In this document: piece after piece, positions 1-64,000 of the stretch
Layout: the number at the start of each line of letters is the position of its first letter
Position numbering within the stretch: the first letter of the stretch is position 1
NCBI GenBank assembly: GCA_022846095.1
Contig: AP025583.1
Location: forward strand, 3,123,279 to 3,187,278
DNA: 64,000 bases
Direction of reading: 5' to 3'
From: Oscillospiraceae bacterium
GTDB lineage: Bacteria > Bacillota > Clostridia > Oscillospirales > Oscillospiraceae
Position numbers and translations under genes: made by a program
Notes under the pieces: generated by a model
What the model was told of the DNA's origin: nothing
What the model saw: the letters and a program-made list of their open reading frames with translations, nothing else
The model's database searches: none

Positions 1-940
1 GGGGCCGGAGGAGAGCAGCCGCAGATCGTTGGACATCTTGGACAGGTTGACGGCGCAGGTCTTGACCGCGCCGGACACGGCCACGAACTCGTCCAGGTTC
101 TGGGTGGCGTCGATGAGGTTGAAGGCCTGGATCAGGCTCAGGCCGGAGACCTTGGACAAATTGGGCACGATGCGCTTTAAGTACTGCTCGTCCGCGTTGA
201 TGCCCGTGCCGATGGCCGTGCCGCCCATGTTCAGGCGGCGCATCTCGTCCTTGGCGTTCTCGAAGCGGGTGATGTCCCGGCGGATGGCCTCGCTGTACGC
301 GCGGAACTCCTGCCCCAGGCGGATGGGCACCGCGTCCTGCATCTGGGTGCGGCCCATCTTGATCACGTCGTCGAACTCCTCGGACTTGGCCACCAGCGCG
401 TCGTACAGCCGCTCCAGCTGGATCTGCGCCCGTACCAGCAGCTTGAGCACCGCCATCTTGCCCGCGGAGGGGAACACGTCGTTGGTGGACTGGCCGTAGT
501 TCACGTGGTCGTTGGGGTTGACCAGGGAGTAGTCCCCCTTCTCGCCCCCCAGCAGCTCGATGGCCCGGTTGGCGATGACCTCGTTGGCGTTCATGTTCAG
601 GCTGGTGCCCGCGCCGCCCTGGATGGGGTCCACGATGAACTCGTCGTGGAGCTTGCCGTCCACGATCTCGTCGCAGGCCCGGACGATGGCGTCCGCCACC
701 TTCTTATCCAGCAGGCCGATTTCATAGTTGGTGATGGCCGAGGCCTTCTTGATCTCCGCGATGGAGTTGATGATCTCCGGGTGCATGGTCAGACCCGTGA
801 TGTGGAAATTCTCCGTGGCCCGCAGGGACTGTACGCCGTAGTACACGTCCTTGGGCACCGACCGCTCGCCGATGGAATCGTGCTCCGAACGGTAGGGCCC
901 CCCGTGCGCCGCCCTATGCTGCAGCTCCGTCATATTTACC
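1..940 (-). CDS. aspA: aspartate ammonia-lyase / class II fumarase family protein, N-terminal ~313 aa (partial, runs off the window start)
   Basis: Minus-strand reading frame opens at ATG 938-940 (MTELQHRAAHGG...) and stays open to position 1. The translation carries DPIQGGAGTSLNMNANEV and ...MSNDLRLLSSGP motifs typical of AspA/FumC lyases. It is absent from the ORF track because it has no in-window stop. Confidence 0.75.
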
Positions 941-989
941 CGCTCCCCCTGTTAAATATCTATTTATGATGCAATTCCTTCATCTTTAA

Positions 990-1826
<837 letters not shown>

Positions 1827-1858
1827 CGGCGGCCCTACGCTCCCTTTCCACACGGAAA

Positions 1859-1893
1859 AGAGGCGGGCGGTAAAATTACCGCCCGCCTCTCTC
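1859..1893. terminator. bidirectional rho-independent terminator between collagen-like gene and Sel1 gene
   Basis: Perfect hairpin gaggcgggcggta-aaat-taccgcccgcctc with T-rich flanks on both strands. Confidence 0.6.
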
Positions 1894-1899
1894 CTTTTC

Positions 1900-4800
1900 T
1901 CAGGACTGCCAGAATTTCTTTTTCAGCTTCTTCACCTTTTCCGCCGCGTCCTCGTCCCCCAGCTCGGCGGCCTGGGAGTAGTACTCGATGGCCTTCTTTT
2001 TGTCCCGCTTCACGCCGCGGCCCTCCTCGTAGCACAGGGCCAGGTTGTACAGGCCCGAGGGGAAGCGCTGGGCGGCCGACTTCTGGAACCAAGCGAAGGC
2101 CGCGTCGTAGTCCAGGGCCACGCCGTAGCCGTTGTAGTAGAAGTGGCCCAGATTGCTCTGGGCGGCGGCGTCCCCCTGCCGGGCGGACAGGGTGTACAGC
2201 CGCGCGGCCTCCTCAAGGTCCTTTTCAAGGCCCAGATCCCCCCGCTCGTAGCACAGGCCCAGGTTGCACTGGGCCGGGGCGTACCCCCGGTCGGCGGCGC
2301 GGCGCAGCAGCTCCAGCGCCGCAGCCTCGTCCTTCTTCACGCCCCTGCCGTCCCGGTAGCAGCGGGAGAGCAGGCTCATGGCCCGGGGCAGGCCGTTATT
2401 GGCCGCCTTGGCCAGCCAGAAGGCCGCCTGCTTTTCGTCCTTCTCCACGCCGATGCCCATCAGGAAGCAGTAGCCCAGATCGCACTGGGCGTGGGCGTAG
2501 TCCTGCTCCGCCGCCTGGAGATAGAGCTCGGTGGCCCGCTTTTTGTCCATCTCCACCCCGTCGCCGAACTCGTAGCAGTTGCCCAGCAGGTCCACCGCCC
2601 GGAGAGAGCCGTTCTCGGCGGCCCGGCGGAACCAGGCCGCCGCCTTCTCCTTGTCCACCGGGGTGCCGATGCCGCTGAGCAGGCAGTACCCCAGGTTGCA
2701 CTGGCCCACCCGGTCCCCGCGCTCGGCGGCCAGGGTGTAGTAGTGCACGGCCTTGGCCGTGTCCCGCTCCACGCCGGTGCCCAGCTCGTAGCACAGGCCC
2801 AGGTCGCACTGGGCGGGGGGGTAGCCCGCGTCGGCGGACCGGCGGTAGTACTCCGCCGCCCGCTCCAGGTCCTTTTCCACGCCGTCGCCCCGCTGGCAGC
2901 AGTCCCCCAGCAGATCCAGCGCCCGGGGGAAGCCCTGCTCCGCCGCCTTCTCCAGCCAGAACACCGCCTGCTCCGGGTCCTTCTCCGTCCCGATGCCGAC
3001 AAGGTAGCAGTACCCCAGGTTGCACTGGGCCGCCACGTTGCCGCCCTGGGCCCCGGCGGTATAGCACTCCACGGCCTTGTGGGCGTCCTGCGCCACGCCG
3101 TCGCCCCGCTCGTAGCTCAGCCCCAGGGAGCACCAGGCCGGGGGATAGTTCATGTCCGCCGCCCTGTGGTAGAGCTCCACGGCCTTCTCCGCGTCCCGCT
3201 CCACGCCGTCCCCGTCCCGGTAGCAGTCGCCCAGCAGGCTCAGCGCCCGGGCCGAGCCCTGTTCGGCGGACTTCTCCAACCAGGGCACGGCCTTGGCCGC
3301 GTCCTGCTCCACCCCGATGCCCACCAGGTAGCAGTACCCCAGATTGCACTGGGCCGCCGTATTGCCCCCCTCGGCGGCGCGGGTGTAGTACTCCGCCGCC
3401 ATGACCTTGTCGATCTCCACCCCTGTGCCCATCTCGTAGCACAGGCCCAGGGAGCACAGGGCGGGGGGATAGCCCGCCTCGCCCGATTTGCGGTAGAGCT
3501 CCAGCGCCCGGGCCGCGTCGGCCTCCACGCCCTCCCCGTCCCGGCAGCAGTCGCCCAGGATGCTCTGCGCCCGGGGGAAGTCCTGCTCCGCCGCCTTCTC
3601 CAGCCAGACCAGGGCCTGCTCCAGATCCTTCTCCAGCCCCTCCCCGCCGTACAGCAGGCAGACCGCCAGATTGCACTGGCCCGGCGCGTAGCCCAGGTCG
3701 GCGGACTTGCGGTACCACTCCACCGCGGTGGGGAGATCCTGCTCCAGGCCGGTGCCCATCTCGTAGCACAGGCCCAGATCGCACATGGCGGCGGGGTAGC
3801 CCTGCTCGGCGGCGCGGCGCAGCCACTCCGCCCCGGCGGCCTCGTCAGCCTGCACGCCCTCCCCGTCCCGCAGGCAGCAGCCCAGCAGGCGCTGGGCCCT
3901 GGGGTAGCCCTGCTCGGCGGACTTGCGGAACCACTGCGCCGCCCGCTCCGGGTCGGTCTGCGTCCCGATGCCGGTGAGGAAGCAGTAGCCCAGGTTGCAC
4001 TGGGCCGGGGCGTAGTCCAGCTCGGCGGACTGGGTGTACAGCCGCACCGCCTCGGCCTTGTCCTCCTCCACCCCCTCGCCCAGCTCGTAGGCCAGGCCCA
4101 GCTCGCACAGGGCGGGGGCGTGCTCGCTCCCGGCGGCGGCGCGGAAGAGCTCCACCGCCCGCTCCAAATCCCGTTCGATGCCCACCGCGTCCCGGCAGCA
4201 GGTGCCCAGTATGTACTGCGCCCGGGGGAACTCCTGGGCCGCCCCCTTCTCCAGCAGGGGCACCGCCAGCTCCGGGTCCTTCTCCACGCCGATGCCGTTG
4301 AGGTAGCACACCGCCAGATTGGTCATGGCGGGGGCGAAGTCCTGCTCCGCCGCCCGGCGGTAGAGGGAAACGGCCTTGTCCTGGTCCTCCTCCACGCCGG
4401 TGCCGCCCTCGTAGCACACGCCCAGGATGCTCTGGGCCCGGGGGAAGTTCTGCTCCACGGCCTTCTCCAGCCAGTGCACCGCCTTCTCCGGGTCCTCCTC
4501 CACGCCGATGCCGTTGAGGTAGCACACGCCCAGGTTGCACTGGGCGGGGGCGTAGTCCAGCTCGGCCGCCTGGAGGTAGCAGTCGGACGCCTTGCCGTCG
4601 TCCTTCTCCACCCCCACCGCGTTTTCGTAGCACAGGCCCAGATCGCAGATGGCCGGGGCGTAGCCCTCGTCGGCCCCCTGCTGGAAGAGCTCAAACGCCC
4701 GGGCCTCGTCCCGCTCCACGCCGCCGCCGGTCTGGTAGCAGCGGCCCAGCGCCTCCACCGAGCGCAGATCCCCCAGCTCGGCGGACTGGGCAAACCAGTG

Positions 4801-5040
4801 GGCGGCCCGCTCCATATTCTCCTCCACGCCGTCGCCCTTGGCGTAGCGCACGGCCAGGTCGTGGTAGACCGAGGAATCCCCCAGCTCGGCCTGCTCCAGC
4901 AGGGCGCGGAAATCCGACTGGGATTTCTGCATCCCCTCCATGGCCTTCAGGATCAGGGCGGTATCCATAAATACGATGTCCTGCGGGTTGGACTGCTCCC
5001 GCATCTCGTTCATATCCTCGTGCTCGTGTTCCATCATTCT
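1900..5040 (-). CDS. giant Sel1-like repeat (SLR/TPR-family) protein, ~25 tandem Sel1 repeats
   Basis: Long minus ORF. The repeat unit A..W..KAAEQG...AQ.NLG.CY..G.GVE.D..KA matches the Sel1 consensus and recurs through the protein. No signal peptide. The start is placed at MMEHEHED (ATGATG near 5040) rather than the ORF-track M at 5088, because of a GGGTGAGA Shine-Dalgarno-like sequence upstream. Confidence 0.8.
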   Translation of the reverse strand, partial: RMMEHEHEDMNEMREQSNPQDIVFMDTALILKAMEGMQKSQSDFRALLEQAELGDSSVYHDLAVRYAKGDGVEENMERAAHWFAQSAELGDLRSVEALGRCYQTGGGVERDEARAFELFQQGADEGYAPAICDLGLCYENAVGVEKDDGKASDCYLQAAELDYAPAQCNLGVCYLNGIGVEEDPEKAVHWLEKAVEQNFPRAQSILGVCYEGGTGVEEDQDKAVSLYRRAAEQDFAPAMTNLAVCYLNGIGVEKDPELAVPLLEKGAAQEFPRAQYILGTCCRDAVGIERDLERAVELFRAAAGSEHAPALCELGLAYELGEGVEEDKAEAVRLYTQSAELDYAPAQCNLGYCFLTGIGTQTDPERAAQWFRKSAEQGYPRAQRLLGCCLRDGEGVQADEAAGAEWLRRAAEQGYPAAMCDLGLCYEMGTGLEQDLPTAVEWYRKSADLGYAPGQCNLAVCLLYGGEGLEKDLEQALVWLEKAAEQDFPRAQSILGDCCRDGEGVEADAARALELYRKSGEAGYPPALCSLGLCYEMGTGVEIDKVMAAEYYTRAAEGGNTAAQCNLGYCYLVGIGVEQDAAKAVPWLEKSAEQGSARALSLLGDCYRDGDGVERDAEKAVELYHRAADMNYPPAWCSLGLSYERGDGVAQDAHKAVECYTAGAQGGNVAAQCNLGYCYLVGIGTEKDPEQAVFWLEKAAEQGFPRALDLLGDCCQRGDGVEKDLERAAEYYRRSADAGYPPAQCDLGLCYELGTGVERDTAKAVHYYTLAAERGDRVGQCNLGYCLLSGIGTPVDKEKAAAWFRRAAENGSLRAVDLLGNCYEFGDGVEMDKKRATELYLQAAEQDYAHAQCDLGYCFLMGIGVEKDEKQAAFWLAKAANNGLPRAMSLLSRCYRDGRGVKKDEAAALELLRRAADRGYAPAQCNLGLCYERGDLGLEKDLEEAARLYTLSARQGDAAAQSNLGHFYYNGYGVALDYDAAFAWFQKSAAQRFPSGLYNLALCYEEGRGVKRDKKKAIEYYSQAAELGDEDAAEKVKKLKKKFWQS

Positions 5041-5119
5041 CACCCGCTTCTCAACATAATAGCAACATTGTACCGCGCCGGGGCGCATAAGACAAGGGCA
5101 ATTGCGCCGCGCCGGGGGA

Positions 5120-6013
5120 TCACAGGTCGAAAAAGCTCAGCTGCCTGTCCCCGTAGCCCCGCTGGTAGGCCCCCACGATTTGCTCCATGCGGTAGAGGAG
5201 GCCCAGCTCCCCGCACCGCCGGGTAAACGCGCCCCATAGCTGCTTCGCCCGGGGGCTGGGGCACTCGTACCGCGCCCCGTACTGCCGCAGGTAGCGTTCG
5301 GACAGGCCCTGGCCGGGGAAGGCGGCCTCCAGCCCCGCCAGGTAGTGGGCGCGCTGGCCGTCCCGCATGGTCATGCCGAAGGCGGGGTAGACGAACTTCG
5401 CCCCCGCCTGCGCCGCGGCCTCCGCCACGCTCAGCACGTTAGCCGTGCTGTCCTCCAGAAAGGGGAGCACCGGCATCAACAGCACGCCGGTGAAGATCCC
5501 CGCCCGGGACAGCTTGCGCACCGCCTCCAGCCGCCGGGCGGGGGAGGGCGCGCGGGGCTCCACCTTGGCGGCCAGGGCCTCGTCGGTGGTGGTCACGGTC
5601 AGCTTGCAGATCACCGGCACGTGCTCTTGCATCAGGCCCAGCACGTCGATGTCCCGGGCAATGAGGTCGCTCTTGGTGGCGATGCCCACCCCGAACTGGA
5701 AGGCGTCCAGCAGCTCCAGGGCGTGGCGGGTGAGCCGGAGCTCCTCCTCGAAGGGGTTGTAGGGGTCGGACATGGAGCCCATGCCCACGATGCCCGGGCG
5801 CGTCTTGCGCCGCAGGTCGTCCCGGATAATCTCCAGGGCGTTTTCCTTGGCGCGCACCGTGTCGAAGCCCTCGATGCGGTAGCAGTCGCTGCGGGAGTCG
5901 CAGTACAGGCAGCCGTGGCAGCAGCCCCGGTAGATATTTACGGTGTGGTCGGTGCCGAACCACGCCGTGCTCTTGTTGCGGATCACCAGGTGCTTGGCCG
6001 GGATATACTCCAT
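5120..6013 (-). CDS. radical SAM protein, SPL/DNA-repair-photolyase-like family (COG1533-type)
   Basis: CCHGCLYC gives a C-x3-C-x2-C radical-SAM cluster motif about 30 aa from the N-terminus. The ~298-aa size fits SplB-like proteins. True start MEYIPAKHL (ATG 6011-6013) is preceded by a GGAGGGGG ribosome-binding site; the ORF-track start at 6205 is an upstream extension. Confidence 0.65.
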   Translation of the reverse strand: MEYIPAKHLVIRNKSTAWFGTDHTVNIYRGCCHGCLYCDSRSDCYRIEGFDTVRAKENALEIIRDDLRRKTRPGIVGMGSMSDPYNPFEEELRLTRHALELLDAFQFGVGIATKSDLIARDIDVLGLMQEHVPVICKLTVTTTDEALAAKVEPRAPSPARRLEAVRKLSRAGIFTGVLLMPVLPFLEDSTANVLSVAEAAAQAGAKFVYPAFGMTMRDGQRAHYLAGLEAAFPGQGLSERYLRQYGARYECPSPRAKQLWGAFTRRCGELGLLYRMEQIVGAYQRGYGDRQLSFFDL

Positions 6014-6236
6014 AGCGCCCCCTCCTGTCCCACCCAGTGTACCATAAAACGGCCCCGGCGGGAAGCCCGCCGGGGCCGTTGCGGCTCGTCGAAAAGCCGG
6101 ATGTATGTATTGTTTTCGCGGCTCGGGCGAATAAGGCGGCCCATGGTGGACGGGCGATTCGTGAATCGCCCCTACGGGCCTGGAGCGGCGGGCCGATGAG
6201 GGCATCGGCCCCTACGAGTGCCAAGCAAGCCTCTGG

Positions 6237-6497
6237 GGCATGGCAGTACGGGCGGCTTTTCAGGCACCTGTTGAACCGCAACTACTTTCAAGTCTGGGCG
6301 GGTCATGTGCCGCAGGGGCGGCAGCCCTACTTACAGAGGGCACAGGCCGAACCGAGCCCTGAGCGCTTACAGGTTTTGCAGGTTACCTGAACCGCACCGC
6401 CGCGGGGCCCCCGGGTCCAGGGCCGAAGCCCTGGTTGTTTCTTCCCGGGGTTCTTTGCAAGCAAAGAATCCCGCCGCCGGAGGCCGGGCCTCCGAAA
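6237..6497 (+). repeat. ~260-bp GC-rich structured repeat element, copy A (inverted partner at 14343-14603)
   Basis: About 90% identical to the reverse complement of 14343-14603. Contains internal palindromes ttctttgcaagcaaagaa and ccggaggccgggcctccgg. Several A/B differences are compensatory within predicted stems, e.g. caggtt...acctg versus ttcaggt...acctgaa. Confidence 0.8.
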
Positions 6498-6575
6498 AAA
6501 GGAGCGGATTGCCGCGTCGGCCCCGCGGGGCCTCCTCGCAATGACAAGGTGCGCCTTCTCCCCCGAAGGTGCGCC

Positions 6576-7940
6576 CTACCCCGGCAGCTCGGTGAGCCAG
6601 TACCCCGGCCCGCTCGCCTCCCCGTCCAGGGGAATCATCCAGTAGCCCACGGCGATGCCGGTGACCTGCGCCGGGTCGACGGGCGCGTCGAAGGACCAGT
6701 GGTTGAAGGCGTAGCCGCCGTTGGGGTGGTAGGCGCTGTCGCTGTCCCCGGCGCTCACCCAGCTCCCGTCGGCCAGGCGCACCGCCAGCGGGTAGGAGAG
6801 CACCCCCGCCCCGCCGTTGGGGTCGCTCTCGATGGACACGCCCAGGGTGGTCACCGCCGCCTGCGTCGCGGTGACGCTGCCGATGGTCTCGTCCAGCGTT
6901 ATCACCCGCTGGGGTACGTCCTCCAGGGGCACCGAGAGGGCCCACGCCCCCTTGACGGCGGGGGCGGTGTAAATCCGGCCCTGGGCCGTACCCACCTCCA
7001 GATCCGCCAGCTCCTCCGGCCCGGCGATCCAGGAGTTGTCACAGTACCAGTGCCCGTCCCGCTGAAAGATGCTCTCCTGGTAGGTCATGTTGTACGCCAT
7101 ATTCTCGTCATAGTACTCCTCGTAGTGCTCCTGGTAGGTGATGTGCTCCACAAAGGCTACCAGGTAGGACCGCTCCGGGTCGGCCCCGTCGGCAAGGCGG
7201 AACTGCACGTGGACCCTGCCGTCGCCGCCGAAGCCCAGGGAGGACAGCGCCGCCCAGTCGGTGCCCTCCAGCGCCGCCGGGGTCTGCTCCGGCGTGAGCA
7301 CGGTCTCCCCCGTGTCCAGGGTCTCGGCCGCCAGCACCCCGGCGGTCAGCGCCACGGGGAAGGCGGCGTCCTCCACCCGGTACACCCCAGGCTCAAAGCC
7401 GCCGATCTCCACCTCCAGCGTCCCGCCGCTGGCCGGATGGCCGTCCCCGTTGAAGTCCAGGACGTAGGTCACCACCCCGGTCTCCGGGTCGAAGCCCGCG
7501 TTGCCGCCGTAGCTCCAGCTCCCCCCGCCATAGTCCGCCTCGGGGCGGTCCAGATACAGGCTGTGGATGTGGGTTAAGGCGTCCAGCCGTTTCCCCTCCA
7601 GATCCCGCACCTCCAGCACCACCCGGGCCAGGTTGCCGTCGGACAGGGCGGACACCGCCCGCACCTCGATCCCCTGGTCGGCCGCCGCCACCCCCTCCAC
7701 CGGGGCGGCGTAGGGGGTGAAGAGGCCCAGAACCTCCCGCAGGCCAGGCGACAGGGCCAGGGCCGTGCCCGCCAGCAGGGCGCAGGCCGCCGCGGCCAGC
7801 ACCAGCGTGCGCACGCGCCGCCGCCGGGGCCGGGCCTGCGCCGCCGGGATCTCCCCCGCGTCCAGCTTTTCCAGCGTCCGGCGCTTCCAATCCTCGCCGG
7901 CGCGGATCTTGTCCATCGCGTCGTAATAGGGCTTACCCAT
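6576..7940 (-). CDS. putative membrane-anchored anti-sigma factor (single TM, large extracytoplasmic domain)
   Basis: 454-aa ORF overlapping the upstream ECF sigma gene by 8 nt. It has a short cytoplasmic N-terminus and a hydrophobic TM segment (LVLAAAACALLAGTALAL). Genomic context is the main evidence for the anti-sigma call. Confidence 0.5.
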   Translation of the reverse strand: MGKPYYDAMDKIRAGEDWKRRTLEKLDAGEIPAAQARPRRRRVRTLVLAAAACALLAGTALALSPGLREVLGLFTPYAAPVEGVAAADQGIEVRAVSALSDGNLARVVLEVRDLEGKRLDALTHIHSLYLDRPEADYGGGSWSYGGNAGFDPETGVVTYVLDFNGDGHPASGGTLEVEIGGFEPGVYRVEDAAFPVALTAGVLAAETLDTGETVLTPEQTPAALEGTDWAALSSLGFGGDGRVHVQFRLADGADPERSYLVAFVEHITYQEHYEEYYDENMAYNMTYQESIFQRDGHWYCDNSWIAGPEELADLEVGTAQGRIYTAPAVKGAWALSVPLEDVPQRVITLDETIGSVTATQAAVTTLGVSIESDPNGGAGVLSYPLAVRLADGSWVSAGDSDSAYHPNGGYAFNHWSFDAPVDPAQVTGIAVGYWMIPLDGEASGPGYWLTELPG

Positions 7941-8418
7941 GGCTCTGCGCCTCCTCCAGCAGGATTTTCAGCTTTTTCCGCGCCCGGGTCAGCCGGGCCC
8001 CCACCGTGTTGGGCTTCTCCCCCACCAGATCCGCGATCTCCGCGATGGTGTATCCCTCGTAGTAGTGCAGGTAAATCACGTCCCGGTCCTTCGGCGGCAG
8101 GGCGCGCACCTCCTCCAGGGCCTCCCGCTCCTCCGGCGCCAGGGCGGGCAGGCCCTCGCACAGCGGCGCGGTGCGCCGCCACCAGGCCGAGGCCGCCAAA
8201 TTGCTGCACTTGTTCAGCGTCACCCGCACCAGCCAGCGCCGCAGGTGCTCCTCGCCCTGGAACTCCCGCTGGCCCATCAGGCTCAAAAAGACCTCCTGGG
8301 CCGTGTCCTCCGCGTCCGCCACGCTCCCCAGCCGCTGGCAGGCCAGGCGCAGCACCATGTCGCCGTAGTCCTCCATGGCCCGCGCCGCCAGCGCCCGGTC
8401 CGCCTTCAACGTCTCCAA
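7933..8418 (-). CDS. ECF-type RNA polymerase sigma-70 family factor
   Basis: 161 aa. It carries the sigma-70 region 2 motif (DAEDTAQEVFLSL) and region 4 HTH (YTIAEIADLVGEKPNTVGARLTRARKKL). Confidence 0.85.
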   Translation of the reverse strand: METLKADRALAARAMEDYGDMVLRLACQRLGSVADAEDTAQEVFLSLMGQREFQGEEHLRRWLVRVTLNKCSNLAASAWWRRTAPLCEGLPALAPEEREALEEVRALPPKDRDVIYLHYYEGYTIAEIADLVGEKPNTVGARLTRARKKLKILLEEAQSHG

Positions 8419-8477
8419 TGCCCCCGCCCCCTTTCACCTGTAAAACAGTTCAGCGGCCCGTTTTCGCGCATCCCGGC

Positions 8478-8512
8478 AGAAAAAGTCCCGGACAGGCCGT
8501 CCGGGACTTTTT
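8478..8512 (-). terminator. rho-independent terminator downstream of gtrA-like gene
   Basis: Hairpin aaaaagtcccggac-aggcc-gtccgggacttttt with U-run. Confidence 0.6.
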
Positions 8513-8513
8513 C

Positions 8514-8915
8514 TCACTTCTTAAACGCAAAGAACCGCTGGCCGAAGTAGTTCAGCCCGGTGTACAGGCACATGCCCGCCAGCATGGCCACGTTCTCCTG
8601 CACCTTCAGGCTCTGCCCCGAGAGCGCCCAGAGCACCGCGGGCTTGGCCACCGCGTAGGCAATGATATAACACACCGCCACGTTGAGGGCGAACCTCCCC
8701 ACCTGGGACCAGGACCAGTCCCGGTTCTGAAAGGTGAAGTACTTGTTGAGGAAGAAGCTCAAAATGCTCCCCGCCACGTAGTTGCACGCGGAGGACACCC
8801 AGTAGGAGCACCCCGCCCAGTTGTAGAGCAGGAACATAATCCCCGCGCCCACCAGGGTGTTCAGCACCCCCACCAGCAGGAATTTGGGGATGGACTTGTC
8901 AAACAGCCTGGCCAT
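8514..8915 (-). CDS. GtrA family polysaccharide-synthesis membrane protein
   Basis: 133 aa with 4 TM segments, typical GtrA-like size and hydrophobicity. It overlaps the 3' end of the upstream GT2 gene, giving the classic gtrB-gtrA arrangement. Confidence 0.7.
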   Translation of the reverse strand: MARLFDKSIPKFLLVGVLNTLVGAGIMFLLYNWAGCSYWVSSACNYVAGSILSFFLNKYFTFQNRDWSWSQVGRFALNVAVCYIIAYAVAKPAVLWALSGQSLKVQENVAMLAGMCLYTGLNYFGQRFFAFKK

Positions 8916-9873
8916 CGTCCGCCTCCAGCACCTCCCGGATCAGGAACCGGGGCCTGCCCTTGCTCTCCAGGTAGATCTTTCCGATATACTCCCCGATGAT
9001 GCCCAGGGAGAGCAGGATCAGCCCCCCGATGGCCCACACCGAGCAGATCACGCTGGCCCAGCCCACCACCGTGGCCCCGTGGGCCCAGCGCACCACGGAG
9101 TAGATGAGCATGGCGATGGACACCAGGAAGATCAGCACGCCCAGTCCGGTGATGTACCGGATGGGCTTGGTGGACAGGCTGGTGATGCCCTCCATGGCGA
9201 AGGAGAGCATCTTTTTCAGGGGGTACTTGCTCTCCCCGGCGAAGCGCTCCCCCCGCTCGTACTCCACCGTGCCGGTGTTGTAGCCGATCATGGGCACGAT
9301 GCCCCGGAGGAAGAGATTGACCTCCTTAAATTGGGCCAGCCCCTCCAGCGCCCGGCGGGACATGAGGCGGTAGTCGGCGTGGTTGAACACCGTGTCCGCC
9401 CCCATGAAGCTCATCACACGGTAGAAGCCCTCGGCGGTGAAGCGCTTGAAGAAGGTGTCCTTCTCCCGGCTGGAGCGCACGCCGTAGACGATGTCGCAGC
9501 CCTCGTGGAACTTGTCCACCATGGCGTCCACCGCGTCCACGTCGTCCTGGAGGTCGGCGTCCATGGAGATGGCCATGTCGCAGCGCTCCGCGGCGGTCAT
9601 CAGCCCCGCCAGCAGGGCGTTCTGGTGGCCCCGGTTGCGGGAGAGGTCCACGCCGGAGAAAATTGGGCACTGCCGGTGCAGCCCCTCAATCAGCTCCCAG
9701 GTGCGGTCCCTGGAGCCGTCGTTTACAAAGAGCACCCGGCTTGCGTCCGAGATCTTCCCCGCCGCCGCCAGGCCCTCCAGCTTGTCCCGCAGGCGCCGGG
9801 CCGTCTCGGGCAGCACGGCCTCCTCGTTGTAGCAGGGCACCACGATATATAAAACGTCCTTCAAGGGCTTCAC
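8899..9873 (-). CDS. family 2 glycosyltransferase, bactoprenol/dolichol-phosphate hexose transferase (GtrB-like), C-terminal TM helices
   Basis: VVPCYNEE and the DGS.D GT-A motifs are present, plus two C-terminal TM helices. The start is placed at the GTG (VKPLKDVLYIVVP) preceded by AAAGAGGA; the ORF-track M at 9963 has no ribosome-binding site. Confidence 0.8.
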   Translation of the reverse strand: MKPLKDVLYIVVPCYNEEAVLPETARRLRDKLEGLAAAGKISDASRVLFVNDGSRDRTWELIEGLHRQCPIFSGVDLSRNRGHQNALLAGLMTAAERCDMAISMDADLQDDVDAVDAMVDKFHEGCDIVYGVRSSREKDTFFKRFTAEGFYRVMSFMGADTVFNHADYRLMSRRALEGLAQFKEVNLFLRGIVPMIGYNTGTVEYERGERFAGESKYPLKKMLSFAMEGITSLSTKPIRYITGLGVLIFLVSIAMLIYSVVRWAHGATVVGWASVICSVWAIGGLILLSLGIIGEYIGKIYLESKGRPRFLIREVLEADDGQAV

Positions 9874-10028
9874 ATCCTCTTTGCAGTCGTTGGGAATTAT
9901 TATACCCCCTTCAGACGAAAAAGGGAACACTTGAGTTCCCGGCGCGGCGCGCAGGCTTCCCAAGCAGGGAGGCCGGGGAATCCGCCTCCGTGGAGGGCGG
10001 CCCCCGGCCCCTCTGCTTTGATACGCTC

Positions 10029-10739
10029 CTATTCCTCCAGCTTTCGCCGCAGGTGCTCCATGGCCTTGCGCTCGATGCGGGAGACCTGCACCTGGCTCAC
10101 CCCCAGCACGCGGGCCGTGCGGTCCTGGGTCAGGTTCTTGAAAAAGCGCAGCAGCACCACCGCCCGCTCCCGCTCGGGCAGGGTGTCGATGGCGGCGCGC
10201 AGCGCCACCTGCTCCACCACCCGCTCCTCCATGCCGTCGGTGCCCAGCACGCTCTCCAGGGTCAGGCCGTCCCCCGTCTCCATCTGGAGGGAGGCCACCG
10301 GGCGGTTGGCGTCCTCGGCGGCGGCGATCTCCTCCGCCTCCAGCCCGGTCTCCTCCGCCAGCTCCGAGAGGGTGGGCTCCCGCCCCAGATCCAGGGCCAG
10401 CCGCTCCCGGGCCGAGCGGATGGATCCCGCCCGCTCCTTCAGCCCCCGGCTCACCTTCACCGCCCCGTCGTCCCGCAGGAAGCGGCGGATTTCCCCGGCG
10501 ATCTTGGGCACGGCGTAGGTGGAGAACTGGCAGCCGAAGGCGGGGTCGAAGCCCCGCACCGCCTTGAGAAAGCCCAGGCAGCCCAGCTGGTAGAGGTCCT
10601 CCGGATCCACGCCCCGGCCGTAATACCGGCGCACGATGCTCCAGATGAGCCCCGCGTTCTCCTCCATCAGCCGGGCGCAGGCGTCGTTGTCCCCGCGGCG
10701 GGCCGCGTCCAGCACTTCGGGGGTGTCCGCTACACTCAC
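10029..10739 (-). CDS. sigF: sporulation sigma factor SigF (RNA polymerase sigma-F)
   Basis: 236 aa sigma-70 family protein located directly after spoIIAA-spoIIAB. GTG start overlaps the spoIIAB stop (GTGA). Regions 2 and 4 are present (YQLGCLGFLKAVRGFD; LTQDRTARVLGVSQVQVSRIERKAMEHLR). Confidence 0.85.
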   Translation of the reverse strand: MSVADTPEVLDAARRGDNDACARLMEENAGLIWSIVRRYYGRGVDPEDLYQLGCLGFLKAVRGFDPAFGCQFSTYAVPKIAGEIRRFLRDDGAVKVSRGLKERAGSIRSARERLALDLGREPTLSELAEETGLEAEEIAAAEDANRPVASLQMETGDGLTLESVLGTDGMEERVVEQVALRAAIDTLPERERAVVLLRFFKNLTQDRTARVLGVSQVQVSRIERKAMEHLRRKLEE

Positions 10740-11185
10740 GCCAGCCCTCCCAGGCGGCGGGAGATGCGCTTGCAGAGCACCACGGTGGTCCCCTTTCCGG
10801 GAATGGAGCGGATTTTCAGGTTGTCCATAAAGCTCTCCATGATGGTGAAGCCCATGCCGGAGCGCTCCTCGCTGCCGGTGGTGAAGAGGGGGGTGCGGGC
10901 CTGTTCCACGTCTCCGATGCCCACGCCCCAGTCCCGGACGGTAATCTCCAGGCTGTTGTCCGCCAGCAGCCTCATTTTCAGGCTCACCTTGCCCAGCCTG
11001 TCCGGGTAGGCGTGGACGATGCAGTTGGTCACCGCCTCGCTGACCGCCGTCTTGATGTCGTTCACCTCGTCCAGGGTGGGGTCCAGCTGGGCCGCGAAGC
11101 AGGCCGCCGCCGTGCGGGCAAAGCCCTCGTTGGCCGAGCGGCTGACAAAGGTGATCGCCGCCTCGTTGAGCACTTCTTTTTTCAT
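10736..11185 (-). CDS. spoIIAB: anti-sigma F factor SpoIIAB (HATPase-type serine kinase)
   Basis: ~149 aa with a GHKL ATPase motif (VTNCIVHAY ... GMGFTIM). Start MKKEVLNEA is preceded by GGGGGAA. Confidence 0.85.
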   Translation of the reverse strand: MKKEVLNEAAITFVSRSANEGFARTAAACFAAQLDPTLDEVNDIKTAVSEAVTNCIVHAYPDRLGKVSLKMRLLADNSLEITVRDWGVGIGDVEQARTPLFTTGSEERSGMGFTIMESFMDNLKIRSIPGKGTTVVLCKRISRRLGGLA

Positions 11186-11198
11186 ATGTACGTTCCCC

Positions 11199-11504
11199 CT
11201 ATTCAAACTTCATCAGCCGGTTGAGCCCCGCGGCCTTCAGCACCCGCGCCGCCTGGGCGGGCACGTTGGTCACGCGCACCGAACCGCCCAGCTCGCCCAG
11301 CCGCTTATAGGCCCGCAGCAGCACCGCGATGCCCGAGCTGTCCATAAAGCTCACGCCCCCCAGATCCAGCGTCAGTGAGCGGGGCAGCGCCGCGTCCACG
11401 CAGCGCTCCAGCTCCGCCATCATCTCCCTGGCCCCGTGGTGGTCCACCTCGCCGGACAGGTGCAGCGTCAGCGCCCGGTCCTCCCCCGTACAGGTCACTG
11501 CCAT
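11199..11504 (-). CDS. spoIIAA: anti-sigma factor antagonist SpoIIAA (STAS domain)
   Basis: ~101-aa STAS protein (MAVTCTGE...DLGGVSFMDSSGIAVLL). An AGGAGGG ribosome-binding site precedes the ATG at 11502-11504. The ORF-track entry 11199-12428 is an upstream over-extension. Confidence 0.85.
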   Translation of the reverse strand: MAVTCTGEDRALTLHLSGEVDHHGAREMMAELERCVDAALPRSLTLDLGGVSFMDSSGIAVLLRAYKRLGELGGSVRVTNVPAQAARVLKAAGLNRLMKFE

Positions 11505-11602
11505 AGCTTGTCCCTCCTGTTTTGACACAAAAAATCGCCATATACCAAAATATGGTATATGGCGATTATAGCGCATTGATCCCGGCTTTTTTGTCGAACC
11601 GG

Positions 11603-12433
11603 TTAATTGCAGAGGTAAAATTCGGTAAATAACCACTTGTCCCCCACCTGGACGTAGGGAAAATCGTGGGTTTCGCTGCCCACGGGGGCGTAGTCCTGCT
11701 CCGGGTCCAGCACCGGCACGGTGGCCCGGACCACGATACCGCCGTCCTGCCGCAGCACCTGGAGCGCCGCCGGGCCCCGGGTGGGGTCGGGCGCCTGCAC
11801 GCCCGGGTGCACGAAGAGCCGCCCGTCCACCTCCACGTACTGCTGCCCGCCGGCGGGGAGCAGCGCGTCCACAATCTCGTCGGAGAATAGGTTTTTCAGG
11901 TAGCCCCGCAGATCCGCCATGGCGGACAGGCCGGGATAATTTACGGGGTAGTACACCGTGCCGTCCACGTCCAGGGGCTCGTCCAGGTAGGGCAGGGTCT
12001 CCCGGTAGAACCAGCCGTAGGCCTCGCGGGCCTGCCGGTAGGCCTCCAGCACCTGCTCGTCCGTAGGCAGGGCGGGTTCCGGCTCCGGGGTGGGGCTGGG
12101 CGCGGCGGTGGGCACGGGCGTGGGGACGGGTTCGGGCTGGGGGACGGGCGTGGGCTCCGGCGTGGGGACAGGCTCCGGGGTGGGCATGGGCGCGGGGCGC
12201 ACCGCCACCGGCTCGCTGGGCTCCGGCGTGGGCGCGGGCTCCGGCTCCGGGGCGGGCGTGGGCGAGCTGAGCGGCGTCTCCACCGGCCCGGGCTCCGGCG
12301 TGGGCGCGGGCGCGGGGGTGCGCACCGGGGGCTGGCTGGGCGTGGCGGAGACCTCTTCCCGTCCGTTCAGGGAACACCCCGTTAAAATCAGGCAAAAAGC
12401 CAGCGCAAAGGCGGCGATTCGGTTCCATTTCAT
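11603..12433 (-). CDS. lipoprotein with Pro/Thr/Glu-rich linker and C-terminal globular domain (function unknown)
   Basis: Signal peptide plus lipobox (LILTGCS), a ~100-aa PEPT-rich low-complexity linker, and a ~150-aa C-terminal domain. AGGAGGG ribosome-binding site. Confidence 0.7.
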   Translation of the reverse strand: MKWNRIAAFALAFCLILTGCSLNGREEVSATPSQPPVRTPAPAPTPEPGPVETPLSSPTPAPEPEPAPTPEPSEPVAVRPAPMPTPEPVPTPEPTPVPQPEPVPTPVPTAAPSPTPEPEPALPTDEQVLEAYRQAREAYGWFYRETLPYLDEPLDVDGTVYYPVNYPGLSAMADLRGYLKNLFSDEIVDALLPAGGQQYVEVDGRLFVHPGVQAPDPTRGPAALQVLRQDGGIVVRATVPVLDPEQDYAPVGSETHDFPYVQVGDKWLFTEFYLCN

Positions 12434-12576
12434 AGGCGTTGCCCTCCTAAGTATCTATTGTATCCATTCCTATGCCGCTTCACAACTACAGATGAATTAC
12501 AAATGATGACAAAAGAGGCCGGGAAATAGACAGCACCCCGCCGCGGTGCTATGCTTTACGGGAGGTGCTGCGCCCG

Positions 12577-13738
12577 ATGAAAAAACAACTTTTATGGATT
12601 TTGTCCATCCTTTTCCTGCTCGGCGGCTGTAAGGCGGCCCCCGGTTCAGACTCCAAGCCCCACAATGGCCGCACCCACCCCCGCGCCGGAGCCCACCCCC
12701 CTGTCCGACCCGGACGTGGCCTGCGACGAGACGGACCTGGCGCAGTGGCAGAAGGCCTATTTGGCCTTTCTGCGGGAGCTCTGCGCCCGGGAGGCCCCCA
12801 TCCGGCGGGCCAACGGGGGAGCGCTCTTTTTTGACGGGGACCCCCAGCTGAGCAGCAGCTACGCCCTCTACGACATCGACAAGGACGGGGTGCCCGAGCT
12901 GTTCCTGGAATACGGCTCCACCGCCACCGAGGTATACACCATGCGGGACGGGGCGGCGGTGCTCTGTCCGGGGGAGGAGCTGTATTTAAAGAGCGCCAGC
13001 CTGTACACCTGGCCGGGGGAGAACGGGGTGCTCTTCCGCTGGGGCCGCATGGGCGGGGCGTTTATGAACAAAATCAGCCTGGTGGACGGGGTGCTGGTGA
13101 CCCAGGCAAATATATTTACGGAGGGGTACGCGGCGGGCTCCGAGGCCGTGGAGGATTACACCGAGCCGTGCCAGGTGGTGCCCGGCTCAGAGTACATCGA
13201 TCCGGACCGCACCTTCGTCACGCTGCCCGGCTGCGCCCCCCTGGCCCTGCCCATCTACCGGTACGGGCTGGAGCAGCCCCTCCCCACCGCCTGCGCCGGG
13301 GATACCCGCGCCGCCATCGGGGCGGTGCTGGCCGGGCGGCGGCCCCTGTACGGCGTGAGCGGGGACGGCTTCGATGGGGACACGGGCTGGCTCACCCTTG
13401 AGGAGTACTGCCGGCCGGGGGTTGCCAGCCGCTACGCCAAGCTGCCCCTGCGGCTGGAGGAAAAATACTGGCTGGATCTGAACGGGGACGGGCAGGAGGA
13501 GTGCGTCCTCCGACTCCGGGAGGAGGGGGACGGCGGCCTCTCCCCCTTCGTGATCCTCAGCTGTCAGGACGGTGTGGTGTACGCCTACTGCATCAATTAC
13601 ACCTCGGAGAGCGTACTGCGGCAGGACGGGAGCTTCTCCGCGGGCGGGTGGTGCTTCAGCCTATCCTTTTGGAAAAACCAGTGCACGCAGATCAACCGCC
13701 TCTACGTCCCCGGCGCGCCCCCCGCCGCACAGGAGTAA
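12577..13738 (+). pseudogene. putative lipoprotein gene with an apparent -1/+1 frameshift between signal peptide and mature domain
   Basis: Frame 1 encodes the lipoprotein signal MKKQLLWILSILFLLGGCKAAP (GGGAGGTG ribosome-binding site) and then terminates at 12834. Frame 2 is open across the same stretch and continues as a natural Pro-rich linker (PVQTPSPTMAAPTPAPEPTPL...) into a 357-aa body ending at 13738. The switch point maps to a C5 homopolymer at 12637-12641. Confidence 0.55.
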
Positions 13739-13851
13739 AGCCGCTTTTCCCCCTTTTATTGAGCAAATGAATGGACAAGGGGCGTTTGTCATGCTATTCT
13801 AAATACAGGCCCAACAGGCCCGTATACAGTTCAAAACGGAAAGGAGACGGC

Positions 13852-14232
13852 ATGGCGTTGAATATCAATATGGAGCAGTATTGGAAGGCTGTCGTCGCAA
13901 AGGACGCGGCTGCCCTCCGGGCGTTCTTCACCCCGGACGCCTGCATTAAATGGCACAACACCAACGAGCAGTTTACCCTGGAGGAGTATATCCGCGCAAA
14001 CTGCGAATATCCCGGCGAGTGGGTGGGCGAGATCGAGCGGCTGGAGGACGCGGGGCGCTGTATCATATCGGTGGCCCGGGTCCAGAGCGAGAACGGCGCC
14101 GTCGCCTTCCACTGCATCTCGTTTATGACCCTGGAGGACGGCAGAATCAAGACCATGGACGAATACTGGGGGGACGACGGCCCCGCGCCCTGGTGGCGCC
14201 AGGAGAAGGAGATCGGCTCCCCCATCCGGTAA
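13852..14232 (+). CDS. NTF2-like / SnoaL-like small protein
   Basis: 126 aa. Start MALNINMEQYW is preceded by AAAGGAGACGG. Size and composition fit the NTF2-like fold (weak call). Confidence 0.5.
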   Translation: MALNINMEQYWKAVVAKDAAALRAFFTPDACIKWHNTNEQFTLEEYIRANCEYPGEWVGEIERLEDAGRCIISVARVQSENGAVAFHCISFMTLEDGRIKTMDEYWGDDGPAPWWRQEKEIGSPIR

Positions 14233-14261
14233 CGCCGGCCGAACCACCCGAACATAGCCTC

Positions 14262-14298
14262 CAAAAAACGCGGCGCCGGCTTAATGCCGGCGCCGCGT
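14262..14298. terminator. bidirectional rho-independent terminator
   Basis: Perfect palindrome aaaacgcggcgccggc-ttaa-tgccggcgccgcgtttt. Confidence 0.7.
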
Positions 14299-14342
14299 TT
14301 TATCAGCCAGGGGCGATAGATTGAACGAATTGATGCCTGCTG

Positions 14343-14603
14343 TTATGCATCCCGTTTTCTGGAGGCCCGGCCTCCGGCGGCGGGATTCTTTGCTTGCAAA
14401 GAACCCCGGGAAGAAACAACCAGGGCCTGCGGGCCCTGGACCCGGGGCCCCGCGGCGGTGGGGTTCAGGTAACCCGTAAAACCTGAAAGCGCTCAGGGCT
14501 CGGTTCGGCCTGTGCCCGTTGGTAGTAGGGCTGCCGCCCCTGCGGCACATGACCCACCCAGACTTGGTAATAGTTGCGGTTCAATGGGTGCCTAAAAAGC
14601 CGC
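14343..14603 (-). repeat. ~260-bp GC-rich structured repeat element, copy B (inverted partner of 6237-6497)
   Basis: Reverse complement aligns end-to-end with 6237-6497 at about 90% identity. A smaller hairpin motif (cattgcgag...ggcaatc) also recurs next to both copies, at 6500-6555 and 14610-14660. Confidence 0.8.
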
Positions 14604-14678
14604 ACGGACTGCCATGCCCCGTTCCCGTCATTGCGAGGGCCGCAGGCCCGCGGCAATCCGTCTTCTCCCCCCCGCCCT

Positions 14679-14939
14679 TTAACGCTCACGCCACGCCCTG
14701 CACTGCTCAATCCGCTTCCCGCCGTCGCCCTGCTCCGCGTCGTAGCTGAACTGGTGCAGCAGGGCGCAGGGGAAGTCCGGGCACAGCCCGCAGTGCTCCA
14801 GACCCCTGCCCTCGCAGCAGGCCTTCACCGGGCAGCTCTCCCCCCAGAACGGCCTGTCGATGTTCACGCAGCCCTTGCAGCCCGTCTGCTCCCTGTACCC
14901 ACATTCGCCGCACAGGATCCCGCATCTGGATTCCACCAT
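14679..14939 (-). CDS. DUF3795-like cysteine-rich (putative zinc-binding) protein
   Basis: 86 aa with 13 Cys in CG.C..C...C..C...CP...CC...C..CP.FPC spacing, characteristic of the DUF3795 family. Confidence 0.55.
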   Translation of the reverse strand: MVESRCGILCGECGYREQTGCKGCVNIDRPFWGESCPVKACCEGRGLEHCGLCPDFPCALLHQFSYDAEQGDGGKRIEQCRAWRER

Positions 14940-14997
14940 ATTGCACGCCTCCTTTTTTGAATAAGGATAGCACGGGCAACAGGACAGCTGTATGTCA

Positions 14998-15897
14998 TCA
15001 TTCGGCGTAAAAGTTCAAACTCTTTTCCAGCCGCGCCCGCAGCTCCCCCCGCAGCGCCCGCGGCTCCAGAAGCTCGGCCCGGTCCCCGAAGCCCAGCACC
15101 CACGTTATGAGGTACTCCCGGTCCGTAAAGGGGAGAGCGACGCGCAGCCGCCCGTCCGGCAGGGTCTCATAGCAGTCCGGGCCGTACTCCTCGACGAGGC
15201 GGTATTTTACCCGCCCGTCGAACAGGATCACCGCCCGGATTTTCTCGGAGAAGCGCCCGTGAAAGTCCAGCGCCTCTTCTGGGATTTCTCGCGCCTCAAA
15301 GGGCTCCTGCGTGCTGCGCAGGCCCCAGAGCCGGTTGAGCTTGAACAGCCGGAAGGCCGCCCGCGCCCCGTCGTACCCCAGCACGTACCAGTTCGACCAC
15401 TGGAACACGATGAGGCAGGGCTCCAAAACCACCTCCCGCTCGCCGCCCGCGCTGCAGTAGGAAAAGCCGATCTTCGTCCCGCCGTCGATGGCCCGCCGGA
15501 TGGCCTCAATCTTGGGGGCCAGGGTGTCCTTATAGTGGGAGGAGAGGTCGATCAGGATGTGGCCCCCCGCGTCCAGCCCGCTTTTCCCGAACTTTTCGGC
15601 GATGCCGCGGTAGTTCCTGTCCTGCGCCACGCTGTCCAGCCCGGCCAGCCCGGTGAAAATATCCCGCAGCTCCTCCTGGGTAAAGACGGTCTTGTCGATC
15701 CTGTACCCGTCGGCCAGGGTGATCCCGCCGTTGGCCCCCTGGAGGGTGACCACCGGGACGCCCGCCCGGCAAATATCCTCCACGTCCCGGCTGATGGTGC
15801 GCTTGGACACCTCAAAGCGCTGGGCCAGATAGGCGGCGGTCACTTTTTCCCGCTGTAACAGCACCGTGATGATGCCGATCAGCCTGTCGATTTTCAT
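14998..15897 (-). CDS. YafY-family transcriptional regulator (HTH + WYL domain)
   Basis: N-terminal HTH (MKIDRLIGIITVLLQREKVTAAYLAQRFEVSKRTISRDVEDI) followed by WYL-type and C-terminal domains. Start at MKIDRL, not the ORF-track upstream M. Confidence 0.75.
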   Translation of the reverse strand: MKIDRLIGIITVLLQREKVTAAYLAQRFEVSKRTISRDVEDICRAGVPVVTLQGANGGITLADGYRIDKTVFTQEELRDIFTGLAGLDSVAQDRNYRGIAEKFGKSGLDAGGHILIDLSSHYKDTLAPKIEAIRRAIDGGTKIGFSYCSAGGEREVVLEPCLIVFQWSNWYVLGYDGARAAFRLFKLNRLWGLRSTQEPFEAREIPEEALDFHGRFSEKIRAVILFDGRVKYRLVEEYGPDCYETLPDGRLRVALPFTDREYLITWVLGFGDRAELLEPRALRGELRARLEKSLNFYAE

Positions 15898-15961
15898 GCC
15901 CCGGTCCCCTTCCTTAAAAGAGGAGCGCGGCACGGCTTCCGCCGTGCCGCGCTCCTTGTCT

Positions 15962-18604
15962 TTACATACCCGCCAGCTGGCCCTCCAGCTTGGCGATGAG
16001 GGCGGACAGCTTGGCCTCCCGCTCCCGCTCGGCCTCCACCACGCTGGCGGGGGCCTTGTTCACGAAGCCGGGGTTGCCCAGCTTGGCGCTGAGCTTGGCC
16101 AGCTCCGCCCGGTTCTTGCCCAGCTCCTTTTCGATCCGGGCGCGCTCCTTCTCCAGGTCCACCAGGTCGGCCAGGGGCATGGAGATCCGCGCGGCGTGGG
16201 TCACGATGGAGACGGTGCCCGCCTCGTCCGCCGCCGCGTCGGACGCCCCGGTCACCTCCACCTCGCCGGCGTAGGCCAGGCGCTTGAGGAAGGGCACGCC
16301 CTGCCGGAAGATCCCCTCCTCCACCGTGGAGATTGTGAGGGCCGCCTTCCGGGAGGGGGGCACGTTCATCTCGGCCCTGCGGGTCCGGATGGCCCGGATG
16401 GCGTCCATAATCAGCTCCATGGCCTTCTCCTCCTCGGGGAAGTCCAATCCGGCGCAATACTCCGGCCACTGCTGGAGCATGAGGAAGTCGCCCTCGTGCG
16501 GCAGGGCCTGCCAGATCTCCTCGGTGATGAAGGGCATGAAGGGGTGCAGCAGCTTGAGGGTCTGGGTGAGCACGTAGCACAGCACCTGCTGCGCCCGCTC
16601 CTTGGCCCCCGCGTCCTCCCCCTGGAGGCGGGACTTGGTCAGCTCGATATACCAGTCGCAGTAGTCGTCCCAGATGAAGTCGTAGATCTTCTGGGCGGCC
16701 ACGCCCAGCTCGTAGCGGTCCATGTTCTCGGTGATGGCGGGGATGGCCGCGTTGAGCTTGGAGAGGATCCACTTGTCCTCCAGCTCCAGCCGGTCGGGCA
16801 GCTCGCACTTGTCGATGGTCAGGTTCATCATCAAAAAGCGGCTGGCGTTCCAGATCTTGTTGGCGAAATTGCGCATGGCCTCGCACCGGCCGGGGAGGAA
16901 GCGCATGTCGTTGCCGGGGGAGTTGCCGGTAATGAGGTTGAAGCGCAGCGCGTCCGCGCCGTACTGCTCCGCCATCTCCAGCGGGTCGATGCCGTTGCCC
17001 AGGGATTTGGACATCTTGCGGCCCTTGTCGTCCCGCACCAGCCCGTGGATGAACACGGTGTGGAAGGGGGGCTTGCCGGTGTGCTCGCAGCCGGAGAAGA
17101 TCATCCGGGCCACCCAGAAGAAGATGATGTCGTAGGCGGTGACCAGCACGTCGGTGGGGTAGAAGTACTTAAAATCCTCGGCGTTTTCATCCGGCCAGCC
17201 CAGGGTGGAGAAGGGCCACAGGGCGGAGGAGAACCAGGTGTCCAGCACGTCCTCCTCCTGGTGGATGTTGTGGGAGTGGCAGTGGGCGCACTCGGTGGGG
17301 TCGGTCTCGGACACGGTCATTTTCCCGCAGTCGTCGCAGGTCCAGGCCGGGATGCGGTGGCCCCACCAGAGCTGGCGGGAGATGCACCAGTCGTGGACGT
17401 TCTCCATCCAGTTGGTGTAAATCTTGGAGAAGCGGTCGGGGACGAATTTCAGCTCCCCGTCGTTCACCACCCGCAGGGCCTCCTGGGCCAGGGGCTCCAT
17501 CTTCACGAACCACTGGGCGGAGATCAGCGGCTCCACGTCGGTGCCGCAGCGGTAGCAGGTGCCCACGTTGTGCACGTGCTCCTCGGTCTTTTCCAGCAGG
17601 CCCAGCGCCTCCAGGTCGGCCAGAATCACCTTGCGGGCCTCGTAGCGGTCCAGGCCCTGGTACTTGCCGCCCAGGGCGTTGATCTTCCCGTCGTCGTCCA
17701 GCACCCGGATGGACTCCAGGTTGTGCCTGAGGCCCACCTCGAAGTCGTTGGGGTCGTGGGCGGGGGTCATCTTCACGCAGCCGGTGCCGAATGCCATGTC
17801 CACGTACTCGTCGGCCACGATGGGGATCTCCCGGTCCATCAGGGGCAGGATGCAGGTCTTGCCCACCAGGTCCGTGTAGCGCGCGTCGTTGGGGTTGACC
17901 GCCACGCCGGAGTCGCCCAGCATGGTCTCGGGCCGGGTGGTGGCCACCACCACGTACCGCCCCGGCTCCCCCTTCACGGGGTATTTCAGGTGCCACAGGT
18001 GGCCGGGCTTCTCCTGGTACTCCACCTCCGCGTCGCTCAGGGCGGTGGTGCAGTGGGGGCACCAGTTGATGATCCGGCTGCCCTTGTAGATAAGGCCCTT
18101 CTCGTACAGGGACACGAACACGTGCCGCACCGCGTCGGACAGGCCGTCGTCCATGGTGAAGCGGGCCCGGGACCAGTCGCAGGACGCGCCCAGCTTCTTC
18201 TGCTGCTGCACGATGCGCCCGCCGTACTTGGCCTTCCAGTCCCACACCCGCTCCAGGAATTTCTCCCGGCCCAGGTCGTAGCGGGTGAGGCCCTCCTCCT
18301 GGCGCAATGCCTCCTCCACCTTGATCTGGGTGGCGATGCCCGCGTGGTCGGTGCCGGGCACCCACAGCGCGGCGTACCCCTGCATGCGTTTGAAGCGGGT
18401 CAGGATGTCCTGCACGGTGCAGTCCATGGCGTGGCCCATGTGCAGCTGCCCCGTCACGTTGGGGGGCGGCATCACGATGGTAAACGGCTTCTTGTCCGGG
18501 TCGCGGCGGCCCTCAAAGCAGCCGCTCTTCTCCCACATCTCGTAAATACGGCCCTCAACCTCCTGGGGTTCGTATGCCTTCGGCAGTTCCTTTGCCATGT
18601 TCAT
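15962..18604 (-). CDS. valS: valine--tRNA ligase
   Basis: 880 aa. Class I HIGH motif ([15 protein letters not shown]) and KMSKS motif (KMSKSLGN). Editing domain and C-terminal coiled-coil are present. Confidence 0.95.
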
Positions 18605-18630
18605 TCACTCCTAAATCGTCTCGCCCTGCG

Positions 18631-19155
18631 CTAACGGCAGGCGGTCATTTCCTTGTCCGTGCGCCCGGCCAGAAAGGCGCGGAATTCCTCCGCCGTGCCC
18701 TGGGTAAAGCCCTGCTTGTCCAGGATAAAGCCGGTGCGCGCGTCCATGAAGAGGAAGAAGTACGCCCCGCTCTCGCACAGGGCGTAGATCTGGTTGTAGC
18801 CGTGCTTCTCGCTGGCCTTGCCGTCGGTGAGGGCGAAGCCCTCGTCCACGAAGGTGTAGGTGATCTCGGGGGCCTCCCCCTTCCTGCCCCGCCCGGCCTG
18901 CCAGGCCGCGAAGCGGGTGTAGCATATTCCCAGCGCCACGAAGAGCACGCCCAGCACCACGCCCAGCACCCGGAAGGCCGTGGGGGGGTCCCCGCCCGCC
19001 ATGGCCACGCCCGTGGTGACCAGGAACACCGCGCCGATGATGACGAAGGTCAGGCGGGTGAACAGGTTCTTCCGCCTGGCCACCGTGGCGGCCGCCGCGT
19101 GCTGGAACGCGCTGATCGCCCGGCCGTCCGTGCGGGTTTTGACTTCAAATCTCAT
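18631..19155 (-). CDS. small membrane protein (YcxB-like), co-transcribed upstream of valS
   Basis: 174 aa with two TM helices. A strong GGAGGTG ribosome-binding site precedes the ATG at 19153-19155. It sits between the T-box leader and valS. Confidence 0.65.
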   Translation of the reverse strand: MRFEVKTRTDGRAISAFQHAAAATVARRKNLFTRLTFVIIGAVFLVTTGVAMAGGDPPTAFRVLGVVLGVLFVALGICYTRFAAWQAGRGRKGEAPEITYTFVDEGFALTDGKASEKHGYNQIYALCESGAYFFLFMDARTGFILDKQGFTQGTAEEFRAFLAGRTDKEMTACR

Positions 19156-19169
19156 TTTGCACCTCCGAA

Positions 19170-19440
19170 AAGTTTTGTTGAAAAAAACGCCCTGAGCCGT
19201 CGGCTCAGGGCGAAATCAATCCGTGGTACCACCTGAATTCGGGCATTCGCCCGCACTCGTAAGCGTCCGTAACGCGGACGTGGCGCCGGGGCTTGCCGCA
19301 GCTGGGCTCCGGGGCTCAGGGACGACCTTCCGCGCGCTTCCGGGAGGCCTTGCACCAAACCGGCCCCTCTCTGTACCTTGCCACGCGCGTACTGCTTCCC
19401 ATCCTCGCCTTTTGCAGTATAACTTTCATTAGTATATGCA
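19170..19440 (-). promoter_or_regulatory. T-box riboswitch leader (tRNA-sensing antiterminator) for the membrane-protein-valS operon
   Basis: On the minus strand: an AGAGA-containing stem I region, then the conserved T-box sequence aattcaGGTGGTACCACGG, then a terminator gccctgagccgacggctcagggc plus U7. A candidate Val specifier GUC lies in ...ggaagGUCgtcc. A candidate promoter sits at about 19405-19445. Confidence 0.75.
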
Positions 19441-19572
19441 AAGGCGGGAAAAATGTCAAGGACAATCGCGATTTGGCCCATTTCCGGCGAGGGGCTTGGT
19501 AAGCATCGGGCAATATGCTATAATCACGATAAAGCTGGCGAATCTCAAATGAGAGAGAATGGGCGGGTGGAG

Positions 19573-20178
19573 ATGAAAGAGATTATTCGCTTTTTTGAGG
19601 CGAACGTGAATGGCAAAACGCTGTATACAAAGGAATTGGTATACGAACTGGAGCATGGCGCGTTGCAGGGCGTTTACTCTGATCAAATATCCTTTTCCAA
19701 TCTGAAGTATTCGCAAAGTGGTTTTCAGCTGGATATGTTTATTGTATCCAACGAAAAGATCTGGCTCCTGGGCGCGGGTGGACAGCGGGAGGAGCTGCGA
19801 AAAGACTTCAGCGGCGTATCCCTGTTCCGTTTTGAATTGGCGCAGAGAAAAAGCACAAATGATGTGACCGGCTGTTTTCGGTTCATTTCCGCTTCAGGAA
19901 AAAATGTGGCGGCAGAGGCTGTCGTAAGCGGTATTTATGATGTTCGGCTTGATAACGGTGTGCTGAAATTATCGGAAGATCAGGTTTTGTACCGGGATCA
20001 GCCGGTACAGGGCGGGCGGTTCAAGCCAGTTTCATTTCAATCGGAGCATCGTTTTTATGTAAAGGACGAAAAGCTGCATTACGAATATGATGGAACGTCT
20101 TTTGACGTTGACACAAAAACCATGCGGCGACGAGACAGCGCTGATGCCTTTCCCCCGTTTATTTCAATCGAGCGGTAA
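19573..20178 (+). CDS. hypothetical protein (no recognisable family), located in a low-GC islet
   Basis: ORF with a GGGTGGAG ribosome-binding site before MKEIIRFF. Local G+C is visibly lower than flanking DNA (~45% vs ~65%). Confidence 0.5.
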   Translation: MKEIIRFFEANVNGKTLYTKELVYELEHGALQGVYSDQISFSNLKYSQSGFQLDMFIVSNEKIWLLGAGGQREELRKDFSGVSLFRFELAQRKSTNDVTGCFRFISASGKNVAAEAVVSGIYDVRLDNGVLKLSEDQVLYRDQPVQGGRFKPVSFQSEHRFYVKDEKLHYEYDGTSFDVDTKTMRRRDSADAFPPFISIER

Positions 20179-20229
20179 TCCATATTCCATAAAAACACGG
20201 CGGCGATTTCAAATTTGAGGAGTAAATGC

Positions 20230-20814
20230 ATGACTGAGCGGGAAAAGATGTTGGCCGGACAGCTTTATGATTGCGGCGATGCGGAATTATTGAAGCAATG
20301 GCACAAAGCGAAAGATTTAATGAGAGATTATAACAATACCGACTCGGCGGATATAGAGAAGAAGAAAAATATTTTAAAGCAGCTGTTGGGTGGAAGCGGA
20401 GATAGCCTTTGGATTACAGCCCCGTTCTATGTTGACTATGGCAACAATATTTACTTTGGGAATAACTGTGAAGTCAATATGAATTGTACTTTTTTAGATG
20501 ATAATATCATCCAAATTGGAAATAATGCGCTCATTGCGCCCAATGTGCAAATTTATACCGCATATCATCCAACAAACGCTATCGCCCGCTTCGGGCAGCC
20601 AGGACAAGATGGTTCCTTCGCGTTTTGTAAAACACAAACCGCGCCGGTTATCATTGGGGATCGTGTATGGATTGGGGGAGGGGCCATCATCATGCCGGGC
20701 GTTACGATTGGGGATAACGTCGTAATTGGGGCAGGGAGTGTCGTCACAAAAGATATTCCCAGCAATTCCATAGCATACGGAATTCCTTGCCGGGTGGTGA
20801 GGGAAAACAACTGA
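20230..20814 (+). CDS. maltose/galactoside O-acetyltransferase family (left-handed beta-helix hexapeptide repeats with Mac N-terminal domain)
   Basis: The N-terminal MAT/Mac-type domain (LAGQLYDCGDAELLKQWHKAKDLMRDYNNT) is followed by hexapeptide repeats (IGDRVWIGGGAIIMPGVTIGDNVVIGAGSVV). GAGGAG ribosome-binding site. Lies in the low-GC islet. Confidence 0.8.
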   Translation: MTEREKMLAGQLYDCGDAELLKQWHKAKDLMRDYNNTDSADIEKKKNILKQLLGGSGDSLWITAPFYVDYGNNIYFGNNCEVNMNCTFLDDNIIQIGNNALIAPNVQIYTAYHPTNAIARFGQPGQDGSFAFCKTQTAPVIIGDRVWIGGGAIIMPGVTIGDNVVIGAGSVVTKDIPSNSIAYGIPCRVVRENN

Positions 20815-20916
20815 ATTTCTGTAACGCACATTTTCCAATTTACCGGTTGTATTTATCCGCGCCATTGTGGTATCAGACGTAGTAACGACTCAACAAAAGT
20901 TGAAGGCGGGGACGGA

Positions 20917-21165
20917 ATGGACGAAAGAGAATTGCTCGAGCACCTGGATCGGCTGCACACAACGGATATGGGGGCCGCCAGGATCAAGCGGAACCTGGCG
21001 CTTACGGCGCCCGACGCCGTGGCCTGGTGCAGGGATCGCATCCTGCGCCCGGACGCGCGGATTACGCGCGCGGGCAAGAACTGGTATATCGCCACAGACG
21101 GCTGCCGGATCACCGTGAACGCCTCCAGCTACACGGTCATCACGGCCCACAAGGAGGAGACTTGA
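20917..21165 (+). CDS. DUF3781-like small protein
   Basis: 82-aa ORF carrying the LHTTDMG motif region. Family assignment is from memory only. Confidence 0.45.
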   Translation: MDERELLEHLDRLHTTDMGAARIKRNLALTAPDAVAWCRDRILRPDARITRAGKNWYIATDGCRITVNASSYTVITAHKEET

Positions 21166-21168
21166 GGC

Positions 21169-21591
21169 ATGGCGGACACAAACATCAAGCTGTACATGGT
21201 CACGATGGACTGCAAGGACCCCTACGCGCTGGCAAAATTCTACGCGGATCTGCTCCAATGGGTCATCCCGTTCCACGACGAGGACTGGGCCTGCGTGGGC
21301 CCCCCGGGGACGGAGCAGGGGGCCTACCCCGGCATCACGTTCCAGCGCAATCCCGCGTACGTCCCGCCCGTGTGGCCGGAGCAGCCCGGGGCCCAGCAGA
21401 CGATGGCGCACCTGGATTTCGCCGTCAACGATTTGGAGGCGGCGGTGCTGGCCGCCGTGGGCTGCGGGGCCCGGGTGGCGGACGGGCAGTGCTCCGACGG
21501 CTGGACGGTCATGCTCGACCCCGCCGGGCACCCCTTCTGCCTGTGCGGGATGGGGCCGCTCTTCGACAGCCCGCATTTCGCGCTGCGATAG
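21169..21591 (+). CDS. VOC (glyoxalase/bleomycin-resistance fold) family protein
   Basis: 140 aa. AGGAGGAGA ribosome-binding site. Typical paired beta-alpha-beta-beta-beta VOC sequence features, including the HLDFAVNDLEAAV region. Confidence 0.6.
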   Translation: MADTNIKLYMVTMDCKDPYALAKFYADLLQWVIPFHDEDWACVGPPGTEQGAYPGITFQRNPAYVPPVWPEQPGAQQTMAHLDFAVNDLEAAVLAAVGCGARVADGQCSDGWTVMLDPAGHPFCLCGMGPLFDSPHFALR

Positions 21592-21605
21592 CAAAAAAAC
21601 CTGAA

Positions 21606-21645
21606 AACCGGGGGCCGCTTACAAGCGGCCCCCGGTTTTTGTCCG
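21606..21645. terminator. bidirectional rho-independent terminator
   Basis: Hairpin aaaaccgggggccgcttacaagcggcccccggttttt between convergent genes. Confidence 0.7.
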
Positions 21646-21647
21646 TT

Positions 21648-22112
21648 CTACTCCTCCGGCCTGCCCCGCACCGGGCTGCGGGTGAAGTCGGGGGTAATCT
21701 TGTTGGCCTCCAGGATGTCCCCCAGCGCGTCCACGTACTTCTCCGCCTTGTGGACGGCGAAATTGTTGGCGTCGATGGGGATGTCCAGCTCGTCCATGCG
21801 CCGGATGCTCCAGATATAGAGCATGTCCAGCGCGGGGATGACCTTCTCCCCCGCCGGGGTGAGCACGTACTCCACCTTGGGGGGCACCGTGTCGTAGGAG
21901 ATCCGGCGCACCAGCCCGTCCTCCGCCAGCTCCTTAAGCTGCTGGCTGAACACCTTCTCCGAGATGGGCAGCTCCTTCAGCGTCTGGTTGAAGCGGATGC
22001 TGCCCCAGATGTAGATCTCGTGGAGAATGGTCATCTTCCATTTCCCGCCGATACAGTGGCGGATATAGTGGTAGGGGTTCACCGGCTCTTCCATCTCCGT
22101 ACGGGTTGCCAT
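21648..22112 (-). CDS. HxlR-family winged-helix transcriptional regulator
   Basis: 154 aa. HxlR/DUF24-type HTH core (CIGGKWKMTILHEIYIWGSIRFNQTLKELPISEKVFSQQLKELAEDGLVRR). Confidence 0.75.
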   Translation of the reverse strand: MATRTEMEEPVNPYHYIRHCIGGKWKMTILHEIYIWGSIRFNQTLKELPISEKVFSQQLKELAEDGLVRRISYDTVPPKVEYVLTPAGEKVIPALDMLYIWSIRRMDELDIPIDANNFAVHKAEKYVDALGDILEANKITPDFTRSPVRGRPEE

Positions 22113-22454
22113 CGCTCTCCCACCCTTCCTGTTAAAACTTTAACCATAGTATACCGTGTTTTATCCCCGGGGACAAGAGGCGCGTGACGGCGGCCGCCAA
22201 ATCTTTCGCCTGCTATTTGTACAGACTGTACAGTATAAATCACCATTTTTCGTCATGTCTCCCAAATTATAAGCCCGGCTTATCGTCGCCTTGTACAAAA
22301 ATCAGCTACTTACCATTTGGTATCTGCTTACTTTTTGGTAATTTGATTACATTCTTGTGCGTATTGCACGTTTTATTTGTACACTTTATACTAACGCCAG
22401 AAGCGAAGGGGGCGGCGAGAGCCCCCAATCAGACAGTGAAAGGATGATCGTCAA

Positions 22455-22808
22455 ATGATCAAGCGCACTCTGGAAGAGCTCAGCACCTATGAGGCCCCCG
22501 GCCACTTCGGCGTGTCCTGCATGCGGATTCACGGCAAGGAGGAGACCGGCGCCCAGAAGTTCTGGATCGGCCAGTCCGTGTTCCTGCCCGGCGGCGGCGC
22601 CGAGTACGCCTACGAGGACAACCCGCTGGAGAAGGTGTACTACGTGCTGGAGGGCGAAATGACCGTCACCGACAAGGCGGGCAAGAAGTACGTCATCCAC
22701 AAGGACGAGGCCATCTCCTTCCCCCCCAACGAGGGCCGCTACCTGAAGAACGAGACCAACCGCCCCGCGCGTATGCTGGTCATCATCAACTACCCCGACG
22801 CGCAGTAA
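22455..22808 (+). CDS. cupin domain protein
   Basis: 117 aa. Cupin beta-barrel motifs (FLPGGGAEYAYEDNPLEKVYYVLEGEM). Confidence 0.65.
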   Translation: MIKRTLEELSTYEAPGHFGVSCMRIHGKEETGAQKFWIGQSVFLPGGGAEYAYEDNPLEKVYYVLEGEMTVTDKAGKKYVIHKDEAISFPPNEGRYLKNETNRPARMLVIINYPDAQ

Positions 22809-22826
22809 AGAAGGAGGAACTACAAA

Positions 22827-23624
22827 ATGGCTATTAACGTGACCAAGAATCTGGTTGACAACCTGTTTTCCATTGAGGGCAAGGTCGCCATCGTCACCGG
22901 CGCCACCGGCGCCCTGGGCGGCGCCATCGCCATGGGCTACGGCCTGGCCGGCGCCAAGGTGGTGGCCACCGCCCGCAACGAGAAGAAGCTCCAGGCCGTG
23001 GTGGAGCAGGTCAAGGCCGCCGGCTGCGAGATCACCGGCTTTGTGGCCGACCCCGGCAGCGAGGCCGACGTGCAGAACCTCATCAAATGCGCGGTGGACA
23101 CCTACGGCGAGCTGAACATCCTGGCCGTCGCCCACGGCTTCAACAAGCCCCAGAACATGCTGGAGCAGTCCGTGGCCGACTGGCAGTACATCATGGACGC
23201 CGACCTGAAGAGCGTGTACGTGGTCTCCAAGTACGCCGCCCAGCAGATGGCCGACCAGGGCAAGGGCGGCAAGCTGGTGGTGGTCTCCTCCGCCCGCTCC
23301 AAGATGGGCATGGCCGGCTACACCGGATACTGCGCCAGCAAGGGCGCCTGCGACCTGATGATCCAGTCCATGGCCTGCGACCTGTCCGCCAAGTACAAGA
23401 TCAACGTCAACACCATCAACCCCACCGTCTTCCGCTCCGACCTGACCGAGTGGATGTTCGACCCCGAGTCCGCCGTGTACCAGAACTTCCTCAAGCGCCT
23501 GCCCATCGGCCGGCTGGGCGAGCCCGACGACTTCCTGGGCCTGGCCATCTTCCTGGCCGCCCCCGCCTCCGACTTCCTCACCGGCGGCAACTACGACGCC
23601 ACCGGCGGCTACTGGGCCTGCTAG
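22827..23624 (+). CDS. SDR-family NAD(P)-dependent oxidoreductase
   Basis: TGATGALG Rossmann motif and YxxxK catalytic motif (YCASK). Confidence 0.85.
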
Positions 23625-23666
23625 TAAAAAGCCCGCGGGCTTTTTACTGACAAGGAGGAAAACGAC

Positions 23667-24596
23667 TTGAAAAACATCAAAAACATTCTCATCTGCGGCG
23701 CGGGTATGATGGGCAAAAACATCGGCTTCGTCTTTGCGTCCAACCCGGACTTCAAAGTCGGCCTGTACGACCTGTACCCCACCGATGTTGAGGCGGGCAT
23801 CCGCGCCAACACGAGGCAGCTGGTGGAAAAGGGCGTACTGACCGAGCAGGAGCTCGCCGCGCGCCTGTCCCGCATCTCCTTCACCAGCGACATCGACAGC
23901 GCGCTGGTAAAGGACGCCGACCTCGTCATCGAGGCCGTGTTCGAGGACATGGGCATCAAGCGGGAGACCTTCGCCAAGCTGGAGGCGCGCTGCCGCCCGG
24001 ATACCATCTTCTGCACCAACTCCTCGGTGATGAGCCCCTCGGAGATCTCCGCGCAGCTCAAGCACCGGGAGCGCTTCGTGGGCACCCACTTCTGGAACCC
24101 CGGCCACCTCATCCCCCTGGTGGAGGTGGTCAAGTCGGACGCCTCCAGCGAGGAGACCGCCCAGACCGTCATGGAGGTGCTGCGCTCGGTGGGCAAGCGC
24201 CCGGTGCTGTGCAAAAAGGACGTGCCCGGCTTCATCGCCAACCGGATGCAGCACGCCCTGTGGCGGGAGGCCATCTCCATCGTGGAGCACGGCATCGCCG
24301 ACGCCGCCACCGTGGACGAGGCGGTGCGCTGCTCCTTCGGCCTGCGCCTGCCCCAGCTTGGGCCCATGGAGAACGCCGACATGGTGGGCACCGATCTGAC
24401 CTACAACATCCACGACTACATCCTGCGCGACCTGGAGTCCTCCCCCGAGCCCTCCCCCCTGCTCAGGCAGCTGCGGGACGAGGGGAAGCTGGGCTTCAAG
24501 TCCGGCGAGGGCTTCCAGAGCTGGACGCCCGACCAGGTGGCCCAGTCCAACGCGGAGCTCAACGACTACCTTATCCGTATGCTCTACGGAAAATAA
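23667..24596 (+). CDS. 3-hydroxyacyl-CoA dehydrogenase family protein (L-carnitine-DH-like NAD-binding + C-terminal domain)
   Basis: TTG start with AGGAGG ribosome-binding site. GAGMMG NAD motif and the HFWNP region, typical of the HCDH/CDH family. Confidence 0.75.
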   Translation: MKNIKNILICGAGMMGKNIGFVFASNPDFKVGLYDLYPTDVEAGIRANTRQLVEKGVLTEQELAARLSRISFTSDIDSALVKDADLVIEAVFEDMGIKRETFAKLEARCRPDTIFCTNSSVMSPSEISAQLKHRERFVGTHFWNPGHLIPLVEVVKSDASSEETAQTVMEVLRSVGKRPVLCKKDVPGFIANRMQHALWREAISIVEHGIADAATVDEAVRCSFGLRLPQLGPMENADMVGTDLTYNIHDYILRDLESSPEPSPLLRQLRDEGKLGFKSGEGFQSWTPDQVAQSNAELNDYLIRMLYGK

Positions 24597-24674
24597 CCCC
24601 TTCACCATCCCTCCCCCCTGGAACTACCCCTCACCAGAAGCCAACCCTTTACTAAATAAGGAGGAACCTATATT

Positions 24675-25688
24675 ATGGGTAAGAAAGTTTTCGTCGACCT
24701 GACCCACCCCTTCAGCGCCGAAATCCCCCGCTGGCCCTACTTTGACAAGCCCACCATCGACAACGCCCACACCATGGCCAAGGGCGGCGTACTGACCTCC
24801 AAGATCACCTGCACCATGCACACCGGCACCCACTGCGACGCCCCCCGCCACGTGATGGAGTACGAGTTCGACGGCCGCCGGGCCCGCTACACCCACGAGA
24901 TGCCCGTGGACGCCTACGCCGGCGAGGCCGTGGTGATCAAGCTGGACGTGGAGCCCTGGACCCTCATCAACGACAAGCACCTGGACGAGGCCTGCGCCAA
25001 GTGCGGCGTGGACCCCGACAGCCTGAAGGGCAAGGTGCTGTGCCTGAACACCGGCATGCACCGCCTGTTCGACGACTCCAAGGCCTACTACCACTACTCC
25101 ATCGGCACCGGCGTGGATGCCGGCAAGTGGTTCGTCAAGCACGGGGTGAAGTGCGTGGCCATGGACAGCCAGGCCCTGGACCACCCCCTGCACACCGCCA
25201 TGGGCAACAACGGCATGACCCGCATGAACCTGCTGGGCTCCACCGGCAAGCCCATCACCGAGGAGTACAAGGAGCTCTTCGGCGAGGAGGCCTACGCCGA
25301 GTTCGACAAGTTCGAGTACATCCGCATCCACGGCCAGGCCGCCTACGACGAGAAGTTCGGCGAGCTGGAGGACCTGGGCATCTGGGGCACCTGGGAGCCC
25401 TGCCACAAGGAGATGCTGGGCCACGGCATCGTGGGCGTGGAGAACCTGGGCGGCGACCTGGACAAGATCCCCGCCGGCAAACCCTTCCACTTCTACTGCT
25501 TCCCCCTGCGCTGGTACATGGGCGACGGCGCCATGGCCCGCTGCGTGGCCGAGATCGACGAGGACGAGATCGACAAGTCCGTGCCCGACCGTACCTACAA
25601 GTACGGCGGCACCGGCTACGCCGAGGAGTCCGGCAACGGCGGCAGCGGCCTGGAGTACATGCGCAAGCTCTTCTCCCGCAACAAGTAA
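24675..25688 (+). CDS. cyclase family protein (kynurenine-formamidase-like metal hydrolase)
   Basis: HTGTHCDAPRH matches the HxGTHxDxPxH cyclase-family metal-binding motif. Confidence 0.7.
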   Translation: MGKKVFVDLTHPFSAEIPRWPYFDKPTIDNAHTMAKGGVLTSKITCTMHTGTHCDAPRHVMEYEFDGRRARYTHEMPVDAYAGEAVVIKLDVEPWTLINDKHLDEACAKCGVDPDSLKGKVLCLNTGMHRLFDDSKAYYHYSIGTGVDAGKWFVKHGVKCVAMDSQALDHPLHTAMGNNGMTRMNLLGSTGKPITEEYKELFGEEAYAEFDKFEYIRIHGQAAYDEKFGELEDLGIWGTWEPCHKEMLGHGIVGVENLGGDLDKIPAGKPFHFYCFPLRWYMGDGAMARCVAEIDEDEIDKSVPDRTYKYGGTGYAEESGNGGSGLEYMRKLFSRNK

Positions 25689-25827
25689 GAATTCAATGCC
25701 CGTCACGGGCGGGGAACGCCTCCGGCTTCCCCGCCCTTTGTGGGTGCAACCCCGCCGGCCCGGTCCTCTGTTTCTCTGTTAACGGTGAGCGGGGCTAAAT
25801 TTTGACTCAAGGAGAGAAACCTATTTT

Positions 25828-27150
25828 ATGAAGAAGGTAAACAGTCTGCCTGACGGCAACAAGAACTCCATTTTCCGCTTCGGCGGCTGGGGATGGCTCA
25901 CCATCATCTACTGCCTGCTGATGTTCTTCCTCTACGTGGGCATGTGCAACGACGGCTCCAACATCTCCGCCCCCAACGTGGCCGCCGCCCTGGGCGTGGA
26001 AAACGGGCTCATCATGAACATGAACTCCGTCGCCGGCCTGGTGGGCGTGGTGTTCTTCATCATCGCCGGGCAGATTAACCGCAAGATCGGCCCCCGCCTC
26101 ACCTCCGGCATCTGCACCATCGTGGCCGGCATCGCCTACATCATCGCCTGCAACGCCCCCAGCGTGCCCCTGTACTGCGCCGCCATGTGCTTCGTGTACG
26201 GCGGCATCATGTCTGCGGGCTACGTGGCCGGCGGCACCCTGGTGGCCTCCTGGTTCCCCAAGAAGAAGGGCATCGTCATGGGCTACACCACCATGGGCCA
26301 TAACTTCGCCTCCGCCTTCTACGTGCAGCTCGTCTCCATCCTCATCGGGCCCACCGTGCTCAAGAACATCGGCGCGGGCGTGGTGCCCATCGGCATCGCC
26401 GCCGTGGTGCTGGGCGTGCTGGGCATGATCTTCATCCGCAACACCCCCCAGGAGCGCGGCCTCAACCCCGACAACGTGTCCGACGACATCTATCAGAACG
26501 AGTACGACACCGTGGACGACGTGAGCGACGGCGGCTGGACCACCGGCAAGCTGCTGAAAACCCGTGAACTCTGGCTGGCCGCAATTACCACCGGTTTCTT
26601 CCAGATCTGCTCCGTGGGCGTCATGAGCCAGCTGGTGCTGCGCAACGTGGAGCTGGGCCTGGACCAGCAGTCCGCCCTGAACGTGATGACCGTGCTGGCC
26701 CTGGGCGGCGTGGTCGGCTCCTGGCTGGTGGGCGTCATCGACGAGAAGCTGGGTACCAAGAAGACCATGATCGGCTTCGGCGTGTGGTACTGCATCGCCC
26801 TGCTGCTCAACTTCACCGCCGTGGACCACATGACCCCCCTGGTCTATGTCTCCCTGTTCATGATCGCCATGGGCATCGGCGGCTCCGCCAACTTCACCAC
26901 CTCCCTGCCCACCTCCATCTTCGGCCGCCACGGCTTTGACAAGGTCAATTCCGTCATCTTCCCCATCCAGGGCGCTATCACCGCCCTGTGCTTCGCCGTC
27001 AACGGCATCGTGCAGCTGCTCACCGGCGGCCAGATCCGCATGGCCTACCTGGTGTTCGCGGGCGTGGCCCTGGTCAACGTGCTGCTGGTGCTGACGGTGG
27101 ACGAGCACAAGTACAACCGCGACTGGAAGGCCGCGGCCCAGAAGCACTAA
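25828..27150 (+). CDS. MFS transporter (OFA-like)
   Basis: 440 aa with 12 predicted TM helices. Confidence 0.8.
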   Translation: MKKVNSLPDGNKNSIFRFGGWGWLTIIYCLLMFFLYVGMCNDGSNISAPNVAAALGVENGLIMNMNSVAGLVGVVFFIIAGQINRKIGPRLTSGICTIVAGIAYIIACNAPSVPLYCAAMCFVYGGIMSAGYVAGGTLVASWFPKKKGIVMGYTTMGHNFASAFYVQLVSILIGPTVLKNIGAGVVPIGIAAVVLGVLGMIFIRNTPQERGLNPDNVSDDIYQNEYDTVDDVSDGGWTTGKLLKTRELWLAAITTGFFQICSVGVMSQLVLRNVELGLDQQSALNVMTVLALGGVVGSWLVGVIDEKLGTKKTMIGFGVWYCIALLLNFTAVDHMTPLVYVSLFMIAMGIGGSANFTTSLPTSIFGRHGFDKVNSVIFPIQGAITALCFAVNGIVQLLTGGQIRMAYLVFAGVALVNVLLVLTVDEHKYNRDWKAAAQKH

Positions 27151-27175
27151 CACTACGTTTTAAGAGGGTATTGCC

Positions 27176-28018
27176 ATGACGAACAAGCTGATTATCACCG
27201 TGGCCACCACCGGCGCGTGGCCCAAGAAGGAAAATAACCCCAACGTGCCCATGACCCCAGCGGAGATCGCCGAGGACGTGTTCGCCTGCTGGAAGGCGGG
27301 CGCCGCCGTGGCCCACCTGCACATGCGGGACGACGCGGGCAACGGCACCATGGACGCGGCCAAGTTCCGGGAGACCGTGGCGCTGCTGCGCAAAAACCAC
27401 CCGGAGTGCGACATCATTCTGAACATGACCACCTCGGGCGATTTGAACGCCACCGACGAGACCCGGCAGGCCCACCTGCAGGAGCTGCGCCCCGAGATGG
27501 GCTCCTACGACTGCGGCAGCATGAACTGGCTCAACTCCAGCCTCTTCCTCAACCCCCCCAAATTCCTGGAGGAGCTGGGCCGGAACATGCAGGCGTGGAA
27601 CGTGAAGCCCGAGATCGAGGCCTTCGACCCCGGCATGATCGCCAACGCCGCCTACTACCTGAAAAAGGGCGTGCTCAAGGCCCCCCTGCACTTCCAGTTC
27701 TGCATGGGCTGCGCCAACGGCATCCCCGGCTCCATGAAGAACCTGCTGTTCATGAAGGAGACCATGGACACCCTCTGCCCCGGCTCCACCTGGAGCTGCT
27801 TCGGCGTGGGCCACTCCGCCATGGAGATGCTCTACGGCGCCGTGGCCCTGGGCGGGCACATCCGCGTGGGCATGGAGGACAACGTCATGTACGCCAAGGG
27901 CCAGCTGGCCCAGAGCAACGTGCAGTTCGTGGAGCGGGCCCGCCGCGTCAGCGAGGAGTACGGCCGCCCCATCGCCACCCCTGACGAGGCCCGCGCGATC
28001 CTGGGCCTGGGCAACTAG
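27176..28018 (+). CDS. BKACE-family beta-keto acid cleavage enzyme (DUF849; 3-keto-5-aminohexanoate cleavage enzyme-like)
   Basis: 280-aa TIM-barrel protein with family-typical N-terminus (LIITVATTGAWPKKENNPNVPMTPAEIAED), ...HLHMRD..., and the GHIRVGMEDN Zn-ligand region. Confidence 0.75.
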   Translation: MTNKLIITVATTGAWPKKENNPNVPMTPAEIAEDVFACWKAGAAVAHLHMRDDAGNGTMDAAKFRETVALLRKNHPECDIILNMTTSGDLNATDETRQAHLQELRPEMGSYDCGSMNWLNSSLFLNPPKFLEELGRNMQAWNVKPEIEAFDPGMIANAAYYLKKGVLKAPLHFQFCMGCANGIPGSMKNLLFMKETMDTLCPGSTWSCFGVGHSAMEMLYGAVALGGHIRVGMEDNVMYAKGQLAQSNVQFVERARRVSEEYGRPIATPDEARAILGLGN

Positions 28019-28019
28019 C

Positions 28020-28208
28020 ATGAGCTGGGGCGCCTGCTACATGTACTACCGCTGCCCCGCCTGCGGGAAGCGCTTCAAGTACGCCACCGACCTCATCCCC
28101 GTGTTCGGGCCGGACTTCGGGCGCTGCCCGGACTGCGGCGGCGCGGGCGACTACGAGAAGGACGGCGCCCGCACCCCCGACGACGCGCTCTACGAGGAAG
28201 TGGAGTAA
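28020..28208 (+). CDS. small zinc-ribbon protein
   Basis: 62 aa with two CxxC pairs (CPACGK ... CPDCGG). Start overlaps the BKACE stop, suggesting translational coupling. Confidence 0.45.
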   Translation: MSWGACYMYYRCPACGKRFKYATDLIPVFGPDFGRCPDCGGAGDYEKDGARTPDDALYEEVE

Positions 28209-28343
28209 GGGCGGGCATCACTCAAACCATCCCCACTCTGGCCCCCTTATGAAGGGGGCTGCCGCCGCAGCGGCTGGGGGATCTGACCCCTCCGCCCGCT
28301 CTGCGGGCACCTCCCCTCATAGGGGAGGTCTTGAGCCGCCATA

Positions 28344-28397
28344 TCCCCCTTCATGAAAGCGGGAGGGCGCGTCCAATTGGACGCGCCCTCCCGCTTT
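28344..28397. terminator. bidirectional rho-independent terminator (long perfect hairpin)
   Basis: Hairpin aaagcgggagggcgcgtcc-aattg-gacgcgccctcccgcttt. Two shorter hairpins lie upstream at 28240-28330. Confidence 0.7.
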
Positions 28398-28410
28398 CAT
28401 TTTCCCTTTT

Positions 28411-29658
28411 CTATTGCAGGAACGCCCGGTACTCGTCCGCTGCGCGCACCCGGCCCACCGCCGAGAGGGAGGCGCGCTTGAAGTCAAACAGCTCCTCCGC
28501 CAGCGCCCGGACGCCCTGGGCCGTCACCGCGTCGTAGTGTGCGATGATCTGCTCCGGCTCCAGCACCCGGCCCTGCATCAGCTCGCCCCGGCCCAGGTTG
28601 CTCATGTGGGCCTGGGTGGACTCCAGCCCCATGAGCACGTTGGCCTTGGACTGCTCCCGCGCCCGGTCCAGCTCCGCCGGGGTGACCCCGTGCTGCGTGA
28701 AGTCCCGCACCGCGGCGCAGATGGTCTCCAGCGCCTCCCGCTCGGTCTCCTTCCCCAGGGCGGTGTAGATGGCGAAAAGCCCCGTCTCCGCGTGGCCCGC
28801 GCCGTAGGAGTAGATGGAGTAGCACAGCCCGCGCTGCTCCCGCACCTGCTGCCACAGCCGGGAGGACATGCCGCCCCCCAGCAGGGAGGACAGCAGCTGG
28901 AGCGTGAAGCGCCGTTCGTCCCCATAGGCCAGGCCCGGGAAGGCCAGGGTGATGTGGTTTTGCTCGATGGCCTTCTTCTTCACCACCACCGCCGGGGCGT
29001 AGGCCACCGGCTTCACCGGGGGCAGCGCGCCCCCCGCCATGGCCGAGAAGCGCTCCTTCAGCCCCTCCACGTCCGCCGGGGTGAAGCTGCCCGCCAGGGA
29101 CACCACCACGTCCCCGGGCAGATAGCGGGCGGCCATATACTCCTTCAGCCACGCCCCCGTCATCTTCTCCAGGGTGGCGGCCCTGCCCAGGATGGGCCGG
29201 GCCAGAGGGGTGCCCTTGTAGACCGCGGAGAGCAGCCGCTCGGCGCACAGGTCCTCCGGATTGTCCTCGTACATGCCGATCTCCTCCAGGATGACCCCCC
29301 GCTCAGTGGCCACGTCCGCCTCGTCGAAGCGGGAGGAGAAGAACATATCGCACAGGATGTCGGCCGCCCGGGGCAGGTGCACGTCCAGCACCCGGGCGTG
29401 GAAGCAGGTGCACTCCTTGGTGGTGAAGGCGTTGACCTGCCCGCCCACCGCGTCCATCTCCTCGGCCAGCTCCGCCGCGGTGCGGCGGGCGGTGCCCTTG
29501 AACACCATGTGCTCGATGAAATGGGCGGCGCCGTTCTCCGCCGCCTTTTCGTGGCGGGAGCCGCTGCCCACCCAGATGCCCAGCGCCGCCGAGCGAACGC
29601 CGGGCACCGCCTCGGTCAGAATACGCACGCCGTTGGGAAGTGTGATTTTTTCGTACAT
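28411..29658 (-). CDS. M16-family zinc metallopeptidase (pitrilysin/insulinase-like)
   Basis: Inverted zinc motif HFIEH near the N-terminus, and the ~415-aa two-domain size. Confidence 0.85.
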   Translation of the reverse strand: MYEKITLPNGVRILTEAVPGVRSAALGIWVGSGSRHEKAAENGAAHFIEHMVFKGTARRTAAELAEEMDAVGGQVNAFTTKECTCFHARVLDVHLPRAADILCDMFFSSRFDEADVATERGVILEEIGMYEDNPEDLCAERLLSAVYKGTPLARPILGRAATLEKMTGAWLKEYMAARYLPGDVVVSLAGSFTPADVEGLKERFSAMAGGALPPVKPVAYAPAVVVKKKAIEQNHITLAFPGLAYGDERRFTLQLLSSLLGGGMSSRLWQQVREQRGLCYSIYSYGAGHAETGLFAIYTALGKETEREALETICAAVRDFTQHGVTPAELDRAREQSKANVLMGLESTQAHMSNLGRGELMQGRVLEPEQIIAHYDAVTAQGVRALAEELFDFKRASLSAVGRVRAADEYRAFLQ

Positions 29659-29826
29659 GTCCTACCTCGTTTGCTTTTTTTCTATATTATATCCACCGGG
29701 CGGATACAATGCAAGCATTCCCGCGTGCGGCGGAGATAAAACGAGCATTTTTGAGAAAACAAAAGCTACGGCCTGCGCAGCATCCCGGTTGAACCCCCGG
29801 GGCCTGAAACGGTCGTTTTACGCGCT

Positions 29827-29855
29827 TTGACAATCACGTGATTGTTTTGTATAAT
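29827..29855 (+). promoter_or_regulatory. near-consensus sigma-A promoter with palindromic spacer operator candidate
   Basis: TTGACA, a 17-nt spacer, then TATAAT. The spacer contains the perfect 12-bp palindrome AATCACGTGATT. Lies 30 nt upstream of the DUF1836 gene start. Confidence 0.65.
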
Positions 29856-29885
29856 CTAGTTACCCTAAGAGAAGGAGGAAGGACT

Positions 29886-30455
29886 ATGAAGGATAGGCTG
29901 CCGGGAACCACCATTGAGGTGGATTTGAGCAGGCCGGACGCGGCCGAAGCCCTACTCTCCCCCCTCTTTCTCGCGGGCGGGCTGATGCTGTCACAGGTGG
30001 CGCGGCTCACGGGGCTGGAGCCCTACGTCATCCAGAACTGGGTGCGGCGGGGGTACGTGGCCCCGCCGGTGAAACGGCGGTACAGCCGCCGCCAGTTCTG
30101 CCGCATCGCAGTCATCAACATGCTCAAGGATTCCCTGCAGCTGGAGAAAATCTGCGCGCTGCTGTCCTACATCAACGGGCAGCTGGACGACGAGAGCGAC
30201 GATCTCATCGACGACTCCATGCTCTACGACGGCATCGTCCACGTGGTCTCCCAGGTGGGAGAGGCCCGCATCACCGACGCGGAGGAGCTGCGCGCCTGGT
30301 GCGCTGCGGCGCTGGCCGAATACCCAGAACCCGTCCCGGGCGCCCGGGCGCGGGTGGAGCGGGTGCTCCATATCATCCTGACGGCCTGGCTGGCCGGGCG
30401 CCTCAAACGGGAGGCCGAACAGCTTTTAGATAATTTACAGGAAACCATGTCATAA
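29886..30455 (+). CDS. DUF1836-like protein (possible DNA-binding regulator), first gene of the NfeD-flotillin operon
   Basis: 190 aa. AGGAGG ribosome-binding site. Family assignment is from memory of DUF1836-type sequences; start set at MKDRL. Confidence 0.5.
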   Translation: MKDRLPGTTIEVDLSRPDAAEALLSPLFLAGGLMLSQVARLTGLEPYVIQNWVRRGYVAPPVKRRYSRRQFCRIAVINMLKDSLQLEKICALLSYINGQLDDESDDLIDDSMLYDGIVHVVSQVGEARITDAEELRAWCAAALAEYPEPVPGARARVERVLHIILTAWLAGRLKREAEQLLDNLQETMS

Positions 30456-30510
30456 AACCCTGCGGAAAAACGTTATCCTATTAGAAACCTGAAAGGGAGG
30501 GAGTGTTGTT

Positions 30511-31245
30511 ATGCTGGTGCTCTGGTGGCAATCGCTGAGCCTGTTGGAGCAGATTCTGCTCTACATCGCCGTGCCCGCCACCCTGATCCTGCTCATTCAG
30601 ACCATACTGCTCTTTGTGGGCGGCGTGGCCGGGGGCGACGCGGACGCAGACGCGTCCTGCGACGGCGAGGTGCTGGATTCCGGCGTCATGGACGTGGGGG
30701 ACGGCCTTGACCTGGACGGCGACGGAATCCCCGACCTGGAGCTGGACGCCGATCTGGACGCCGACGCCCCGGACGCCGGCGGCGACACGCCCGGCGACGG
30801 CGGCGACCCCCACGGCGACGCGGCCCACGCGGCCTCCGGGCTGCACGTGCTGACCGTGCGCGGCGTCATCGCCTTCCTGACCCTCTTCGGCTGGAGCGGC
30901 CTGGCCTTCTGCCAGACCGGGATGCCCGCCCTGCTGGCGGTGTTCCTGGCCGTCCCCGTGGGCCTGGCGGGCATGGTGGCCATCGCCCTGCTGCTGCGGG
31001 AGGCCCTCAAGCTCCAGTACGACGGCACCCTGGACCTGCGCAACGCCGTGGGTCTGGAGGGCAGCGTGTACCTCACCGTCCCGGCCCGGCGCGCCGCCCC
31101 CGGCAAGGTGAACGTATTGGTCCAGTCCCAGCTCAGGGAGTTCGAGGCCCTGACCGACAGCGAAACCCCCATCCCCACCGGGGCGGAGATCCTGGTCACC
31201 GCCCTGATCGGCGAAGACACCCTGCTCGTGGAAGAGAAGAAATAG
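30511..31245 (+). CDS. NfeD-family membrane protein (OB-fold C-terminus) with acidic D/G-rich insert
   Basis: N-terminal TM helix, a 60-aa Asp/Gly-rich tract containing the DLDGDGIPD DxDxDG loop, two further TM helices, and a C-terminal NfeD OB-fold-like region (GLEGSVYLTVPARRAAPGKVNVLVQS...). Immediately upstream of a flotillin gene. Confidence 0.7.
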   Translation: MLVLWWQSLSLLEQILLYIAVPATLILLIQTILLFVGGVAGGDADADASCDGEVLDSGVMDVGDGLDLDGDGIPDLELDADLDADAPDAGGDTPGDGGDPHGDAAHAASGLHVLTVRGVIAFLTLFGWSGLAFCQTGMPALLAVFLAVPVGLAGMVAIALLLREALKLQYDGTLDLRNAVGLEGSVYLTVPARRAAPGKVNVLVQSQLREFEALTDSETPIPTGAEILVTALIGEDTLLVEEKK

Positions 31246-31282
31246 GGGCCGCGGCCCCCAAGGAAGAAAGTGAGGTTACTCT

Positions 31283-32719
31283 ATGCCAACCGGTCTGTTC
31301 GGAATGATTCTGACCTGCGTAATCGTGGTTATCGTCTTCTCCCTGCTGCTGTTCCTGCTCAAGCGCTACAAGAAGTGCCCCTCCGACAAGGTGATGGTCA
31401 TCTACGGTAAGGTGGGCAGCAACAAGGACGGCTCCACCAAGTCCGCCCGCTGCATCCACGGCGGCGCCGCCTTTATCTGGCCCGTCATCCAGGCCTACGA
31501 GTTCCTGGATCTGACCCCCCTGTCCATCTCCGTGGACCTGGAGAGCGCCCTGTCCCGCCAGAATATCCGCATCAACGTGCCCTCCCGCTTCACTGTGGGC
31601 GTGTCCACCGAGCCCGGCATCATGCAGAACGCCGCCGAGCGCCTGCTGGGCCTGCGCCTGCAGGAGATCCAGGAGCTGGCCAAGGACATCATCTTCGGCC
31701 AGCTGCGCCTGGTCATCGCCACCATGGACATCGAGGAGATCAACACCGACCGCGACAAGTTCCTGGAGGCCGTCTCCCGCAACGTGGAGGGCGAGCTGAA
31801 GAAGATCGGCCTGCGCCTGATCAACGTGAACGTCACCGACATCTCCGACGAGAGCGGCTACATTGACGCCCTGGGCAAGGAGGCCGCCGCCAAGGCCATC
31901 AACGACGCCAAGAAGAACGTGGCTGAGAAGGACCGCGACGGCTCCATCGGCGAGGCCAACGCCCGCCGCGACCAGCGCATCCAGGTGGCCCAGGCCGACG
32001 CCACGGCCATCCAGGGCGAGAACTCCTCCAAGGTGGAGGTCGCCATGTCCAACGCCCAGCGCCGTGAGAAGGAGGCCGAGGCCACCCGTATCGCCACCGC
32101 CGCCGAGAAGATCGCCGCCGCCCAGGCCCTGGAGGAGGCCTACGCCGCCGAGCAGAAGGCCGAGGCCGCCCGTTTCGCCCGTGAGAAGGCGTCCCAGGAG
32201 GCCGACGTCATCGTCAAGGCTGAGATCGAGAAGCGCCGCAAGGAGCTGGAGGCCGAGGCCGAGGCCGAGCAGATCCGCCGCCGCGCCAAGGGCGAGGCCG
32301 ACGCCATCCTGTCCAAGATGCAGGCCGAGGCCGACGGCGCCCAGGCGCTGCTGGTCAAGCAGGCCGAGGGCCTGCGGGAGATCGTGGCCGCCGCGGGCGG
32401 ACAGGCCGACGAGGCCGTGCGCCTCATGCTGGCCGACAAGATGGAGCAGCTCATGCGCATCCAGGTGGACGCGGTGAAGAACATCAAGATCGACAAGGTC
32501 ACCGTCTGGGACGGCGGCGAGGGCAAGGACGGCAAGACCGCCACCGCCGGCTTCGTCTCCGGGCTGATGAAGTCCATCCCCCCCATGAACGAGCTCTTCG
32601 ACATGGCCGGTATGGAGCTGCCCAACTTCCTGGGCAAGGAGAAGGCCGGGGAGGTCCCCCAGGTCATCCCCGCCCCCGAGGCGCAGCCCCAGGCGGCCGA
32701 GGAGCCCCAGGCCGAATAA
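31283..32719 (+). CDS. floT: flotillin-family SPFH-domain protein (FloT/YuaG-like)
   Basis: N-terminal membrane hairpin, SPFH domain, and a long Ala/Glu-rich coiled-coil (EA repeats). Confidence 0.85.
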   Translation: MPTGLFGMILTCVIVVIVFSLLLFLLKRYKKCPSDKVMVIYGKVGSNKDGSTKSARCIHGGAAFIWPVIQAYEFLDLTPLSISVDLESALSRQNIRINVPSRFTVGVSTEPGIMQNAAERLLGLRLQEIQELAKDIIFGQLRLVIATMDIEEINTDRDKFLEAVSRNVEGELKKIGLRLINVNVTDISDESGYIDALGKEAAAKAINDAKKNVAEKDRDGSIGEANARRDQRIQVAQADATAIQGENSSKVEVAMSNAQRREKEAEATRIATAAEKIAAAQALEEAYAAEQKAEAARFAREKASQEADVIVKAEIEKRRKELEAEAEAEQIRRRAKGEADAILSKMQAEADGAQALLVKQAEGLREIVAAAGGQADEAVRLMLADKMEQLMRIQVDAVKNIKIDKVTVWDGGEGKDGKTATAGFVSGLMKSIPPMNELFDMAGMELPNFLGKEKAGEVPQVIPAPEAQPQAAEEPQAE

Positions 32720-32734
32720 CGCCCCGCAAAGAAA

Positions 32735-32772
32735 CAGGGAGGCAGGTACCTTTGGTACCTGCCTCCCTGTGT
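32735..32772. terminator. bidirectional rho-independent terminator
   Basis: Hairpin cagggaggcaggtacc-tttg-gtacctgcctccctg. Confidence 0.7.
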
Positions 32773-32837
32773 ATGCTGCCGCAGCTGGGACGGGAAGGGC
32801 CCGACCCTAATTTTGGCGTCCTTCTGCGCTTAGTGTG

Positions 32838-34871
32838 TTACGCCGCGGGTACGGTGAGCACCTGGCCAATCTGAATCCAGCTGGGGTCCTTGATCTGATC
32901 CTTGTTGGCGTCGTAGAGCACCGTCCACTTGGTGCCGGTGCCGTAGAGGCCCTGGGCGATGCTCCACAGGCTGTCGCCTGCCTTGACGGTGTAGGTATCC
33001 CCCGCGGGCGCCGGGGCGGGAGCGGGCGCCGGGGACGGCTCAGGCGTGGGAACGGGGGCCGGGGTGGGTTCAGGCGTGGGGGCCGGGGTCTCCCCCTCCA
33101 GGGCGGGCAGCTTGCCCGCCGCCCGCAGGGCCGGGCCGTTCAGGGACGCCACGTTGGGGGTGCGGCCGTCCTCGGAGGTGGGCACGGTCAGCACGCCGGA
33201 GCGGACCATCTCGTAGATCTGGTCCTTCTGGGGGTCGTCCAGGGGCGCGCCGACGATCTTCCAGTTGTGGTCGCATACGGGCATCAGGGGGCCGTCCAGG
33301 GCAGCCACGTAGTCGGTGATCATATCGCGGACCGCGCCGCCCTCGTAGTACACGTCGGACTCGTTAATAAGCCCCGCCCCCACCAGGCCGCCGTAGCGGT
33401 AGTTGTTGAGGGCCAGCTTGAGCACCTCGTCGTCCTTCAGGGGCTCGCCCTTGTAGGTGACGTTGACGATGCGCGACCCGGCGGGCTTGGAGATGTCGAT
33501 CTCGTAGTTCACCCCGGCGAACATGTCGTAGTTGTACATGCGGATGTCCGGGTTGAAGCTGATGGTCACGTCGCCGGGCTGGTACTGGTTGAAGAAATTG
33601 CCCGCGTGCTCCTCCATGATGGCCTTGAGCTGCGCGCCCGTGACCGTCACGCCAAAGAGGGTGTTGTCGTACTTGTAGATCTTCACGCTGTCCCGGTTCA
33701 GGAAGGGGCCCTTCTCCAGGTTGGCGTCCTCGGTGAACAGGGCGGCCAGGGACACGTCGGCGCCGGCCTGCTCCATCTGCACCAGGTTCACAAGGTCGGT
33801 GATGGGGTTATCCTCGATGATGGCCCGGGGAATGCCGGGCAGGAGGTACACGGGGTCCATAAAGGTCTCCCCCACCTCGCCCACCTGCTTGGCGGCCAGG
33901 GTCAGGCTCTTGTCGTGCAGGTCCTTGAACTCGGCCAGGAAGGCCGCGTCGGGCTCCACGGTGGAGCAGTCGATGAGCTTGCCGGTGGTCTGATCCCGGT
34001 CCACCACCCACTTGCCGTCCTCCTGGGACAGGGTGATGCTCAGCTTGCCCACGTACTGGCCGTTGCTGCCGGGCTCCAGCACGGGGATGCCGCCGATGGT
34101 CTCCTCAATCTTGGAGTGGGCGTGGCCGATGAGCAGGGCGTCCATCCGGTCGCCGTAGGTCTCCGCCACCTGGCGCATCCCCTCGGTGCCGTACTCGCCG
34201 TCCAGGCCGTAGTGCACGCTGCCGATGATCACGTCGGCCTTGCCCTCCAGCTCGTCCAGGATCTTGCCGGTCTCCTCCATGGGCGTGGTGAAGGTCATGT
34301 TGTCGTAGTGGGTGGGGTCGGACTTCTCCCACTGGGGGATGTGGGGGGCGTCGATGCCGAAGATGGCCACCTTCACGCCGTCCACGTCGAAGATCTCGTA
34401 GGCGTCCAGCCAGCGGGTACCGTCGGCCTTGTAGATGTTGCCGGCCAGGGTGGTGCCCTCAAACTCCGAGATCTCCTTCTCCACATAGTTAAAGCCGAAA
34501 TTGAACTCGTGGTTGCCCAGGGTCCAGGTGTCGTAGTCCAGGTAGTTGAGGGCGTGGATGATGGGGTTGGGCACGTCGTCCCTGAACTCCTGGATGTAGT
34601 TGGCCTGGGTCGTGTCGCCGGTGTCCACCAGCAGCAGATCCGGGTCGGCGGCGCGCTCCTGCGCGATGACGGCGGCCACGTGGGCCATGCTGGTGGCGTT
34701 TTCCTTGTTGGATGCGTAGTCGAAGGGATATACCATGCCGTGCAGGTCGCTGGTCTGGAGTACGGTGATGGTCCTGGTCTCCCCGGTGGCGGCGAAGCCG
34801 GGCACCGCCAGCCCCAGCGCCATAACCAGCGCCAGGACCAGTGCGAGGATCCGATTGCGTTTGCCTTGCAT
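32838..34871 (-). CDS. secreted bifunctional metallophosphatase/5'-nucleotidase (UshA/CpdB-like) with C-terminal LysM domain
   Basis: Signal peptide. Calcineurin-like metallophosphoesterase motifs (DLHG, GDTTQ, GNHEF) plus a 5'-nucleotidase C-terminal domain. Pro-rich linker, then LysM (YTVKAGDSLWSIAQ...IQIGQVLTVP). Confidence 0.85.
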   Translation of the reverse strand: MQGKRNRILALVLALVMALGLAVPGFAATGETRTITVLQTSDLHGMVYPFDYASNKENATSMAHVAAVIAQERAADPDLLLVDTGDTTQANYIQEFRDDVPNPIIHALNYLDYDTWTLGNHEFNFGFNYVEKEISEFEGTTLAGNIYKADGTRWLDAYEIFDVDGVKVAIFGIDAPHIPQWEKSDPTHYDNMTFTTPMEETGKILDELEGKADVIIGSVHYGLDGEYGTEGMRQVAETYGDRMDALLIGHAHSKIEETIGGIPVLEPGSNGQYVGKLSITLSQEDGKWVVDRDQTTGKLIDCSTVEPDAAFLAEFKDLHDKSLTLAAKQVGEVGETFMDPVYLLPGIPRAIIEDNPITDLVNLVQMEQAGADVSLAALFTEDANLEKGPFLNRDSVKIYKYDNTLFGVTVTGAQLKAIMEEHAGNFFNQYQPGDVTISFNPDIRMYNYDMFAGVNYEIDISKPAGSRIVNVTYKGEPLKDDEVLKLALNNYRYGGLVGAGLINESDVYYEGGAVRDMITDYVAALDGPLMPVCDHNWKIVGAPLDDPQKDQIYEMVRSGVLTVPTSEDGRTPNVASLNGPALRAAGKLPALEGETPAPTPEPTPAPVPTPEPSPAPAPAPAPAGDTYTVKAGDSLWSIAQGLYGTGTKWTVLYDANKDQIKDPSWIQIGQVLTVPAA

Positions 34872-34985
34872 TCCCTATCTACCTCCAATCAAATTAGAGC
34901 CGCACTTCCTCGGGCTCCTATACAAATGATACAACAGCGCCCCGGTAAAATCAACCATTTTCCTGTGCACTTTCACAAAAAGTCA

Positions 34986-35025
34986 CCCGCCCGCGGCATG
35001 AGCCGCGGGCGGGTAAAAAATTCTG
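34986..35025 (-). terminator. rho-independent terminator downstream of the SLH-nucleotidase gene
   Basis: Minus-strand hairpin acccgcccgcggctcatgccgcgggcgggt followed by TTTTTGT. Confidence 0.65.
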
Positions 35026-35048
35026 CAGTTTTTCGTGACTTCAGCTGC

Positions 35049-38000
35049 TTACGCGGCCTTCTCGGCGGCGATGGGGGTGGAGAGCAGGGTCTGGAGGGAG
35101 TCCACCTGCTTCTGGGTCAGGCCGCAGGAGATCAGGTAGTCGGTGGCGGCCTTCTCCAGGTCCACCTTGGACAGGTCGGCGCCCTTCTCCAGGCCGGCCA
35201 GCTTGGCCAGGTCGGTGAGGACGTTGGAGGCGGCGATCTTCTCGTACTGCTCGCTGCCCTTCTCCACATGGTAGTAGTTGACGAAGGAGGTCATGTAGTC
35301 GTCCTTGATCTCCTGGACGGTGCCGCCCATCAGGCTCTCCAGCAGGATGGCCATAAAGCCGGCGCGGTCCTTGCCCTCGGTGCAGTGGAACAGGTAGGGG
35401 CCCTCGTGGCTGAGCATGAACTCGATGCCGTCCTGCATCTTGGCCTTGAATTCGTCGGCGTACACGTCCACGCCCATGTCCAGGGCGATGACGTCGCCGT
35501 CCTTGAAGGCCGCGGCGTAGTAGGGGGAGGCGAAGTTCTCGGTGTCGGCGATATAGCCCTTCAGCACCTCTTCGGAGTCGGCCAGGTTGATGAAGGTGTT
35601 GACGCCGGCGGCCTCAGCCAGCTTGTCGGCGGTGGAGGCGCGGCCCAGCTCGGGGTTGATGGGGCTGCTGGAGCGGTACAGGACGCCCTCGGCGATGTCG
35701 CCGATGGTGATGGGGCGGAAGTTGGCGAACACCTCGTCGCTGGCGTAGTCGGCGCGGACGTTGGTGCGCTTGGCGTCGATGTTGTGCAGCTCATACTCGT
35801 CCAGGTAGCCGCCGCGCTCGTTCATGGTGATGGTAACGGTGTCGCCCACCTTGACGCCGTAGACCTCGGCGAAGCTGCCGCGGTTGACGGCCAGCATCAG
35901 GGGGTCGTGGCCCTCCATCATCATGCAGATGTCGGTGTTCTGATCCACGTCGCTGAACGCGGTGCCCACGGGGACGATCACGGTCTTGCCGCCCACGGTG
36001 ACGTTGACCAGATCGCCGGTGGCGTAGCCGGCGGCGCGGAAGTCGGCCTGGGTGATGTCCAGGTCGGCGTTGCCGTACTTGCCGACCTCGATGATCTTGG
36101 CGGAGACCTCCTTGGGCTCAACCACCACGGCGGGGGTGAGCTTGGAGAAGTTGAGCATGACCTGGGCCAGCTCGGCGCGGGTCAGGCTGCCCGTGGGGTT
36201 CAGGTTGCCCTTCTGGTCGCCCTTCATCAGGCCGCCGTAGTAGCAGAAGGTCATGCCGCTCAGGAAGTTCTCGGGGATGCTCTCGTAGTCGGGGGCCTCC
36301 CGCATGGCCATGCCGGCGGTATCCACGGTGATGCCCTTGTAGGCGGCGTAGTCGGCGATGATCTGGGCCAGCTCGGCGCGGGTGATCACGCCGTCGGCGC
36401 CGAAGGCCGCGTCTTTGAACAGCTTGACGGAGGCGGCCCAGTTGACGCTGTCGGCATACCACTTGCCGGCCACGTCGGCCACGGTGGCAGCGGCGGTGGG
36501 CTTGCCCTCCAGATTGTAGAGGATCTGGTAGATGGTGGCGCGGGTGACGGTGTTGGTCGCGGCGAACTTGCCGTTGCCGATGCCGGACATGATGCCCGCG
36601 TCGGTCACGTAGCCGGCGGCGGCGGCGTACCAGTCGGCGGCGCTCACGTCGGCATAGTTCACGGTGATGCGGCCGGCGCTCTTGCCGTACTTGTCGGCGG
36701 AGATGACGCCGCCCAGCTCGTTGGTGATGTAGTTCATGACCACCTCGTCCATGGGGACGCCCAGGTCATAGTTCACGCTGGCGGCGGCAAAGGCGTAGTA
36801 GGTATCGCCGCCGGAGGCCATAAAGTCGTTGGTGGCGATGGTGTAGGTAGCAGCGGGGTCAAAGGCCTTACCGCCCACGGACGCGATGGTCACGCGGCCG
36901 ATGCTGGCGGGGGCGTAGTAGGTGGAGGCGGGGTAGAGCTCACCCTGGTCAAAGGCCACGGTGGTGTTGACGGTGAAGTCAATCCCGGAGACCTGGGGGA
37001 AGCCGCCGATGGCCTCGGGGGTGCAGTAGGTGGACGCCTCCAGGGCCTCCAGCAGCTCGGCGCCGGTGACCTTGACGATGTTCAGGGTGTTGCCGAAGGG
37101 CAGGACGGTGTTGATGTCCTTCTTGGTGACCTCGCCCGCGTTGATGGTGGCGCGGATGCCGCCGCCGTTGGTGACGGCCGCGTCCACCTGCTCGCCGGCC
37201 TGGGTGGCGCCCCAGACCAGGGCGTCGGTGATCAGATCGCCCAGGTTGGTCTCCTCCGTGCGGTTGCCGGGGGCCTTGGCGCCGTTGAGCTCCACGGCGC
37301 TGGTGGCGAACACGGTGCCGTAGTCGGCCTCGATCTCAGCCGCGATGGCCGCGGCGCGGTCGGCGATGGCCTGATCGGATGCGGTCATATCCTCGGTGGG
37401 CAGGTTCAGCGTGGCGATGCCGTCCTTGGCGATGACCACGGCGCCCACGTTGGCCAGCTTGGTGCCGGTGGAGGTCAGCAGGGTATCCCCCACCATGCCG
37501 GTGCCGTTGGTGGCCTCCTTGACGGCGGCCAGGTCGGAGTGGGAGTGGCCGTCGATGAACACGTCGATGCCGTTCACCTTCTCCAGCAGGTCGATGGAGC
37601 GGTTGCCGGTGGACTCGGCGTCAATGCCCAGGTGGCCAATGCAGATGATGAGCTCACAGCCGGCGGCCTTGAGCTCATCGACCTGCGCCTGGGCGCAGGC
37701 GAACATCTCGTCGCCGGCCAGGAAGCTCACGCCCTTGATTTTAGCGGGGTGGGCCTTCGTGGCGGTCTCGGGGGTGTCCAGGCCGAAGAAGCCGATCTTG
37801 GTGCCGTCGGGGGCCTCAAACACCTTGTTGGTGCCGAAGGCGGGCTTGCCCTCGTAGAGCACGTTGGCGGCCAGGATGGGGAAGTCGGCCTTTTCGGACA
37901 GGGCCTTGAGATTCTCGTAGCCGTAGTCGAACTCATGGTTGCCGGGGGCGGCCAGGTCGTACCCGGCCATGTTCATGAGCTCCACGGCCGTGGCGCCCTC

Positions 38001-38261
38001 GGACACGCTGACCGTGGGGTCGCCCTGGATGAAGTCGCCCGCGTCCACCAGCAGGACGTAGGCGCCCATCTTCTCGTACGTGGCCTTCAGCGCCGCCACT
38101 TTGGCATAGCTGTCGATCGCGCCGTGGACGTCGTTGGTGTGCAGGATGACGACGGACCCGGTCAGGTCCGCCTCCTCCTCGGCGGCCATGGCGGGTACGA
38201 ACAGGGAGCACACCATGGCAAGCACCAGGAGCAGGGACAGGAACTTGCTTGCGCGTTTCAT
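35049..38261 (-). CDS. large secreted multidomain protein: 5'-nucleotidase/metallophosphatase + three SLH (S-layer homology) repeats + C-terminal CX5R protein-tyrosine-phosphatase-like domain
   Basis: Signal peptide. N-terminal ~530 aa has metallophosphatase/5'-nucleotidase motifs (NDVHG, GDFIQGD, GNHEFD). Three SLH-like repeats follow (ADWYAAAAGYVTDAGIMSG..., KWYADSVNWAA..., ...NLNPTGSLTRAELAQVML). The C-terminal domain has an HCTEGKDRAG motif (C-x5-R). Confidence 0.75.
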   Translation of the reverse strand: MKRASKFLSLLLVLAMVCSLFVPAMAAEEEADLTGSVVILHTNDVHGAIDSYAKVAALKATYEKMGAYVLLVDAGDFIQGDPTVSVSEGATAVELMNMAGYDLAAPGNHEFDYGYENLKALSEKADFPILAANVLYEGKPAFGTNKVFEAPDGTKIGFFGLDTPETATKAHPAKIKGVSFLAGDEMFACAQAQVDELKAAGCELIICIGHLGIDAESTGNRSIDLLEKVNGIDVFIDGHSHSDLAAVKEATNGTGMVGDTLLTSTGTKLANVGAVVIAKDGIATLNLPTEDMTASDQAIADRAAAIAAEIEADYGTVFATSAVELNGAKAPGNRTEETNLGDLITDALVWGATQAGEQVDAAVTNGGGIRATINAGEVTKKDINTVLPFGNTLNIVKVTGAELLEALEASTYCTPEAIGGFPQVSGIDFTVNTTVAFDQGELYPASTYYAPASIGRVTIASVGGKAFDPAATYTIATNDFMASGGDTYYAFAAASVNYDLGVPMDEVVMNYITNELGGVISADKYGKSAGRITVNYADVSAADWYAAAAGYVTDAGIMSGIGNGKFAATNTVTRATIYQILYNLEGKPTAAATVADVAGKWYADSVNWAASVKLFKDAAFGADGVITRAELAQIIADYAAYKGITVDTAGMAMREAPDYESIPENFLSGMTFCYYGGLMKGDQKGNLNPTGSLTRAELAQVMLNFSKLTPAVVVEPKEVSAKIIEVGKYGNADLDITQADFRAAGYATGDLVNVTVGGKTVIVPVGTAFSDVDQNTDICMMMEGHDPLMLAVNRGSFAEVYGVKVGDTVTITMNERGGYLDEYELHNIDAKRTNVRADYASDEVFANFRPITIGDIAEGVLYRSSSPINPELGRASTADKLAEAAGVNTFINLADSEEVLKGYIADTENFASPYYAAAFKDGDVIALDMGVDVYADEFKAKMQDGIEFMLSHEGPYLFHCTEGKDRAGFMAILLESLMGGTVQEIKDDYMTSFVNYYHVEKGSEQYEKIAASNVLTDLAKLAGLEKGADLSKVDLEKAATDYLISCGLTQKQVDSLQTLLSTPIAAEKAA

Positions 38262-38491
38262 TGAGACATTCCACCTTTCATTCCAGATAGGGGTTTCCCC
38301 TATAGTTTGGACAAACTAATAGTAACAAAACGGAAACAAGATTACAAGTGCCCCGGGCAAAAAACTTAGGAAAATGTACCCGCGGGCCCCCGCCCTCCCC
38401 GGTCATTTTTCGCCGCTTTATACAAAGAAGGGCGGCGGGGCTTCCGCCCGCGCCGCCTTTGACGACAGATTCAGTTTTCCCGGGCCGGGGC

Positions 38492-39613
38492 CTATTTTGC
38501 CGCCCAGTTTCCGGTAGCCTCGGCTTTCAGGTATGCGTTGATGAAGCCGTCCAGATCGCCGTCCATGACGGCGTTGATGTTACTGGTCTCGAAGCCGGTG
38601 CGGTTGTCCTTCACCAGCTGGTAGGGCATAAAGACGTAGGAGCGGATCTGGCTGCCCCACTCGATTTTCAGCTGCACGCCCTTGATGTCGGAGATTTTCT
38701 CCAGATGGGCCTCCATCTTGAGCTGCACCAGCCGGGAGCGGAGCATACGCATACAGTTGTCCCGGTTCTGGAACTGGCTGCGCTCGGTCTGGCAGGAGAC
38801 CACCACCCCCGTGGGCTTGTGGATCAGGCGCACGGCGGAGGAGGTCTTGTTGACGTGCTGCCCGCCCGCGCCGGAGGAGCGGTAGACCTGCATCTCGATG
38901 TCCTCGGGGCGGATGTCCACCTCCACGTCGTCGGGGATCTCGGGCATAATCTCCACGGCGGAGAAGGAGGTCTGGCGGCGGGCCTGGGCGTCGAAGGGGG
39001 ACACCCGCACCAGCCGGTGCACCCCGTGCTCGCTGCGCAGGTAGCCGTAGGCGTTCTCACCGGTAATGGTGATGGTGGCGCTCTTGATGCCGCCCTCCTC
39101 ACAGCCCTGGTAGTCCATGATTTTGCAGGCGAAGCCGTGGCGCTCGGCCCAGCGGGTGTACATGCGCAGGAGCATCTCCGCCCAGTCCTGGGCCTCGGTG
39201 CCGCCCGCGCCGGGGTGGATGTTGAGGATGGCGTTGGAGTTGTCGTACTCGCCGGTGAAGAGGGTGGAAAGCCGCGCCTCCTCCATCTCCCGCTCCAGGG
39301 CCGCGTAGCCCTCCTCCAGCTCGGGGATCAGGGAGGCGTCCTCCTCCTCGTTGCCCATCTCACACAGGGTCATCAGGTCTTCCCACGCGCCGGTGCGCTT
39401 CTTCTGCCCCTCCACCTTGTCCAGCAGCTGCTTGATGCGCTGCTGCACCTTCTGGGCCTTCTCCAGGTTGTCCCAGAAGCCGTCGGCCGCGCTCTCGGCC
39501 TGGAGCATGTCCAGCTCCCGCTCGGCGGCGGCCAGGCCCAGGGACTGGCCCAGCTCCTCCAGATCGGGCAGCAGATTGTTGAGCTTTATCTTATATTCGT
39601 CGAATTGCAGCAT
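38492..39613 (-). CDS. prfB: peptide chain release factor 2, single continuous frame (no programmed +1 frameshift site)
   Basis: SPFDAQARRQTSFS (RF2-specific SPF tripeptide) and the GGQHVNKT GGQ motif. The N-terminal region aligns colinearly with Bacillus RF2 across the position of the CUU UGA shift site, but reads ...SLGLAAAERE with no stop. Start could alternatively be the upstream GTG at 39643. Confidence 0.85.
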   Translation of the reverse strand: MLQFDEYKIKLNNLLPDLEELGQSLGLAAAERELDMLQAESAADGFWDNLEKAQKVQQRIKQLLDKVEGQKKRTGAWEDLMTLCEMGNEEEDASLIPELEEGYAALEREMEEARLSTLFTGEYDNSNAILNIHPGAGGTEAQDWAEMLLRMYTRWAERHGFACKIMDYQGCEEGGIKSATITITGENAYGYLRSEHGVHRLVRVSPFDAQARRQTSFSAVEIMPEIPDDVEVDIRPEDIEMQVYRSSGAGGQHVNKTSSAVRLIHKPTGVVVSCQTERSQFQNRDNCMRMLRSRLVQLKMEAHLEKISDIKGVQLKIEWGSQIRSYVFMPYQLVKDNRTGFETSNINAVMDGDLDGFINAYLKAEATGNWAAK

Positions 39614-39736
39614 TGGTTCACACTCGCATTCCCATTTATTCACTGTGATATTATATCCAATCCTCCCTGCAATGTAAAGAAAAACTATCTTTTGCCCCGC
39701 CCGGGCAGCAAAAAACCGCCCGCAGGCGGGCGGTTT

Positions 39737-39844
39737 TCATCGGTCGCTGGTCAGCCATTCCCCGTCGGTGCGGAAGATGAGGTCGTCCACGTCCTCCTTC
39801 TGCCCCGTCTGGACGGCGCCGCCGCTTGCCTCGTGCTCCGGCAT
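39737..39844 (-). CDS. small hypothetical protein (35 aa)
   Basis: ATG preceded by GAGGGGG. Acidic peptide MPEHEASGGAVQTGQKEDVDDLIFRTDGEWLTSDR. A terminator hairpin (aaaaccgcccgcaggcgggcggtttt) overlaps its stop. Uncertain. Confidence 0.3.
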   Translation of the reverse strand: MPEHEASGGAVQTGQKEDVDDLIFRTDGEWLTSDR

Positions 39845-39986
39845 GAGCCCTGCCCCCTCTCTGTAAGTCAACTGTATACCAGTATATGCGCCCGCGCCTG
39901 AGAGATGTGCCGAACGCCGTCCGGGAATTTTTTCTTTTTGCCGCGCCTGCCGTCGAACGCCGGGGAATTGTTTTTTCACTTTGGGG

Positions 39987-40015
39987 TTGACACAGGCAGT
40001 TTGATGTGCTATTCT
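39987..40015 (+). promoter_or_regulatory. sigma-A promoter for the tRNA-Leu/tRNA-fMet transcription unit
   Basis: TTGACA, 17-nt spacer, TATTCT, with a T-rich UP-like element upstream. The tRNA begins ~40 nt downstream. Confidence 0.6.
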
Positions 40016-40057
40016 ATTTGAGCACCCCACAAGGGGAACACGAGACTGGAGCCACAT

Positions 40058-40144
40058 GCTGGAGTGGCGGAATTGGCAGACGCCCGGGACTTAAAATCCT
40101 GTGGGAGCGATCCCGTGCCGGTTCGACCCCGGTCTCCAGCACCA
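40058..40144 (+). tRNA. tRNA-Leu (anticodon UAA), type II with long variable arm, CCA encoded
   Basis: Cloverleaf folded by hand. Acceptor GCTGGAG/CTCCAGC. Anticodon stem CGGGA/TCCTG with loop CTTAAAA. Variable arm GGGAGCGATCCC. T-arm GCCGG-TTCGACC-CCGGT. 3' ACCA. Confidence 0.85.
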
Positions 40145-40147
40145 CAT

Positions 40148-40224
<77 letters not shown>

Positions 40225-40230
40225 TAAAAC

Positions 40231-40266
40231 CGGCCATTTTCTTCGGAAAGTGGCCGGTTTTTATTG
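40231..40266 (+). terminator. rho-independent terminator after tRNA genes
   Basis: Hairpin ccggccatttt-cttcgg-aaagtggccgg followed by TTTTTATT. Confidence 0.7.
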
Positions 40267-40576
40267 CTTTTTTATTCCCTTATTTTGGAATATCCTTAAA
40301 TTCTGATGTAACCGCTGTAACGTACCTGTCAAACCGTGTAAAAACCTATCAAAATCTGCACGGCTGACACGTCGCTGAGCGGTTGTGTTTTTTCGTTGAG
40401 GGGTTTGTAAGAAAACTATATCGTTTTATAGCTCACTATAGCCTTTGGGTGACAAATTCTCAAGGCGACTCATCAAGGCCAAGGCAAAGTTGCTTTTCTT
40501 GCGTGAATAGCTTAATTTTCATCTCTTATCAGACTGTGAAATGCAGTTTTCGCATCGACAGCCAACTCAATAGCGG

Positions 40577-41463
40577 TTACCTCGCCACTGTCATTTTTCT
40601 GCGTGTATCAGCAGCAAATTGCCAGAATAGGTCACACAAAGGCGTGTGCCGTCCCTTGGGCCGCATAAGGGATATTTCGCTCACCAGCTCCTCCTCTAAG
40701 GGGATGAGGAGTACCTTCTCGTTGTCCAGATAGGCCGCCGCCTTTTCCATGAGCAGAGAAACGCCAAACCCGTCGGCCACTAACTCCAGAATGTTCTCTA
40801 TCCGCCGGCCTGCATAGCACATATTGGGCGTGAAGCCGGCTGCCGCACAGGCATCTTGAATCATCCCATGAAGGACGGAGTTATGATCCAGCAGGGCCAG
40901 CCGCTCACCGGCCAGCTCCCGCAGGCTCAGGCTGACCCGACCCGCCAAGGGGTGCTGCCGGGGTAGGGCGGCCGCCAGTCGGTCAGTACAAAACACCAGC
41001 TTATCCAGTCCCTTCTGTTCACCCGGAAAAGTGCGCAGGATGGCCAGTTCGTGCTTGCCATCCCTCAGTTCCTCGGCCATGAGATTGGCGCCTTCCACCT
41101 CTTGCACCTCAAGGTCTACCTCGGGATAGGCCTCCTGGAACGCGGCAAGCAACCCCGTGATCCCGTAATGGGCCATCACCGGCAGGGCAGCCAGGCGTAG
41201 CTTTGGCCGCATGCCAGCCAGATCGCGCAACAGGGCGTCGCAGTCGCCCACAATACGGCGGGCATGGCGTACGGCGACCTCTCCCTGTGGTGTGAGTTGG
41301 ATGGCCCGCCGGGAGCGGTCCACCAGTTGGACATTCCACTCCTTTTCCAGCGCCTGCACTTGCTTGGATACATTGGACTGCGTCATATACAGGCGCTCCG
41401 CTGCTTCGGAATAGCTCCCTGTGTCCGCCAACATGACAAGGGCGCGCAGCTTTTGCAGATCCA
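40577..41463 (-). CDS. LysR-family transcriptional regulator (divergent from UbiD/UbiX operon)
   Basis: N-terminal LysR HTH (LRALVMLADTGSYSEAAERLYMTQSNVSKQVQALE) plus substrate-binding domain. AGGAGAATG ribosome-binding site. The ORF-track 505-aa entry is over-extended; start placed at MDLQKL. Confidence 0.85.
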
Positions 41464-41587
41464 TAAGCATTCTCCTATTCCAGTCTGGAATAATTCTATA
41501 AAAATCCGATTTGTTTGTCAAGGTTACGGGCGGTAAGATAAAAGCAGTAGAGGCAAACAAACGCATGATGAACAAGGAGGGAGCAGT

Positions 41588-43075
41588 ATGGAAACCAATG
41601 GCGTCATCGACTTGCGCTCCGCGCTGGAGCTGCTGCGCGTCCTGCCCGGCCAGCTGATGGAAACAGATGTAGAGGTGGACCCCATGGCCGAGCTGGCGGG
41701 CGTATACCGCTACGTGGGGGCCGGGGGCACGGTGATGCGACCTACCCGCGAGGGCCCCGCTATGATCTTTCATCAAATCAAAGGCCACCCTGGAGCGAAG
41801 GTAGCCATCGGCGTGCTGGCCAGCCGCAAGCGGGTGGCTGCTCTGCTGGGGCGCAGGCCGGAGGACTTGGGCAAGGCGCTGAGGGATTGTGTCGGTGCCC
41901 CCATACAGCCCACGGTCACCGACGCGCCCGCTCCCTGTCAGCAGGTGGTCCACCGGGCGGCTGAGCCGGACTTCGACCTGTATAAGCTGGTACCCGCGCC
42001 CACCAACACACCGGACGACGCGGGCCCTTACATCACCTTGGGTATGTGCTACGCCACCCACCCGGACACCGGCCTGTCTGATGTGACCATCCATCGGCTC
42101 TGCATCCAGGGCAAGGATGAACTATCCATCTTCTTCACCCCCGGGGCCCGGCATATCGGTGCCATGGCCGAGCGGGCGGAGGCGCTGGGGCGGAGGCTCC
42201 CCATCTCCATCAGCATCGGGGTGGACCCGGCGATTGAGGTCGCCTCCTGCTTTGAACCGCCTACGACCCCGCTTGGCTACGATGAGCTCTCCATCGCCGG
42301 TGCGCTGCGCGGTGTGCCGGTGGAGCTGGCCCACTGCCTTACGGTAAAGGAGCGGTGCATCGCAAACGCGGAGTATGTCATCGAGGGAGAGGTGGTCCCC
42401 GGTGTGCGGGTGCAGGAGGACCAAAACAGCCACACAGGCTACGCCATGCCCGAGTTCCCCGGCTACACCGGCCCGGCCAGCGGCCAATGCTGGCTCATCA
42501 AGGTCACCGCGGTCACACACCGGAGGGACCCCATTATGCAGACCTGCATTGGCCCCAGCGAAGAGCACGTATCCATGGCGGGCATCCCCACTGAAGCCAG
42601 CATCCTGGGCATGGTGGACAAGGCGATGCCCGGCCGACTGCAAAACGTATACTGTGCCTCGGCGGGAGGCGGTAAGTATATGGCGGTGCTCCAATTCAAG
42701 AAGTCGGTCCCTTCCGACGAGGGCCGCCAGCGGCAGGCCGCCTTACTCGCTTTTTCCGCCTTCAGCGAACTCAAACATGTGTTCCTGGTAGACGAGGATG
42801 TGGACCCCTTCGACATGAGCGACGTGCTGTGGGCCATGAACACCCGCTTTCAAGGGGACGCGGACATCGTCACCATCCCAGGCGTGCGCTGCCATCCCTT
42901 GGACCCGTCCAATGACCCGGCCTGTTCCCCCTCCTGCCGGGATCACGGTATGGCCTGCAAGACCATCTTTGACTGCACGGTGCCCTTCGAGCTGAAGGAC
43001 CACTTCCGGCGGGCCAGGTTCCAGACCGTAGACCCCGCCCGCTGGGCGCCCCAGCTCTTTCCGGAGCAGAGGTGA
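41588..43075 (+). CDS. UbiD-family (prFMN-dependent) reversible aromatic acid decarboxylase
   Basis: 495-aa UbiD-like protein; the two segments read as UbiD-like are CIANAEYVIEGEV and GYAMPEFPGYTGPASG, with no motif named beyond these. Confidence 0.8.
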   Translation: METNGVIDLRSALELLRVLPGQLMETDVEVDPMAELAGVYRYVGAGGTVMRPTREGPAMIFHQIKGHPGAKVAIGVLASRKRVAALLGRRPEDLGKALRDCVGAPIQPTVTDAPAPCQQVVHRAAEPDFDLYKLVPAPTNTPDDAGPYITLGMCYATHPDTGLSDVTIHRLCIQGKDELSIFFTPGARHIGAMAERAEALGRRLPISISIGVDPAIEVASCFEPPTTPLGYDELSIAGALRGVPVELAHCLTVKERCIANAEYVIEGEVVPGVRVQEDQNSHTGYAMPEFPGYTGPASGQCWLIKVTAVTHRRDPIMQTCIGPSEEHVSMAGIPTEASILGMVDKAMPGRLQNVYCASAGGGKYMAVLQFKKSVPSDEGRQRQAALLAFSAFSELKHVFLVDEDVDPFDMSDVLWAMNTRFQGDADIVTIPGVRCHPLDPSNDPACSPSCRDHGMACKTIFDCTVPFELKDHFRRARFQTVDPARWAPQLFPEQR

Positions 43076-43079
43076 GGTT

Positions 43080-43646
43080 ATGGACACGCAACGCCTGGTC
43101 GTAGGAATCAGCGGCGCGTCCGGTGCCCCTTTGGCGGTAGAACTGCTGCGGCAGCTGCGGTGCGTGGAGGGGCTGGAGGTCCATCTGGTCTGCTCCCGCT
43201 GGGGCCTGGCCACCGTGCAGCATGAGACCGGCCTCACCGCCGCCGAGCTGGAAGAGCTGTGCTATAAGCTTTATTCCAACGAGGACTGCGGCTCGCCACC
43301 GGCCAGCGGCAGCTTTCAGACGCTGGGCATGGCGGTGGTGCCGTGCAGCATGAAGACCCTTGCAGGTATCGTCACCGGCTACTCCGACTCTCTCCTACTG
43401 CGGGCCGCCGATGTGACGCTCAAAGAGCGGCGGCGGCTGGTACTGGTGCCACGGGAGTGTCCCCTCAGCACCCTGCATCTGCGCAACTTATGTACCGCCA
43501 GTGAGCTGGGAGCCACGATACTCCCGCCAGTCCCGGCCTACTATGAGCACCCGGAGACCATCCAAGACATAGACCGGCACCTCGCCGCCAAGATACTCCA
43601 GCAATTCGGCCTGCCCGGCGGCCTGAGGGAATGGGAGGGCCTATGA
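43080..43646 (+). CDS. ubiX: UbiX-family flavin prenyltransferase (prFMN synthase)
   Basis: 188 aa. GISGASGAPLAVELL flavoprotein motif and conserved ...MKTLAGIVTGYSDSLL... region. Confidence 0.85.
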   Translation: MDTQRLVVGISGASGAPLAVELLRQLRCVEGLEVHLVCSRWGLATVQHETGLTAAELEELCYKLYSNEDCGSPPASGSFQTLGMAVVPCSMKTLAGIVTGYSDSLLLRAADVTLKERRRLVLVPRECPLSTLHLRNLCTASELGATILPPVPAYYEHPETIQDIDRHLAAKILQQFGLPGGLREWEGL

Positions 43647-43987
43647 GGAAGCGGTTATGTGTGGAGCGCTCCGTGTTAGACTTTCCCATCGAGGCCGAGG
43701 CGCTTATCCTGGACGACGGCGTCCAGGTCACCATCACCGGGGGCTGCCGCAGCCACGTGGGCAGCGTCACAGCCGCAGAGCCAGACGGGAGCGTGCGCTC
43801 CCTGACCTTTCCCGGCCACAAGGATCAGATCGTGGGGGAGCGGTGGGCCAAGACACTGGCGGAACGACTGAGGCGCCGGACCGCAGTCACCTGCGGCATC
43901 CACTACGACGGGCTCTCCCGAGAGAATATCGCCACTGTGGTGGCCGCCGCCGATACCTTATTAGAGCAGCTCCTTCAAACAATATAA
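43643..43987 (+). CDS. small accessory subunit of UbiD-type decarboxylase (LpdD/BsdD-like)
   Basis: 114 aa. ATG overlaps the ubiX stop (ATGA). Gene order UbiD-UbiX-small subunit mirrors bsdBCD/lpdBCD-type phenolic acid decarboxylase loci. Confidence 0.5.
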   Translation: MRKRLCVERSVLDFPIEAEALILDDGVQVTITGGCRSHVGSVTAAEPDGSVRSLTFPGHKDQIVGERWAKTLAERLRRRTAVTCGIHYDGLSRENIATVVAAADTLLEQLLQTI

Positions 43988-44041
43988 AAACCGACATAAG
44001 CAGCGGCCCGTCGGATGACGGGCCGCTGCTTTATCCTTTAC

Positions 44042-45331
44042 TCAATTCTGCATCACGTCGATGATGACGACGTCCATTTCCTTCATGCCGTCGATGCACA
44101 CGCGGCCCAGGTTATGGATGGTCTCCTCTGCGCAGCGGTCAACCAGGCCGTCGCTGTTATCGATAATGTGGTCCCGCACGGCCAAGCTGGCCTGAAGCAC
44201 CGCCTCCGACGCGGCGGTGGCCAATTTGAGGGCGCAGCCGCCCTTAGCGCCGTCGCAGAGCATACCGGCGATGGAGCCCACCATGTTTTGGACCGCGCCC
44301 GCCATCTGGTCATCGGAACCGCCGAAGAGCCAGGTGATCGCCACCGCCGCCCCGATCCCCGCGGCTACGGCGCAGCCGCACACCGGCGAGAGCCGCCCGG
44401 TATACTCTTTGATGTAGGCGGTGGTGAGGTGGCTGATGGCCAGGGCGCGCAGCAGCTTGTCCCGGTCGTAGCCCATCTCCCGGCACACCACGGCCACCGG
44501 GATAATGGCGGTCAGGCCGTGGTTGCCGCTGCCCGCGCTGCTCATAACCGGGTGGTTCACGCCTGCCATACGGGCGTCGCAGGCGGCGGCGGTCATCTTC
44601 TTGGCCCGGTTGACCATATCGTCCAGGAGGATCCGGTCCCGGACCAACTGCCCGATGCCGTAACCGATGCCAATGCCGGAGCGTTCCCGGAGCCCGATCT
44701 CCGCCATCTCCATATTCATATCCACGCCGTCCATCAGAAATGCGATGTCCTCTGACGGTACCTGCTCTGCAAACGCGCGGATGTCGGACAGCCGTCCGCT
44801 TTTCAAACCATCCAGAAGGCTTGGCTCATTGGCGGAAGCGTGGGCCTCCCGCCTGGCGGCGGTATAAATGGGCACGCCGCTTCGCTCCAGATAGGTCACA
44901 TTGGTGTGGCTGTCCCGGATGACGCACACACCCGTGCTCCCATCCCCACTCCACACCTCGGCGCGGATGTAGAAGCTGCCCTCTTTCTCTTCCACCTGGA
45001 TGGACAGGGGCCGCTCGGAGAGGAATGTCCTGGCCTCCCGCACCGCCTGATCGTCCACGTGGCGGAAGACCTCCAGGTTGGCCTCCGGGTCGCCGCACAC
45101 CACCGCCAGAGCCACAGAGATGGGCAGCCCCTTTTCCGTGGTGCCCGGAACGCCTACGTGCATCCCGTTTTTATAGATGTTGGGGCTCACCAATACCTTG
45201 ACCTCGCTGACAGTGCCGCTTACCAGCGCCGCCGCTTTCGACACAGACAGCGCCACCGCCACGGGCTCGGTACAGCCCAGCGCCGGGACCACCTGCTTTC
45301 TGAGAATGGACACATATGCTTCTTGCTGCAC
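44042..45331 (-). CDS. YhaM/CyuA-family (UPF0597) L-cysteine desulfidase-like protein
   Basis: ~430 aa. Conserved PALGCTEPVAVAL and SSAGSGNHGLTAIIPV motifs match E. coli YhaM/CyuA (ALGCTEP; SNSGSGNQG). Start set at the GTG (MQQEAYV) spaced 9 nt from AGGAAAGG. Confidence 0.65.
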   Translation of the reverse strand: MQQEAYVSILRKQVVPALGCTEPVAVALSVSKAAALVSGTVSEVKVLVSPNIYKNGMHVGVPGTTEKGLPISVALAVVCGDPEANLEVFRHVDDQAVREARTFLSERPLSIQVEEKEGSFYIRAEVWSGDGSTGVCVIRDSHTNVTYLERSGVPIYTAARREAHASANEPSLLDGLKSGRLSDIRAFAEQVPSEDIAFLMDGVDMNMEMAEIGLRERSGIGIGYGIGQLVRDRILLDDMVNRAKKMTAAACDARMAGVNHPVMSSAGSGNHGLTAIIPVAVVCREMGYDRDKLLRALAISHLTTAYIKEYTGRLSPVCGCAVAAGIGAAVAITWLFGGSDDQMAGAVQNMVGSIAGMLCDGAKGGCALKLATAASEAVLQASLAVRDHIIDNSDGLVDRCAEETIHNLGRVCIDGMKEMDVVIIDVMQN

Positions 45332-45371
45332 GTCGCACACCCTTTCCTAAAGAAATAGCGGATATATCCGG

Positions 45372-46277
45372 TCAGTCGACTCTGGCTGCCGCCACCAGAA
45401 TGGCGTGATACTTATCCTCCGGGCTGTCGGTGCGGGAAGTCATAACCACGGGGGAGGTGGTGCCGCAGAGTGTGCCGGCGGTGGGGAGGTGGGCCAGGTA
45501 GGTCAAGGACTTGGTAAAGATATTGCCGGCACACAGGTCGGGCATCAGCAGAATATCTGCCCGGCCGGCCACATCGCTGACGATCCCCTTGTGGGCGGCA
45601 GCCGCGGCAGACACGGCATTGTCCAATGCAAGGGGGCCGTCCACGATGCAACCTGTAATCTGCCCCCGCTGCTGGGCTTTGCTGAGCATGGCGGCATCCA
45701 CTGTGGAGGGCATAGCGGGATTGATCACCTCTACCGGGGTCACCACGGCGGCCCGGGGACACTCAATCCCCAGACTGTGTGCCAGTGCCACGGCGTTTTT
45801 CAGGATCTTCAGTTTTTCCTCATAGGACGGGGTAATGTTCACCGCGCAGTCGCTGACGATCATCAGCCGGTTCTCGCCGGGGACCTCCAGCACTGTGGCC
45901 TGGCTGAGCATCCCTTTATCAGGCACGAAGCCGCAGGCCTTGTCCAGAATGGCGCGCATAAACACGGCAGTGGGCAGGATGCCCTTCATAGGGATGTCCG
46001 CCATACCCTCTTTCACCATACCGCAGGCCAGGGAGGCGGCACGGGCGTCGTCCGCCTCCTCCGTCAACTGCCACTGGGCCGGGTCCTCACCCATCTCCCG
46101 CAGCAGACCGGCGGTATCCGCCGTCCTGCCGATGAGAACGCCCTGGGCGACGCCCTTCCGCTGTGCCGCCACCAGGGCGGACAGCGCGTCTGCGTCATGG
46201 GCACCGGCCAAGGCGATGCGAACCCTTCGGCTGCTGTCCAGCAAGCTGCGCTCTATCTCTTGAAAGCTGTGAAACAT
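45372..46277 (-). CDS. ptb: phosphate butyryltransferase / phosphotransacylase (Ptb/Pta family)
   Basis: 301 aa. Phosphate acyltransferase family features (...IALAGAHDADALSAL...; C-terminal NIFTKSLTYL motif). Confidence 0.8.
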   Translation of the reverse strand: MFHSFQEIERSLLDSSRRVRIALAGAHDADALSALVAAQRKGVAQGVLIGRTADTAGLLREMGEDPAQWQLTEEADDARAASLACGMVKEGMADIPMKGILPTAVFMRAILDKACGFVPDKGMLSQATVLEVPGENRLMIVSDCAVNITPSYEEKLKILKNAVALAHSLGIECPRAAVVTPVEVINPAMPSTVDAAMLSKAQQRGQITGCIVDGPLALDNAVSAAAAAHKGIVSDVAGRADILLMPDLCAGNIFTKSLTYLAHLPTAGTLCGTTSPVVMTSRTDSPEDKYHAILVAAARVD

Positions 46278-46288
46278 GGTTTAATCCC

Positions 46289-47377
46289 TCACAATTCCGG
46301 TCCTGTCTCATTGGGAAAATTCAGAGCCTGACGCGCCCCGCGCAGCACATCATAGGCGCCCAGAGCCAAGGACTGCATCTCATACTCGCCTGGATACCGT
46401 ACCACGGGGGCGAGGAAGCCTACACGGCGCTTGATCTCTCCGGTCACCAGATCCGAATGGGCGATACCGCCAGTGAGCAGAATGGCATCCACCTTGCCGC
46501 AGAGCACCGCCGCACAGCCCGCCACCTCCTTGGAGATTTGGTAGCACATGGCCAGAAGTACCTCCAGGGCTCTCGGGTCCTCCTGGGCCATGCGTTCGGC
46601 TTGGCGCACGTCGCTGGTGCCTAGGTAAGCCGTTAGTCCGCCCTCCTTGCCCAGGATGCGCTTTACGTCATCCTTGGTGTACTGGCCGGAGAAGCACAGC
46701 TCCATCAGCGCGCCCACGGGTACGCCGCCGGTACGGTTGGTGGAGAAGGGGCCGTCACCCATGAGGCCGTTATTTGCGTCTACCATTTTGCCCTGCTTGT
46801 GGGCGGCTACGGTGATGCCGCCGCCCATATGGACCACTACCAGGTTCAGAGCTTCATAGGCGCGCCCAAGGTCCTTAGCATACTGCCGGCCAACCGCCCT
46901 GTGATTCAACGCGTGGAAGGAGCTCTTGCGGATGAATAGGGGATGACCGCTGTACCGGGCCAGAGGCTCGAACTCATCGGTGGTGGGCGGGTCAACGGTC
47001 AGGGGGAGCGGCCCCTCCTGGGCAAAGCGCCACACCAGCCGCAGGCCCAGATCAGTGGGATGCTGTCCGTACCTGCCGGAGCCCGACTGGCGCAGCATCT
47101 CTTCATTCACCCGGTAGACCCCGCCGGGTATGGGCTTGGTATGCCCGCCCCGGGTGACGATGGCGTCCAGCCCGGACATCTCCAGGCCGTGACGGGCGAG
47201 GAAATCCCGGATAGCCTGGGTGCGGAACGCCTCCTGATCCCAGATGGTTGAGAAGGCCTTGAGCTGGGCCGGGTCGTGCTCAAGGTCCTCCTGAAGCACC
47301 TTGGTATCGTTGCGGTAATAGGCGATCTTGGTGGAGGTGGACCCCAGGTTGATGGCTACAATCTGATATTCCTTCAC
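46289..47377 (-). CDS. buk: butyrate (short/branched-chain acyl) kinase
   Basis: 362 aa. Acetate/butyrate kinase family (INLGSTSTKIA N-terminus; ...VVHMGGGITVAAH...). Confidence 0.85.
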   Translation of the reverse strand: MKEYQIVAINLGSTSTKIAYYRNDTKVLQEDLEHDPAQLKAFSTIWDQEAFRTQAIRDFLARHGLEMSGLDAIVTRGGHTKPIPGGVYRVNEEMLRQSGSGRYGQHPTDLGLRLVWRFAQEGPLPLTVDPPTTDEFEPLARYSGHPLFIRKSSFHALNHRAVGRQYAKDLGRAYEALNLVVVHMGGGITVAAHKQGKMVDANNGLMGDGPFSTNRTGGVPVGALMELCFSGQYTKDDVKRILGKEGGLTAYLGTSDVRQAERMAQEDPRALEVLLAMCYQISKEVAGCAAVLCGKVDAILLTGGIAHSDLVTGEIKRRVGFLAPVVRYPGEYEMQSLALGAYDVLRGARQALNFPNETGPEL

Positions 47378-47388
47378 GCGCCCCCTCC

Positions 47389-48258
47389 TTAGACGGAGGC
47401 CGCGGCCAGGGCTTCGTAATGCCGCGACACGGTCTCCTGGATCAGCGCGCGGTCCTCCTGGCTGGCGCCCTTGAAACGGCCCTGCATGGATAAGTAGGTC
47501 TCCACCGGCTCCAGCGCCTTGGGCTTTACGTTGACGCGGACGCCGCCCGCCTCATATTCGTACAGCACCCATGCCCCGGTCTTGACCGCTTGGCGGCATA
47601 CCTCGATAGACTTGGCGGGCGGATACCCCCAGCCTGTGGGACAGGAGGCGTGGATATGCAGGAGAGAGGGGCCGTTCGTCTCCTGGGCCTTCTTTACCTT
47701 CTTGCGCAGGTCGGGGATGTAGGCTACCGAGGCGGTGGCGGCATAGGGGATCTTATGGGCAATGGCGATCTGGAGTAAGTCTTTCCGGGGGACCGGCTTG
47801 CCGCCGGGAGTGGTGGTAGTGCTCGCGCCCAGCGGCGTGGAGCTGGAGGACTGGATGCCGGTGTTCATATAGGCCTCGTTGTCATAGCACACGTAGAGCA
47901 CGCGGTCGCCCCGCTCCACCATGCCGGAGAAGGCCTGGATACCGATGTCCACGGTCGCCCCGTCGCCGGCAAAGGCCAGCACGGTGGTGTGGTGGTTGCC
48001 CTGCATCTCCAGCCCGGCCCGCACACCTGCGGCCACTGCCGCGGTATTCTCCAGATTCCCCTGGAAACCGGCGATCTTCATACCGGCCTCAGCTCCGAAC
48101 CCGCAGAACAGGGCGGAACAACCGGGGGGGATCAGGATAACGGTGTCCTGGCCCAGCACGTCAAGCACATTGCGGATCACGAGCTCCAGACCGCAGCCAG
48201 CACAGGCGCTGACGCCATGCGCGACCAGGCCGTCGCAATCCTTGATGATGTCATACAT
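47389..48258 (-). CDS. 2-oxoacid:ferredoxin oxidoreductase, beta (TPP-binding) subunit (Por/Vor-type)
   Basis: 289 aa. TPP-binding motif GDG.(25)N...CYDNEAYMNTG and the CxGCG cysteines. Confidence 0.85.
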   Translation of the reverse strand: MYDIIKDCDGLVAHGVSACAGCGLELVIRNVLDVLGQDTVILIPPGCSALFCGFGAEAGMKIAGFQGNLENTAAVAAGVRAGLEMQGNHHTTVLAFAGDGATVDIGIQAFSGMVERGDRVLYVCYDNEAYMNTGIQSSSSTPLGASTTTTPGGKPVPRKDLLQIAIAHKIPYAATASVAYIPDLRKKVKKAQETNGPSLLHIHASCPTGWGYPPAKSIEVCRQAVKTGAWVLYEYEAGGVRVNVKPKALEPVETYLSMQGRFKGASQEDRALIQETVSRHYEALAAASV

Positions 48259-48276
48259 ACTTTTTCGCTCCTTTGC

Positions 48277-49479
48277 TTATTGCGCCTTGAGGACCTGGCG
48301 CAGCTCCATAGCGTTTTCCTTAACGTCGATCCAAATGGAGCTGTCCGCCCCCTCGGGGTGAGCGCCGCCATCGGCAAACACGTCGCGGATGGTCTGGAGA
48401 CTGATGTCCCGGCCGCCCAGGCCGGCCACATAGCCTCGCACCGGCAAACCGCTGCCATATAGGGCGGCGGATATTTCGGTACACAGGGGAGCGAACCGGG
48501 CGCCCAAGCCGGCGCTGCGGTCCAGAACCAGCACCTGCTTTTTATCCTCCAGGTACCGGCGAACCAGCTCATAGGGGAAGGGACGGAAGGAGACGATCTT
48601 CAACAGGCCGACCTTTTGCCCCGACTGGCGCAGCTCGTTGACCACGCATTTGGCTGTGCCCGACATAGACCCTAAGGTGACCAGAACCGTGTCCGCGTCC
48701 TCCAGACAATATCCCTCCGCCCGCTCATGACAGCGGCCGAAACGGCTTTGGAACTCCCGAAACACCTCGTCCATCACGCCCTCGGCCTCGGCGAAACCGC
48801 GCTCCTGCTGATAGCGCATTTCACCGAACTCGTCGGACGGGGTCAGATTGCCCACCAGCATGGGGTCGACGGGGTCCACGTATAGGTTTCTGCGCACGTA
48901 GGGGCCGATGAAGGAATCCATTTCCGAGGTCTCGGGCACGCTCACCTTCTGCATGGAGTGGGATAGGAAAAAGCCATCCAGACAGACCATGCAGGGCAGC
49001 AGCACCTTCTCATGCTCCGCTACCCGGTAGGCGCAGGAGACCAGATCAAACACATCCTGTACGTTTTCGCAGTAGAGCTGCAGCCAGCCGCTGTCCCGCT
49101 CCTCCATGGAGTCCTGGTGGTCGCACCACAGGCTCCAGGGGGCGGCCAGGGCCCGGTTGACCACGGGCATGACGATGGGCATACGCAGCCCGGAGACTAC
49201 GTTGACGATCTCGTGCATCAGAGCCAGTCCCACGGAGGCGGTAGCGGTAGCGGTGCGCACACCGGTGAGCTGTGCCCCCAGAGCCACGGACAGGGCGGTA
49301 TGTTCCGATTCCACCCGCACATACTTCGCGTCAATCTCGCCGCACTGCACCATGTCCGCCAGCTTCTCCGCAATGGGGCTCTGGGGGGTGATCGGGTAGG
49401 CAGAGATCACCTTTACCTTCGCCATTTTTATGGCTTCCATGGCGGCGGCGTTTCCATCCAGCATTTTATAATGAGCCAT
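48277..49479 (-). CDS. 2-oxoacid:ferredoxin oxidoreductase, alpha subunit
   Basis: 400-aa PorA/VorA-like protein (MAHYKMLDGNAAAMEAIKMAKVKVISAYPITPQS...). Confidence 0.85.
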   Translation of the reverse strand: MAHYKMLDGNAAAMEAIKMAKVKVISAYPITPQSPIAEKLADMVQCGEIDAKYVRVESEHTALSVALGAQLTGVRTATATASVGLALMHEIVNVVSGLRMPIVMPVVNRALAAPWSLWCDHQDSMEERDSGWLQLYCENVQDVFDLVSCAYRVAEHEKVLLPCMVCLDGFFLSHSMQKVSVPETSEMDSFIGPYVRRNLYVDPVDPMLVGNLTPSDEFGEMRYQQERGFAEAEGVMDEVFREFQSRFGRCHERAEGYCLEDADTVLVTLGSMSGTAKCVVNELRQSGQKVGLLKIVSFRPFPYELVRRYLEDKKQVLVLDRSAGLGARFAPLCTEISAALYGSGLPVRGYVAGLGGRDISLQTIRDVFADGGAHPEGADSSIWIDVKENAMELRQVLKAQ

Positions 49480-49785
49480 TTACCGTTCCTCCTGCTCGTC
49501 CACCATCTGAATACACTGCTTGGGGCACTCGTTGGCGCAGATGCCGCATCCCTTGCAGTAGTCCCACATGATCTCAACGCATTCCGCCTTGTCCTTGTGA
49601 ATAGCGATCACGTTGGCCGGGCAGTACATGGCGCAGGTGCCACACTTGACGCAGTCTTCAAAATCCACAGCGGGCCGCTCCAGCCGCCAGCTTCCGGTAT
49701 TCGCGGAATCGAATTGATGGGCCACGGGGCCCCACACGTTACATCTCAATGGTGTTTTCATAGGCGTCTTTCGCGGCGTTTGCAT
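49480..49785 (-). CDS. 2-oxoacid:ferredoxin oxidoreductase, delta subunit (2x[4Fe-4S] ferredoxin)
   Basis: Two CxxCxxCxxxCP motifs (CVKCGTCAMYCP; CKGCGICANECP). Start set at MQTPRK after a GGAGAG ribosome-binding site; overlaps the gamma gene 3' end. Confidence 0.75.
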   Translation of the reverse strand: MQTPRKTPMKTPLRCNVWGPVAHQFDSANTGSWRLERPAVDFEDCVKCGTCAMYCPANVIAIHKDKAECVEIMWDYCKGCGICANECPKQCIQMVDEQEER

Positions 49786-50293
49786 TACGCTCTCCTGCCT
49801 TTCCTCCAAAAGTATCCCGCAAGGCGGTTTCTACCGAGGCCAAACTCACCGCCCCCGTTTTAGCCAGCGCCCCCAGCATGGCCCCGTTAGGGATTCCCCG
49901 GCCAATCTGACGGGTAGCAACGTGGGTGGCGTCCACGTAGTAGACCTTACAGAAGCCATATTGCTCCTGATACTCCCTTGCAGTGGTCTCGCTCTCGGTG
50001 TTTAGGACCAAAATGGTCTCCGTCCGCTTTCCCTTTCCGATGTCGATCCCTTTGTCCCGGATGGTCTGGTCCATCACCAGGACGATGTCCGGCTCGTACA
50101 CAAAGCAATTCTGGAGGATGGGTACGTCGTCGACTACGATGTCGGTATACACCGGCGCGCCACGGCGCTCATGACCGTATGCGGGTATGGTGATGGCGTA
50201 TTTATCCTCATGGATGGATACCGCGGTCGAGAGGACCTTGGCCGCCGTGACCACGCCCTGTCCCCCCAAACCATAGAATTTCAAGTTCAGCAT
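49739..50293 (-). CDS. 2-oxoacid:ferredoxin oxidoreductase, gamma subunit
   Basis: 184 aa, MLNLKFYGLGGQGVVTAAKVL... typical PorG/VorG N-terminus. AAGGAAG ribosome-binding site. The ORF-track entry is over-extended. Confidence 0.85.
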   Translation of the reverse strand: MLNLKFYGLGGQGVVTAAKVLSTAVSIHEDKYAITIPAYGHERRGAPVYTDIVVDDVPILQNCFVYEPDIVLVMDQTIRDKGIDIGKGKRTETILVLNTESETTAREYQEQYGFCKVYYVDATHVATRQIGRGIPNGAMLGALAKTGAVSLASVETALRDTFGGKAGERNANAAKDAYENTIEM

Positions 50294-50339
50294 ATTGTTG
50301 TCTTCCTTTCCCCGGGAACTTAATGGAACGAGAGCATGT

Positions 50340-51251
50340 TTAAGGGCCAATCGTCTGGTACATGCGCTTGATTTTGACCGCCGCCGCATCCAGCGTCGCC
50401 TGCTCCTGGTCCGATAGAGCCGGCTCCAGGAACTCCGACACACCGTTGGCGCCAATGCGCACCAGAACACCCAGGCTGACCGCGGAGTTGTGGTACTCAC
50501 CGTCCAGAATGATAGAACAAGGAAGGACCTCGCCCTTGTTTTCCGCCACGGCGCTGGCCAGGGCGGCCAGCCCGATACCGGAGGTCCAACCACTGGTGCG
50601 CCCGCTTTTCAGGCCCTGGTAGGCGGTAAACCAGCCGTCGATCTCCTCCAGCACTTGCTCTTTTTGCGCATCGCTCAGCTGTACCGGCATACCGTCCGCC
50701 TTCACTTGGTCCAGCAGAGGGACCATCATGCCGCCGTGCTCACCCAGGCACCATGCCTCTACCCTGTGGGCGGCGATGCCCAAAAGCTTGGCTACCGACC
50801 AGCGCAGGCGGGTGGTATCGTTGATGCAAAATCCTAAAATACGCCGCCGGTCGATGCCGGTGTGCTCCTGGATGACGCTGTTGAGCACATCCACCGGATT
50901 GACTGCGTTGATGATGACCTTGTTGGAGGACAGGCCCCGCAGCCGCTTACAGATCCCCACCAATATGCTCCGGTTCGCGTCAAGATAGGCGTCCCGGCTG
51001 GCGCTGCCAGTTTCAGGCACACTGGCGGTGATCATGATGACGTCACAGTCCTCCAAATCCTCGTACCCGGCCCGGACCACGCGGGTATCGGACAGAATGG
51101 AGATGCCCTGATCCATATCCATCACATGGCTTTGGAGTACGTTTTCCTTAATATCAATGAGTTTGATCTCTTCAAAAGAATTTCTGATACCCAGGCAGAA
51201 GGCGGCTGTACTGCCCAGCAGACCGGCGCCTCCAATTATAGCTAACTTCAT
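50340..51251 (-). CDS. L-lactate/malate dehydrogenase family 2-hydroxyacid dehydrogenase (NAD-dependent)
   Basis: 303 aa. KLAIIGGAGLLGSTAAF Rossmann N-terminus and LDH/MDH core. Confidence 0.75.
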   Translation of the reverse strand: MKLAIIGGAGLLGSTAAFCLGIRNSFEEIKLIDIKENVLQSHVMDMDQGISILSDTRVVRAGYEDLEDCDVIMITASVPETGSASRDAYLDANRSILVGICKRLRGLSSNKVIINAVNPVDVLNSVIQEHTGIDRRRILGFCINDTTRLRWSVAKLLGIAAHRVEAWCLGEHGGMMVPLLDQVKADGMPVQLSDAQKEQVLEEIDGWFTAYQGLKSGRTSGWTSGIGLAALASAVAENKGEVLPCSIILDGEYHNSAVSLGVLVRIGANGVSEFLEPALSDQEQATLDAAAVKIKRMYQTIGP

Positions 51252-51263
51252 GGCGGCTCTCCT

Positions 51264-52619
51264 TTAACTCTGGTTCTGAGCGAACTCTGCTTGGGCGCGT
51301 CGCAAAAGCTGCTCGTCCTGCACCAGGCGCAGCGCCACATCCGCAATGACCTGGGCCGCGTAATACATCCCCTTCTGACCAATGCTCCCCCCGGAACAGG
51401 CGGTAATTTGCCAGGTGTGACCGGGCGTGCCCACCGGCATACATGCGGTGAAGACCTGCACCGTAGGCACCCGCTGGCTCACATTCGACACGTCGGTGGA
51501 ACCCGCCAGATAGGCCGGATAAGGCTTGAGGGGGGTCACCCCCGTGTGCATGACTTGGCCGTCCAGCTCGGGTACCGAGAACTCTGTCAAGGCATTCCTG
51601 CGCACCTCTTGGGAAAAGCTCTCCTGAATGCGCTTGGCCAGGTCCAATTCGTCCCCGCTCCATGCCGGGCGGGGTATACGCTCCATGCTATCGTAGGCCA
51701 GCTCGTTGAGGGTCTTGTTCAGCTTGGTATTCTGGCAGCCGCTGAGGATCTCATAACCGAACTGAGTACCGGTCATCAGGGCCGCGCCCCTGCCTACGTC
51801 CAGCAGGCGGTCCACGATCTCGTCCACCTGGCTGCGGAGGGGAGCGCGCACATAGTACCAGGACTGGGCGGTGGCGGGCACCACGTTGGGCCGCCCTCCG
51901 CCGTTGGTGATGACATAGTGGATGCGGGCCTGGGAGACCACGTGCTCACGCAGATAGTTGGCGCCCACGTTCATCAATTCCACCGCATCCAGGGCGCTGC
52001 GCCCCTGCTCCGGCGCAGCCGCGGCGTGGGCGCTCTTGCCGGTGAAATTGAATTGCAGGGAGGTCATAGCGGAATAGGCGTAGTCGCACACCGTGTTGCT
52101 GGCCATGGGGTGCCAGGCCAGGCAGGCGTCCAGGCCGGAAAACACACCGGCGTCATCCATCCGGATTTTGCCCACCATGATTTCCTCGGCGGGGCAGCCG
52201 TAGAAGTGGAGGGTACCGGATAATCCGTCCCGCTCCATCAGTTCCTTGAGTACTACAGCCGAGCCCGCCAGGCCAACGCCCAGCAGGTTGTGGCCGCAGG
52301 CATGGCCGGGCGCACCCTGACTCACAGGCGCTCGCTCGGCCTGGGCCTTCTGGCTCATCTCGGGCAGGGCGTCGTATTCCCCCAAGAAGCCCAGGTGTGG
52401 CGCTCCGGTCCCCCATACCGCCTCGAAGGCGGTGCCCATTTCAGCCAGACCGGAGCGGATGGAGAAGCCGTGCTCCTCCAGATAGCGTTTCAGCGCATCG
52501 GCGGAACGGGTCTCCTCCAGGGGCAGCTCTGCATAGCCCCATATCTCCTCACTCAGAGATTTGAGTTCACTGGCGTGCCGCTCCACACCCGCGATGATCT
52601 CGTCTTTATAATCTTTCAT
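51264..52619 (-). CDS. M20-family amidohydrolase (AbgB / N-carbamoyl- or N-acyl-L-amino acid amidohydrolase-like)
   Basis: 451 aa. Metal-binding HACGHN motif and M20D dimerisation-domain organisation. Confidence 0.8.
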   Translation of the reverse strand: MKDYKDEIIAGVERHASELKSLSEEIWGYAELPLEETRSADALKRYLEEHGFSIRSGLAEMGTAFEAVWGTGAPHLGFLGEYDALPEMSQKAQAERAPVSQGAPGHACGHNLLGVGLAGSAVVLKELMERDGLSGTLHFYGCPAEEIMVGKIRMDDAGVFSGLDACLAWHPMASNTVCDYAYSAMTSLQFNFTGKSAHAAAAPEQGRSALDAVELMNVGANYLREHVVSQARIHYVITNGGGRPNVVPATAQSWYYVRAPLRSQVDEIVDRLLDVGRGAALMTGTQFGYEILSGCQNTKLNKTLNELAYDSMERIPRPAWSGDELDLAKRIQESFSQEVRRNALTEFSVPELDGQVMHTGVTPLKPYPAYLAGSTDVSNVSQRVPTVQVFTACMPVGTPGHTWQITACSGGSIGQKGMYYAAQVIADVALRLVQDEQLLRRAQAEFAQNQS

Positions 52620-52918
52620 AGCGTCACCAGGTCTTTCACTACGTGGCTGTTTTTCGGTTCCAGGACGAGACAGTCGCTCTCCGCCCGGCAGGTACAGGCC
52701 AGCGTTACCGCGCCGTTGACCTTAACGGCACACCGGCCGCATACCCCTTGGTTGCAGACGCTGTGGCGGTAATAGGACAGCGTGCCGTCCAGCCTCTCCC
52801 GGATGTAGTCCAACACATCCATGACGGTATAGCCATCCTCCGGGGTGTAAGGCACATCATAGCGGTCATACCGCCGTTCCCCTGTCTCCGGGGTATAGCG
52901 CAGGATTTTTACCTCCAT
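52616..52918 (-). CDS. small [2Fe-2S] iron-sulfur protein (SdhB/FrdB N-terminal-domain-like)
   Basis: 100 aa. CNQGVCGRCAVKVNG ...C matches the plant-type 2Fe-2S motif of succinate DH/fumarate reductase Fe-S subunits. Overlaps the M20 gene start by 4 nt. Confidence 0.65.
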   Translation of the reverse strand: MEVKILRYTPETGERRYDRYDVPYTPEDGYTVMDVLDYIRERLDGTLSYYRHSVCNQGVCGRCAVKVNGAVTLACTCRAESDCLVLEPKNSHVVKDLVTL

Positions 52919-52930
52919 GTTCCAAGCTCC

Positions 52931-54724
52931 TTACAGCAGCTGCGCCAAATAGGCGGCCACAGTGTCGTAGTCTTCCGTTGGCGGCGCCAGCGGCCCGGGG
53001 GCGGGGACGATCTTGCCCTGGAACAGCCTTCCTTCCGCCAGCCGGTGGGTGATACGGTAAAAGTAAAGCGAGTTATAGACTTGAGGGATGTCGCTGCGTA
53101 TATGGGTGCCCCGGCTCTCCCGCCGCATGAGGGCGGCGGTGAGGCCCGCCCTGGTGCATGGCAGCAAATTGCGCAAGGTGAGGTAGTCAAAGAAGTCCAG
53201 GTCGTATGCCCGGCTTCCGCCGGGGATGGCGACCCGGGCCAGTTCCGCCTCAAGCTCGTCCAGAGCGGCCAAGGCACGCTCCATACGGCGGGCGTCTCGC
53301 ACGACGCCCATACCCTCGTCGGCGGTCTGCTCCAAGCGGCGCAGGAGGGTCACGCTGCGTGGACCGCCTTTTCGGGCGCGTACCTGCTCCAATTCCTCAA
53401 CGAGGGATTCCGCCTGCTGGGACAGGTCGGGGATGAGGCCGACCTGTCCGGCGTATTCCGCTGCGCTCAGGCCGGCACGGTACCCGTGGGCCAGCATCTC
53501 GGTGAGGCCGTCCCCTGCGCGGAACGCACCGAATAGTCCGCTGGTCACCTCGCCTGCGGCAAACAAGCCGGGCAGGTCGGTGGCCATGTGCTCGTCAATG
53601 ACCACACCCCCGTTGCTATACTCATTCCCCAGGGCAAACTCCAATCTACGGGTGCGCAGGATGTCATCCCGCAGCCGGTACAGGTCCACACCGTTGTACG
53701 TGCCCCGCCTGTGCCAGCGCCCATAGTGGTCGATGAAATGCTCGAAGGCGGCGCAGATCTCTTCATCGCTGTGCTCCGAGTAGTCGTAATACAGCCCGCC
53801 GCGGATTCCTTCATTGGAGGTCCCTTGGCCAGTCCAACAATAGCTGTAAATAAGTTTGAGCATCTTGTTGCTTCCCGGAACCTTGGAAAACGTGTCGGGG
53901 AGGGAGAGCTCCCGGCCGCTTGCGTCACGCACCTTGAAGGATAGAGGCATAAAGATCGGGATGGTAAACAGATACGGGAGAATGGACCCTTTTAAGTAGG
54001 GCGGCGACACCGCCGTGGGGATATAGAGCAGGAATTCCATATCCGAGATGCGGGCTCCGGCGCGCAGCGCCATGGCCATGCCGTCCCCGGTCATATCGCT
54101 GATGGAGTTCTTCAGGCTGTGGGGCTGGTAGCCCCCGGTAGCCAGTACGGTGCTCTTTGCCGTAATGGCTACATAGTTCCCGGTATACAGCTCGTAGCAC
54201 AAAGCGCCGTGCACACACCCGTCCTGGGTAAGCAGATCCACGGCCGCCGTGTCGTCCAACACCGTCAGGCTGGGGATCTCCCGTACACCCTGCTGGATGG
54301 CCTTGCCCACGCCGCTGCCCGACACCGCGTACAGACCGCTCTTCACAAAGGTAAAGTTCTGCCTTGCCTCCTTGGCCCAGGTGAGAAATTCCTTCATCAT
54401 CACCGGAGCATCCTCTACGAACTGGCGGGCCAGCCTCTGGTCCCCCAAGTAAAAGGATGACTTCACGATCTTCTCTACTAATTGGTCAGGGCCGAAGCTC
54501 TCGTCCGCCTGGGCCTCGCCCAGAATGCAGCGGGACTGGTAGCCGTCGATACCAAAACCGCCGCCCACCATGAGAGCGTTGCCGCTGCGGCCGGTGCGGC
54601 CCTTGGAAACCAGAATGACCTGTTTTCCCTGCCGCGCCGCAGTCCAGGCCGCGGACACCGCAGCCCCTGACCCGCCGACACACAGCACGTCACAGGAGAG
54701 CTGTTTAACCTCAAAGCGTTCCAC
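52931..54724 (-). CDS. FAD-dependent oxidoreductase of the fumarate reductase/succinate dehydrogenase flavoprotein family
   Basis: 597 aa. N-terminal FAD motif VLCVGGSGAAVSAA. FrdA/SdhA-like FAD and capping domains. C-terminal R..H...R substrate-binding-like residues (ESRGTHIR). Confidence 0.75.
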   Translation of the reverse strand: MERFEVKQLSCDVLCVGGSGAAVSAAWTAARQGKQVILVSKGRTGRSGNALMVGGGFGIDGYQSRCILGEAQADESFGPDQLVEKIVKSSFYLGDQRLARQFVEDAPVMMKEFLTWAKEARQNFTFVKSGLYAVSGSGVGKAIQQGVREIPSLTVLDDTAAVDLLTQDGCVHGALCYELYTGNYVAITAKSTVLATGGYQPHSLKNSISDMTGDGMAMALRAGARISDMEFLLYIPTAVSPPYLKGSILPYLFTIPIFMPLSFKVRDASGRELSLPDTFSKVPGSNKMLKLIYSYCWTGQGTSNEGIRGGLYYDYSEHSDEEICAAFEHFIDHYGRWHRRGTYNGVDLYRLRDDILRTRRLEFALGNEYSNGGVVIDEHMATDLPGLFAAGEVTSGLFGAFRAGDGLTEMLAHGYRAGLSAAEYAGQVGLIPDLSQQAESLVEELEQVRARKGGPRSVTLLRRLEQTADEGMGVVRDARRMERALAALDELEAELARVAIPGGSRAYDLDFFDYLTLRNLLPCTRAGLTAALMRRESRGTHIRSDIPQVYNSLYFYRITHRLAEGRLFQGKIVPAPGPLAPPTEDYDTVAAYLAQLL

Positions 54725-54742
54725 TGGCGGAGCTCCTTCCTT

Positions 54743-55219
54743 TTACGCCTCGTCCCCGTAGGTGAAGTGCATCACACACTCGTCGTCGCCGCGGCCTTTG
54801 CACTTAGGACGATCCAGATGGAAGCCGAAGCCGCCGTATAGGGTGTAGTCGATCTCACAGTACAGGCACTCCAGCTTACGGCCCAGCTCTCCGTACTTTT
54901 TCCATACCTCGTCGAACAGGCACTGCTTGACCACGCCCCGTTCGTCGCCGTTGATCCAGCCGCAATCGGGCATGTCGCGCACCTTAAAGAACTGCTCAAA
55001 GTCGGTGACCGCAACGCCCTTCTCGGCGGCCTCCTCCTTGATGCAGGCCACCCGGTATTCACCAAACTCCTTCAGCGCCGCCCTGATAAGCTCGGCGCCC
55101 TTTTCCTCGCCCAGCGCCGCGAAAATATGTTTGCCCATGTAGTAGTAGCACTCCGCCATCAGTTTGCCGAAGCGGATGCCCTCGCTCTCGTCGTGATGTA
55201 CCTTACTCATATCGTACAT
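54743..55219 (-). CDS. small cysteine-rich protein, possibly L-2-amino-thiazoline-4-carboxylate (ATC) hydrolase-like family
   Basis: 158-aa ORF in an operon position between the TRAP transporter and the flavoprotein. Family assignment is tentative, from remembered similarity to ATC-hydrolase-domain proteins. Confidence 0.4.
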   Translation of the reverse strand: MYDMSKVHHDESEGIRFGKLMAECYYYMGKHIFAALGEEKGAELIRAALKEFGEYRVACIKEEAAEKGVAVTDFEQFFKVRDMPDCGWINGDERGVVKQCLFDEVWKKYGELGRKLECLYCEIDYTLYGGFGFHLDRPKCKGRGDDECVMHFTYGDEA

Positions 55220-55245
55220 AGTGGTCTACTCCTTTCAAATCTTGG

Positions 55246-56514
55246 TCATTTCATCATATTTGGCAGCAGCATAGTGATCTGAGGTACGAAACTGATCACC
55301 AAAGTGACCGCAACTAGGATTAGCAGGAAGGGCAACACGCCCTTGACGATTTGCCCCATACTTTTCTTCCGCATGCCCATGGTTACATAGAGATTGAGAC
55401 CGAAGGGCGGGCTCAGATAAGAAATCTGGGAGTTCATGACAGCGATGATGCCGAAGTGGATGGGGTCAATCCCATAAAAGCCCAGGGTGGGCGCCAGAAT
55501 GGGGCCTAGGATGACGATCATAGCAATCAGGTCCATAAAGCAGCCGCAAATGAAGAAAAGAGCGGTCAAAATCAGGATAAATGCGACCTTGCTGGACACG
55601 TAGGTGGTGATCCAGGTGGAAATAAGAGTGGGAATCTGCTGTGTGGTGATGAACCAGTTGAGTACGGCTGCACAGGAGATGATAAAGATGATGGCGCCGG
55701 AGGTGACCAGAGCGCTGAAGCACTCGTTGACGATGTCCTTCACGCTCATGGTGCGGTAGACCAGCAATTCAACCAAAATGACGTAGATCAAGGCGATGGC
55801 GGCCGCCTCGGTGGGGGTCGCAAATCCCAGATAGATGCCGCCCAGCACGATCAGGGGGTAGATCAGGGCCAGGACGCTCTGCTTCCAAATCTCCTTCTTC
55901 TCTTCCTTGGTGTAGGTCTTGGTATCCTGAATATTTCCTTTTTTACACTTGAAGTAGACGTAGACGCTCCAAACGATAGCCAGCAGGATTCCGGGCAGGA
56001 AGCCCGCCATAAACTGCTTGCCGACCGAGGTGCCCATAGCCACACAAATCATAATCATGGGGGCGCTGGGCGGGATAAGCATTCCGATGGAACCCGCTGA
56101 GGTAATTGCCCCCTCCGCCAGCTCCTCAGAGTAGCCCATGTCGATGAGGGCCGGAATCATGATGGTGCCGATGGCCACCACGGTGGCCATACTGGAGCCT
56201 GAAATGGCGGCGAAGAACGTACAGGCCACGATGGAAGCAATAATGCTGCCGCCTTTGATACGCCCAAAGGCCAGACGCATGACGTTGATGAGGTTTTTGG
56301 CGATATTCCCCTTGGCCGCTACATTGCCGGCCATAATAAAGAAGGGGATGGCCAGCAACACAAAGTTGTTGAGGCCGTTGAACATCTGCTGTACCACAAT
56401 TAGGGCAGGGACATTGGAGTAGGCTACCACGCCGGCAGCGGAGGCTATGAGGACCACCAAGGAGATAGGTACGCCAATCAAAAGCAACACAACAAATGCG
56501 ACGACAACAATCAT
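55246..56514 (-). CDS. dctM: TRAP transporter large permease subunit (DctM family)
   Basis: 422 aa, ~12 TM helices, DctM-like. Start overlaps the dctQ stop. Confidence 0.9.
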   Translation of the reverse strand: MIVVVAFVVLLLIGVPISLVVLIASAAGVVAYSNVPALIVVQQMFNGLNNFVLLAIPFFIMAGNVAAKGNIAKNLINVMRLAFGRIKGGSIIASIVACTFFAAISGSSMATVVAIGTIMIPALIDMGYSEELAEGAITSAGSIGMLIPPSAPMIMICVAMGTSVGKQFMAGFLPGILLAIVWSVYVYFKCKKGNIQDTKTYTKEEKKEIWKQSVLALIYPLIVLGGIYLGFATPTEAAAIALIYVILVELLVYRTMSVKDIVNECFSALVTSGAIIFIISCAAVLNWFITTQQIPTLISTWITTYVSSKVAFILILTALFFICGCFMDLIAMIVILGPILAPTLGFYGIDPIHFGIIAVMNSQISYLSPPFGLNLYVTMGMRKKSMGQIVKGVLPFLLILVAVTLVISFVPQITMLLPNMMK

Positions 56515-57026
56515 GAAGCTTCCGCCTCCTTCTTTTCAGCTGCCTTGCGGCCAACAGTTCGGGGTTCCAAATATATCTCCATCAGAAACCGCACACACAT
56601 AACCGTGGAGCAGATAGGCATGATGGCGAAGGGCACAAATACCGGCATTCCCCACAGAGAGGAGGTCAGGGTGCCGATCCGAATGTAGTTGCTCAATTGG
56701 ATCCAGGAGTAGTAGGCTACAACGCCCATGCCCACACAGCAGATCAGGTTGCTGAGTATACCCATGGCCTGCTTGAGCCGCAGGGGGACGGAGTCTTTGA
56801 TGGCGGTCATACTGGGGTGGTTGTGACCTTTGACGGCGATGCTGGCGCCCAGGAAGGTGCCATAGACCATAATGTAGCGCCCCAGCTCCTGGAGCCACGA
56901 CAGACCAAAGTGGAAGAACTTGCGGGAGAACACCTCAAACACGATGCACAGGCCCAATAATAAAAAGGGGCAGACCAACAGATACTTCTCGATGGAGTCA
57001 ATCAGACATGCGATTTTTTTCATCAT
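56511..57026 (-). CDS. dctQ: TRAP transporter small permease subunit (DctQ family)
   Basis: 171 aa with 4 TM helices, immediately upstream of dctM. Confidence 0.85.
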   Translation of the reverse strand: MMKKIACLIDSIEKYLLVCPFLLLGLCIVFEVFSRKFFHFGLSWLQELGRYIMVYGTFLGASIAVKGHNHPSMTAIKDSVPLRLKQAMGILSNLICCVGMGVVAYYSWIQLSNYIRIGTLTSSLWGMPVFVPFAIMPICSTVMCVRFLMEIYLEPRTVGRKAAEKKEAEAS

Positions 57027-57109
57027 GTCGCCTCCTCAAATGCAGTTTGGAGAATGCCGCGGCCGGCCGATGCCGGCCGCGGCATTCTCGCTGAGAGGGA
57101 AGTGGGGGG

Positions 57110-58186
57110 CTATTGTTTCAAATCGGCCACAAAATTATAGTAGTCCTCGCCGATGATGGGGATGTACTTGTCATACACGGGCTGCACCAGGTCACGGAAG
57201 GCCTGGAACTCGTCGTCGGTCAGCATGATCACCTCTACTCCTAGTTCCTCCTCCGCCTTCTGGTAAGCGCCGTTGTCAGAGCTGTTGGCCTCGTCCACCA
57301 GAATGGCCTCCACTTCCTTGCAGGCCTGGCGCAGCTGCTCCTGCTGCTCAGGGGACAGCTTCTGCCAAGTCTGGTCGGAGACCAACAGGGGGCTGAGCTG
57401 GAAATAGTGCATGGTATTCGTAAAGTACTTGGCGACCTCTGTAAACTTCATCATGTTGGAGGCGAAGATACCGTTGTCCAAGCCGTCAATAACATTCTGC
57501 TGGAGCGCAGTGTATACCTCACCAAAGGCAAGCTGGGAGGTGGTCACGCCCATTGCCTCAAATGTGTCCGCCAGGATGGAACCGGTGTTCACACGAATCT
57601 TCAAGTCACGCAAGTCCTCTGGTGTGCGTACGGAATGCTTGGTGTTCAGAATACCGCGGGCGGCCATCAGGGGAACGCCCAGGAAGTGGATACCCTTGCC
57701 CTCCACAATTTCGCGGGTGCGCAGGTAATAGTCCTCATTGGTGATCACGGAGCCCACCTGCTCAAAGCTATTGAAGAAGAACGGGAGCACAATGGAGTTA
57801 AACTCCGGGATCGCCGTCGCAGCCACATTGGCGGAGATGATGCCCATGTCCATGGTCCCAGAGAAGATGGAGTCCAGCATGGTCTCCTCACTTCCCAGCT
57901 GTCCATTTGGATAAATCTCAATGAGGACGGCGCCGCCGGTCAGCTCCTCCACAGCCTCCTTAAACTTCACAGCGTTGGCGTGCATATCGGAGGTGTCAGG
58001 GGAAATGTGGCCGAAGGAGAGGGTAATGGGCTTATCCGCAGTGGGATAATTGGAGGTGTCACCCGCCGCCTGGGTAGGCTGCACGCTGCCGGTTTGTTTG
58101 CCGCCGGAGCCCGAGTCACAGGCTGACAGCAGAGAAACGCACATGGTCAGAGCAAGAACGAGGCTGATCGCTTTTTTCATGTTCAT
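57110..58186 (-). CDS. dctP: TRAP transporter substrate-binding protein (DctP family), lipoprotein
   Basis: Signal peptide with lipobox (LLSACD). DctP family fold (358 aa). Confidence 0.85.
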   Translation of the reverse strand: MNMKKAISLVLALTMCVSLLSACDSGSGGKQTGSVQPTQAAGDTSNYPTADKPITLSFGHISPDTSDMHANAVKFKEAVEELTGGAVLIEIYPNGQLGSEETMLDSIFSGTMDMGIISANVAATAIPEFNSIVLPFFFNSFEQVGSVITNEDYYLRTREIVEGKGIHFLGVPLMAARGILNTKHSVRTPEDLRDLKIRVNTGSILADTFEAMGVTTSQLAFGEVYTALQQNVIDGLDNGIFASNMMKFTEVAKYFTNTMHYFQLSPLLVSDQTWQKLSPEQQEQLRQACKEVEAILVDEANSSDNGAYQKAEEELGVEVIMLTDDEFQAFRDLVQPVYDKYIPIIGEDYYNFVADLKQ

Positions 58187-58604
58187 AAAGACCTCCTTAG
58201 AATGATGAGACTAACCAATCTCTCCCGCGCTGGTATACTTGCTGTGGCTGTGCTACACTAACATATATGATATCGACCTCCTATCAGTAGGTTTTGTTCC
58301 TTTATACGAAACTAAGTTTCACATAAAGAGGGAAAAGAAATCCTCACTCATCGAGAGAGGATTTGCGGAGCAGAAAAGCGTTGTTAGGGTTCGCTATGCG
58401 AAAATGAGTTTCTTATACTTAAATAATACACCCATCAGAATAAAAAGGGAACAGCTTTTTGCTCGCTACAGGCCGAAAATGCACGACGATTTTTGTCGAA
58501 TTGTAACAAGAAAAATACCGAATATTGTCTTTAAAATACAGATTCTTCCACAGAAAGAAATAAAATACTCCCCCAGCATAAAGCCGGAGGAGTGTTCTTA
58601 AGCT

Positions 58605-59393
58605 TTAGGGCTTTTCCAAATATCCCATAGCACGCGAGATGTCGGCGGCGGTTTTTTTCACGGATGTCACCAGCGCCTGCCGGTTCTGCCGCATCCGGAC
58701 AGAGGGGCCTGATATGCTGATTGCAGCGACTACCTTGCCCTTAAAGTCCCGGATTGGGCCAGAATAACATACCAGTCCGATCTCGCTTTCCTCAATGTCC
58801 TCACCATAGCCGTTCTCACGGATTTTGCTCAGTGTGGACCGCAGGGATTCTTTGCTGGTGATGGTTGTCTCGGTATACTTGATAAACTCGATGCTGCTCA
58901 GTGCCTTTTCAAGCTCCTCCGAGCTGAGGTAGGCCAGCAGGACCTTCCCGTTTCCGGTACAGTATGAGGGGAGTTGCTCTCCGATCTGGGAGGACATTTG
59001 GATGGAGCTGTTTCCCATTTCCTTATCCATGACAATGATGTCCCGGTAAGTCTTGTCCAGGATGGCGATGTGGGTGGTCTCATTGAATTCATCCCGAAGA
59101 ACCTGGAGGAAGGGTTTTGCGGTCTCCACCACGCTCTGACGTCCCAGGAGATTGGCCCCGTAATGGGCGAATTTCATACCCAGTTTGTACCGCGCTTGAT
59201 TCGTTTTATGGACATAACCACAGTATTCCAGTGTATACAGCAGGCGGAACGCGCTTGCCTTGCCGATGTCCAGTTCTCTGCATATCTCCGTGAGGCTTAG
59301 CTCGTTCTCCTTATTAAGCAGGTCCATGATTTTCAAGGCGTTTGATACTGAGCCAAGTAGGTATTTGTCATCCATTTCATCCCGCCTTTCCAT
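58605..59393 (-). CDS. IclR-family transcriptional regulator
   Basis: N-terminal IclR HTH (LSLTEICRELDIGKASAFRLLYTLEYCGYV) plus C-terminal effector-binding domain. Confidence 0.85.
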   Translation of the reverse strand: MERRDEMDDKYLLGSVSNALKIMDLLNKENELSLTEICRELDIGKASAFRLLYTLEYCGYVHKTNQARYKLGMKFAHYGANLLGRQSVVETAKPFLQVLRDEFNETTHIAILDKTYRDIIVMDKEMGNSSIQMSSQIGEQLPSYCTGNGKVLLAYLSSEELEKALSSIEFIKYTETTITSKESLRSTLSKIRENGYGEDIEESEIGLVCYSGPIRDFKGKVVAAISISGPSVRMRQNRQALVTSVKKTAADISRAMGYLEKP

Positions 59394-59572
59394 GCTACGC
59401 TGCCCATTTACCTTATAATGTCGGTAAATTTTGGTCTATTATATCATTTCTTTTCGGTATTTGCAACAAAAGGCCCGCAAATGATTCCTCGCTGCAACCA
59501 GAGCGGAGGAGGACGTATCGTGCACGGATGGCGCAGGGGTCTCGGCTACCACGGATGATGCCGCTGGGGGTG

Positions 59573-59773
59573 TCAAAACCGTGGGTGCGGGCGTCGGCGC
59601 AGGTTCAGGCTCCGGAGGATTCGCAGCCGGAGGCGGCGCGGCAGGGTTTGCTGTTGCGGCGGCCCCCCCCCACCCAAGGTAGCACCGGGCTCTCCGCCGC
59701 TGGCCTGCATTTGCTGAAGTAATTGTAGCATTTGATTAGGAACAAAGCCAGCGCCAAAGGGGTTGTCACTCAT
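59573..59773 (-). CDS. small hypothetical protein (66 aa)
   Basis: Excellent GAAGGAGA ribosome-binding site at optimal spacing before the ATG. N-terminus MSDNPFGAGFVPNQMLQLLQQMQ. The C-terminal Arg-rich tail could be an artefact. No family recognised. Confidence 0.35.
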   Translation of the reverse strand: MSDNPFGAGFVPNQMLQLLQQMQASGGEPGATLGGGGPPQQQTLPRRLRLRILRSLNLRRRPHPRF

Positions 59774-60002
59774 GTTTAGGTCTCCTTCTAATTTTTTGAT
59801 TCAAAAACAAAAAAGGCCGCATCCACCCACGAAGAGGCAGTTGCGGCCTTTTAAGATATGGTCCACTTCAGAAGGAGAAATACCTAGTTGCAAGTTCTGC
59901 GGGAGCGGCAAAATGTAAGGTAAGAACAGCACATTTTCTCCAATCCGGGGGTAAACATATGCTATAATATATTTATCAGCGTCAAAGGGGGCCAACAGCA
60001 GT

Positions 60003-61469
60003 ATGGACGAAATCACGAAGACTCAATGGAGGATTTTTCATCTTCTAACCTATAAGATTGTTACAGGAATATTCAGGACAGGTGAAAAGATGCTTTCACA
60101 GGCAGAAATCTGTAATTCCTATAAAGTCTCGGATCAGACTGCGCGAATCGTGCTTCAAATGCTGGAGGGGACAGGCATGGTAGAACGCTGCCGTGGCAGA
60201 GCCGCACGCGTAATTCATGACCCAGACTGCTGGACCTATAATGCTCAGCTTACCTATGTCCCCATGAACCTAGCGCATACGCGGGATATACTGTATACGG
60301 CCTGCCTAATCGTTCCCCCTTTTGTTACATTGGCGGTGAGAAAGTACAGCAGAGAACTACTTTTACAGTTAGATGAGATCCTAAAGGAGTTAAATGAATT
60401 GCTGGATGCCCCAATCCGTTTTTGGCGCACTAAGCAACGTTTTTGGCAGACCCTGGAGGCGCAGGCGGATAACTATTTTTATATGCAAGTACGTTATGCG
60501 CTTGGCCTTTTTGATTTCCGGCTACCGACAAATGAAATCCGGGAGAAGCAAATACTCTGGTTAAGGTTAATGCACAAGGCAATTCATAACAGGGACAGTT
60601 CCGTGTTTCAAGAGTTGGTAGGTCCCAATGATTATGCAGATTGGTATCAGGCGATTGGAAACCAACACTTTGAGGACATTCATGTGCCGAAACAATCCCC
60701 CTTGGTGCAGGGCGCCGGTGCAGTGCGGCAGCGCCTGCGGGATACAGAAAAGCGCTATCAGACGATTTATCTGGATATTATAAGTTGGCTTGCACTACGC
60801 GGAAGCTCGCGTGGTGAGCTGCTCCCACCCCACGAAGAGCTTGCCGCTATGTATGGGGTAAGCCACAACTCTACCGTCCCGGCACTCGGCATGTTACAGG
60901 AGCTTGGTGTCCTGAAGTCTATCCGCGGCAAGGGAACCTTTTTGCAAATGGATACTGACGACGTACGGCTTTTGCGTGTCAGCACGAACGAGGCGATACT
61001 GCGCGTACGGCGGCTCCTTGAGCAATTTCAATTTCTGGCCCTTACTACAGGGGTTGTAGCCAGTCATGCTATGGCATCGGTCTCCAAAGGGGAACTCGGT
61101 CAACTCAGAGATAGGATGGAGCAACACACGTTTCCTGGGCCGCAGGTCATCCATCTTGCACTGGAGTTACACAAATTTTTTACCCGGCATATCCAGCCAT
61201 CAGCACTACGTACAATCTTTGAGGTGCTGGAGGAGGAAATCCCAACGCGCATTGGTATGCCGGGGCTCCTGAATTATGACAGGGCCGTGTTAAATGCCTT
61301 GGAGGACGACTGCTGGAGTGTTCTCAAATATCTTGAAACCCAGGATTATGATTCTGCTGCCGCCCGCTTCCAGTCCTTCTACGAGGCGTGCTATAACCGG
61401 CTTATGTGCAATATTAAGCAAACGATTTACTGGGAGGCCACGCAGCAAATACCGGTTTATGTTTATTAA
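60003..61469 (+). CDS. GntR-family regulator with tandem duplicated (HTH + FCD-like) modules
   Basis: 488 aa with two GntR-type winged-HTH segments (~aa 30-75 LSQAEICNSYKVSDQTARIVLQMLEGTGMV, and ~aa 270-320 GELLPPHEELAAMYGVSHNSTVPALGMLQELGVLKSIRGKG). Each is followed by an alpha-helical domain. Lower-GC region. Confidence 0.65.
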   Translation: MDEITKTQWRIFHLLTYKIVTGIFRTGEKMLSQAEICNSYKVSDQTARIVLQMLEGTGMVERCRGRAARVIHDPDCWTYNAQLTYVPMNLAHTRDILYTACLIVPPFVTLAVRKYSRELLLQLDEILKELNELLDAPIRFWRTKQRFWQTLEAQADNYFYMQVRYALGLFDFRLPTNEIREKQILWLRLMHKAIHNRDSSVFQELVGPNDYADWYQAIGNQHFEDIHVPKQSPLVQGAGAVRQRLRDTEKRYQTIYLDIISWLALRGSSRGELLPPHEELAAMYGVSHNSTVPALGMLQELGVLKSIRGKGTFLQMDTDDVRLLRVSTNEAILRVRRLLEQFQFLALTTGVVASHAMASVSKGELGQLRDRMEQHTFPGPQVIHLALELHKFFTRHIQPSALRTIFEVLEEEIPTRIGMPGLLNYDRAVLNALEDDCWSVLKYLETQDYDSAAARFQSFYEACYNRLMCNIKQTIYWEATQQIPVYVY

Positions 61470-61510
61470 CATACAGCCAAATGATCGTATCACTCGTAAA
61501 TTGCTTACCG

Positions 61511-61558
61511 AAAAAACGCCAAAGCTAAGCCCCTCCGGAAAGAGGTACTTAGCTTTGA
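61511..61558. terminator. bidirectional rho-independent terminator
   Basis: Hairpin cgccaaagctaag...cttagctttgacg flanked by A6/T7 runs. Confidence 0.65.
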
Positions 61559-61801
61559 CGTTTTTTTGCTGATAAGGCTGGAATCTAATACACAATAGCC
61601 GTTACTGAGTCAAATGAAAATATTTTACCATATAAAGGTAAGATTGTTGGCTAACACTTACTTTACAGATGCAGATCTTATGTGCTACAATTCACTATAT
61701 ATACTAACTACTGCGGCATCGGCCATCAATTATCCTTCATGTTGCATACTGCCGTGGACCTACTGAAATAAAGCACAGTATGTACCTAAACTCTCAGCGC
61801 G

Positions 61802-61848
61802 GAAAAAAAGACGGGCATATCACCACACGGCGATATGCCCGTCTTTTT
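61802..61848. terminator. bidirectional rho-independent terminator immediately upstream of recombinase gene
   Basis: Perfect hairpin agacgggcatatc-accacacggc-gatatgcccgtct flanked by A7 and T6. Confidence 0.7.
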
Positions 61849-61974
61849 TCCCGCATTGTATGCAGGCCTCACAATTAAAGGTTGGTCGTAAAACATTTTT
61901 ATAAACGGCAGCTAAATGCACATAGTAAGAAGGTATAAAAATTACCAACTGAGAATGCTGGAGGAAACACGGCA

Positions 61975-62829
61975 ATGATGGAGACCAATACTTTAAGCAA
62001 AATTGAGGCATATGCGCAGTACTTGGTGCAGGAGGAGCGCAGCTGCGCTACGATTGAGAAATACCTGCGGGATGCGAAGGTCTTTCTAATCTGGCTTGGG
62101 GATCGTCCACTGGACAAGATGGCCATGCTGGGCTATAAGGAAACACTTATGGAGAAATACGCTGCCGTCAGCGTGAACTCCATGTTGGCTGCGGTGAACG
62201 GCTATCTCAAGTTCATCGGCCGGCCGGAGTGTACGGTGAAGAGCCTAAAAACTCAGCGCCGGCTGTTCTGCGCTAAAGAGCGTGAGCTGACCAAGGCGGA
62301 GTACCTGCGGCTGGTGGAAGCATCCAAACGCCAAGGGAACATGCGGCTGAGCATGGTCATGCAGGCTATCTGTTCCACGGGTATCCGGGTAAGCGAGTTG
62401 GAATTCATTACAGCGGACGCAGTGCAGACGGGCCGGGCTGAAGTGCGCTGCAAGGGCAAGCAGCGCACGGTGTTCCTGCCGCATCAACTCTGCCGCCAGC
62501 TTGCACAATACAAAAAGGAACAGGGGATCGTGGCGGGCCCGGTATTCGTTACAAAGGGTGGGCGGCCCTTGGACCGCAGCAATATTTGGGCAGAGATGAA
62601 ACGGCTGTGCAGGGAGGCAGGCGTGGCGGAAAGCAAAGTATTTCCTCATAATCTGCGCCACCTTTTCGCCCGGACTTTCTACGGTGTAGAAAAGGATATT
62701 ATCCAGCTGGCCGATCTTTTGGGCCACAGCAGCATTGAAACTACCCGTATCTATATGATCTCTACCGGAAGTGAGCATATGCAGAAGATTGATCGAATGG
62801 GGCTGGTACTCCAGTTCGGGGGAGCATAA
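61975..62829 (+). CDS. tyrosine-type site-specific recombinase (phage-integrase/Xer-like, small ~280 aa)
   Basis: Catalytic pentad context: R in ...STGIRVSEL..., H..LRH (PHNLRHLFA), and terminal ...IETTRIYM (catalytic Tyr). N-terminal SAM-like core-binding domain. GGAGGAAA ribosome-binding site. Confidence 0.85.
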   Translation: MMETNTLSKIEAYAQYLVQEERSCATIEKYLRDAKVFLIWLGDRPLDKMAMLGYKETLMEKYAAVSVNSMLAAVNGYLKFIGRPECTVKSLKTQRRLFCAKERELTKAEYLRLVEASKRQGNMRLSMVMQAICSTGIRVSELEFITADAVQTGRAEVRCKGKQRTVFLPHQLCRQLAQYKKEQGIVAGPVFVTKGGRPLDRSNIWAEMKRLCREAGVAESKVFPHNLRHLFARTFYGVEKDIIQLADLLGHSSIETTRIYMISTGSEHMQKIDRMGLVLQFGGA

Positions 62830-62889
62830 CAAAACCGCCCGGCAAAGCCAGACGGTCAACGCGTCAGGTATAGAAACGGGTACACCACA

Positions 62890-62908
62890 GAATCACTATT
62901 ATGTGGTA
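62890..62908. repeat. left inverted repeat (19 bp, GAATCACTATTATGTGGTA) of candidate invertible segment
   Basis: Exact reverse complement of 63179-63197. Lies 60 bp downstream of the recombinase stop. Confidence 0.85.
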
Positions 62909-63178
62909 TGACCGTCTTTTGTTACTCAGTTGACTGTCAATAATCCCCTGTGTACATACAGATAGTAGCACAATGCGACATTATTGGCAATAGGATTACT
63001 CAAAAAAACTCTAGGAATGGCATATGTTTTTTCCTGGATGCTGTTTTTATATCCTGTCGATGGAATATATTGTAAATTAAAACAAGCTGACATGCCCTTC
63101 CGCCATACCGGCGGAAGGGCTTTTGCTATTTTTATAGCGCTGGGTATCAGTCAAAAAATTAAGCCGACGATTTTTGCT
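62909..63178. other. 270-bp candidate invertible DNA switch (promoter + intrinsic terminator between perfect IRs)
   Basis: Bounded by 19-bp perfect inverted repeats. Contains a rightward TTGACT, 17-nt spacer, TACATA promoter-like element (62930-62958). Also contains a strong hairpin catgcccttccgcc-atac-cggcggaagggc with T-run (63091-63130). AT-rich relative to surroundings. Confidence 0.55.
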
Positions 63179-63197
63179 ACCACATAATAGTGATTCG
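63179..63197. repeat. right inverted repeat (TACCACATAATAGTGATTC) of candidate invertible segment
   Basis: Perfect reverse complement of 62890-62908. Confidence 0.85.
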
Positions 63198-63387
63198 GTT
63201 GTAATTGGATTTGGACTTAGGATTACAAAAATTGAATATTTAGCAAAGCCGATGAAAGTCGGCGACGCAAAACTACAGGGCCTTACGCCGAAGGCGTGTG
63301 GCAGCCAGCTGCACCTATAGACACGGCATAAGCGCGCCGTGCTTACGGGTGCTATTTTTCACTCATGTCAAGAAAGGACAAACGCTA

Positions 63388-63789
63388 TTGCAGATTAAAA
63401 GGTTGACGGAATATTCCATCCGCTTTCTGCTATACCTTGCCCGTCAGGAGGGAAATACAACGGTCCCCGGCGGAGAAATAGCGCAGCAAATGGGAATCGG
63501 AGCGGGCTATATCCGGCGGGTAACACACACGCTGTGCAGCGCCGGGCTGGTGGAATCTGAGCCGGGATTTCAGGGAGGGTTCTATCTGACTCGTTCGGCA
63601 GAGGAGATCACGCTATACGACGTCATGATGGCAGCAGAGGATACGATGGCGCTTAACCGGTGCCTACAGGACGAAAAATTCTGCGACCGAGGAGCTGCAC
63701 CGTACTGCAAGGTGCACCAATGCTTTATAGAGTTCCAGGGAGATATGGAAGCCCGGCTTAAGGCCGTGCGTCTCAGTGAGCTGGTTTAA
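63388..63789 (+). CDS. Rrf2-family transcriptional regulator (IscR/NsrR-like, with C-terminal Cys cluster)
   Basis: TTG start after AAAGGA. Rrf2 HTH (KRLTEYSIRFLLYLARQ ... GEIAQQMGIGAGYIRRVTHTLCSAGLVESEPGFQGGFYL). Cys-x6/7-C-x5-C candidate Fe-S ligands (CLQDEKFCDRGAAPYCKVHQC). Confidence 0.8.
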   Translation: MQIKRLTEYSIRFLLYLARQEGNTTVPGGEIAQQMGIGAGYIRRVTHTLCSAGLVESEPGFQGGFYLTRSAEEITLYDVMMAAEDTMALNRCLQDEKFCDRGAAPYCKVHQCFIEFQGDMEARLKAVRLSELV

Positions 63790-63850
63790 ATCACAGCAGG
63801 CGCGTGTCGGAGGGGAACCGACGCAGAGAAGCATGCAATGGAGGATGTTT

Positions 63851-64000
63851 ATGAGAAGAGCGAGAAGTAACCGCCTTGTGGCGGTGGCGTTGACGGCGGT
63901 GTTGACAGTAAGCAGCGTGGGCTTGGCGCTTGGCCGGGAGACAGAGCGCGCCTATGATGCTCCTGAGCTGCTGCTGACTCAAGGGCAGGATGTCTATGAC
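63851..64000 (+). CDS. secreted protein (signal peptide), N-terminal fragment (runs off the window end)
   Basis: GGAGGA ribosome-binding site. MRRARSNRLVAVALTAVLTVSSVGLALG is a signal peptide. The ORF continues past position 64000. Confidence 0.6.
   Translation, partial: MRRARSNRLVAVALTAVLTVSSVGLALGRETERAYDAPELLLTQGQDVYD

Follow-up and report, generated by a model that had tools for sequence, protein, structure and literature searches.

The inverted copies at the locus

The window, that is, the whole 64-kb stretch of DNA analysed here, belongs to a gut Oscillospiraceae lineage that comprises Oscillospiraceae bacterium CE91St40/41 and related gut metagenome strains. A 7.9-kb block (6.5 to 14.35 kb) with the genes of an ECF sigma factor, GtrA/GT2 proteins and lipoproteins and the sigF operon is bracketed by two inverted copies of a 263-nt element, named EL (Table 1). 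Copy A (EL-A) is antisense to the ECF sigma/anti-sigma operon and is situated in its 3' region. Copy B (EL-B) follows the stop codon of the DUF3795 gene in sense orientation, ahead of a bidirectional terminator.

The inverted pair noticed in the sequence-only reading is indeed present. The copies are approximately 90-91% identical over about 265 nt in a gapped alignment (blastn E about 1e-87), and the inverted arms form two pairs, 6235-6450/14405-14620 (216 nt, 84% ungapped identity) and 6428-6502/14352-14426 (75 nt, 96%). The 30-mers of the element occur in the window at just these two places, the expectation from shuffled sequences being zero. Of the two internal hairpins ascribed to both copies, ttctttgcaagcaaagaa was found in each; the other exists as ccggaggccgggcctcc(g/a) with arms of 7-8 bp, and the full 19-mer quoted for it was not confirmed. 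The small hairpin cattgcgag...ggcaatc, here called REP2, does adjoin both copies, 3' of copy A and 5' of copy B. An assembly artefact is ruled out, as independent metagenome contigs (L002, L023, L027, L028, L016, L097) cross EL with unique flanks.

The copies had been described as non-coding, in agreement with the fact that all six frames contain stops or frame shifts in some of the eight full copies. It is extremely improbable that EL encodes a small protein. The frame GAWQ...QVT* is open in most copies, with several synonymous differences between copies A and B, and the ATG-started frame MCRRGG... is open in all of them. However, in the former L002 and L003 have an internal TAG and L027 an indel that shifts the frame, the latter changes its register past position 38 in three different ways, and the start codon is not consistent. 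The open reading frames of EL had no match among 5.8 billion proteins, and the exact frames are absent from this collection. A gap in the numbering of the GenBank proteins hints that EL may be annotated as a spurious gene.

Table 1. Elements, modules and candidate terminators in the window, and the loci that carry EL
Feature	Position	Strand	Remarks
EL-A	6235..6502	+	core 6235-6493; A-rich, weakly conserved tail to 6502
EL-B	14352..14620	-	core 14361-14620
Cassette A, left short inverted end GGCGAATAAGGCG	6126..6138	+	
Cassette A, right short inverted end	6552..6564	-	- strand reads GGGGGAGAAGGCG
REP1a palindrome GGGCGATTCGTGAATCGCCCCTAC	6152..6175	+	opposite strand reads GTAG, then hairpin
REP1b palindrome GGGCCGATGAGGGCATCGGCCCCTAC	6190..6215	+	in tandem with REP1a
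REP2 palindrome, 40-nt variant GGATTGCCGCG...CTCGCAATGAC	6506..6545	+	3' of EL-A
REP2 palindrome, 33-nt variant	14627..14659	-	5' of EL-B
Terminator-like hairpin in EL-A	6417..6444	+	CCAGGGC-CGAA-GCCCTGG (6417-6434), then TTGTTTCTTC
Terminator-like hairpin in EL-B	14410..14439	-	8-bp stem, loop CGCA
Candidate bidirectional intrinsic terminator	14263..14301	.	common to SnoaL (+) and the DUF3795 operon (-); read from sequence
Locus A			radical-SAM/anti-sigma gap; window
Locus B			SnoaL/DUF3795 gap; window, L002, L023, L027, L028
Locus C			beside cyclophilin lipoprotein gene; L016
Locus D			downstream of aspA; L019, L097-L106

Architecture of the cassette

EL forms part of a mosaic intergenic cassette of approximately 300-450 bp, in which it is the largest module. 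In the fullest form, the order is short inverted end, REP1a, sometimes REP1b, EL, REP2, short inverted end. The ends are GGCGGATAAGGCG-like. Those of cassette A are 13 nt long and imperfect, and the corresponding ends are GATAAGGCGCA/TGCGCCTTATC in L016 and GGCGGATAAGGCG in L019 and L103; EL alone has no terminal inverted repeats. REP1a and REP1b are REP-type sequences, that is, short imperfect palindromes with the conserved GTAG head followed by a hairpin, whereas EL itself does not have this form. Since REP1a and REP1b point the same way in all cassettes, they do not constitute a REPIN, which is an inverted REP pair forming one long hairpin.

The REP1a 24-mer occurs at 116 sites in 61 IMG/VR loci, and REP1b is also present in the cassettes of L015, L017, L026 and L097. 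The 40-nt variant of REP2 adjoins EL in identical form in L016 and L019, and the 33-nt variant was found in L017 and L097. In the window, there are one REP1a, one REP1b and two REP2 sequences, all of them beside EL.

Both copies of EL contain a terminator-like hairpin that fits the pattern of intrinsic terminators, being GC-rich and directly followed by a U-rich tract. The stem of this hairpin is invariant in 13 of 13 copies, and variation is confined to the loop. The bidirectional terminator forms the outer limit of the variable cassette at locus B, and it is kept in L023, L026 and L028 although the adjoining cassette differs.

Dispersal and variation among strains

EL is not restricted to the two copies in the window, as the family occupies at least four intergenic contexts, loci A and B included. 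Thus the repeat family is real, although this does not rescue its interpretation as an RNA. So far EL is known solely from this gut lineage. No similarity that would point to an autonomous insertion sequence with matching ends was found elsewhere in the window, in plasmids or phages, or in 645 kb of retrieved loci. The cassettes occupy gene-poor gaps, mostly between convergent genes or directly past stop codons. No transposase or recombinase was found among ten ORFs taken from parts of the window with atypical composition. Short-read assemblies end exactly at the cassette modules, and EL thus disrupts such assemblies of this lineage.

Alleles were compared between strains with identical flanking proteins or with flanking DNA 93-100% identical. 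At locus A, EL is missing from L017, L018 and L019, where the radical-SAM protein is identical, and the gap is 310 nt long compared to 562 nt in the window. These strains retain the REP modules in the orientation opposite to the window, and therefore the locus is not a clean empty site; none was recovered among the locus alleles compared. In all, three loci vary in orientation. At locus A the window is opposite to both L017 and L015 (the latter a probable allele of this locus), at locus B it is opposite to L026, and at locus D L019, L097 and L102 are opposite to L103, L104 and L100. The element also varies internally: positions 84-238 of EL are deleted in L026, a 55-nt hairpin is inserted in EL in L100, and L097 has a partial tandem copy (EL 1-131). 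No direct repeats that could be target-site duplications were found outside the inverted ends at loci A, C and D.

Comparison of the orthologous copies at locus B gives identities of 91-99% for the 5' domain and 95-100% for the 3' domain, and of 90-100% for third codon positions in the flanking genes. The divergence of orthologous copies is thus about that of third codon positions, that is, nearly neutral. The differences between copies fall in shared haplotype blocks. For instance, the L002 copy at locus B resembles copy A more than it does copy B, as would be expected if sequence is exchanged between copies.

Structured RNA or DNA repeat

The sequence-only reading had suggested an unannotated structured RNA with compensatory substitutions. 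This was not supported by covariation, by Rfam or by a search for promoters. The example that had been cited (caggtt..acctg versus ttcaggt..acctgaa) involves one substitution, A to T, by which the helix becomes longer, and not a double change. With RNAalifold, neither strand of the 13 copies showed compensatory pairs, and covariation contributed unfavourably (+1.48 and +1.72 kcal/mol). For the minimum free energy fold of copy A, the covariation score was 0.041 versus 0.044 in shuffles, 416 of 500 shuffles reaching the score of the real copies, and the pairs changed on both sides numbered 2 versus 2.4 in shuffles, although the power is limited, as the 13 copies are at least 86% identical. The Rfam matches in the whole window are a T-box, two tRNAs and a c-di-GMP-I riboswitch, all away from EL, and a permissive search of positions 6100-6600 gave 9-16 bits with the best E-value of 3. 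No sigma-70-like promoter site was found within or beside EL, and the upstream flank is not conserved.

Still, some features are those of a functional structured RNA, either a small RNA released from a 3' UTR or a module acting in cis to terminate transcripts or to protect their 3' ends, in either case with selection on the fold. The fold of EL is more stable than that of shuffled sequences (z = -2.0 on the + strand and -3.4 on the - strand), and three local hairpins have invariant stems and variable loops. As several helices are invariant in 13 of 13 copies, these hairpins may matter structurally, as DNA or as RNA. On the + strand, the GC-rich hairpin is followed by UUGUUUCUU, as in intrinsic terminators, and a G-to-T change in L028 makes the U run longer. 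The loops on the - strand, c(UUCG)g, c(UGCG)g, c(UACG)g (the UNCG class) and g(CUUG)c, are classic stable RNA tetraloops, which weakly hints at selection at the RNA level. A G-U pair of the 13-bp hairpin is replaced by A-U in L002 and by G-C in L019, and copy B lies in sense orientation within the 3' UTR of DUF3795. However, predicted long-range pairs are often broken by substitutions (36:145 and 54:128, each in 6 of 11 copies). The orientation relative to neighbouring transcription is inconsistent, being antisense at locus A, sense at locus B and of both kinds at locus D. Strains survive the loss of EL, large internal deletions and the insertion, and near-neutral divergence also argues against selection for the fold. 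On balance, a functional RNA is unlikely. EL resembles a conserved structured RNA yet lacks support as one, and in this respect it is a caution.

The repeat that had been proposed as another possibility, of the MITE or REP-like kind, agrees better with the data: EL is dispersed in at least four contexts among REP-type palindromes with short inverted ends, and close strains are polymorphic in its presence, orientation and internal structure. We conclude, with a probability of roughly 0.6, that EL is a lineage-specific non-coding DNA repeat, a non-autonomous mobile or recombinogenic element of the MITE/BIME kind acting at the DNA level. The features that carry this conclusion are dispersal, presence and absence, flips, deletions, the insertion, partial tandem duplication, near-neutral divergence and mosaic haplotypes. 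The cassette would then spread or be reshuffled as DNA. One possibility is mobilisation in trans by an enzyme recognising the hairpins or the inverted ends of the cassette; another is ectopic recombination combined with template switching between palindromic modules. As a side effect, the GC-rich hairpins might terminate host transcripts or protect their 3' ends. The two copies in the window are best explained as independent members of the family that happen by chance to be in opposite orientation 7.9 kb apart. Their inverted pairing around the sigF block would then be incidental and the genes in between best regarded as ordinary chromosomal genes.

Possible inversion of the block or of the cassette

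The third suggestion was that the copies serve as recombination sites inverting the 7.9-kb block. Inverted copies of about 265 bp with about 90% identity would in principle suffice for RecA-mediated inversion. However, the strains without copy A (L017, L018, L024) retain both the order and the orientation of the genes, and at locus B all five spanning contigs (L002, L023, L026, L027, L028) join SnoaL to DUF3795. At 90% identity the copies are not homogenised, and the block contains core sporulation genes without the logic of a switch. Finally, EL has the other orientation in L015, the probable allele of locus A, and copies A and B would thus be direct repeats there. Inversion of the block is therefore highly improbable.

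A different possibility is that the cassette rather than the block is an inverton (PMC11892184, PMC11602134), in which a recombinase whose gene lies at another place in the genome would turn the segment between the short inverted ends. As in invertons, an intergenic segment of a few hundred base pairs with short inverted repeats is found in either orientation at a given site; this holds for 3 of 3 comparable loci, where the outer flanks agree, and there are several homologous sites per genome. At locus A, the interior is reversed while GAATAAGGCG and GAGAAGGCG, which are the outer halves of the inverted ends, remain with the flanks, as expected from crossover inside inverted repeats. The size of the cassette and the length of its ends, 13-15 bp, are within the usual range for invertons. 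However, the two orientations are never plain mirror images, since the REP2 variant, an extra palindrome, the presence of EL and the spacers differ. Both orientations were observed across different strains and samples but never in one sample, so variation is shown between strains and not within a population. Unlike invertons, the cassette has no promoter-like site in its interior, and no invertase or other recombinase gene is near any copy examined. Most sites are flanked by the 3' ends of convergent genes, and it is not obvious what a promoter switch would control there. Thus we consider an inverton doubtful.

A related interpretation, to which we give little credence, is a small element of a hitherto undescribed kind that both flips and moves, consisting of a REP-type hairpin unit and EL as a 263-nt structured payload. 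An enzyme acting in trans, an invertase or a hairpin-recognising HUH/Y1 transposase, would invert the cassette in place between its 13-15-bp inverted ends and copy it between gene gaps. The payload would be a one-directional terminator or a 3'-end-protecting RNA, and its orientation would alter the fate of neighbouring transcripts. If the flips at three loci are driven by an enzyme, they would represent a new case of small-scale DNA inversion or hairpin-directed mobility. The lineage is of the uncultured type, yet the isolates CE91St40/41 exist, and such a case would be easily testable.

Relation to known repeats

As a probable non-autonomous DNA repeat, the cassette is similar to BIMEs and REP clusters of enterobacteria and pseudomonads and to REP/REPIN/RAYT systems (PMC3116915, PMC3337134). 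Like BIMEs and REP clusters, it is an extragenic mosaic of short palindromic units and other conserved motifs, located past stop codons and between convergent genes, and the makeup of a given gap depends on the strain. REP1a and REP1b share with REPs the GTAG-plus-hairpin form. On the other hand, EL with its 263 nt and without the GTAG head differs from both REP (20-40 nt) and REPIN (about 100 nt), REP1a and REP1b are arranged in tandem and not as an inverted doublet, and the density is very low, with one REP1a in 64 kb. Thus mosaic repeats of the REP type are documented here in a gut anaerobe of the class Clostridia. Such repeats are far better described in proteobacteria.

Other modular small repeats are the pneumococcal BOX, RUP and SPRITE, the Correia elements of Neisseria, and ERIC; BOX is composed of the modules boxA, boxB and boxC. 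The similarity of EL to these repeats and to MITEs is one of general description. Unlike MITEs, the cassette has no target-site duplication at loci A, C and D and no identified parent insertion sequence, there are far fewer visible copies, and the range so far is one Oscillospiraceae lineage. On the other hand, like MITEs, EL is small, non-coding and dispersed, with filled and EL-less sites among strains. Similarly to these repeats, the cassette is intergenic, a few hundred base pairs long, strongly self-pairing and strain-variable in its presence, it is modular in the same way as BOX, and like them it can bear hairpins resembling terminators or RNA-stabilising structures.

The inverted pair and its cassette

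The sequence-only reading rightly described two inverted copies of a GC-rich element in the window. The repeat finder returned the arms 6235-6450/14405-14620 (216 nt) and 6428-6502/14352-14426 (75 nt, 96%), and a gapped alignment of copy A with copy B gives about 90-91% identity across about 265 nt. Two 30-mers of this non-coding element of about 263 nt (EL) are restricted within the window to copies A and B, the chance expectation being none. The palindrome ttctttgcaagcaaagaa, claimed for both copies, was found in both of them; the second palindrome is present as ccggaggccgggcctcc(g/a), but its quoted length is slightly too long. The small hairpin GGATTGCCGCG...CTCGCAATGAC, named here REP2, does adjoin both copies, being 3' of copy A yet 5' of copy B.

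EL is part of a mosaic cassette. The fullest forms, observed at locus A of the window (the gap between the radical-SAM and anti-sigma genes) and in the metagenome contig L016, consist of an inverted end, a spacer, the palindrome REP1a, in some cases REP1b, about 16 nt and EL, followed by an A-rich linker, REP2, AGGGTG and an inverted end. On the opposite strand REP1a and REP1b read as GTAG and then a hairpin, the classic form of REP sequences. REP1a is a 24-nt palindrome, GGGCGATTCRTGAATCGCCCCTAC (in full GTAG...CTAC). In the window REP1a, REP1b and REP2 are confined to the EL neighbourhood. In viral and prophage contigs of IMG/VR (L035-L095), REP1a occurs at 116 sites in 61 loci, with at most 7 sites per locus; these sites are mostly intergenic, and EL never adjoins them. 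There REP1a could be a terminator, a packaging signal or a mobile REP. The 10-mer GGCGCACCTT has two direct copies in 6546-6580. They lie shortly past the stop of the anti-sigma gene and bracket the right inverted end of cassette A; in the related contig L017 their counterparts differ from each other (GGCATACCTT and GGCGGCCTT).

Features of the window and of the cassette
Feature	Coordinates	Strand	Remark
EL, copy A	6235-6502	+	
EL, copy B	14620-14352	-	
EL hairpin followed by UUGUUUCUU, copy A	6417-6444	+	
EL hairpin followed by UUGUUUCUU, copy B	14439-14410	-	
REP1a	6152-6175		
REP2 beside copy A	6506-6545		
REP2 beside copy B	14627-14659		
Inverted ends, window cassette A	6126-6138 / 6552-6564		
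Inverted ends, L016 cassette			GGAGATAAGGCGCA / TGCGCCTTATCCGCC
Radical-SAM gene	5120-6013	-	Pfam of sister-contig genes
ECF sigma factor, then overlapping 454-aa gene			Pfam of sister-contig genes; 454-aa gene without Pfam match (putative anti-sigma)
GtrA and family-2 glycosyltransferase			Pfam of sister-contig genes
STAS, HATPase and SigF trio			spoIIAA-spoIIAB-sigF; Pfam of sister-contig genes
Two lipoprotein-like genes			sister-contig genes
SnoaL_2, DUF3795, WYL regulator, ValS			Pfam of sister-contig genes
T-box leader	19203-19414	-	upstream of valS
Two adjacent tRNA genes	40058-40221	+	
c-di-GMP-I riboswitch	63232-63316	+	close to the right end of the window

The cassette in related strains

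The fetched contigs fit a cassette that changes from one closely related strain to another by gain, loss, flipping and erosion. Five further strains carry EL at locus B, between the SnoaL and DUF3795 genes (L002, L023, L027, L028 and partial copies); their flanks match the window at 93-100% identity. In L026 the terminator and stop codon bounding locus B are the same, and between them lies a reversed cassette of the locus A type (REP1a, REP1b, EL minus positions 84-238, and half of REP2). At locus A of L017, L018 and L019 EL is absent and the encoded radical-SAM protein is identical; the distance from the anti-sigma stop to the radical-SAM start is 310 nt, versus 562 nt in the window. These three contigs keep REP1a, REP1b and REP2, reversed with respect to the unchanged flanks.

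Just outside the window, downstream of aspA, is locus D; aspA of the source genome (BDF71939) sits at the window's left edge. The EL orientation there is minus in L019, L097-L099, L102 and L105 and plus in L103, L104 and L100. In L097 (5478-5954) a full EL, REP2 and a REP1b-like unit precede a second EL that stops at position 131, and in L100 (5591-5739) a 55-nt palindrome (TCCAGGTGTCC..GACACCTGGA) is inserted at about EL position 85. Contig L098 terminates in CTGTCTCTTAT (5762-5772), the opening bases of the Nextera adapter, a case of adapter contamination in a publicly deposited metagenome assembly.

At locus C (L016) EL adjoins a cyclophilin lipoprotein gene. The 90% cluster of this gene has no source-genome protein among its members, and the context is thus probably that of a relative. 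Another metagenome contig, L015, resembles an allele of locus A in which EL runs the other way. Directly past EL it continues into AT-rich Bacteroides-like DNA (356-1202), in which a TolC-like gene and the N-terminus of a CysQ-like protein are encoded. The two parts meet at the 19-mer ATGGGCCGCCTTATCCGCC; it matches the inverted end of the cassette and, in the Bacteroides-like part, codes for KADKAAH of that protein. This AT-rich flank was considered as a sign of transfer into Bacteroidetes, a reading that was rejected; rather than an insertion, the far end of L015 is a probable assembly chimera with a Bacteroides-like contig via this common 19-mer.

Contigs retrieved via flanking proteins told far more about EL than the public DNA scans, which were nearly empty. 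A scan of JGI metagenomes with ATGTGCCGCAGGGGCGGCAGCC yielded two genuine copies, L015 and L016; L014 was discarded as a chance match of 23 nt. The exact 21-mer TTCTTTGCAAGCAAAGAATCC had only two matches among GTDB species representatives (L012 and L013), a scan that undercounts, as the 21-mer varies in some genuine EL copies; neither match extends (nhmmer E = 0.5 and 0.019), and both were treated as chance. No match to EL was obtained by blastn against plasmids and phages, by exact-pattern scans of IMG/VR with two EL core motifs, or by protein-collection searches and exact look-up with translations of the spurious ORFs crossing EL. The nhmmer profile of EL found no distant relatives in 645 kb of fetched loci, including 61 REP1a-bearing viral loci.

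Coding potential, structure and divergence

Each of the six frames of EL is interrupted or shifted in at least one of the eight full copies, and coding was rejected; the most ORF-like frame meets a TAG in L002 and L003, and an indel throws it out of register in L027. Rfam at gathering thresholds gave nothing on EL in a search of the whole window, the only matches being the T-box, the two tRNAs and the c-di-GMP-I riboswitch elsewhere, and a permissive search of 6100-6600 returned noise only. Likenesses to tRNA, tmRNA, SRP, 6S, group II intron domain V and omega or bridge RNA were considered and had no Rfam or sequence support.

Single EL sequences fold into somewhat more stable structures than shuffled ones (z = -2.0 on the plus strand, -3.4 on the minus strand). 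RNAalifold on 13 EL copies predicts folds of 61 and 68 pairs for the two strands, with unfavourable covariation terms and no compensatory changes on either strand. When the minimum free energy fold of copy A is projected on the EL alignment, 92.3% of cells pair, compared with 92.5% in shuffles, two pairs are changed on both sides (2.4 in shuffles), and the covariation score is 0.041 versus 0.044, the observed score being reached by 416 of 500 shuffles. Several of the long-range pairs cannot form in about half of the copies. Three local hairpins have invariant stems and variable loops; invariant stems are compatible with a role in DNA, a role in RNA, or simply recent common ancestry. The sequence-only reading had argued for selection on secondary structure, and the substitution it cited as compensatory turns out to be changed on one side only. 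With no compensatory changes and covariation not above shuffles, that argument is left unsupported; the EL copies are of low diversity, so the covariation result fails to support a selected structure but does not disprove it.

In locus B orthologues the 5' domain of EL is 91-99% and the 3' domain 95-100% identical to the window, and the third codon positions of the SnoaL, DUF3795 and WYL genes are 90-100% identical, so that the conservation of EL is not clearly above that of neutral sites. Within EL the differences are clustered, common to strains as blocks, and recombined. Thus, L027 and L028 have the 5' block in common and differ in the 3' part, and the EL of L002, though at locus B, resembles copy A. 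We read this block pattern as probable exchange between alleles or copies, not site-by-site compensation. The patchy changes also prompted consideration of hypervariability by diversity-generating mutagenesis; this was rejected, as the changes are not adenine-specific, haplotype blocks are common to strains, and divergence is at the third-position level.

Nature of the element

The cassette with its EL fits a low-copy mosaic intergenic repeat of the MITE/BIME kind, so far known only from this lineage. The mechanism of its movement is one that we infer; no target-site duplication was found at loci A, C or D, no partner transposase among ten ORFs scanned from compositionally atypical parts of the window, and no recombinase gene near any copy. 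The sole non-routine feature of the repeat is the recurrent flips at three loci, and because of them a small probability is kept for an enzyme-driven invertible or hairpin-mobilised element. Inversion of the 7.9-kb block between the two copies, another suggestion of the sequence-only reading, finds no echo in the relatives: L017, L018 and L024 are without copy A, yet the order and orientation of the block are unchanged, and SnoaL is joined to DUF3795 in all five contigs spanning locus B. Isolate short-read contigs break at the repeats (6520, 14389, 14633, 6169), and thus inversion is neither supported nor excluded in the one strain with both copies.

Three features leave a functional RNA a modest probability: hairpins that do not vary, a module resembling a terminator and, on the reverse strand, loops of the UNCG/CUUG types. 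The module is a GC-rich hairpin on the plus strand of EL followed by UUGUUUCUU. In copy B it would face the DUF3795 transcript, in copy A it faces no gene, and locus D has both arrangements. As the facing differs at loci A, B and D, any terminator or 3'-protection effect would be context-dependent, the behaviour to be expected if it were a by-product of a repeat. The search for sigma-70-like promoters in and next to copies A and B found none, and the 5' flanks of EL vary with the cassette type.

Gene context and other features of the window

Most of the gene list proposed from the sequence alone was confirmed via Pfam families recorded for called genes on sister contigs. Exact look-up identified SigF as BDF71947 and the DUF3795 protein as BDF71954, which assigns the window to Oscillospiraceae bacterium CE91St40/CE91St41, on a contig of 4.31 Mb. 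The GenBank numbering between them leaves one CDS beyond the genes accounted for, which may be a spurious ORF called over copy B (14233-14678); exact look-up of the candidate ORFs of this region in the protein collection gave no match.

In two stretches, 19450-24610 and 32835-38264, third-position GC is 0.48-0.61, versus about 0.9 elsewhere. Pfam has no match for their longest ORFs (386, 740 and 1809 aa); these may be ORFs in a wrong frame, or the DNA may be foreign. The lipoprotein gene at 11603-12433 (minus strand) contains degenerate 12/18-nt tandem repeats of the GGCxxGGG type at 12076-12347, which encode a Pro/Thr/Glu-rich linker.

Follow-up and report, generated by a model that had tools for sequence, protein, structure and literature searches.

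A 15-gene operon of a human-gut Oscillospiraceae bacterium that may take a masked form of cysteine from import to ATP

The window is a stretch of 64,000 nucleotides from a human-gut Oscillospiraceae bacterium. On its minus strand lies an operon of 15 tightly packed structural genes, dctP to cyuA (58186-44042), preceded by a gene for an IclR-family regulator. An earlier sequence-only reading had counted 14 genes; all 16 of the minus-strand ORFs were found at the coordinates it gave, and the tight packing with overlapping stop and start codons was reproduced. From the coordinates, the intergenic gaps between dctP and cyuA are 83 nt or less. Two gene pairs, dctQ/dctM and fer2/M20, overlap by 4 nt each, and the genes for the gamma and delta subunits of the 2-oxoacid:ferredoxin oxidoreductase (OFOR) also overlap. 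The starts of these two genes were corrected to 50293 (gamma) and 49785 (delta), and identical metagenome contigs give the same gene calls. Independent metagenome contigs carry the same gene cluster. Families were assigned by profile searches using Pfam (all matches exceeding the gathering score) and NCBIfam (cut-offs), which returned every domain call of the earlier reading. The features are:

58605..59393, minus strand: IclR-family regulator, 262 aa (Pfam HTH_IclR and IclR_C)
58187..58604, no strand: AT-rich intergenic region, 418 nt, presumed operon promoter/operator as read from the sequence
57110..58186, minus strand: DctP, TRAP solute-binding protein, lipoprotein-like, 358 aa (PF03480, 233 bits)
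56511..57026, minus strand: DctQ, TRAP small permease (PF04290, 88 bits)
55246..56514, minus strand: DctM, TRAP large permease (PF06808, 364 bits; TIGR00786, 383 bits, cut-off 268)
54743..55219, minus strand: ATC-hydrolase-like protein, 158 aa (PF14196, 42.6 bits, cut-off 28.1)
52931..54724, minus strand: FrdA/NadB-like FAD flavoprotein, 597 aa (FAD_binding_2 and Succ_DH_flav_C)
52616..52918, minus strand: [2Fe-2S] protein, 100 aa, counterpart of the SdhB/FrdB N-terminal domain (Fer2_3, 77.5 bits)
51264..52619, minus strand: M20D amidohydrolase of the aminoacylase/AbgB/HmrA type, 451 aa (Peptidase_M20 and M20_dimer)
50340..51251, minus strand: LDH/MDH-family 2-hydroxyacid dehydrogenase (Ldh_1_N and Ldh_1_C)
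49739..50293, minus strand: OFOR gamma, 184 aa (PF01558, POR, 119 bits; TIGR02175, 160 bits, cut-off 81)
49480..49785, minus strand: OFOR delta, 2x[4Fe-4S] ferredoxin-like, 101 aa (Fer4; TIGR02179, 85 bits, cut-off 60)
48277..49479, minus strand: OFOR alpha (POR_N and PFOR_II)
47389..48258, minus strand: OFOR beta, TPP-binding (TPP_enzyme_C)
46289..47377, minus strand: butyrate-kinase-family acyl kinase, Buk (Pfam Acetate_kinase family; NF002834, 446 bits, cut-off 222)
45372..46277, minus strand: Ptb-type phosphotransacylase (PTA_PTB, 143 bits)
44042..45340, minus strand: CyuA/CdsB-type [4Fe-4S] L-cysteine desulfidase, 432 aa (SDH_alpha, 200 bits)
43998..44031: 15-bp hairpin, GC-rich, that closes the operon between cyuA and a convergent LpdD-like gene

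The IclR gene has a promoter-like site (59466-59438) and a terminator-like hairpin (58593-58567), both consensus matches only, and 418 nt separate it from dctP. Rather than heading the operon, as had been read earlier, it therefore probably forms a transcription unit of its own; the regulator would sense either the substrate or some intermediate. An IclR gene also adjoins the corresponding genes in three of the related loci discussed below (L084, L092 and L160). The intergenic region contains the palindromes TTCGCATAGCGAA (58402-58390) and GAAACTTAGTTTC (58320-58308), which are candidate sites only. A 120-aa plus-strand ORF called in this region on metagenome contigs has no Pfam match. The hairpin at 43998-44031 is probably a bidirectional terminator, and the terminator-like hairpins consistent with the gene layout are those 3' of IclR and cyuA. 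The GC content is ~0.50-0.57 at 54-60 kb, compared with 0.60-0.64 at 44-54 kb.

The flavoprotein shares FAD_binding_2 and Succ_DH_flav_C domains, an SdhB-type 2Fe-2S partner and the carboxylate-binding Arg402 with SdhAB/FrdAB, TfrAB and NadB, and L-aspartate oxidase is among its closest solved relatives. Unlike these enzymes it lacks both substrate-binding His residues of fumarate reductase and aspartate oxidase, which are replaced by Ile and Glu (YIPT for FHPT, and NEYSNGG for xHYxxGG), and it has no His for covalent FAD attachment. Its 100-aa partner has Cys55, Cys60, Cys63 and Cys75, but in contrast to SdhAB/FrdAB there is no [4Fe-4S]/[3Fe-4S] domain and no membrane anchor. The flavoprotein scores far below the cut-off of every curated model for these families, the best being TfrA with 199 bits against 718. 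Its homologs carry only the name 'FAD-binding protein', and it belongs to an uncharacterized subfamily.

We compared about 115 related loci, with counts made on 17 genome/contig loci and 36 dereplicated metagenome lineages. The genes recur as a module in many anaerobes, and no paper describing it was found in a search of the literature. The flavoprotein gene adjoins Fer2_3 in 17/17 of the genome/contig loci and 36/36 of the lineages. The pair is the invariant core of the module, where the earlier reading had assigned it the role of an accessory reductase. By tblastn, M20 genes lie near the flavoprotein in 23 of the 36 lineages (~64%), ATC-hydrolase-like genes in 20 and CyuA-like genes in 14 (~39%). 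CyuA-like genes are rare in genomes, so by our own estimate roughly 0.2 of 36 lineages would be expected by chance. A profile search detected the ATC-hydrolase domain in 69 of 98 loci. Gene order is the same in L084 and L092, at 58-74% protein identity. About 60% of lineages lack the CyuA-like gene, as does operon L084 with its 74% identity. Transporters near the module vary between TRAP, Nramp-like, NhaC and ABC systems of the sulfonate, peptide and amino-acid types, and the regulators vary likewise. Given this range of transporters, the substrates may differ from locus to locus.

The PF14196 score bears out the earlier assignment of the 158-aa protein as an ATC hydrolase by family. The protein has a V4R/Bet3-type fold with a conserved Cys triad; the conserved positions are C100, C121, C148, D82, P84, W88, Y120 and D124. 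In related loci its domain is fused to Fer2_3 (P0183 and P0284), to the flavoprotein (L010, L118, L159 and L170), to M20 (P0310) and to a nitroreductase (P0304). Adjacency and fusions show it to be a partner or third subunit of the flavoprotein, again at odds with a merely accessory flavoprotein pair. Conserved neighborhoods and gene fusions in distant anaerobes also support the link made earlier between the ATC-hydrolase-like, M20 and CyuA-like proteins.

The M20 enzyme matches TIGR01891 (241 bits, cut-off 154), and in the PDB it matches HmrA (1e-38) and Xaa-Arg dipeptidase best, with YxeP also among the matches. No carbamoylase or hydantoinase-type model matched at E<=1e-3. The M20 assignment of the sequence-only reading therefore stands, while the carbamoylase role it proposed does not, and an N-acyl intermediate seems more likely than N-carbamoyl-cysteine.

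The CyuA-like protein aligns with the solved MmCyuA (PDB 9fsl) with E=4e-35. Using the catalytic residues of the solved enzyme as reference (PMC12647591), Cys23, Glu25, Cys321/323, Cys363/370, the subsequent Lys, and the anion-site Arg and Asn all align. The desulfidase call thus holds, and by this alignment the protein retains every catalytic and cluster-binding residue, as in the CyuA/CyuP system of E. coli and CdsR-CdsB of Clostridioides difficile. In E. coli, ATP formation by CyuA-based fermentation of cysteine is established (PMC9040844), and fermentation of the pyruvate for energy is common to these systems and the pathway proposed here. A sigma-54 activator acting with cdsB in cysteine catabolism has been published as CdsR-cdsB (PMC6615313); the same arrangement of a sigma-54 activator and a cdsB-like gene precedes the module in four related loci. 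Two loci without CyuA have a Cys/Met-metabolism PLP enzyme in its place. Unlike CyuA/CyuP, the present operon has no CyuP-type cysteine importer, and its desulfidase ends a 15-gene operon, downstream of presumed cysteine-generating enzymes.

The remaining genes resemble the known sets of a four-subunit Por/Vor-type OFOR with Ptb and Buk that convert 2-oxo acids into acids and ATP. All four subunits are present in the order gamma-delta-alpha-beta, followed by the phosphotransacylase and the butyrate-kinase-family kinase, but here they form part of a larger operon that also encodes an atypical LDH-like enzyme. OFOR alpha is closest to PorA_Arch (454 bits, cut-off 550) and, in the PDB, to the PFOR alpha subunit 9bt4_B (1e-92). 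The beta subunit scores 333 bits with the VorB-type and 311 bits with the PorB-type model. Since neither the PorA nor the VorB/PorB equivalog models reach their cut-offs, they do not fix the specificity for the 2-oxo acid. Buk exceeds the cut-off of TIGR02707 (420 bits against 289), and Ptb falls below that of TIGR02706 (316 bits against 410). The LDH-like enzyme best matches malate dehydrogenases, with a top NCBIfam score below cut-off (199 against 283). Aligned to MalDH it keeps R109, R171 and H195 and has VPE for IPR, so that Glu occupies the specificity position (LDH residue 102); L084 and L092 have the same motif. The explanation that we prefer below does not account for this conserved Glu. 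An OFOR recurs with the module in three lineages, and in L160 one of the same subtype lies beside a 46%-identical module. In the comparison of related loci the LDH-like, Buk and Ptb genes were found only in the lineage of the window, and are lineage-specific additions.

The operon is most likely an inducible catabolic set, acting on a small carboxylate that is taken up from outside and is cysteine in masked form. We regard it as reasonably probable that, in general terms, it catabolizes a cysteine-yielding conjugate by means of a new flavoenzyme. A masked-cysteine route from import to ATP is our best explanation overall, held tentatively and at rather less than even confidence. The 'import to ATP' logic of the sequence-only reading is thereby kept. 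The foremost candidate substrate is a thiazolidine- or thiazoline-4-carboxylate, an adduct of an aldehyde with cysteine (for example thioproline, which is thiazolidine-4-carboxylate, or one of its 2-alkyl relatives), which would pass through N-acyl-cysteine and cysteine to pyruvate and H2S, and then to acyl-CoA and ATP; this specific identity is possible but doubtful. Judged by its family, DctPQM would import the acid. DctP itself scores 195 bits with NF037995 (cut-off 50), and the ligands of its best PDB relatives (E~1e-37) are uninformative. The FAD protein, the [2Fe-2S] protein and the ATC-hydrolase-like protein, the last contributing a V4R fold with a proposed Cys3 metal site, would act together on the redox state of the ring, electrons passing between FAD and the 2Fe-2S centre and then to ferredoxin. 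The same three-part enzyme would open the resulting thiazoline to give N-acyl-L-cysteine. The M20D enzyme would take off the acyl group, as its family and the fusion of M20 to the ATC-hydrolase-like domain suggest. CyuA, with its complete set of catalytic residues, would convert cysteine into pyruvate, NH4+ and H2S. By family, the Por/Vor-type OFOR would form acyl-CoA and reduced ferredoxin, and Ptb and Buk ATP. The LDH-like enzyme might be a redox valve between 2-oxo and 2-hydroxy acids, which is the weakest step.

From the Pfam description and what is known of AtcB/AtcC, only one PF14196 member has been characterized; it opens a thiazoline ring, acting together with an amidohydrolase of the M20 type. 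The AtcB/AtcC pathway of Pseudomonas sp. BS, which converts L-2-aminothiazoline-4-carboxylate (ATC) into L-cysteine and gave PF14196 its name, thus shares with our scheme the two protein families, the logic of ring opening followed by N-deacylation, and the product. It differs in three ways: our M20 enzyme is not a carbamoylase but an M20D aminoacylase, the Pseudomonas system has no counterpart of the FAD/2Fe-2S redox enzyme to which our PF14196 protein is linked, and the present host is a strict anaerobe with a catabolic pathway. The proposed chemistry is also that of thioproline detoxification by PutA, i.e. flavin-dependent dehydrogenation of the ring, hydrolysis of the thiazoline and release of cysteine. 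A flavoprotein has been found to oxidize thioproline to 2,3-thiazoline-4-carboxylate, which is hydrolyzed to cysteine and formate (bioRxiv 10.1101/2020.03.19.981027). Here the fold is FrdA-like and not the PutA TIM barrel, electrons would exit via Fe-S centres and not a respiratory chain, and hydrolysis would be enzyme-catalyzed.

Several points stand against the masked-cysteine route. FrdA/NadB-type chemistry normally occurs at the carbon adjoining the bound carboxylate, whereas going from thioproline to the delta2-thiazoline requires oxidation at C2-N3, away from the carboxylate. Ptb and Buk in place of Pta and Ack hint that the acyl group exceeds acetyl in length. The V4R fold is familiar chiefly from ligand binding, with hydrolase activity documented in one family member only, and CyuA is missing from most lineages and from L084. 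In a reductive variant the substrate would be an acid that is alpha,beta-unsaturated or heteroaromatic, a thiazole-4-carboxylate for instance, in a redox-balanced fermentation. Ferredoxin reduced by OFOR would then pass electrons via the 2Fe-2S protein to the FrdA-like enzyme, which would reduce C4=C5 beside the carboxylate to give the thiazoline, with ring opening, deacylation and cysteine cleavage as before. Reduction of a carboxylate-conjugated double bond is the canonical chemistry of the fumarate reductase family, Arg402 is kept, and the module-linked OFOR of three lineages would give low-potential electrons. Also in its favor, flavoproteins of the nitroreductase family turn up repeatedly in the module, one of them fused to the ATC-hydrolase-like domain, but against NCBIfam they matched no azoline-dehydrogenase model and only weakly BluB/NfsA. 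Most loci have no OFOR nearby, and no abundance of free thiazole carboxylates is known from guts or sediments; we consider this variant improbable. A little less improbable, though still unlikely, is a Stickland-type oxidation of an amino acid that is N-acylated or bound in a dipeptide. M20D, whose family includes aminoacylases and dipeptidases, would free the amino acid; the NadB-like flavoprotein and 2Fe-2S protein, with the ATC-hydrolase-like protein as a substrate-binding or imine-handling subunit, would dehydrogenate it to a 2-oxo acid; and OFOR, Ptb and Buk would yield a short or branched-chain acid and ATP, with the LDH-like enzyme balancing redox and CyuA as a parallel entry for cysteine. 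The classical route for branched-chain 2-oxoacids runs through a Por/Vor-type OFOR and Ptb/Buk. The kinship to L-aspartate oxidase, the better Vor-type score of OFOR beta, and the peptide-type ABC transporters and M24 Xaa-Pro-type peptidase at some loci all agree with this. Yet the two histidines with which NadB/FrdA grip their substrate are replaced, OFOR, Ptb and Buk are absent at most loci, and neither the fusions of the ATC-hydrolase-like domain to M20, Fer2_3 and the flavoprotein nor the recurrence of CyuA-like or Cys/Met PLP enzymes is explained.

Cleavage of an S-substituted cysteine, e.g. S-(2-succino)cysteine or a mercapturate, seems to us quite improbable. After deacetylation by M20D the SdhA-like enzyme would desaturate the S-linked acid, and the ATC-hydrolase-like protein would hydrolyze the vinyl thioether to cysteine and a 2-oxo acid, feeding CyuA, the MDH-like enzyme and OFOR. 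YxeP (PDB 1ysj), an M20D relative, deacetylates N-acetylcysteine in the 2SC pathway of B. subtilis, and the SdhA/FrdA resemblance, the malate dehydrogenase matches, and the sulfonate- and dicarboxylate-type transporters of the module fit. However, the dicarboxylate-binding histidines are lost, and the Arg102 that defines MDH is replaced by Glu. The pathway originally proposed, in which a stand-alone ATC hydrolase converts ATC into N-carbamoyl-cysteine for an M20 carbamoylase and the flavoprotein pair is accessory, is very unlikely. Its PF14196 match and the co-occurrence of the three families are real, but the M20 enzyme is of the aminoacylase type, and the flavoprotein pair is the invariant core, fused to the ATC-hydrolase-like domain. 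ATC is a cyanide-cystine adduct, implausible as a widespread nutrient, and is itself unlikely to be the natural substrate. We give least credence of all to unrelated modules for transport, flavoenzyme, OFOR/Ptb/Buk and CyuA lying merely side by side. The shifts in GC content and the lineage-specific LDH, Buk and Ptb genes would agree with that; against it are the short gaps and codon overlaps, the placement of the terminator-like hairpins, the gene order kept in L084 and L092, and core genes that co-occur and are fused across phyla.

The operon occupies the minus strand from dctP at 58186 to cyuA at 44042, and together with the gene for an IclR regulator upstream it accounts for 16 open reading frames, all on that strand, between 59393 and 44042. 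Pfam searches reproduced every domain call of the sequence-only reading, i.e. IclR, DctP/DctQ/DctM, PF14196, FAD_binding_2 with Succ_DH_flav_C, Fer2_3, Peptidase_M20, Ldh_1_N/C, the four subunits of a 2-oxoacid:ferredoxin oxidoreductase (OFOR), the acetate/butyrate-kinase family, PTA_PTB and SDH_alpha. The tight packing was borne out, with gaps of ≤83 nt from dctP to cyuA and overlapping stop and start codons at several junctions. The number of genes was put at 14; the structural genes number 15, with IclR in addition. IclR had also been placed at the head of the operon, but its gene has a promoter-like site of its own, and a terminator-like hairpin and a gap of 418 nt follow it, so that it is probably a separate transcription unit. 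Two short perfect palindromes in the IclR-dctP intergenic region (58187-58604), TTCGCATAGCGAA (58402-58390) and GAAACTTAGTTTC (58320-58308), are candidate operators. A 120-aa plus-strand reading frame called there on metagenome contigs (58239-58601) matches nothing in Pfam and is probably spurious. At the other end a strong hairpin (43998-44031) closes the operon. We corrected the OFOR start positions to 50293 for gamma and 49785 for delta. The same cluster, identical, is found on independent metagenome contigs, and its source is the human-gut 'Oscillospiraceae bacterium' CE91-St40/St41. The TRAP transporter is complete, with DctP, DctQ and DctM encoded together; solved relatives of DctP were uninformative about its ligand, the best having only E ~ 1e-37 and the ligands being varied.

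The 597-aa flavoprotein has the architecture FAD_binding_2 plus Succ_DH_flav_C (113.6 and 63.2 bits), and no curated NCBIfam model matches it at its cut-off. TfrA comes nearest, with 199 bits where 718 are required, and NadB scores 121 against 453. Homologues of 35-98% identity bear only the names 'FAD-binding protein' or 'succinate dehydrogenase flavoprotein'. Both substrate-binding histidines (H232 and H355 of Escherichia coli FrdA) are replaced in alignments to 7d6v and 5kxj; the sequence has YIPT in place of FHPT, and NEYSNGG in place of CHYVMGG or AHYTCGG. Relative to mycobacterial SdhA and NadB there is Ile for the histidine of HPT and Glu368 for that of HYxxGG, and Glu368 is invariant throughout the subfamily. 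The carboxylate-binding Arg402 is kept and the covalent-FAD histidine is missing. With the active-site histidines lost, we reject fumarate reductase, succinate dehydrogenase and aspartate oxidase as identities, and a carboxylate is probably still bound beside the flavin. The partner protein of 100 aa is a Fer2_3 domain only (residues 3-98; TIGR00384 66 bits, cut-off 88). It differs from SdhB and FrdB, which have a C-terminal [4Fe-4S]/[3Fe-4S] domain besides the 2Fe-2S domain. As publicly annotated, the source genome names 52931-54724 'succinate dehydrogenase flavoprotein subunit', which is unlikely to be correct in the light of these residues.

The 158-aa protein was suspected to belong to the ATC-hydrolase family PF14196, and it does so at 42.6 bits (cut-off 28.1) over positions 4-145 of the 145 in the profile; a long form from a related locus (L005) reaches 83 bits. 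Neither a curated NCBIfam model nor a PDB sequence search with the 158-aa protein gave a significant match. The family is small, with 984 representatives at E ≤ 1e-3 among 1.84 billion for the ATC-hydrolase-like (ATCh) protein and about 1000 at 50% identity for PF14196. C100, C121, D82, P84, W88, Y120 and D124 are strictly conserved, and C148 almost strictly, which suggests a metal site. A fold search, the sole informative structure search, returned the V4R/Bet3-like fold, which is usually ligand-binding. Opening of a thiazoline ring by ATCh is a putative activity; the features examined for it were this fold and the conserved residues C100, C121, C148 and D124. In loci L133-L137 and L140-L147 and among proteins P0282, P0305 and P0323, many family members run to ~340 aa as tandem duplications or have a long form of 245 aa with an extra half-repeat, and some loci have two or three copies.

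ATCh is fused to Fer2_3 in two proteins (P0183 and P0284), to the flavoprotein in four loci (L010, L118, L159 and L170; ~850 aa), to an M20 enzyme in P0310, to a nitroreductase in P0304 and to an NAD(P)-Rossmann protein in L124. Such fusions show that ATCh acts in concert with the flavoprotein, its 2Fe-2S partner and the M20 enzyme. The flavoprotein and 2Fe-2S protein had been read as an associated reductase; the fusions tie the pair to the putative ring-opening partner, and therefore theirs is no side activity.

The comparison of neighbourhoods covered flavoprotein homologues from genomes, from individual look-ups and from 80 metagenome loci found in a scan seeded with the flavoprotein alignment. 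The Fer2_3 gene adjoins that of the flavoprotein in 17 of 17 loci and in all 36 dereplicated lineages that span 7 kb or more. By tblastn among these 36, M20 is found in 23, ATCh in 20 and the CyuA-like protein in 14. HMM searches detect ATCh in 69 of 98 loci, many of the remainder being truncated contigs. The transporters vary (TRAP, fused TRAP, Nramp-like, NhaC, and ABC systems of SsuA, Dpp and Liv type), as do the regulators (IclR, sigma-54 activators, MarR and GntR). An SDR or nitroreductase-family protein is a frequent companion; the idea that the nitroreductases are azoline or azole dehydrogenases found no support in NCBIfam, where the only matches were weak ones to BluB and NfsA. OFOR recurs in three lineages, including L160, in which the flavoprotein is 46% identical. 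LDH-like, Buk and Ptb proteins are limited to the lineage of the window itself (L001, L084 and L092), and the operon of L084, 74% identical, is missing cyuA. In place of CyuA, two loci have a Cys/Met PLP enzyme. In four loci a sigma-54 activator and a cdsB-like gene precede the set, an arrangement published for cysteine catabolism in clostridia (PMC6615313). Loci devoid of ATCh (L006, L098-L100 and L113) have a 375-aa Rossmann protein of F420_oxidored/ProC type (8790-9914 in L006) immediately upstream of the flavoprotein, and in L124 and L125 (4723-6567 in L124) this protein is fused to an ATCh domain. Examined as a P5C reductase, it matched only in the N-terminal F420_oxidored Rossmann domain, and neither sequence nor profile searches found a relative in the PDB.

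The SDH_alpha protein aligns with the solved desulfidase MmCyuA (9fsl) with E = 4e-35, and matches no curated NCBIfam family. The structural study of MmCyuA defined as catalytic a Cys, a Glu, three cluster cysteines and an Arg, Asn and Lys of the anion site (PMC12647591). All have counterparts here. Residues 22-26 are GCTEP, providing Cys23 and Glu25; the strictly conserved [4Fe-4S] ligands C287, C329 and C336 of MmCyuA match Cys321 (with Cys323), Cys363 and Cys370; and the anion-site residues align with the Arg of DARM, the Asn of SGNHG and the Lys of CALK. Conversion of cysteine to pyruvate, NH3 and H2S is therefore its putative activity.

The M20 enzyme (51264-52619) is annotated in the source genome as 'aminobenzoyl-glutamate utilization protein B'. 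It falls in the M20D group, along with HmrA, Xaa-Arg dipeptidase, AbgB and YxeP. The LDH-like enzyme, aligned to MalDH, keeps R109, R171 and H195 (in SASRD, DTTRLR and GEHG). Residue 102 is Gln in LDH and Arg in MDH, and the corresponding residue here is Glu80 (VPE instead of IPR), conserved in L084 and L092. All its NCBIfam scores lie under the cut-offs. With Glu at the specificity position neither malate nor lactate dehydrogenase is a safe name, and the source-genome annotation of 50340-51251 as 'malate dehydrogenase' is unlikely to be correct. OFOR has all of its alpha, beta, gamma and delta subunits (TIGR02175 160 against 81, TIGR02179 85 against 60). The models of specificity fall below their cut-offs (PorA_Arch 454 against 550, VorB-type beta 333 against 405, PorB 311 against 405), and we class the enzyme by sequence as Por/Vor-type. 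Buk exceeds its equivalog cut-offs (446 against 222, 420 against 289), while Ptb is below its own (316 against 410).

The recurrent association of a transporter with ATCh, flavoprotein, 2Fe-2S protein, M20D and CyuA (or a Cys/Met PLP enzyme, or the cdsB-like context) points to a substrate that would be converted to cysteine. The sole PF14196 enzyme that, to our knowledge, has been characterised opens a thiazoline ring, upstream of an M20-type amidohydrolase step. Oxidation of thioproline by a flavoprotein is known to yield 2,3-thiazoline-4-carboxylate, hydrolysis of which gives cysteine and formate (bioRxiv 10.1101/2020.03.19.981027). These precedents point to thiazolidine- or thiazoline-4-carboxylates as substrates, and we therefore propose a route from them. 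Taking the observed gene content, associations, fusions and residues conserved or lost, we infer the identity of the substrate and every chemical step. The substrate would be imported and its ring dehydrogenated, ATCh would open the ring to give an N-acyl-cysteine, M20D would deacylate this, and CyuA would then desulfidate the cysteine. OFOR, Ptb and Buk would lead to ATP, a last stage that resembles E. coli cysteine fermentation (PMC9040844). It is possible, if on balance doubtful, that the FrdA-like flavoprotein, 2Fe-2S protein and V4R-fold ATCh form an unrecognised oxygen-independent enzyme opening sulfur heterocycles (aldehyde-cysteine adducts such as thioproline), and with M20D and CyuA a widespread anaerobic pathway by which gut and sediment bacteria would turn the adducts, through cysteine, into H2S, pyruvate and ATP.

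Several features sit uneasily with this route, and other explanations must be weighed with them. The chemistry typical of the flavoprotein family takes place beside the carboxylate, not at C2-N3, and in a reductive variant an unsaturated ring would be reduced instead of dehydrogenated. Most lineages do not have CyuA, and Ptb and Buk suggest an acyl group longer than acetyl; The usual ligand-binding role of the V4R fold is a further weak point, and the route does not account for the conserved Glu at the LDH specificity position. Stickland-type amino-acid oxidation and cleavage of an S-conjugate are further rivals.

The literal ATC pathway is also a rival. The M20 enzyme had been read, in an example route, as a carbamoylase. 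An AtcB-like ATC hydrolase would have an N-carbamoyl-L-cysteine amidohydrolase of that type (AtcC-like) as its partner; the M20 enzyme here has no carbamoylase- or hydantoinase-type match at E ≤ 1e-3, and instead scores as the amidohydrolase TIGR01891 above the NCBIfam cut-off. A chance mosaic of genes is a further rival; the fusions and the constant pairing of the flavoprotein and Fer2_3 genes speak against it.

The superfamilies of the parts are known, and catabolic operons ending in substrate-level phosphorylation are of a familiar kind. We found no published account of the three-part flavoenzyme, of its linkage to CyuA or of the module in the literature on ATC hydrolase/PF14196, cysteine desulfidase in combination with a flavoprotein, thioproline and N-formylcysteine, or thiazolidine catabolism in anaerobes. 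If the proposed route is correct, it would add a route to H2S in gut Firmicutes and spirochaetes from cysteine derivatives, besides free cysteine and sulfonates. It would also provide a function for a flavoprotein family mislabelled 'succinate dehydrogenase' in current genome annotation, and a physiological context for the small PF14196 family. With so many gene fusions, the enzyme complex is open to direct testing. Even with another substrate, the conserved flavoprotein/2Fe-2S/V4R unit is an uncharacterised type of redox enzyme that occurs in several phyla of anaerobes.

Other features of the window are as follows.
1900-5088, 1062-aa protein with ~20 Sel1 repeats (804 bits)
5120-6205, radical-SAM protein adjoining the Sel1-repeat protein
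32838-34871, minus strand, 5'-nucleotidase/metallophosphoesterase surface protein with LysM
35049-38261, minus strand, 5'-nucleotidase/metallophosphoesterase surface protein with SLH, Y_phosphatase3 and SAM_HAT_C
40577-42094, minus strand, reading frame containing a divergent LysR regulator
41588-43075, plus strand, UbiD-family decarboxylase, convergent with the operon
43080-43646, plus strand, UbiX-type flavin prenyltransferase, convergent with the operon
43631-43987, plus strand, LpdD/PAC_bac-like small protein, convergent with the operon

The LysR domains begin at about residue 213 of their reading frame, so the true start is later. A plus-strand reading frame of 1809 aa (32835-38264) was rejected as a high-GC artefact; nothing in Pfam matches it, and the true genes lie on the minus strand. 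L084 has the UbiD, UbiX and LpdD-like trio beside its cluster too; the three look like a set for phenolic-acid decarboxylation. Just upstream of the cluster are genes for a GntR-family protein of 488 aa (60003-61469, plus strand) and a tyrosine integrase (61975-62829, plus strand), and L084 has a serine recombinase at the equivalent flank. The GC fraction, ~0.60-0.64 at 44-54 kb, drops to 0.47-0.57 in the stretch that holds IclR, dctPQM, ATCh and the upstream genes. This shift and the recombinase neighbours suggest that the cluster is mosaic or was acquired horizontally.

Follow-up and report, generated by a model that had tools for sequence, protein, structure and literature searches.

A probable phase-variation cassette in an Oscillospiraceae bacterium: a recombinase-linked invertible promoter segment in series with a c-di-GMP-I riboswitch

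When a small tyrosine recombinase gene is followed directly by a pair of inverted repeats, the question arises whether the repeats bound a segment that is inverted by the recombinase and, if so, which genes such an inversion would control. We examined this question for a locus in a 64,000-nt stretch of DNA of a gut Oscillospiraceae bacterium (contig AP025583.1; hereafter the window), for which an initial annotation had proposed a recombinase-controlled promoter/terminator switch. This proposal stood in its main part, on the basis of the recurrence of the cassette in related genomes, the promoters in its segments, an inversion between two relatives and site centres that change together, but the strand assigned to the promoter had to be changed. 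In our judgment, the recombinase, a 269-bp invertible promoter segment and a riboswitch placed in series with it very probably constitute a self-contained phase-variation cassette, and the switch and the riboswitch together most likely decide the production of a regulator and a giant surface protein.

Recombinase and recombination sites

The recombinase gene (61975-62829, plus strand) encodes an Xer-like protein of 284 amino acids with the Pfam domains Phage_integrase and Phage_int_SAM_1, and its match to PF00589 (Phage_integrase; 86.7 bits, E 2e-24, cut-off 27.1) assigns it to the tyrosine recombinase superfamily. The open reading frame is intact, and all of 25 homologues share the active-site residues R138, K160/K162, H225, R228, H251 and Y260. 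The name given by NCBI is 'integrase [Oscillospiraceae bacterium]'. The best NCBIfam matches were XerA (129.1 bits versus a cut-off of 220), XerC (105.8 versus 335) and XerD (104.9 versus 330), all below the cut-off, and the nearest structures were PDB 4a8e, annotated as a probable XerC-like recombinase, 1a0p (XerD), 5hxy (XerA) and 5jjv (XerH). The protein had initially been described as Xer/Fim-like, of which the Xer part is appropriate and the Fim part is not: models for FimB/FimE-type DNA invertases gave 21.7 bits versus a cut-off of 221 (NF007370) and 19.2 versus 222 (NF007371). Genes around the recombinase are metabolic and regulatory, without phage or conjugation genes. The recombinase is presumed to be the invertase of the adjoining switch.

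The exact 19-mer GAATCACTATTATGTGGTA is present at 62890-62908 on the plus strand, beginning 61 bp past the recombinase stop codon, and its exact reverse complement at 63178-63196. The initial annotation had recognized this pair and located its left copy properly, but had put the right copy at 63179-63197 and the enclosed segment at 270 bp; the computed length is 269 bp (62909-63177). It had also suggested a search for further copies, and within the 64-kb window there are none, even when three mismatches are allowed; nor did the repeat occur in any of 100 shuffles. Similarity between the two repeats reaches 25 nt at 92% identity (62884-62908 / 63178-63202), and each 25-nt unit contains a near-palindrome composed of two 10-bp arms (ACCACATAAT / ATTATGTGGT) and an asymmetric 4-nt centre (CACT / AGTG). 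The left recombination site (62884-62908) reads ACCACAGAAT-CACT-ATTATGTGGT(A) and differs from the family consensus ACCACATAAT-NNNN-ATTATGTGGT by one mismatch in the outer arm. The right site (63178-63202) reads (T)ACCACATAAT-AGTG-ATTCGGTTGT; its centre is the reverse complement of the left centre, and its outer arm is degenerate with 3 mismatches in 10 positions, because of which this copy may invert slowly or with a bias. The recombinase would bind the arms, synapse the two sites, exchange strands across the matching centres and thereby flip the segment. Its activity on this switch and the exact cleavage points are what we infer from this arrangement.

Predicted invertible segment, riboswitch and downstream operon

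Near one end the segment has a sigma-70 promoter that is directed outward, and near the other an intrinsic terminator. The promoter scan assigned a sigma-70-type promoter, TTGCCA-17-TACTAT with a TG extension, to 62962-62990 on the minus strand, 53 nt from the left site, from where it reads leftward out through this site. Its score of 10.5 is lower than that of the family's best promoters; it is conserved in a sister lineage, and the family pattern is the same in position and outward direction. As the conserved promoter (62990 to 62962) faces the recombinase, the segment is OFF in the window. A plus-strand promoter proposed at first, TTGACT-17-TACATA near 62930, does exist as a sequence, but it failed the consensus scan, and we have rejected it as a functional promoter on the grounds of this failure and of a -35 box that is not conserved in the sister lineage. 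From the right site up to the downstream Rrf2 gene, the scan gave no promoter on the plus strand.

The intrinsic terminator that the initial annotation had noticed within the segment was confirmed on the plus strand (63094-63130), where a hairpin at 63094-63120, GCCCTTCCGCC...GGCGGAAGGGC, is followed by a T run; in the sister lineage its stem is conserved and its loop varies. Another intrinsic terminator, on the minus strand between the left site and the recombinase stop codon (62833-62857), has 11 pairs followed by a T-rich tail, and its stem is also conserved in the sister lineage. Upstream of the recombinase, where the initial annotation had placed a terminator-flanked segment, there are hairpins at 61511-61566 and 61799-61854. 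In the OFF state the promoter points towards the recombinase gene from its 3' side, and the minus-strand terminator would presumably stop the resulting transcripts before they run antisense into this gene, while the plus-strand terminator would end transcripts coming from the recombinase gene and insulate the downstream operon.

Between the switch and the Rrf2 gene there is a c-di-GMP-I riboswitch aptamer (63232-63316, plus strand), which had been overlooked in the initial annotation. Its covariance match to Rfam RF01051 (53.4 bits, E 5e-9) exceeds the gathering threshold of 35 and covers the full model (positions 1-87), and the corresponding aptamer of the sister lineage scores 52.1 bits. Directly abutting the aptamer is an expression platform of the terminator type (63311-63359, plus strand), for which ViennaRNA folds a stem at 63311-63352 ahead of a U tract at 63353-63359, and this sequence is conserved in the sister lineage. 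Folding also suggests an alternative pairing of 63273-63280 with 63314-63320, which gives a weak hint on the sign of the riboswitch.

The next gene (63388-63789, plus strand, TTG start) encodes an Rrf2-family transcription regulator of 133 amino acids with a Cys-rich C-terminal part, as annotated initially. It matches PF02082 with 100.7 bits (cut-off 30, E 9.5e-29) and the superfamily model rrf2_super (TIGR00738) with 94.7 bits (cut-off 73.3), and it lies below the equivalog cut-offs of IscR, NsrR, CymR and RirA. The gene call is identical in independent contigs, and this is the first gene of the predicted controlled operon. The signal-peptide protein that had been mentioned downstream starts at 63851 on the plus strand; as judged from the translation, it is the beginning of a giant secreted or surface protein that runs to the window end at 64000 and continues past it. 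Gene calls in related contigs give 3145 amino acids (L091) and 3208 amino acids (L102). The giant protein showed a weak Ig-like match alone; the Pfam and NCBIfam searches gave no usable family for it, and the first 1662 amino acids of the L091 protein were unmatched. In the ON state the promoter would face right, and transcription would pass the right site and then the riboswitch with its terminator platform (63232-63359) before entering the operon of the Rrf2 regulator and the giant surface protein of about 3100-3200 amino acids. Because the promoter would be upstream of the riboswitch, expression should require both that the switch is ON and that the c-di-GMP level permits read-through.

Cassette family and inversion

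At least 594 relatives of the recombinase are present in species-representative genomes, and we fetched 80 loci from related Clostridia genomes for comparison. In 60 of them the recombinase gene is followed, at a distance of 0-130 bp, by an inverted pair of at least 13 nt, and another 13 have the left site at minimum, the contig then ending or the partner being degenerate. The family sites enclose about 200-290 bp, and the motif ACATAAT-N4-ATTATGT lies at or next to both segment ends in 57 of 61 loci, a few of the 61 having additional tandem copies at these ends or a weak match at another place. In every locus with both sites above the motif threshold, the central 4-mers are reverse complements of each other and none is palindromic; they vary between loci. 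An outward-reading sigma-70 promoter with a score of at least 11.5 was found in 34 of the 61 segments and in 3 of 1220 shuffles. In most loci the first gene beyond the right site is encoded on the same strand, with its start 20-200 bp from this site, and the cargo of the family is rich in surface proteins. Riboswitches were found neither in 15 loci of other family members searched with Rfam nor in 60 searched with a regular expression.

Homologous segments are present in both orientations across the family. The clearest pair is L059 and L070, whose collinear flanks are 97.6% identical and whose switch regions of 293 bp align in opposite orientation at 91.8% identity; further homologous segments in opposite orientation are L040/L075, L036/L085 and L028/L060. 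In five contigs (L034, L043, L047, L057 and L122) the end coincides with the inner edge of a site. When orientation was assigned by promoter direction, 40 loci were OFF, 8 were ON and 13 were ambiguous, and in contigs of two other family members (P0098 and P0029) one orientation per species was observed.

For the locus itself, about 37 assembled contigs from two lineages and many samples are all OFF, which is to be read as the majority state that assemblies show, and the contigs examined from the locus and its sister (P0002, P0122 and P0125) gave no inverted orientation. Samples that carry the locus include SRR18191191, in which the contig stops at the repeat, DRR307089, DRR307092, SRR8144412 and SRR23379001, and two complete Oscillospiraceae genomes, which encode BDF72000.1 and BDF76092.1, carry it too. 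A majority of OFF is normal, since most reference assemblies in the wider family are also OFF. In the sister lineage, which is 85% identical, the left centre has changed from CACT to GTCT and the right centre from AGTG to AGAC, so that the centres stay matched; we estimate the chance of such a matched change at about 0.0025. Neither lineage has a mismatch in the 19-bp core. One contig of this locus, L109, terminates at the last base of the left repeat, and from this end and the compensatory changes of the site centres we infer that inversion also takes place at this locus. Breaks inside the segment in two other contigs (L116 and L117) were considered as rearrangements and rejected, the break being a Nextera adapter artefact. 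The inverted-state junction CCACAGAATSWCTATTATGTGGTAGCAAA and the left site were both absent from the JGI metagenome collection, which is uninformative on inversion, the organism itself being absent there. Reads across CCACAGAATCACTATTATGTGGTA|GCAAAAATCG would support inversion.

The uniform orientation of these contigs could also mean that the locus is a true family member in which inversion has ceased, a switch fixed in OFF whose operon is silent or otherwise driven, and the outer-arm mismatches (three in the right site, one in the left) would suit such a fossil. We consider this unlikely, because the recombinase has kept its reading frame and every catalytic residue, the two centres have changed in step since the lineages split while the core stayed perfect, and conservation extends to the promoter, the two terminators and the riboswitch; the contig ending exactly at the repeat edge and the OFF majority of the wider family (40 versus 8) point in the same direction. 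A further possibility is that the recombinase is an integrase and that the repeats, instead of forming a regulatory switch, are its attachment sites or mark the ends of a small non-autonomous element as terminal inverted repeats. Cassettes do precede unrelated cargo in different genomes and several copies per genome are possible, from which it follows that the cassette has moved over evolutionary time, and a sequence upstream of the recombinase (61803-61823) resembles the start of the segment. Such an element is nevertheless very improbable as an account of the locus: each site has an inverted partner within about 200-290 bp, in all cases immediately 3' of the gene, the interior contains an outward promoter and not a gene, the window has no more copies of the site and the neighbours are of the metabolic and regulatory type noted above, and between L059 and L070 the flanks stay collinear and the interior alone flips.

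That a housekeeping Xer recombinase merely has a chance inverted repeat nearby is effectively refuted. XerA, XerC and XerD are indeed the best family and structure matches, and the site layout resembles dif, but the scores are far under every Xer equivalog cut-off (129/220, 106/335 and 105/330), the repeat was in no shuffle, and the layout of repeat plus gene recurs in 60 of 80 genomes.

Known systems and meaning of the cassette

The locus joins an already known kind of switch. In E. coli fimS, a tyrosine recombinase gene adjoins an invertible segment of about 300 bp with an outward sigma-70 promoter for a surface structure, and orientation could feed back on the recombinase transcript. The layout of recombinase plus segment with an outward sigma-70 promoter is the same here, whereas fim has two recombinases, FimB and FimE, and the present cassette has one, of a different family as judged from the aforementioned NF007370 score. 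The sites also differ, being near-palindromic with 10-bp arms here and 9-bp repeats with flanking half-sites in fim. The closest sequence and structure relatives of the recombinase are the Xer single-recombinase systems (XerA, XerH and XerS), with which the cassette shares a core site of two inverted arms and a short centre, presumably bound by one protein species; unlike these, it has beside the gene a pair of inverted sites with 269 bp between them instead of one dif at the terminus, and the outcome would be inversion instead of dimer resolution.

The RecV switches of C. difficile (cmrRST, flgB, cwpV and pdcB) are likewise inversions by a tyrosine recombinase in Clostridia that concern surface and signalling genes, but there one unlinked recombinase serves many switches, whereas here each switch has its adjacent recombinase. 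At cmrRST and flgB an inversion switch and a c-di-GMP riboswitch occur in one leader, the cmr switch carrying a promoter in the ON orientation, and the riboswitch is upstream of the switch, which for cmrRST makes the two inputs independent (PMC8844915). In the present locus the invertible promoter is upstream of the riboswitch, and the inputs would therefore act in series. The riboswitch belongs to class I here and at flgB, and to class II at cmrRST.

The initial annotation had regarded the configuration as probably undescribed for this gene set, but the same cassette family has probably been catalogued already in a defined gut community (hCom2) as inverton group 139 (PMC11892184, Microbiome 2025), to which we have matched it by size, taxonomy and gene layout and linkage alone. 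This group has 33 invertons, 32 of them from Clostridia, across 17 strains, with repeats of 14-26 bp and interiors of about 205-227 bp; nearly every inverton adjoins a tyrosine-type recombinase that the inverton promoter cannot regulate, and the group is tightly linked to invertase group 35 (PMC11892184). Changes of orientation in culture are visible in sequencing reads, Clostridium sp. D5 and Intestinimonas butyriciproducens being two examples (PMC11892184). The account of group 139 contains no site anatomy, promoter model for the group or riboswitch, and the present organism is outside that community.

Bacteroides and C. difficile have been charted far better for phase variation than gut Firmicutes have, and the present locus offers a clean instance of a cassette family that occurs in at least 594 species-level genomes. 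For this family there is now a site grammar, in which 10-bp arms surround a 4-nt centre, together with a promoter model and ON/OFF calling from sequence alone. With these, read data can be used directly to test for heterogeneity of surface proteins in Oscillospiraceae and Lachnospiraceae. Natural variants of sites and recombinases could also supply orthogonal small recombinases for engineering anaerobes. At C. difficile flgB and cmrRST the order is the reverse; the series order of the present locus predicts that a stochastic and a signalling input are combined by AND logic. Going further, we tentatively entertain a broader reading, for which the balance is close to even but which we do not yet favour, in which the cassette is a portable, self-contained phase-variation module that has spread through hundreds of Clostridia species with the centre as its address, forming an AND gate with the riboswitch at this locus. 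The cassette would then have been placed before very different cargo, the freely variable 4-nt centre would keep cassettes in one genome from cross-reacting, and the gate would stand before an Rrf2 regulator of the Fe-S type and the surface protein of about 3100-3200 amino acids. If this is true, the Rrf2 protein could make a whole regulon phase-variable.

Inverted sites and the linked recombinase

The 19-mer GAATCACTATTATGTGGTA at 62890-62908 of the window recurs as its exact reverse complement at 63178-63196, and this pair is its sole occurrence in the 64 kb even when up to three mismatches are tolerated, with no matches in shuffled sequence. The initial annotation had recognized the exact inverted repeat, placing its right arm one base off and giving the interior as 270 bp; the measured segment is 269 bp (62909-63177). 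The plus-strand ORF upstream (61975-62829) matched the Phage_integrase and SAM-like N-terminal domains, and its earlier assignment as a tyrosine recombinase is thus retained, as are those of the plus-strand genes downstream, an Rrf2 regulator (63388-63789) and a signal-peptide protein starting at 63851.

The recombinase of this Oscillospiraceae bacterium, whose genome is 4.3 Mb, has relatives numbering in the thousands, which are about 280 aa long and share 55-68% identity with it. When species-representative genomes were scanned, at least 594 loci of the cassette family were recovered, almost all from Clostridia (Oscillospiraceae, Lachnospiraceae, Christensenellales and others). Eighty loci were fetched, and 60 of them have an exact inverted repeat, 13 nt or longer, 0-130 bp 3' of the recombinase gene; it usually encloses 200-290 bp. 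Each repeat arm in the family is a near-palindrome, ACCACATAAT-NNNN-ATTATGTGGT, and this core motif lies at or next to both segment ends in 57 of 61 loci; the window sites differ from the consensus by one mismatch on the left and by three, in the outer arm, on the right. The central four bases vary between loci and are exact reverse complements wherever both sites pass the motif threshold, and none of the loci with both sites passing it has a palindromic centre. Judged from sequence, the arrangement is that of a tyrosine-recombinase core site, in which two binding arms flank an asymmetric crossover region whose partners must match.

A sister lineage carrying the same locus at 85% identity has GTCT at the left centre (CACT in the window) and AGAC at the right (AGTG in the window), so that two substitutions are mirrored in both sites and the centres stay matched. 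The probability of such mirrored changes by chance is about 0.0025 by our own estimate, which argues that, after the two lineages diverged, the sites either were under selection for recombination or were homogenised by it. Several cassettes with differing central 4-mers (CAGC, TCGT, AGAA) were found within one genome (L026, L029 and L038 of a single MAG, JAZTXF01; also L022), which fits the idea that the centre prevents cassettes from recombining with one another.

Ten loci (L056, L040, L044, L063, L020, L045, L064, L060, L065 and L122) have extra tandem site copies on one or both sides, e.g., 2+2 in L056 and 3+1 in L065, and these could provide more than two DNA states or accessory binding sites. 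A bidirectional terminator hairpin upstream of the recombinase (61799-61854) is similar to the stretch 62892-62923, which covers the inner end of the left site and the opening bases of the segment, either as 21 nt at 86% complementarity or as a direct repeat of 29 nt at 72%; the resemblance could be due to chance or be a relic of cassette arrival.

Promoter orientation and evidence for inversion

Segments of the family carry a predicted near-consensus sigma-70 promoter 15-60 nt from one repeat and reading outward; an outward score of at least 11.5 was obtained for 34 of 61 segments versus 3 of 1220 shuffled ones. Among the 61 loci, the promoter points toward the 3' end of the recombinase gene (OFF) in 40 and toward the downstream gene (ON) in eight, 13 being ambiguous. 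The plus-strand promoter proposed initially for the window (TTGACT-17-TACATA) is unconserved in the sister lineage; conserved instead is a predicted minus-strand promoter, TTGCCA-17-TACTAT with a TG extension (62990->62962), which faces the recombinase gene and therefore places the window in the OFF state. Terminator scanning found an intrinsic terminator on the minus strand (62857->62833), separating the recombinase stop codon from the left site, and another on the plus strand inside the segment (63094-63130, stem 63094-63120); the latter, already noted in the initial annotation, would keep transcripts of the recombinase gene from continuing into the operon. Along with the minus-strand promoter, the sites and the two terminators are preserved in the sister lineage. 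So is an imperfect palindrome inside the segment, upstream of that promoter's -35 box (CTAGGAA-N13-TTCCTGG, 63011-63037), which may be a regulator binding site. In many family loci (e.g., L025, L029, L075 and L081) an A run frequently lies directly 5' of the palindromic left site; a minus-strand transcript would then have the site hairpin followed by a U run, and the site itself may thus terminate transcripts of the OFF-oriented promoter.

The clearest pair of relatives, L059 and L070 from independent assemblies, has collinear flanks of 97.6% identity around a 293-bp switch region that is inverted at 91.8% identity, and further homologous interiors are oppositely oriented relative to the recombinase, consistently with the promoter-based ON/OFF calls. 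Many family contigs break just 3' of the recombinase gene, and five (L034, L043, L047, L057 and L122) end exactly at a site's inner edge; because this edge becomes a de Bruijn graph branch point when a sample holds both orientations, such ends count toward inversion. For the window locus, contig L109 (SRR18191191) extends to the final base of the left repeat and stops there, and all of about 37 contigs of the window and sister lineages are OFF. The proposal of a recombinase-controlled invertible switch is thus supported by the family's sites, outward promoters and inverted relatives, whereas inversion of the window copy itself is inferred and not seen. Two sister-lineage contigs (L116:3503-3547 and the end of L117) share an identical breakpoint within the segment, which was rejected as a rearrangement, since L116 runs into Nextera adapter and the break is an assembly artefact.

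Riboswitch, cargo and neighbourhood

A feature absent from the initial annotation is a plus-strand c-di-GMP-I riboswitch at 63232-63316, which separates the right site from Rrf2 and lies in the leader of the operon of Rrf2 and a giant protein; it scores 53.4 bits (gathering score 35), and its sister-lineage counterpart 52.1 bits. The riboswitch is abutted by a terminator stem predicted by folding (63311-63352), followed by a U tract to 63359. Since promoter scanning of the interval from the right site to Rrf2 gave no plus-strand promoter, the ON transcript would begin about 45 nt within the segment, pass through the right site and then reach the riboswitch. Partial-transcript folding gave an alternative pairing of 63273-63280 with 63314-63320, which, if it acts as an antiterminator, weakly hints that c-di-GMP would repress. 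No riboswitch was found in the other family loci examined.

Most loci have their first downstream gene on the same strand, with its start 20-200 bp past the right site, and the cargo is varied but typical of phase-variable loci: cohesin, BspA-type LRR, Listeria-Bacteroides repeat and SLH proteins, SipW-type signal peptidases with camelysin-like proteins, a surface-polysaccharide acyltransferase, CpsB/CapC, restriction-modification methylases, EAL and GGDEF proteins, a PilZ protein and small regulators. The window Rrf2 regulator falls below all named equivalogs, and family searches gave no usable match for the giant protein (3145-3208 aa, signal peptide). Near its start the giant gene has about 17 copies of a 24-nt tandem repeat (8 aa, Pro/Ala/Thr/Glu-rich; L001:12100-12507, i.e., from about 64074, just beyond the window end; L091:8111-8302), because of which most short-read contigs of the locus break 260-410 bp into the gene; Gly-rich repeats lie further in.

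Upstream, the stretch 61566-61799, bounded by a terminator on either side, contains a promoter-like site (61662-61691, TTTACA-18-TACAAT) and a 50-aa ORF, matches no Rfam family, and may be a small RNA or remnant; its part 61708-61799 is replaced by about 520 bp in the sister lineage. The only upstream neighbour kept with the cassette in both lineages is a 488-aa protein with two GntR-type winged-helix domains (60003-61469); farther upstream are a TRAP transporter and IclR in the window, and a transposase, TetR and Imm17 in the sister lineage.

Relation to known switches

The cassette family is widespread in Clostridia, yet mechanistically undescribed. For a defined gut community, flipping at read level has been reported in an inverton group from Clostridia that has the same dimensions and comes with a tightly linked tyrosine recombinase (PMC11892184); this group is probably the same family. 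The cassette would work like fimS with FimB/FimE, but the window recombinase, initially called Xer/Fim-like, failed the Fim-type models and is Xer-like, below every Xer equivalog cut-off. In Clostridioides difficile, inversion switches are combined with c-di-GMP riboswitches at flgB and cmrRST (PMC8844915); there RecV is unlinked to the switch and the riboswitch precedes it, whereas here the recombinase is presumably dedicated to its own switch and the order is reversed. Such a series connection of an invertible switch to a riboswitch is unusual, and expression of the operon would require both the ON orientation of the DNA and a permissive c-di-GMP level.
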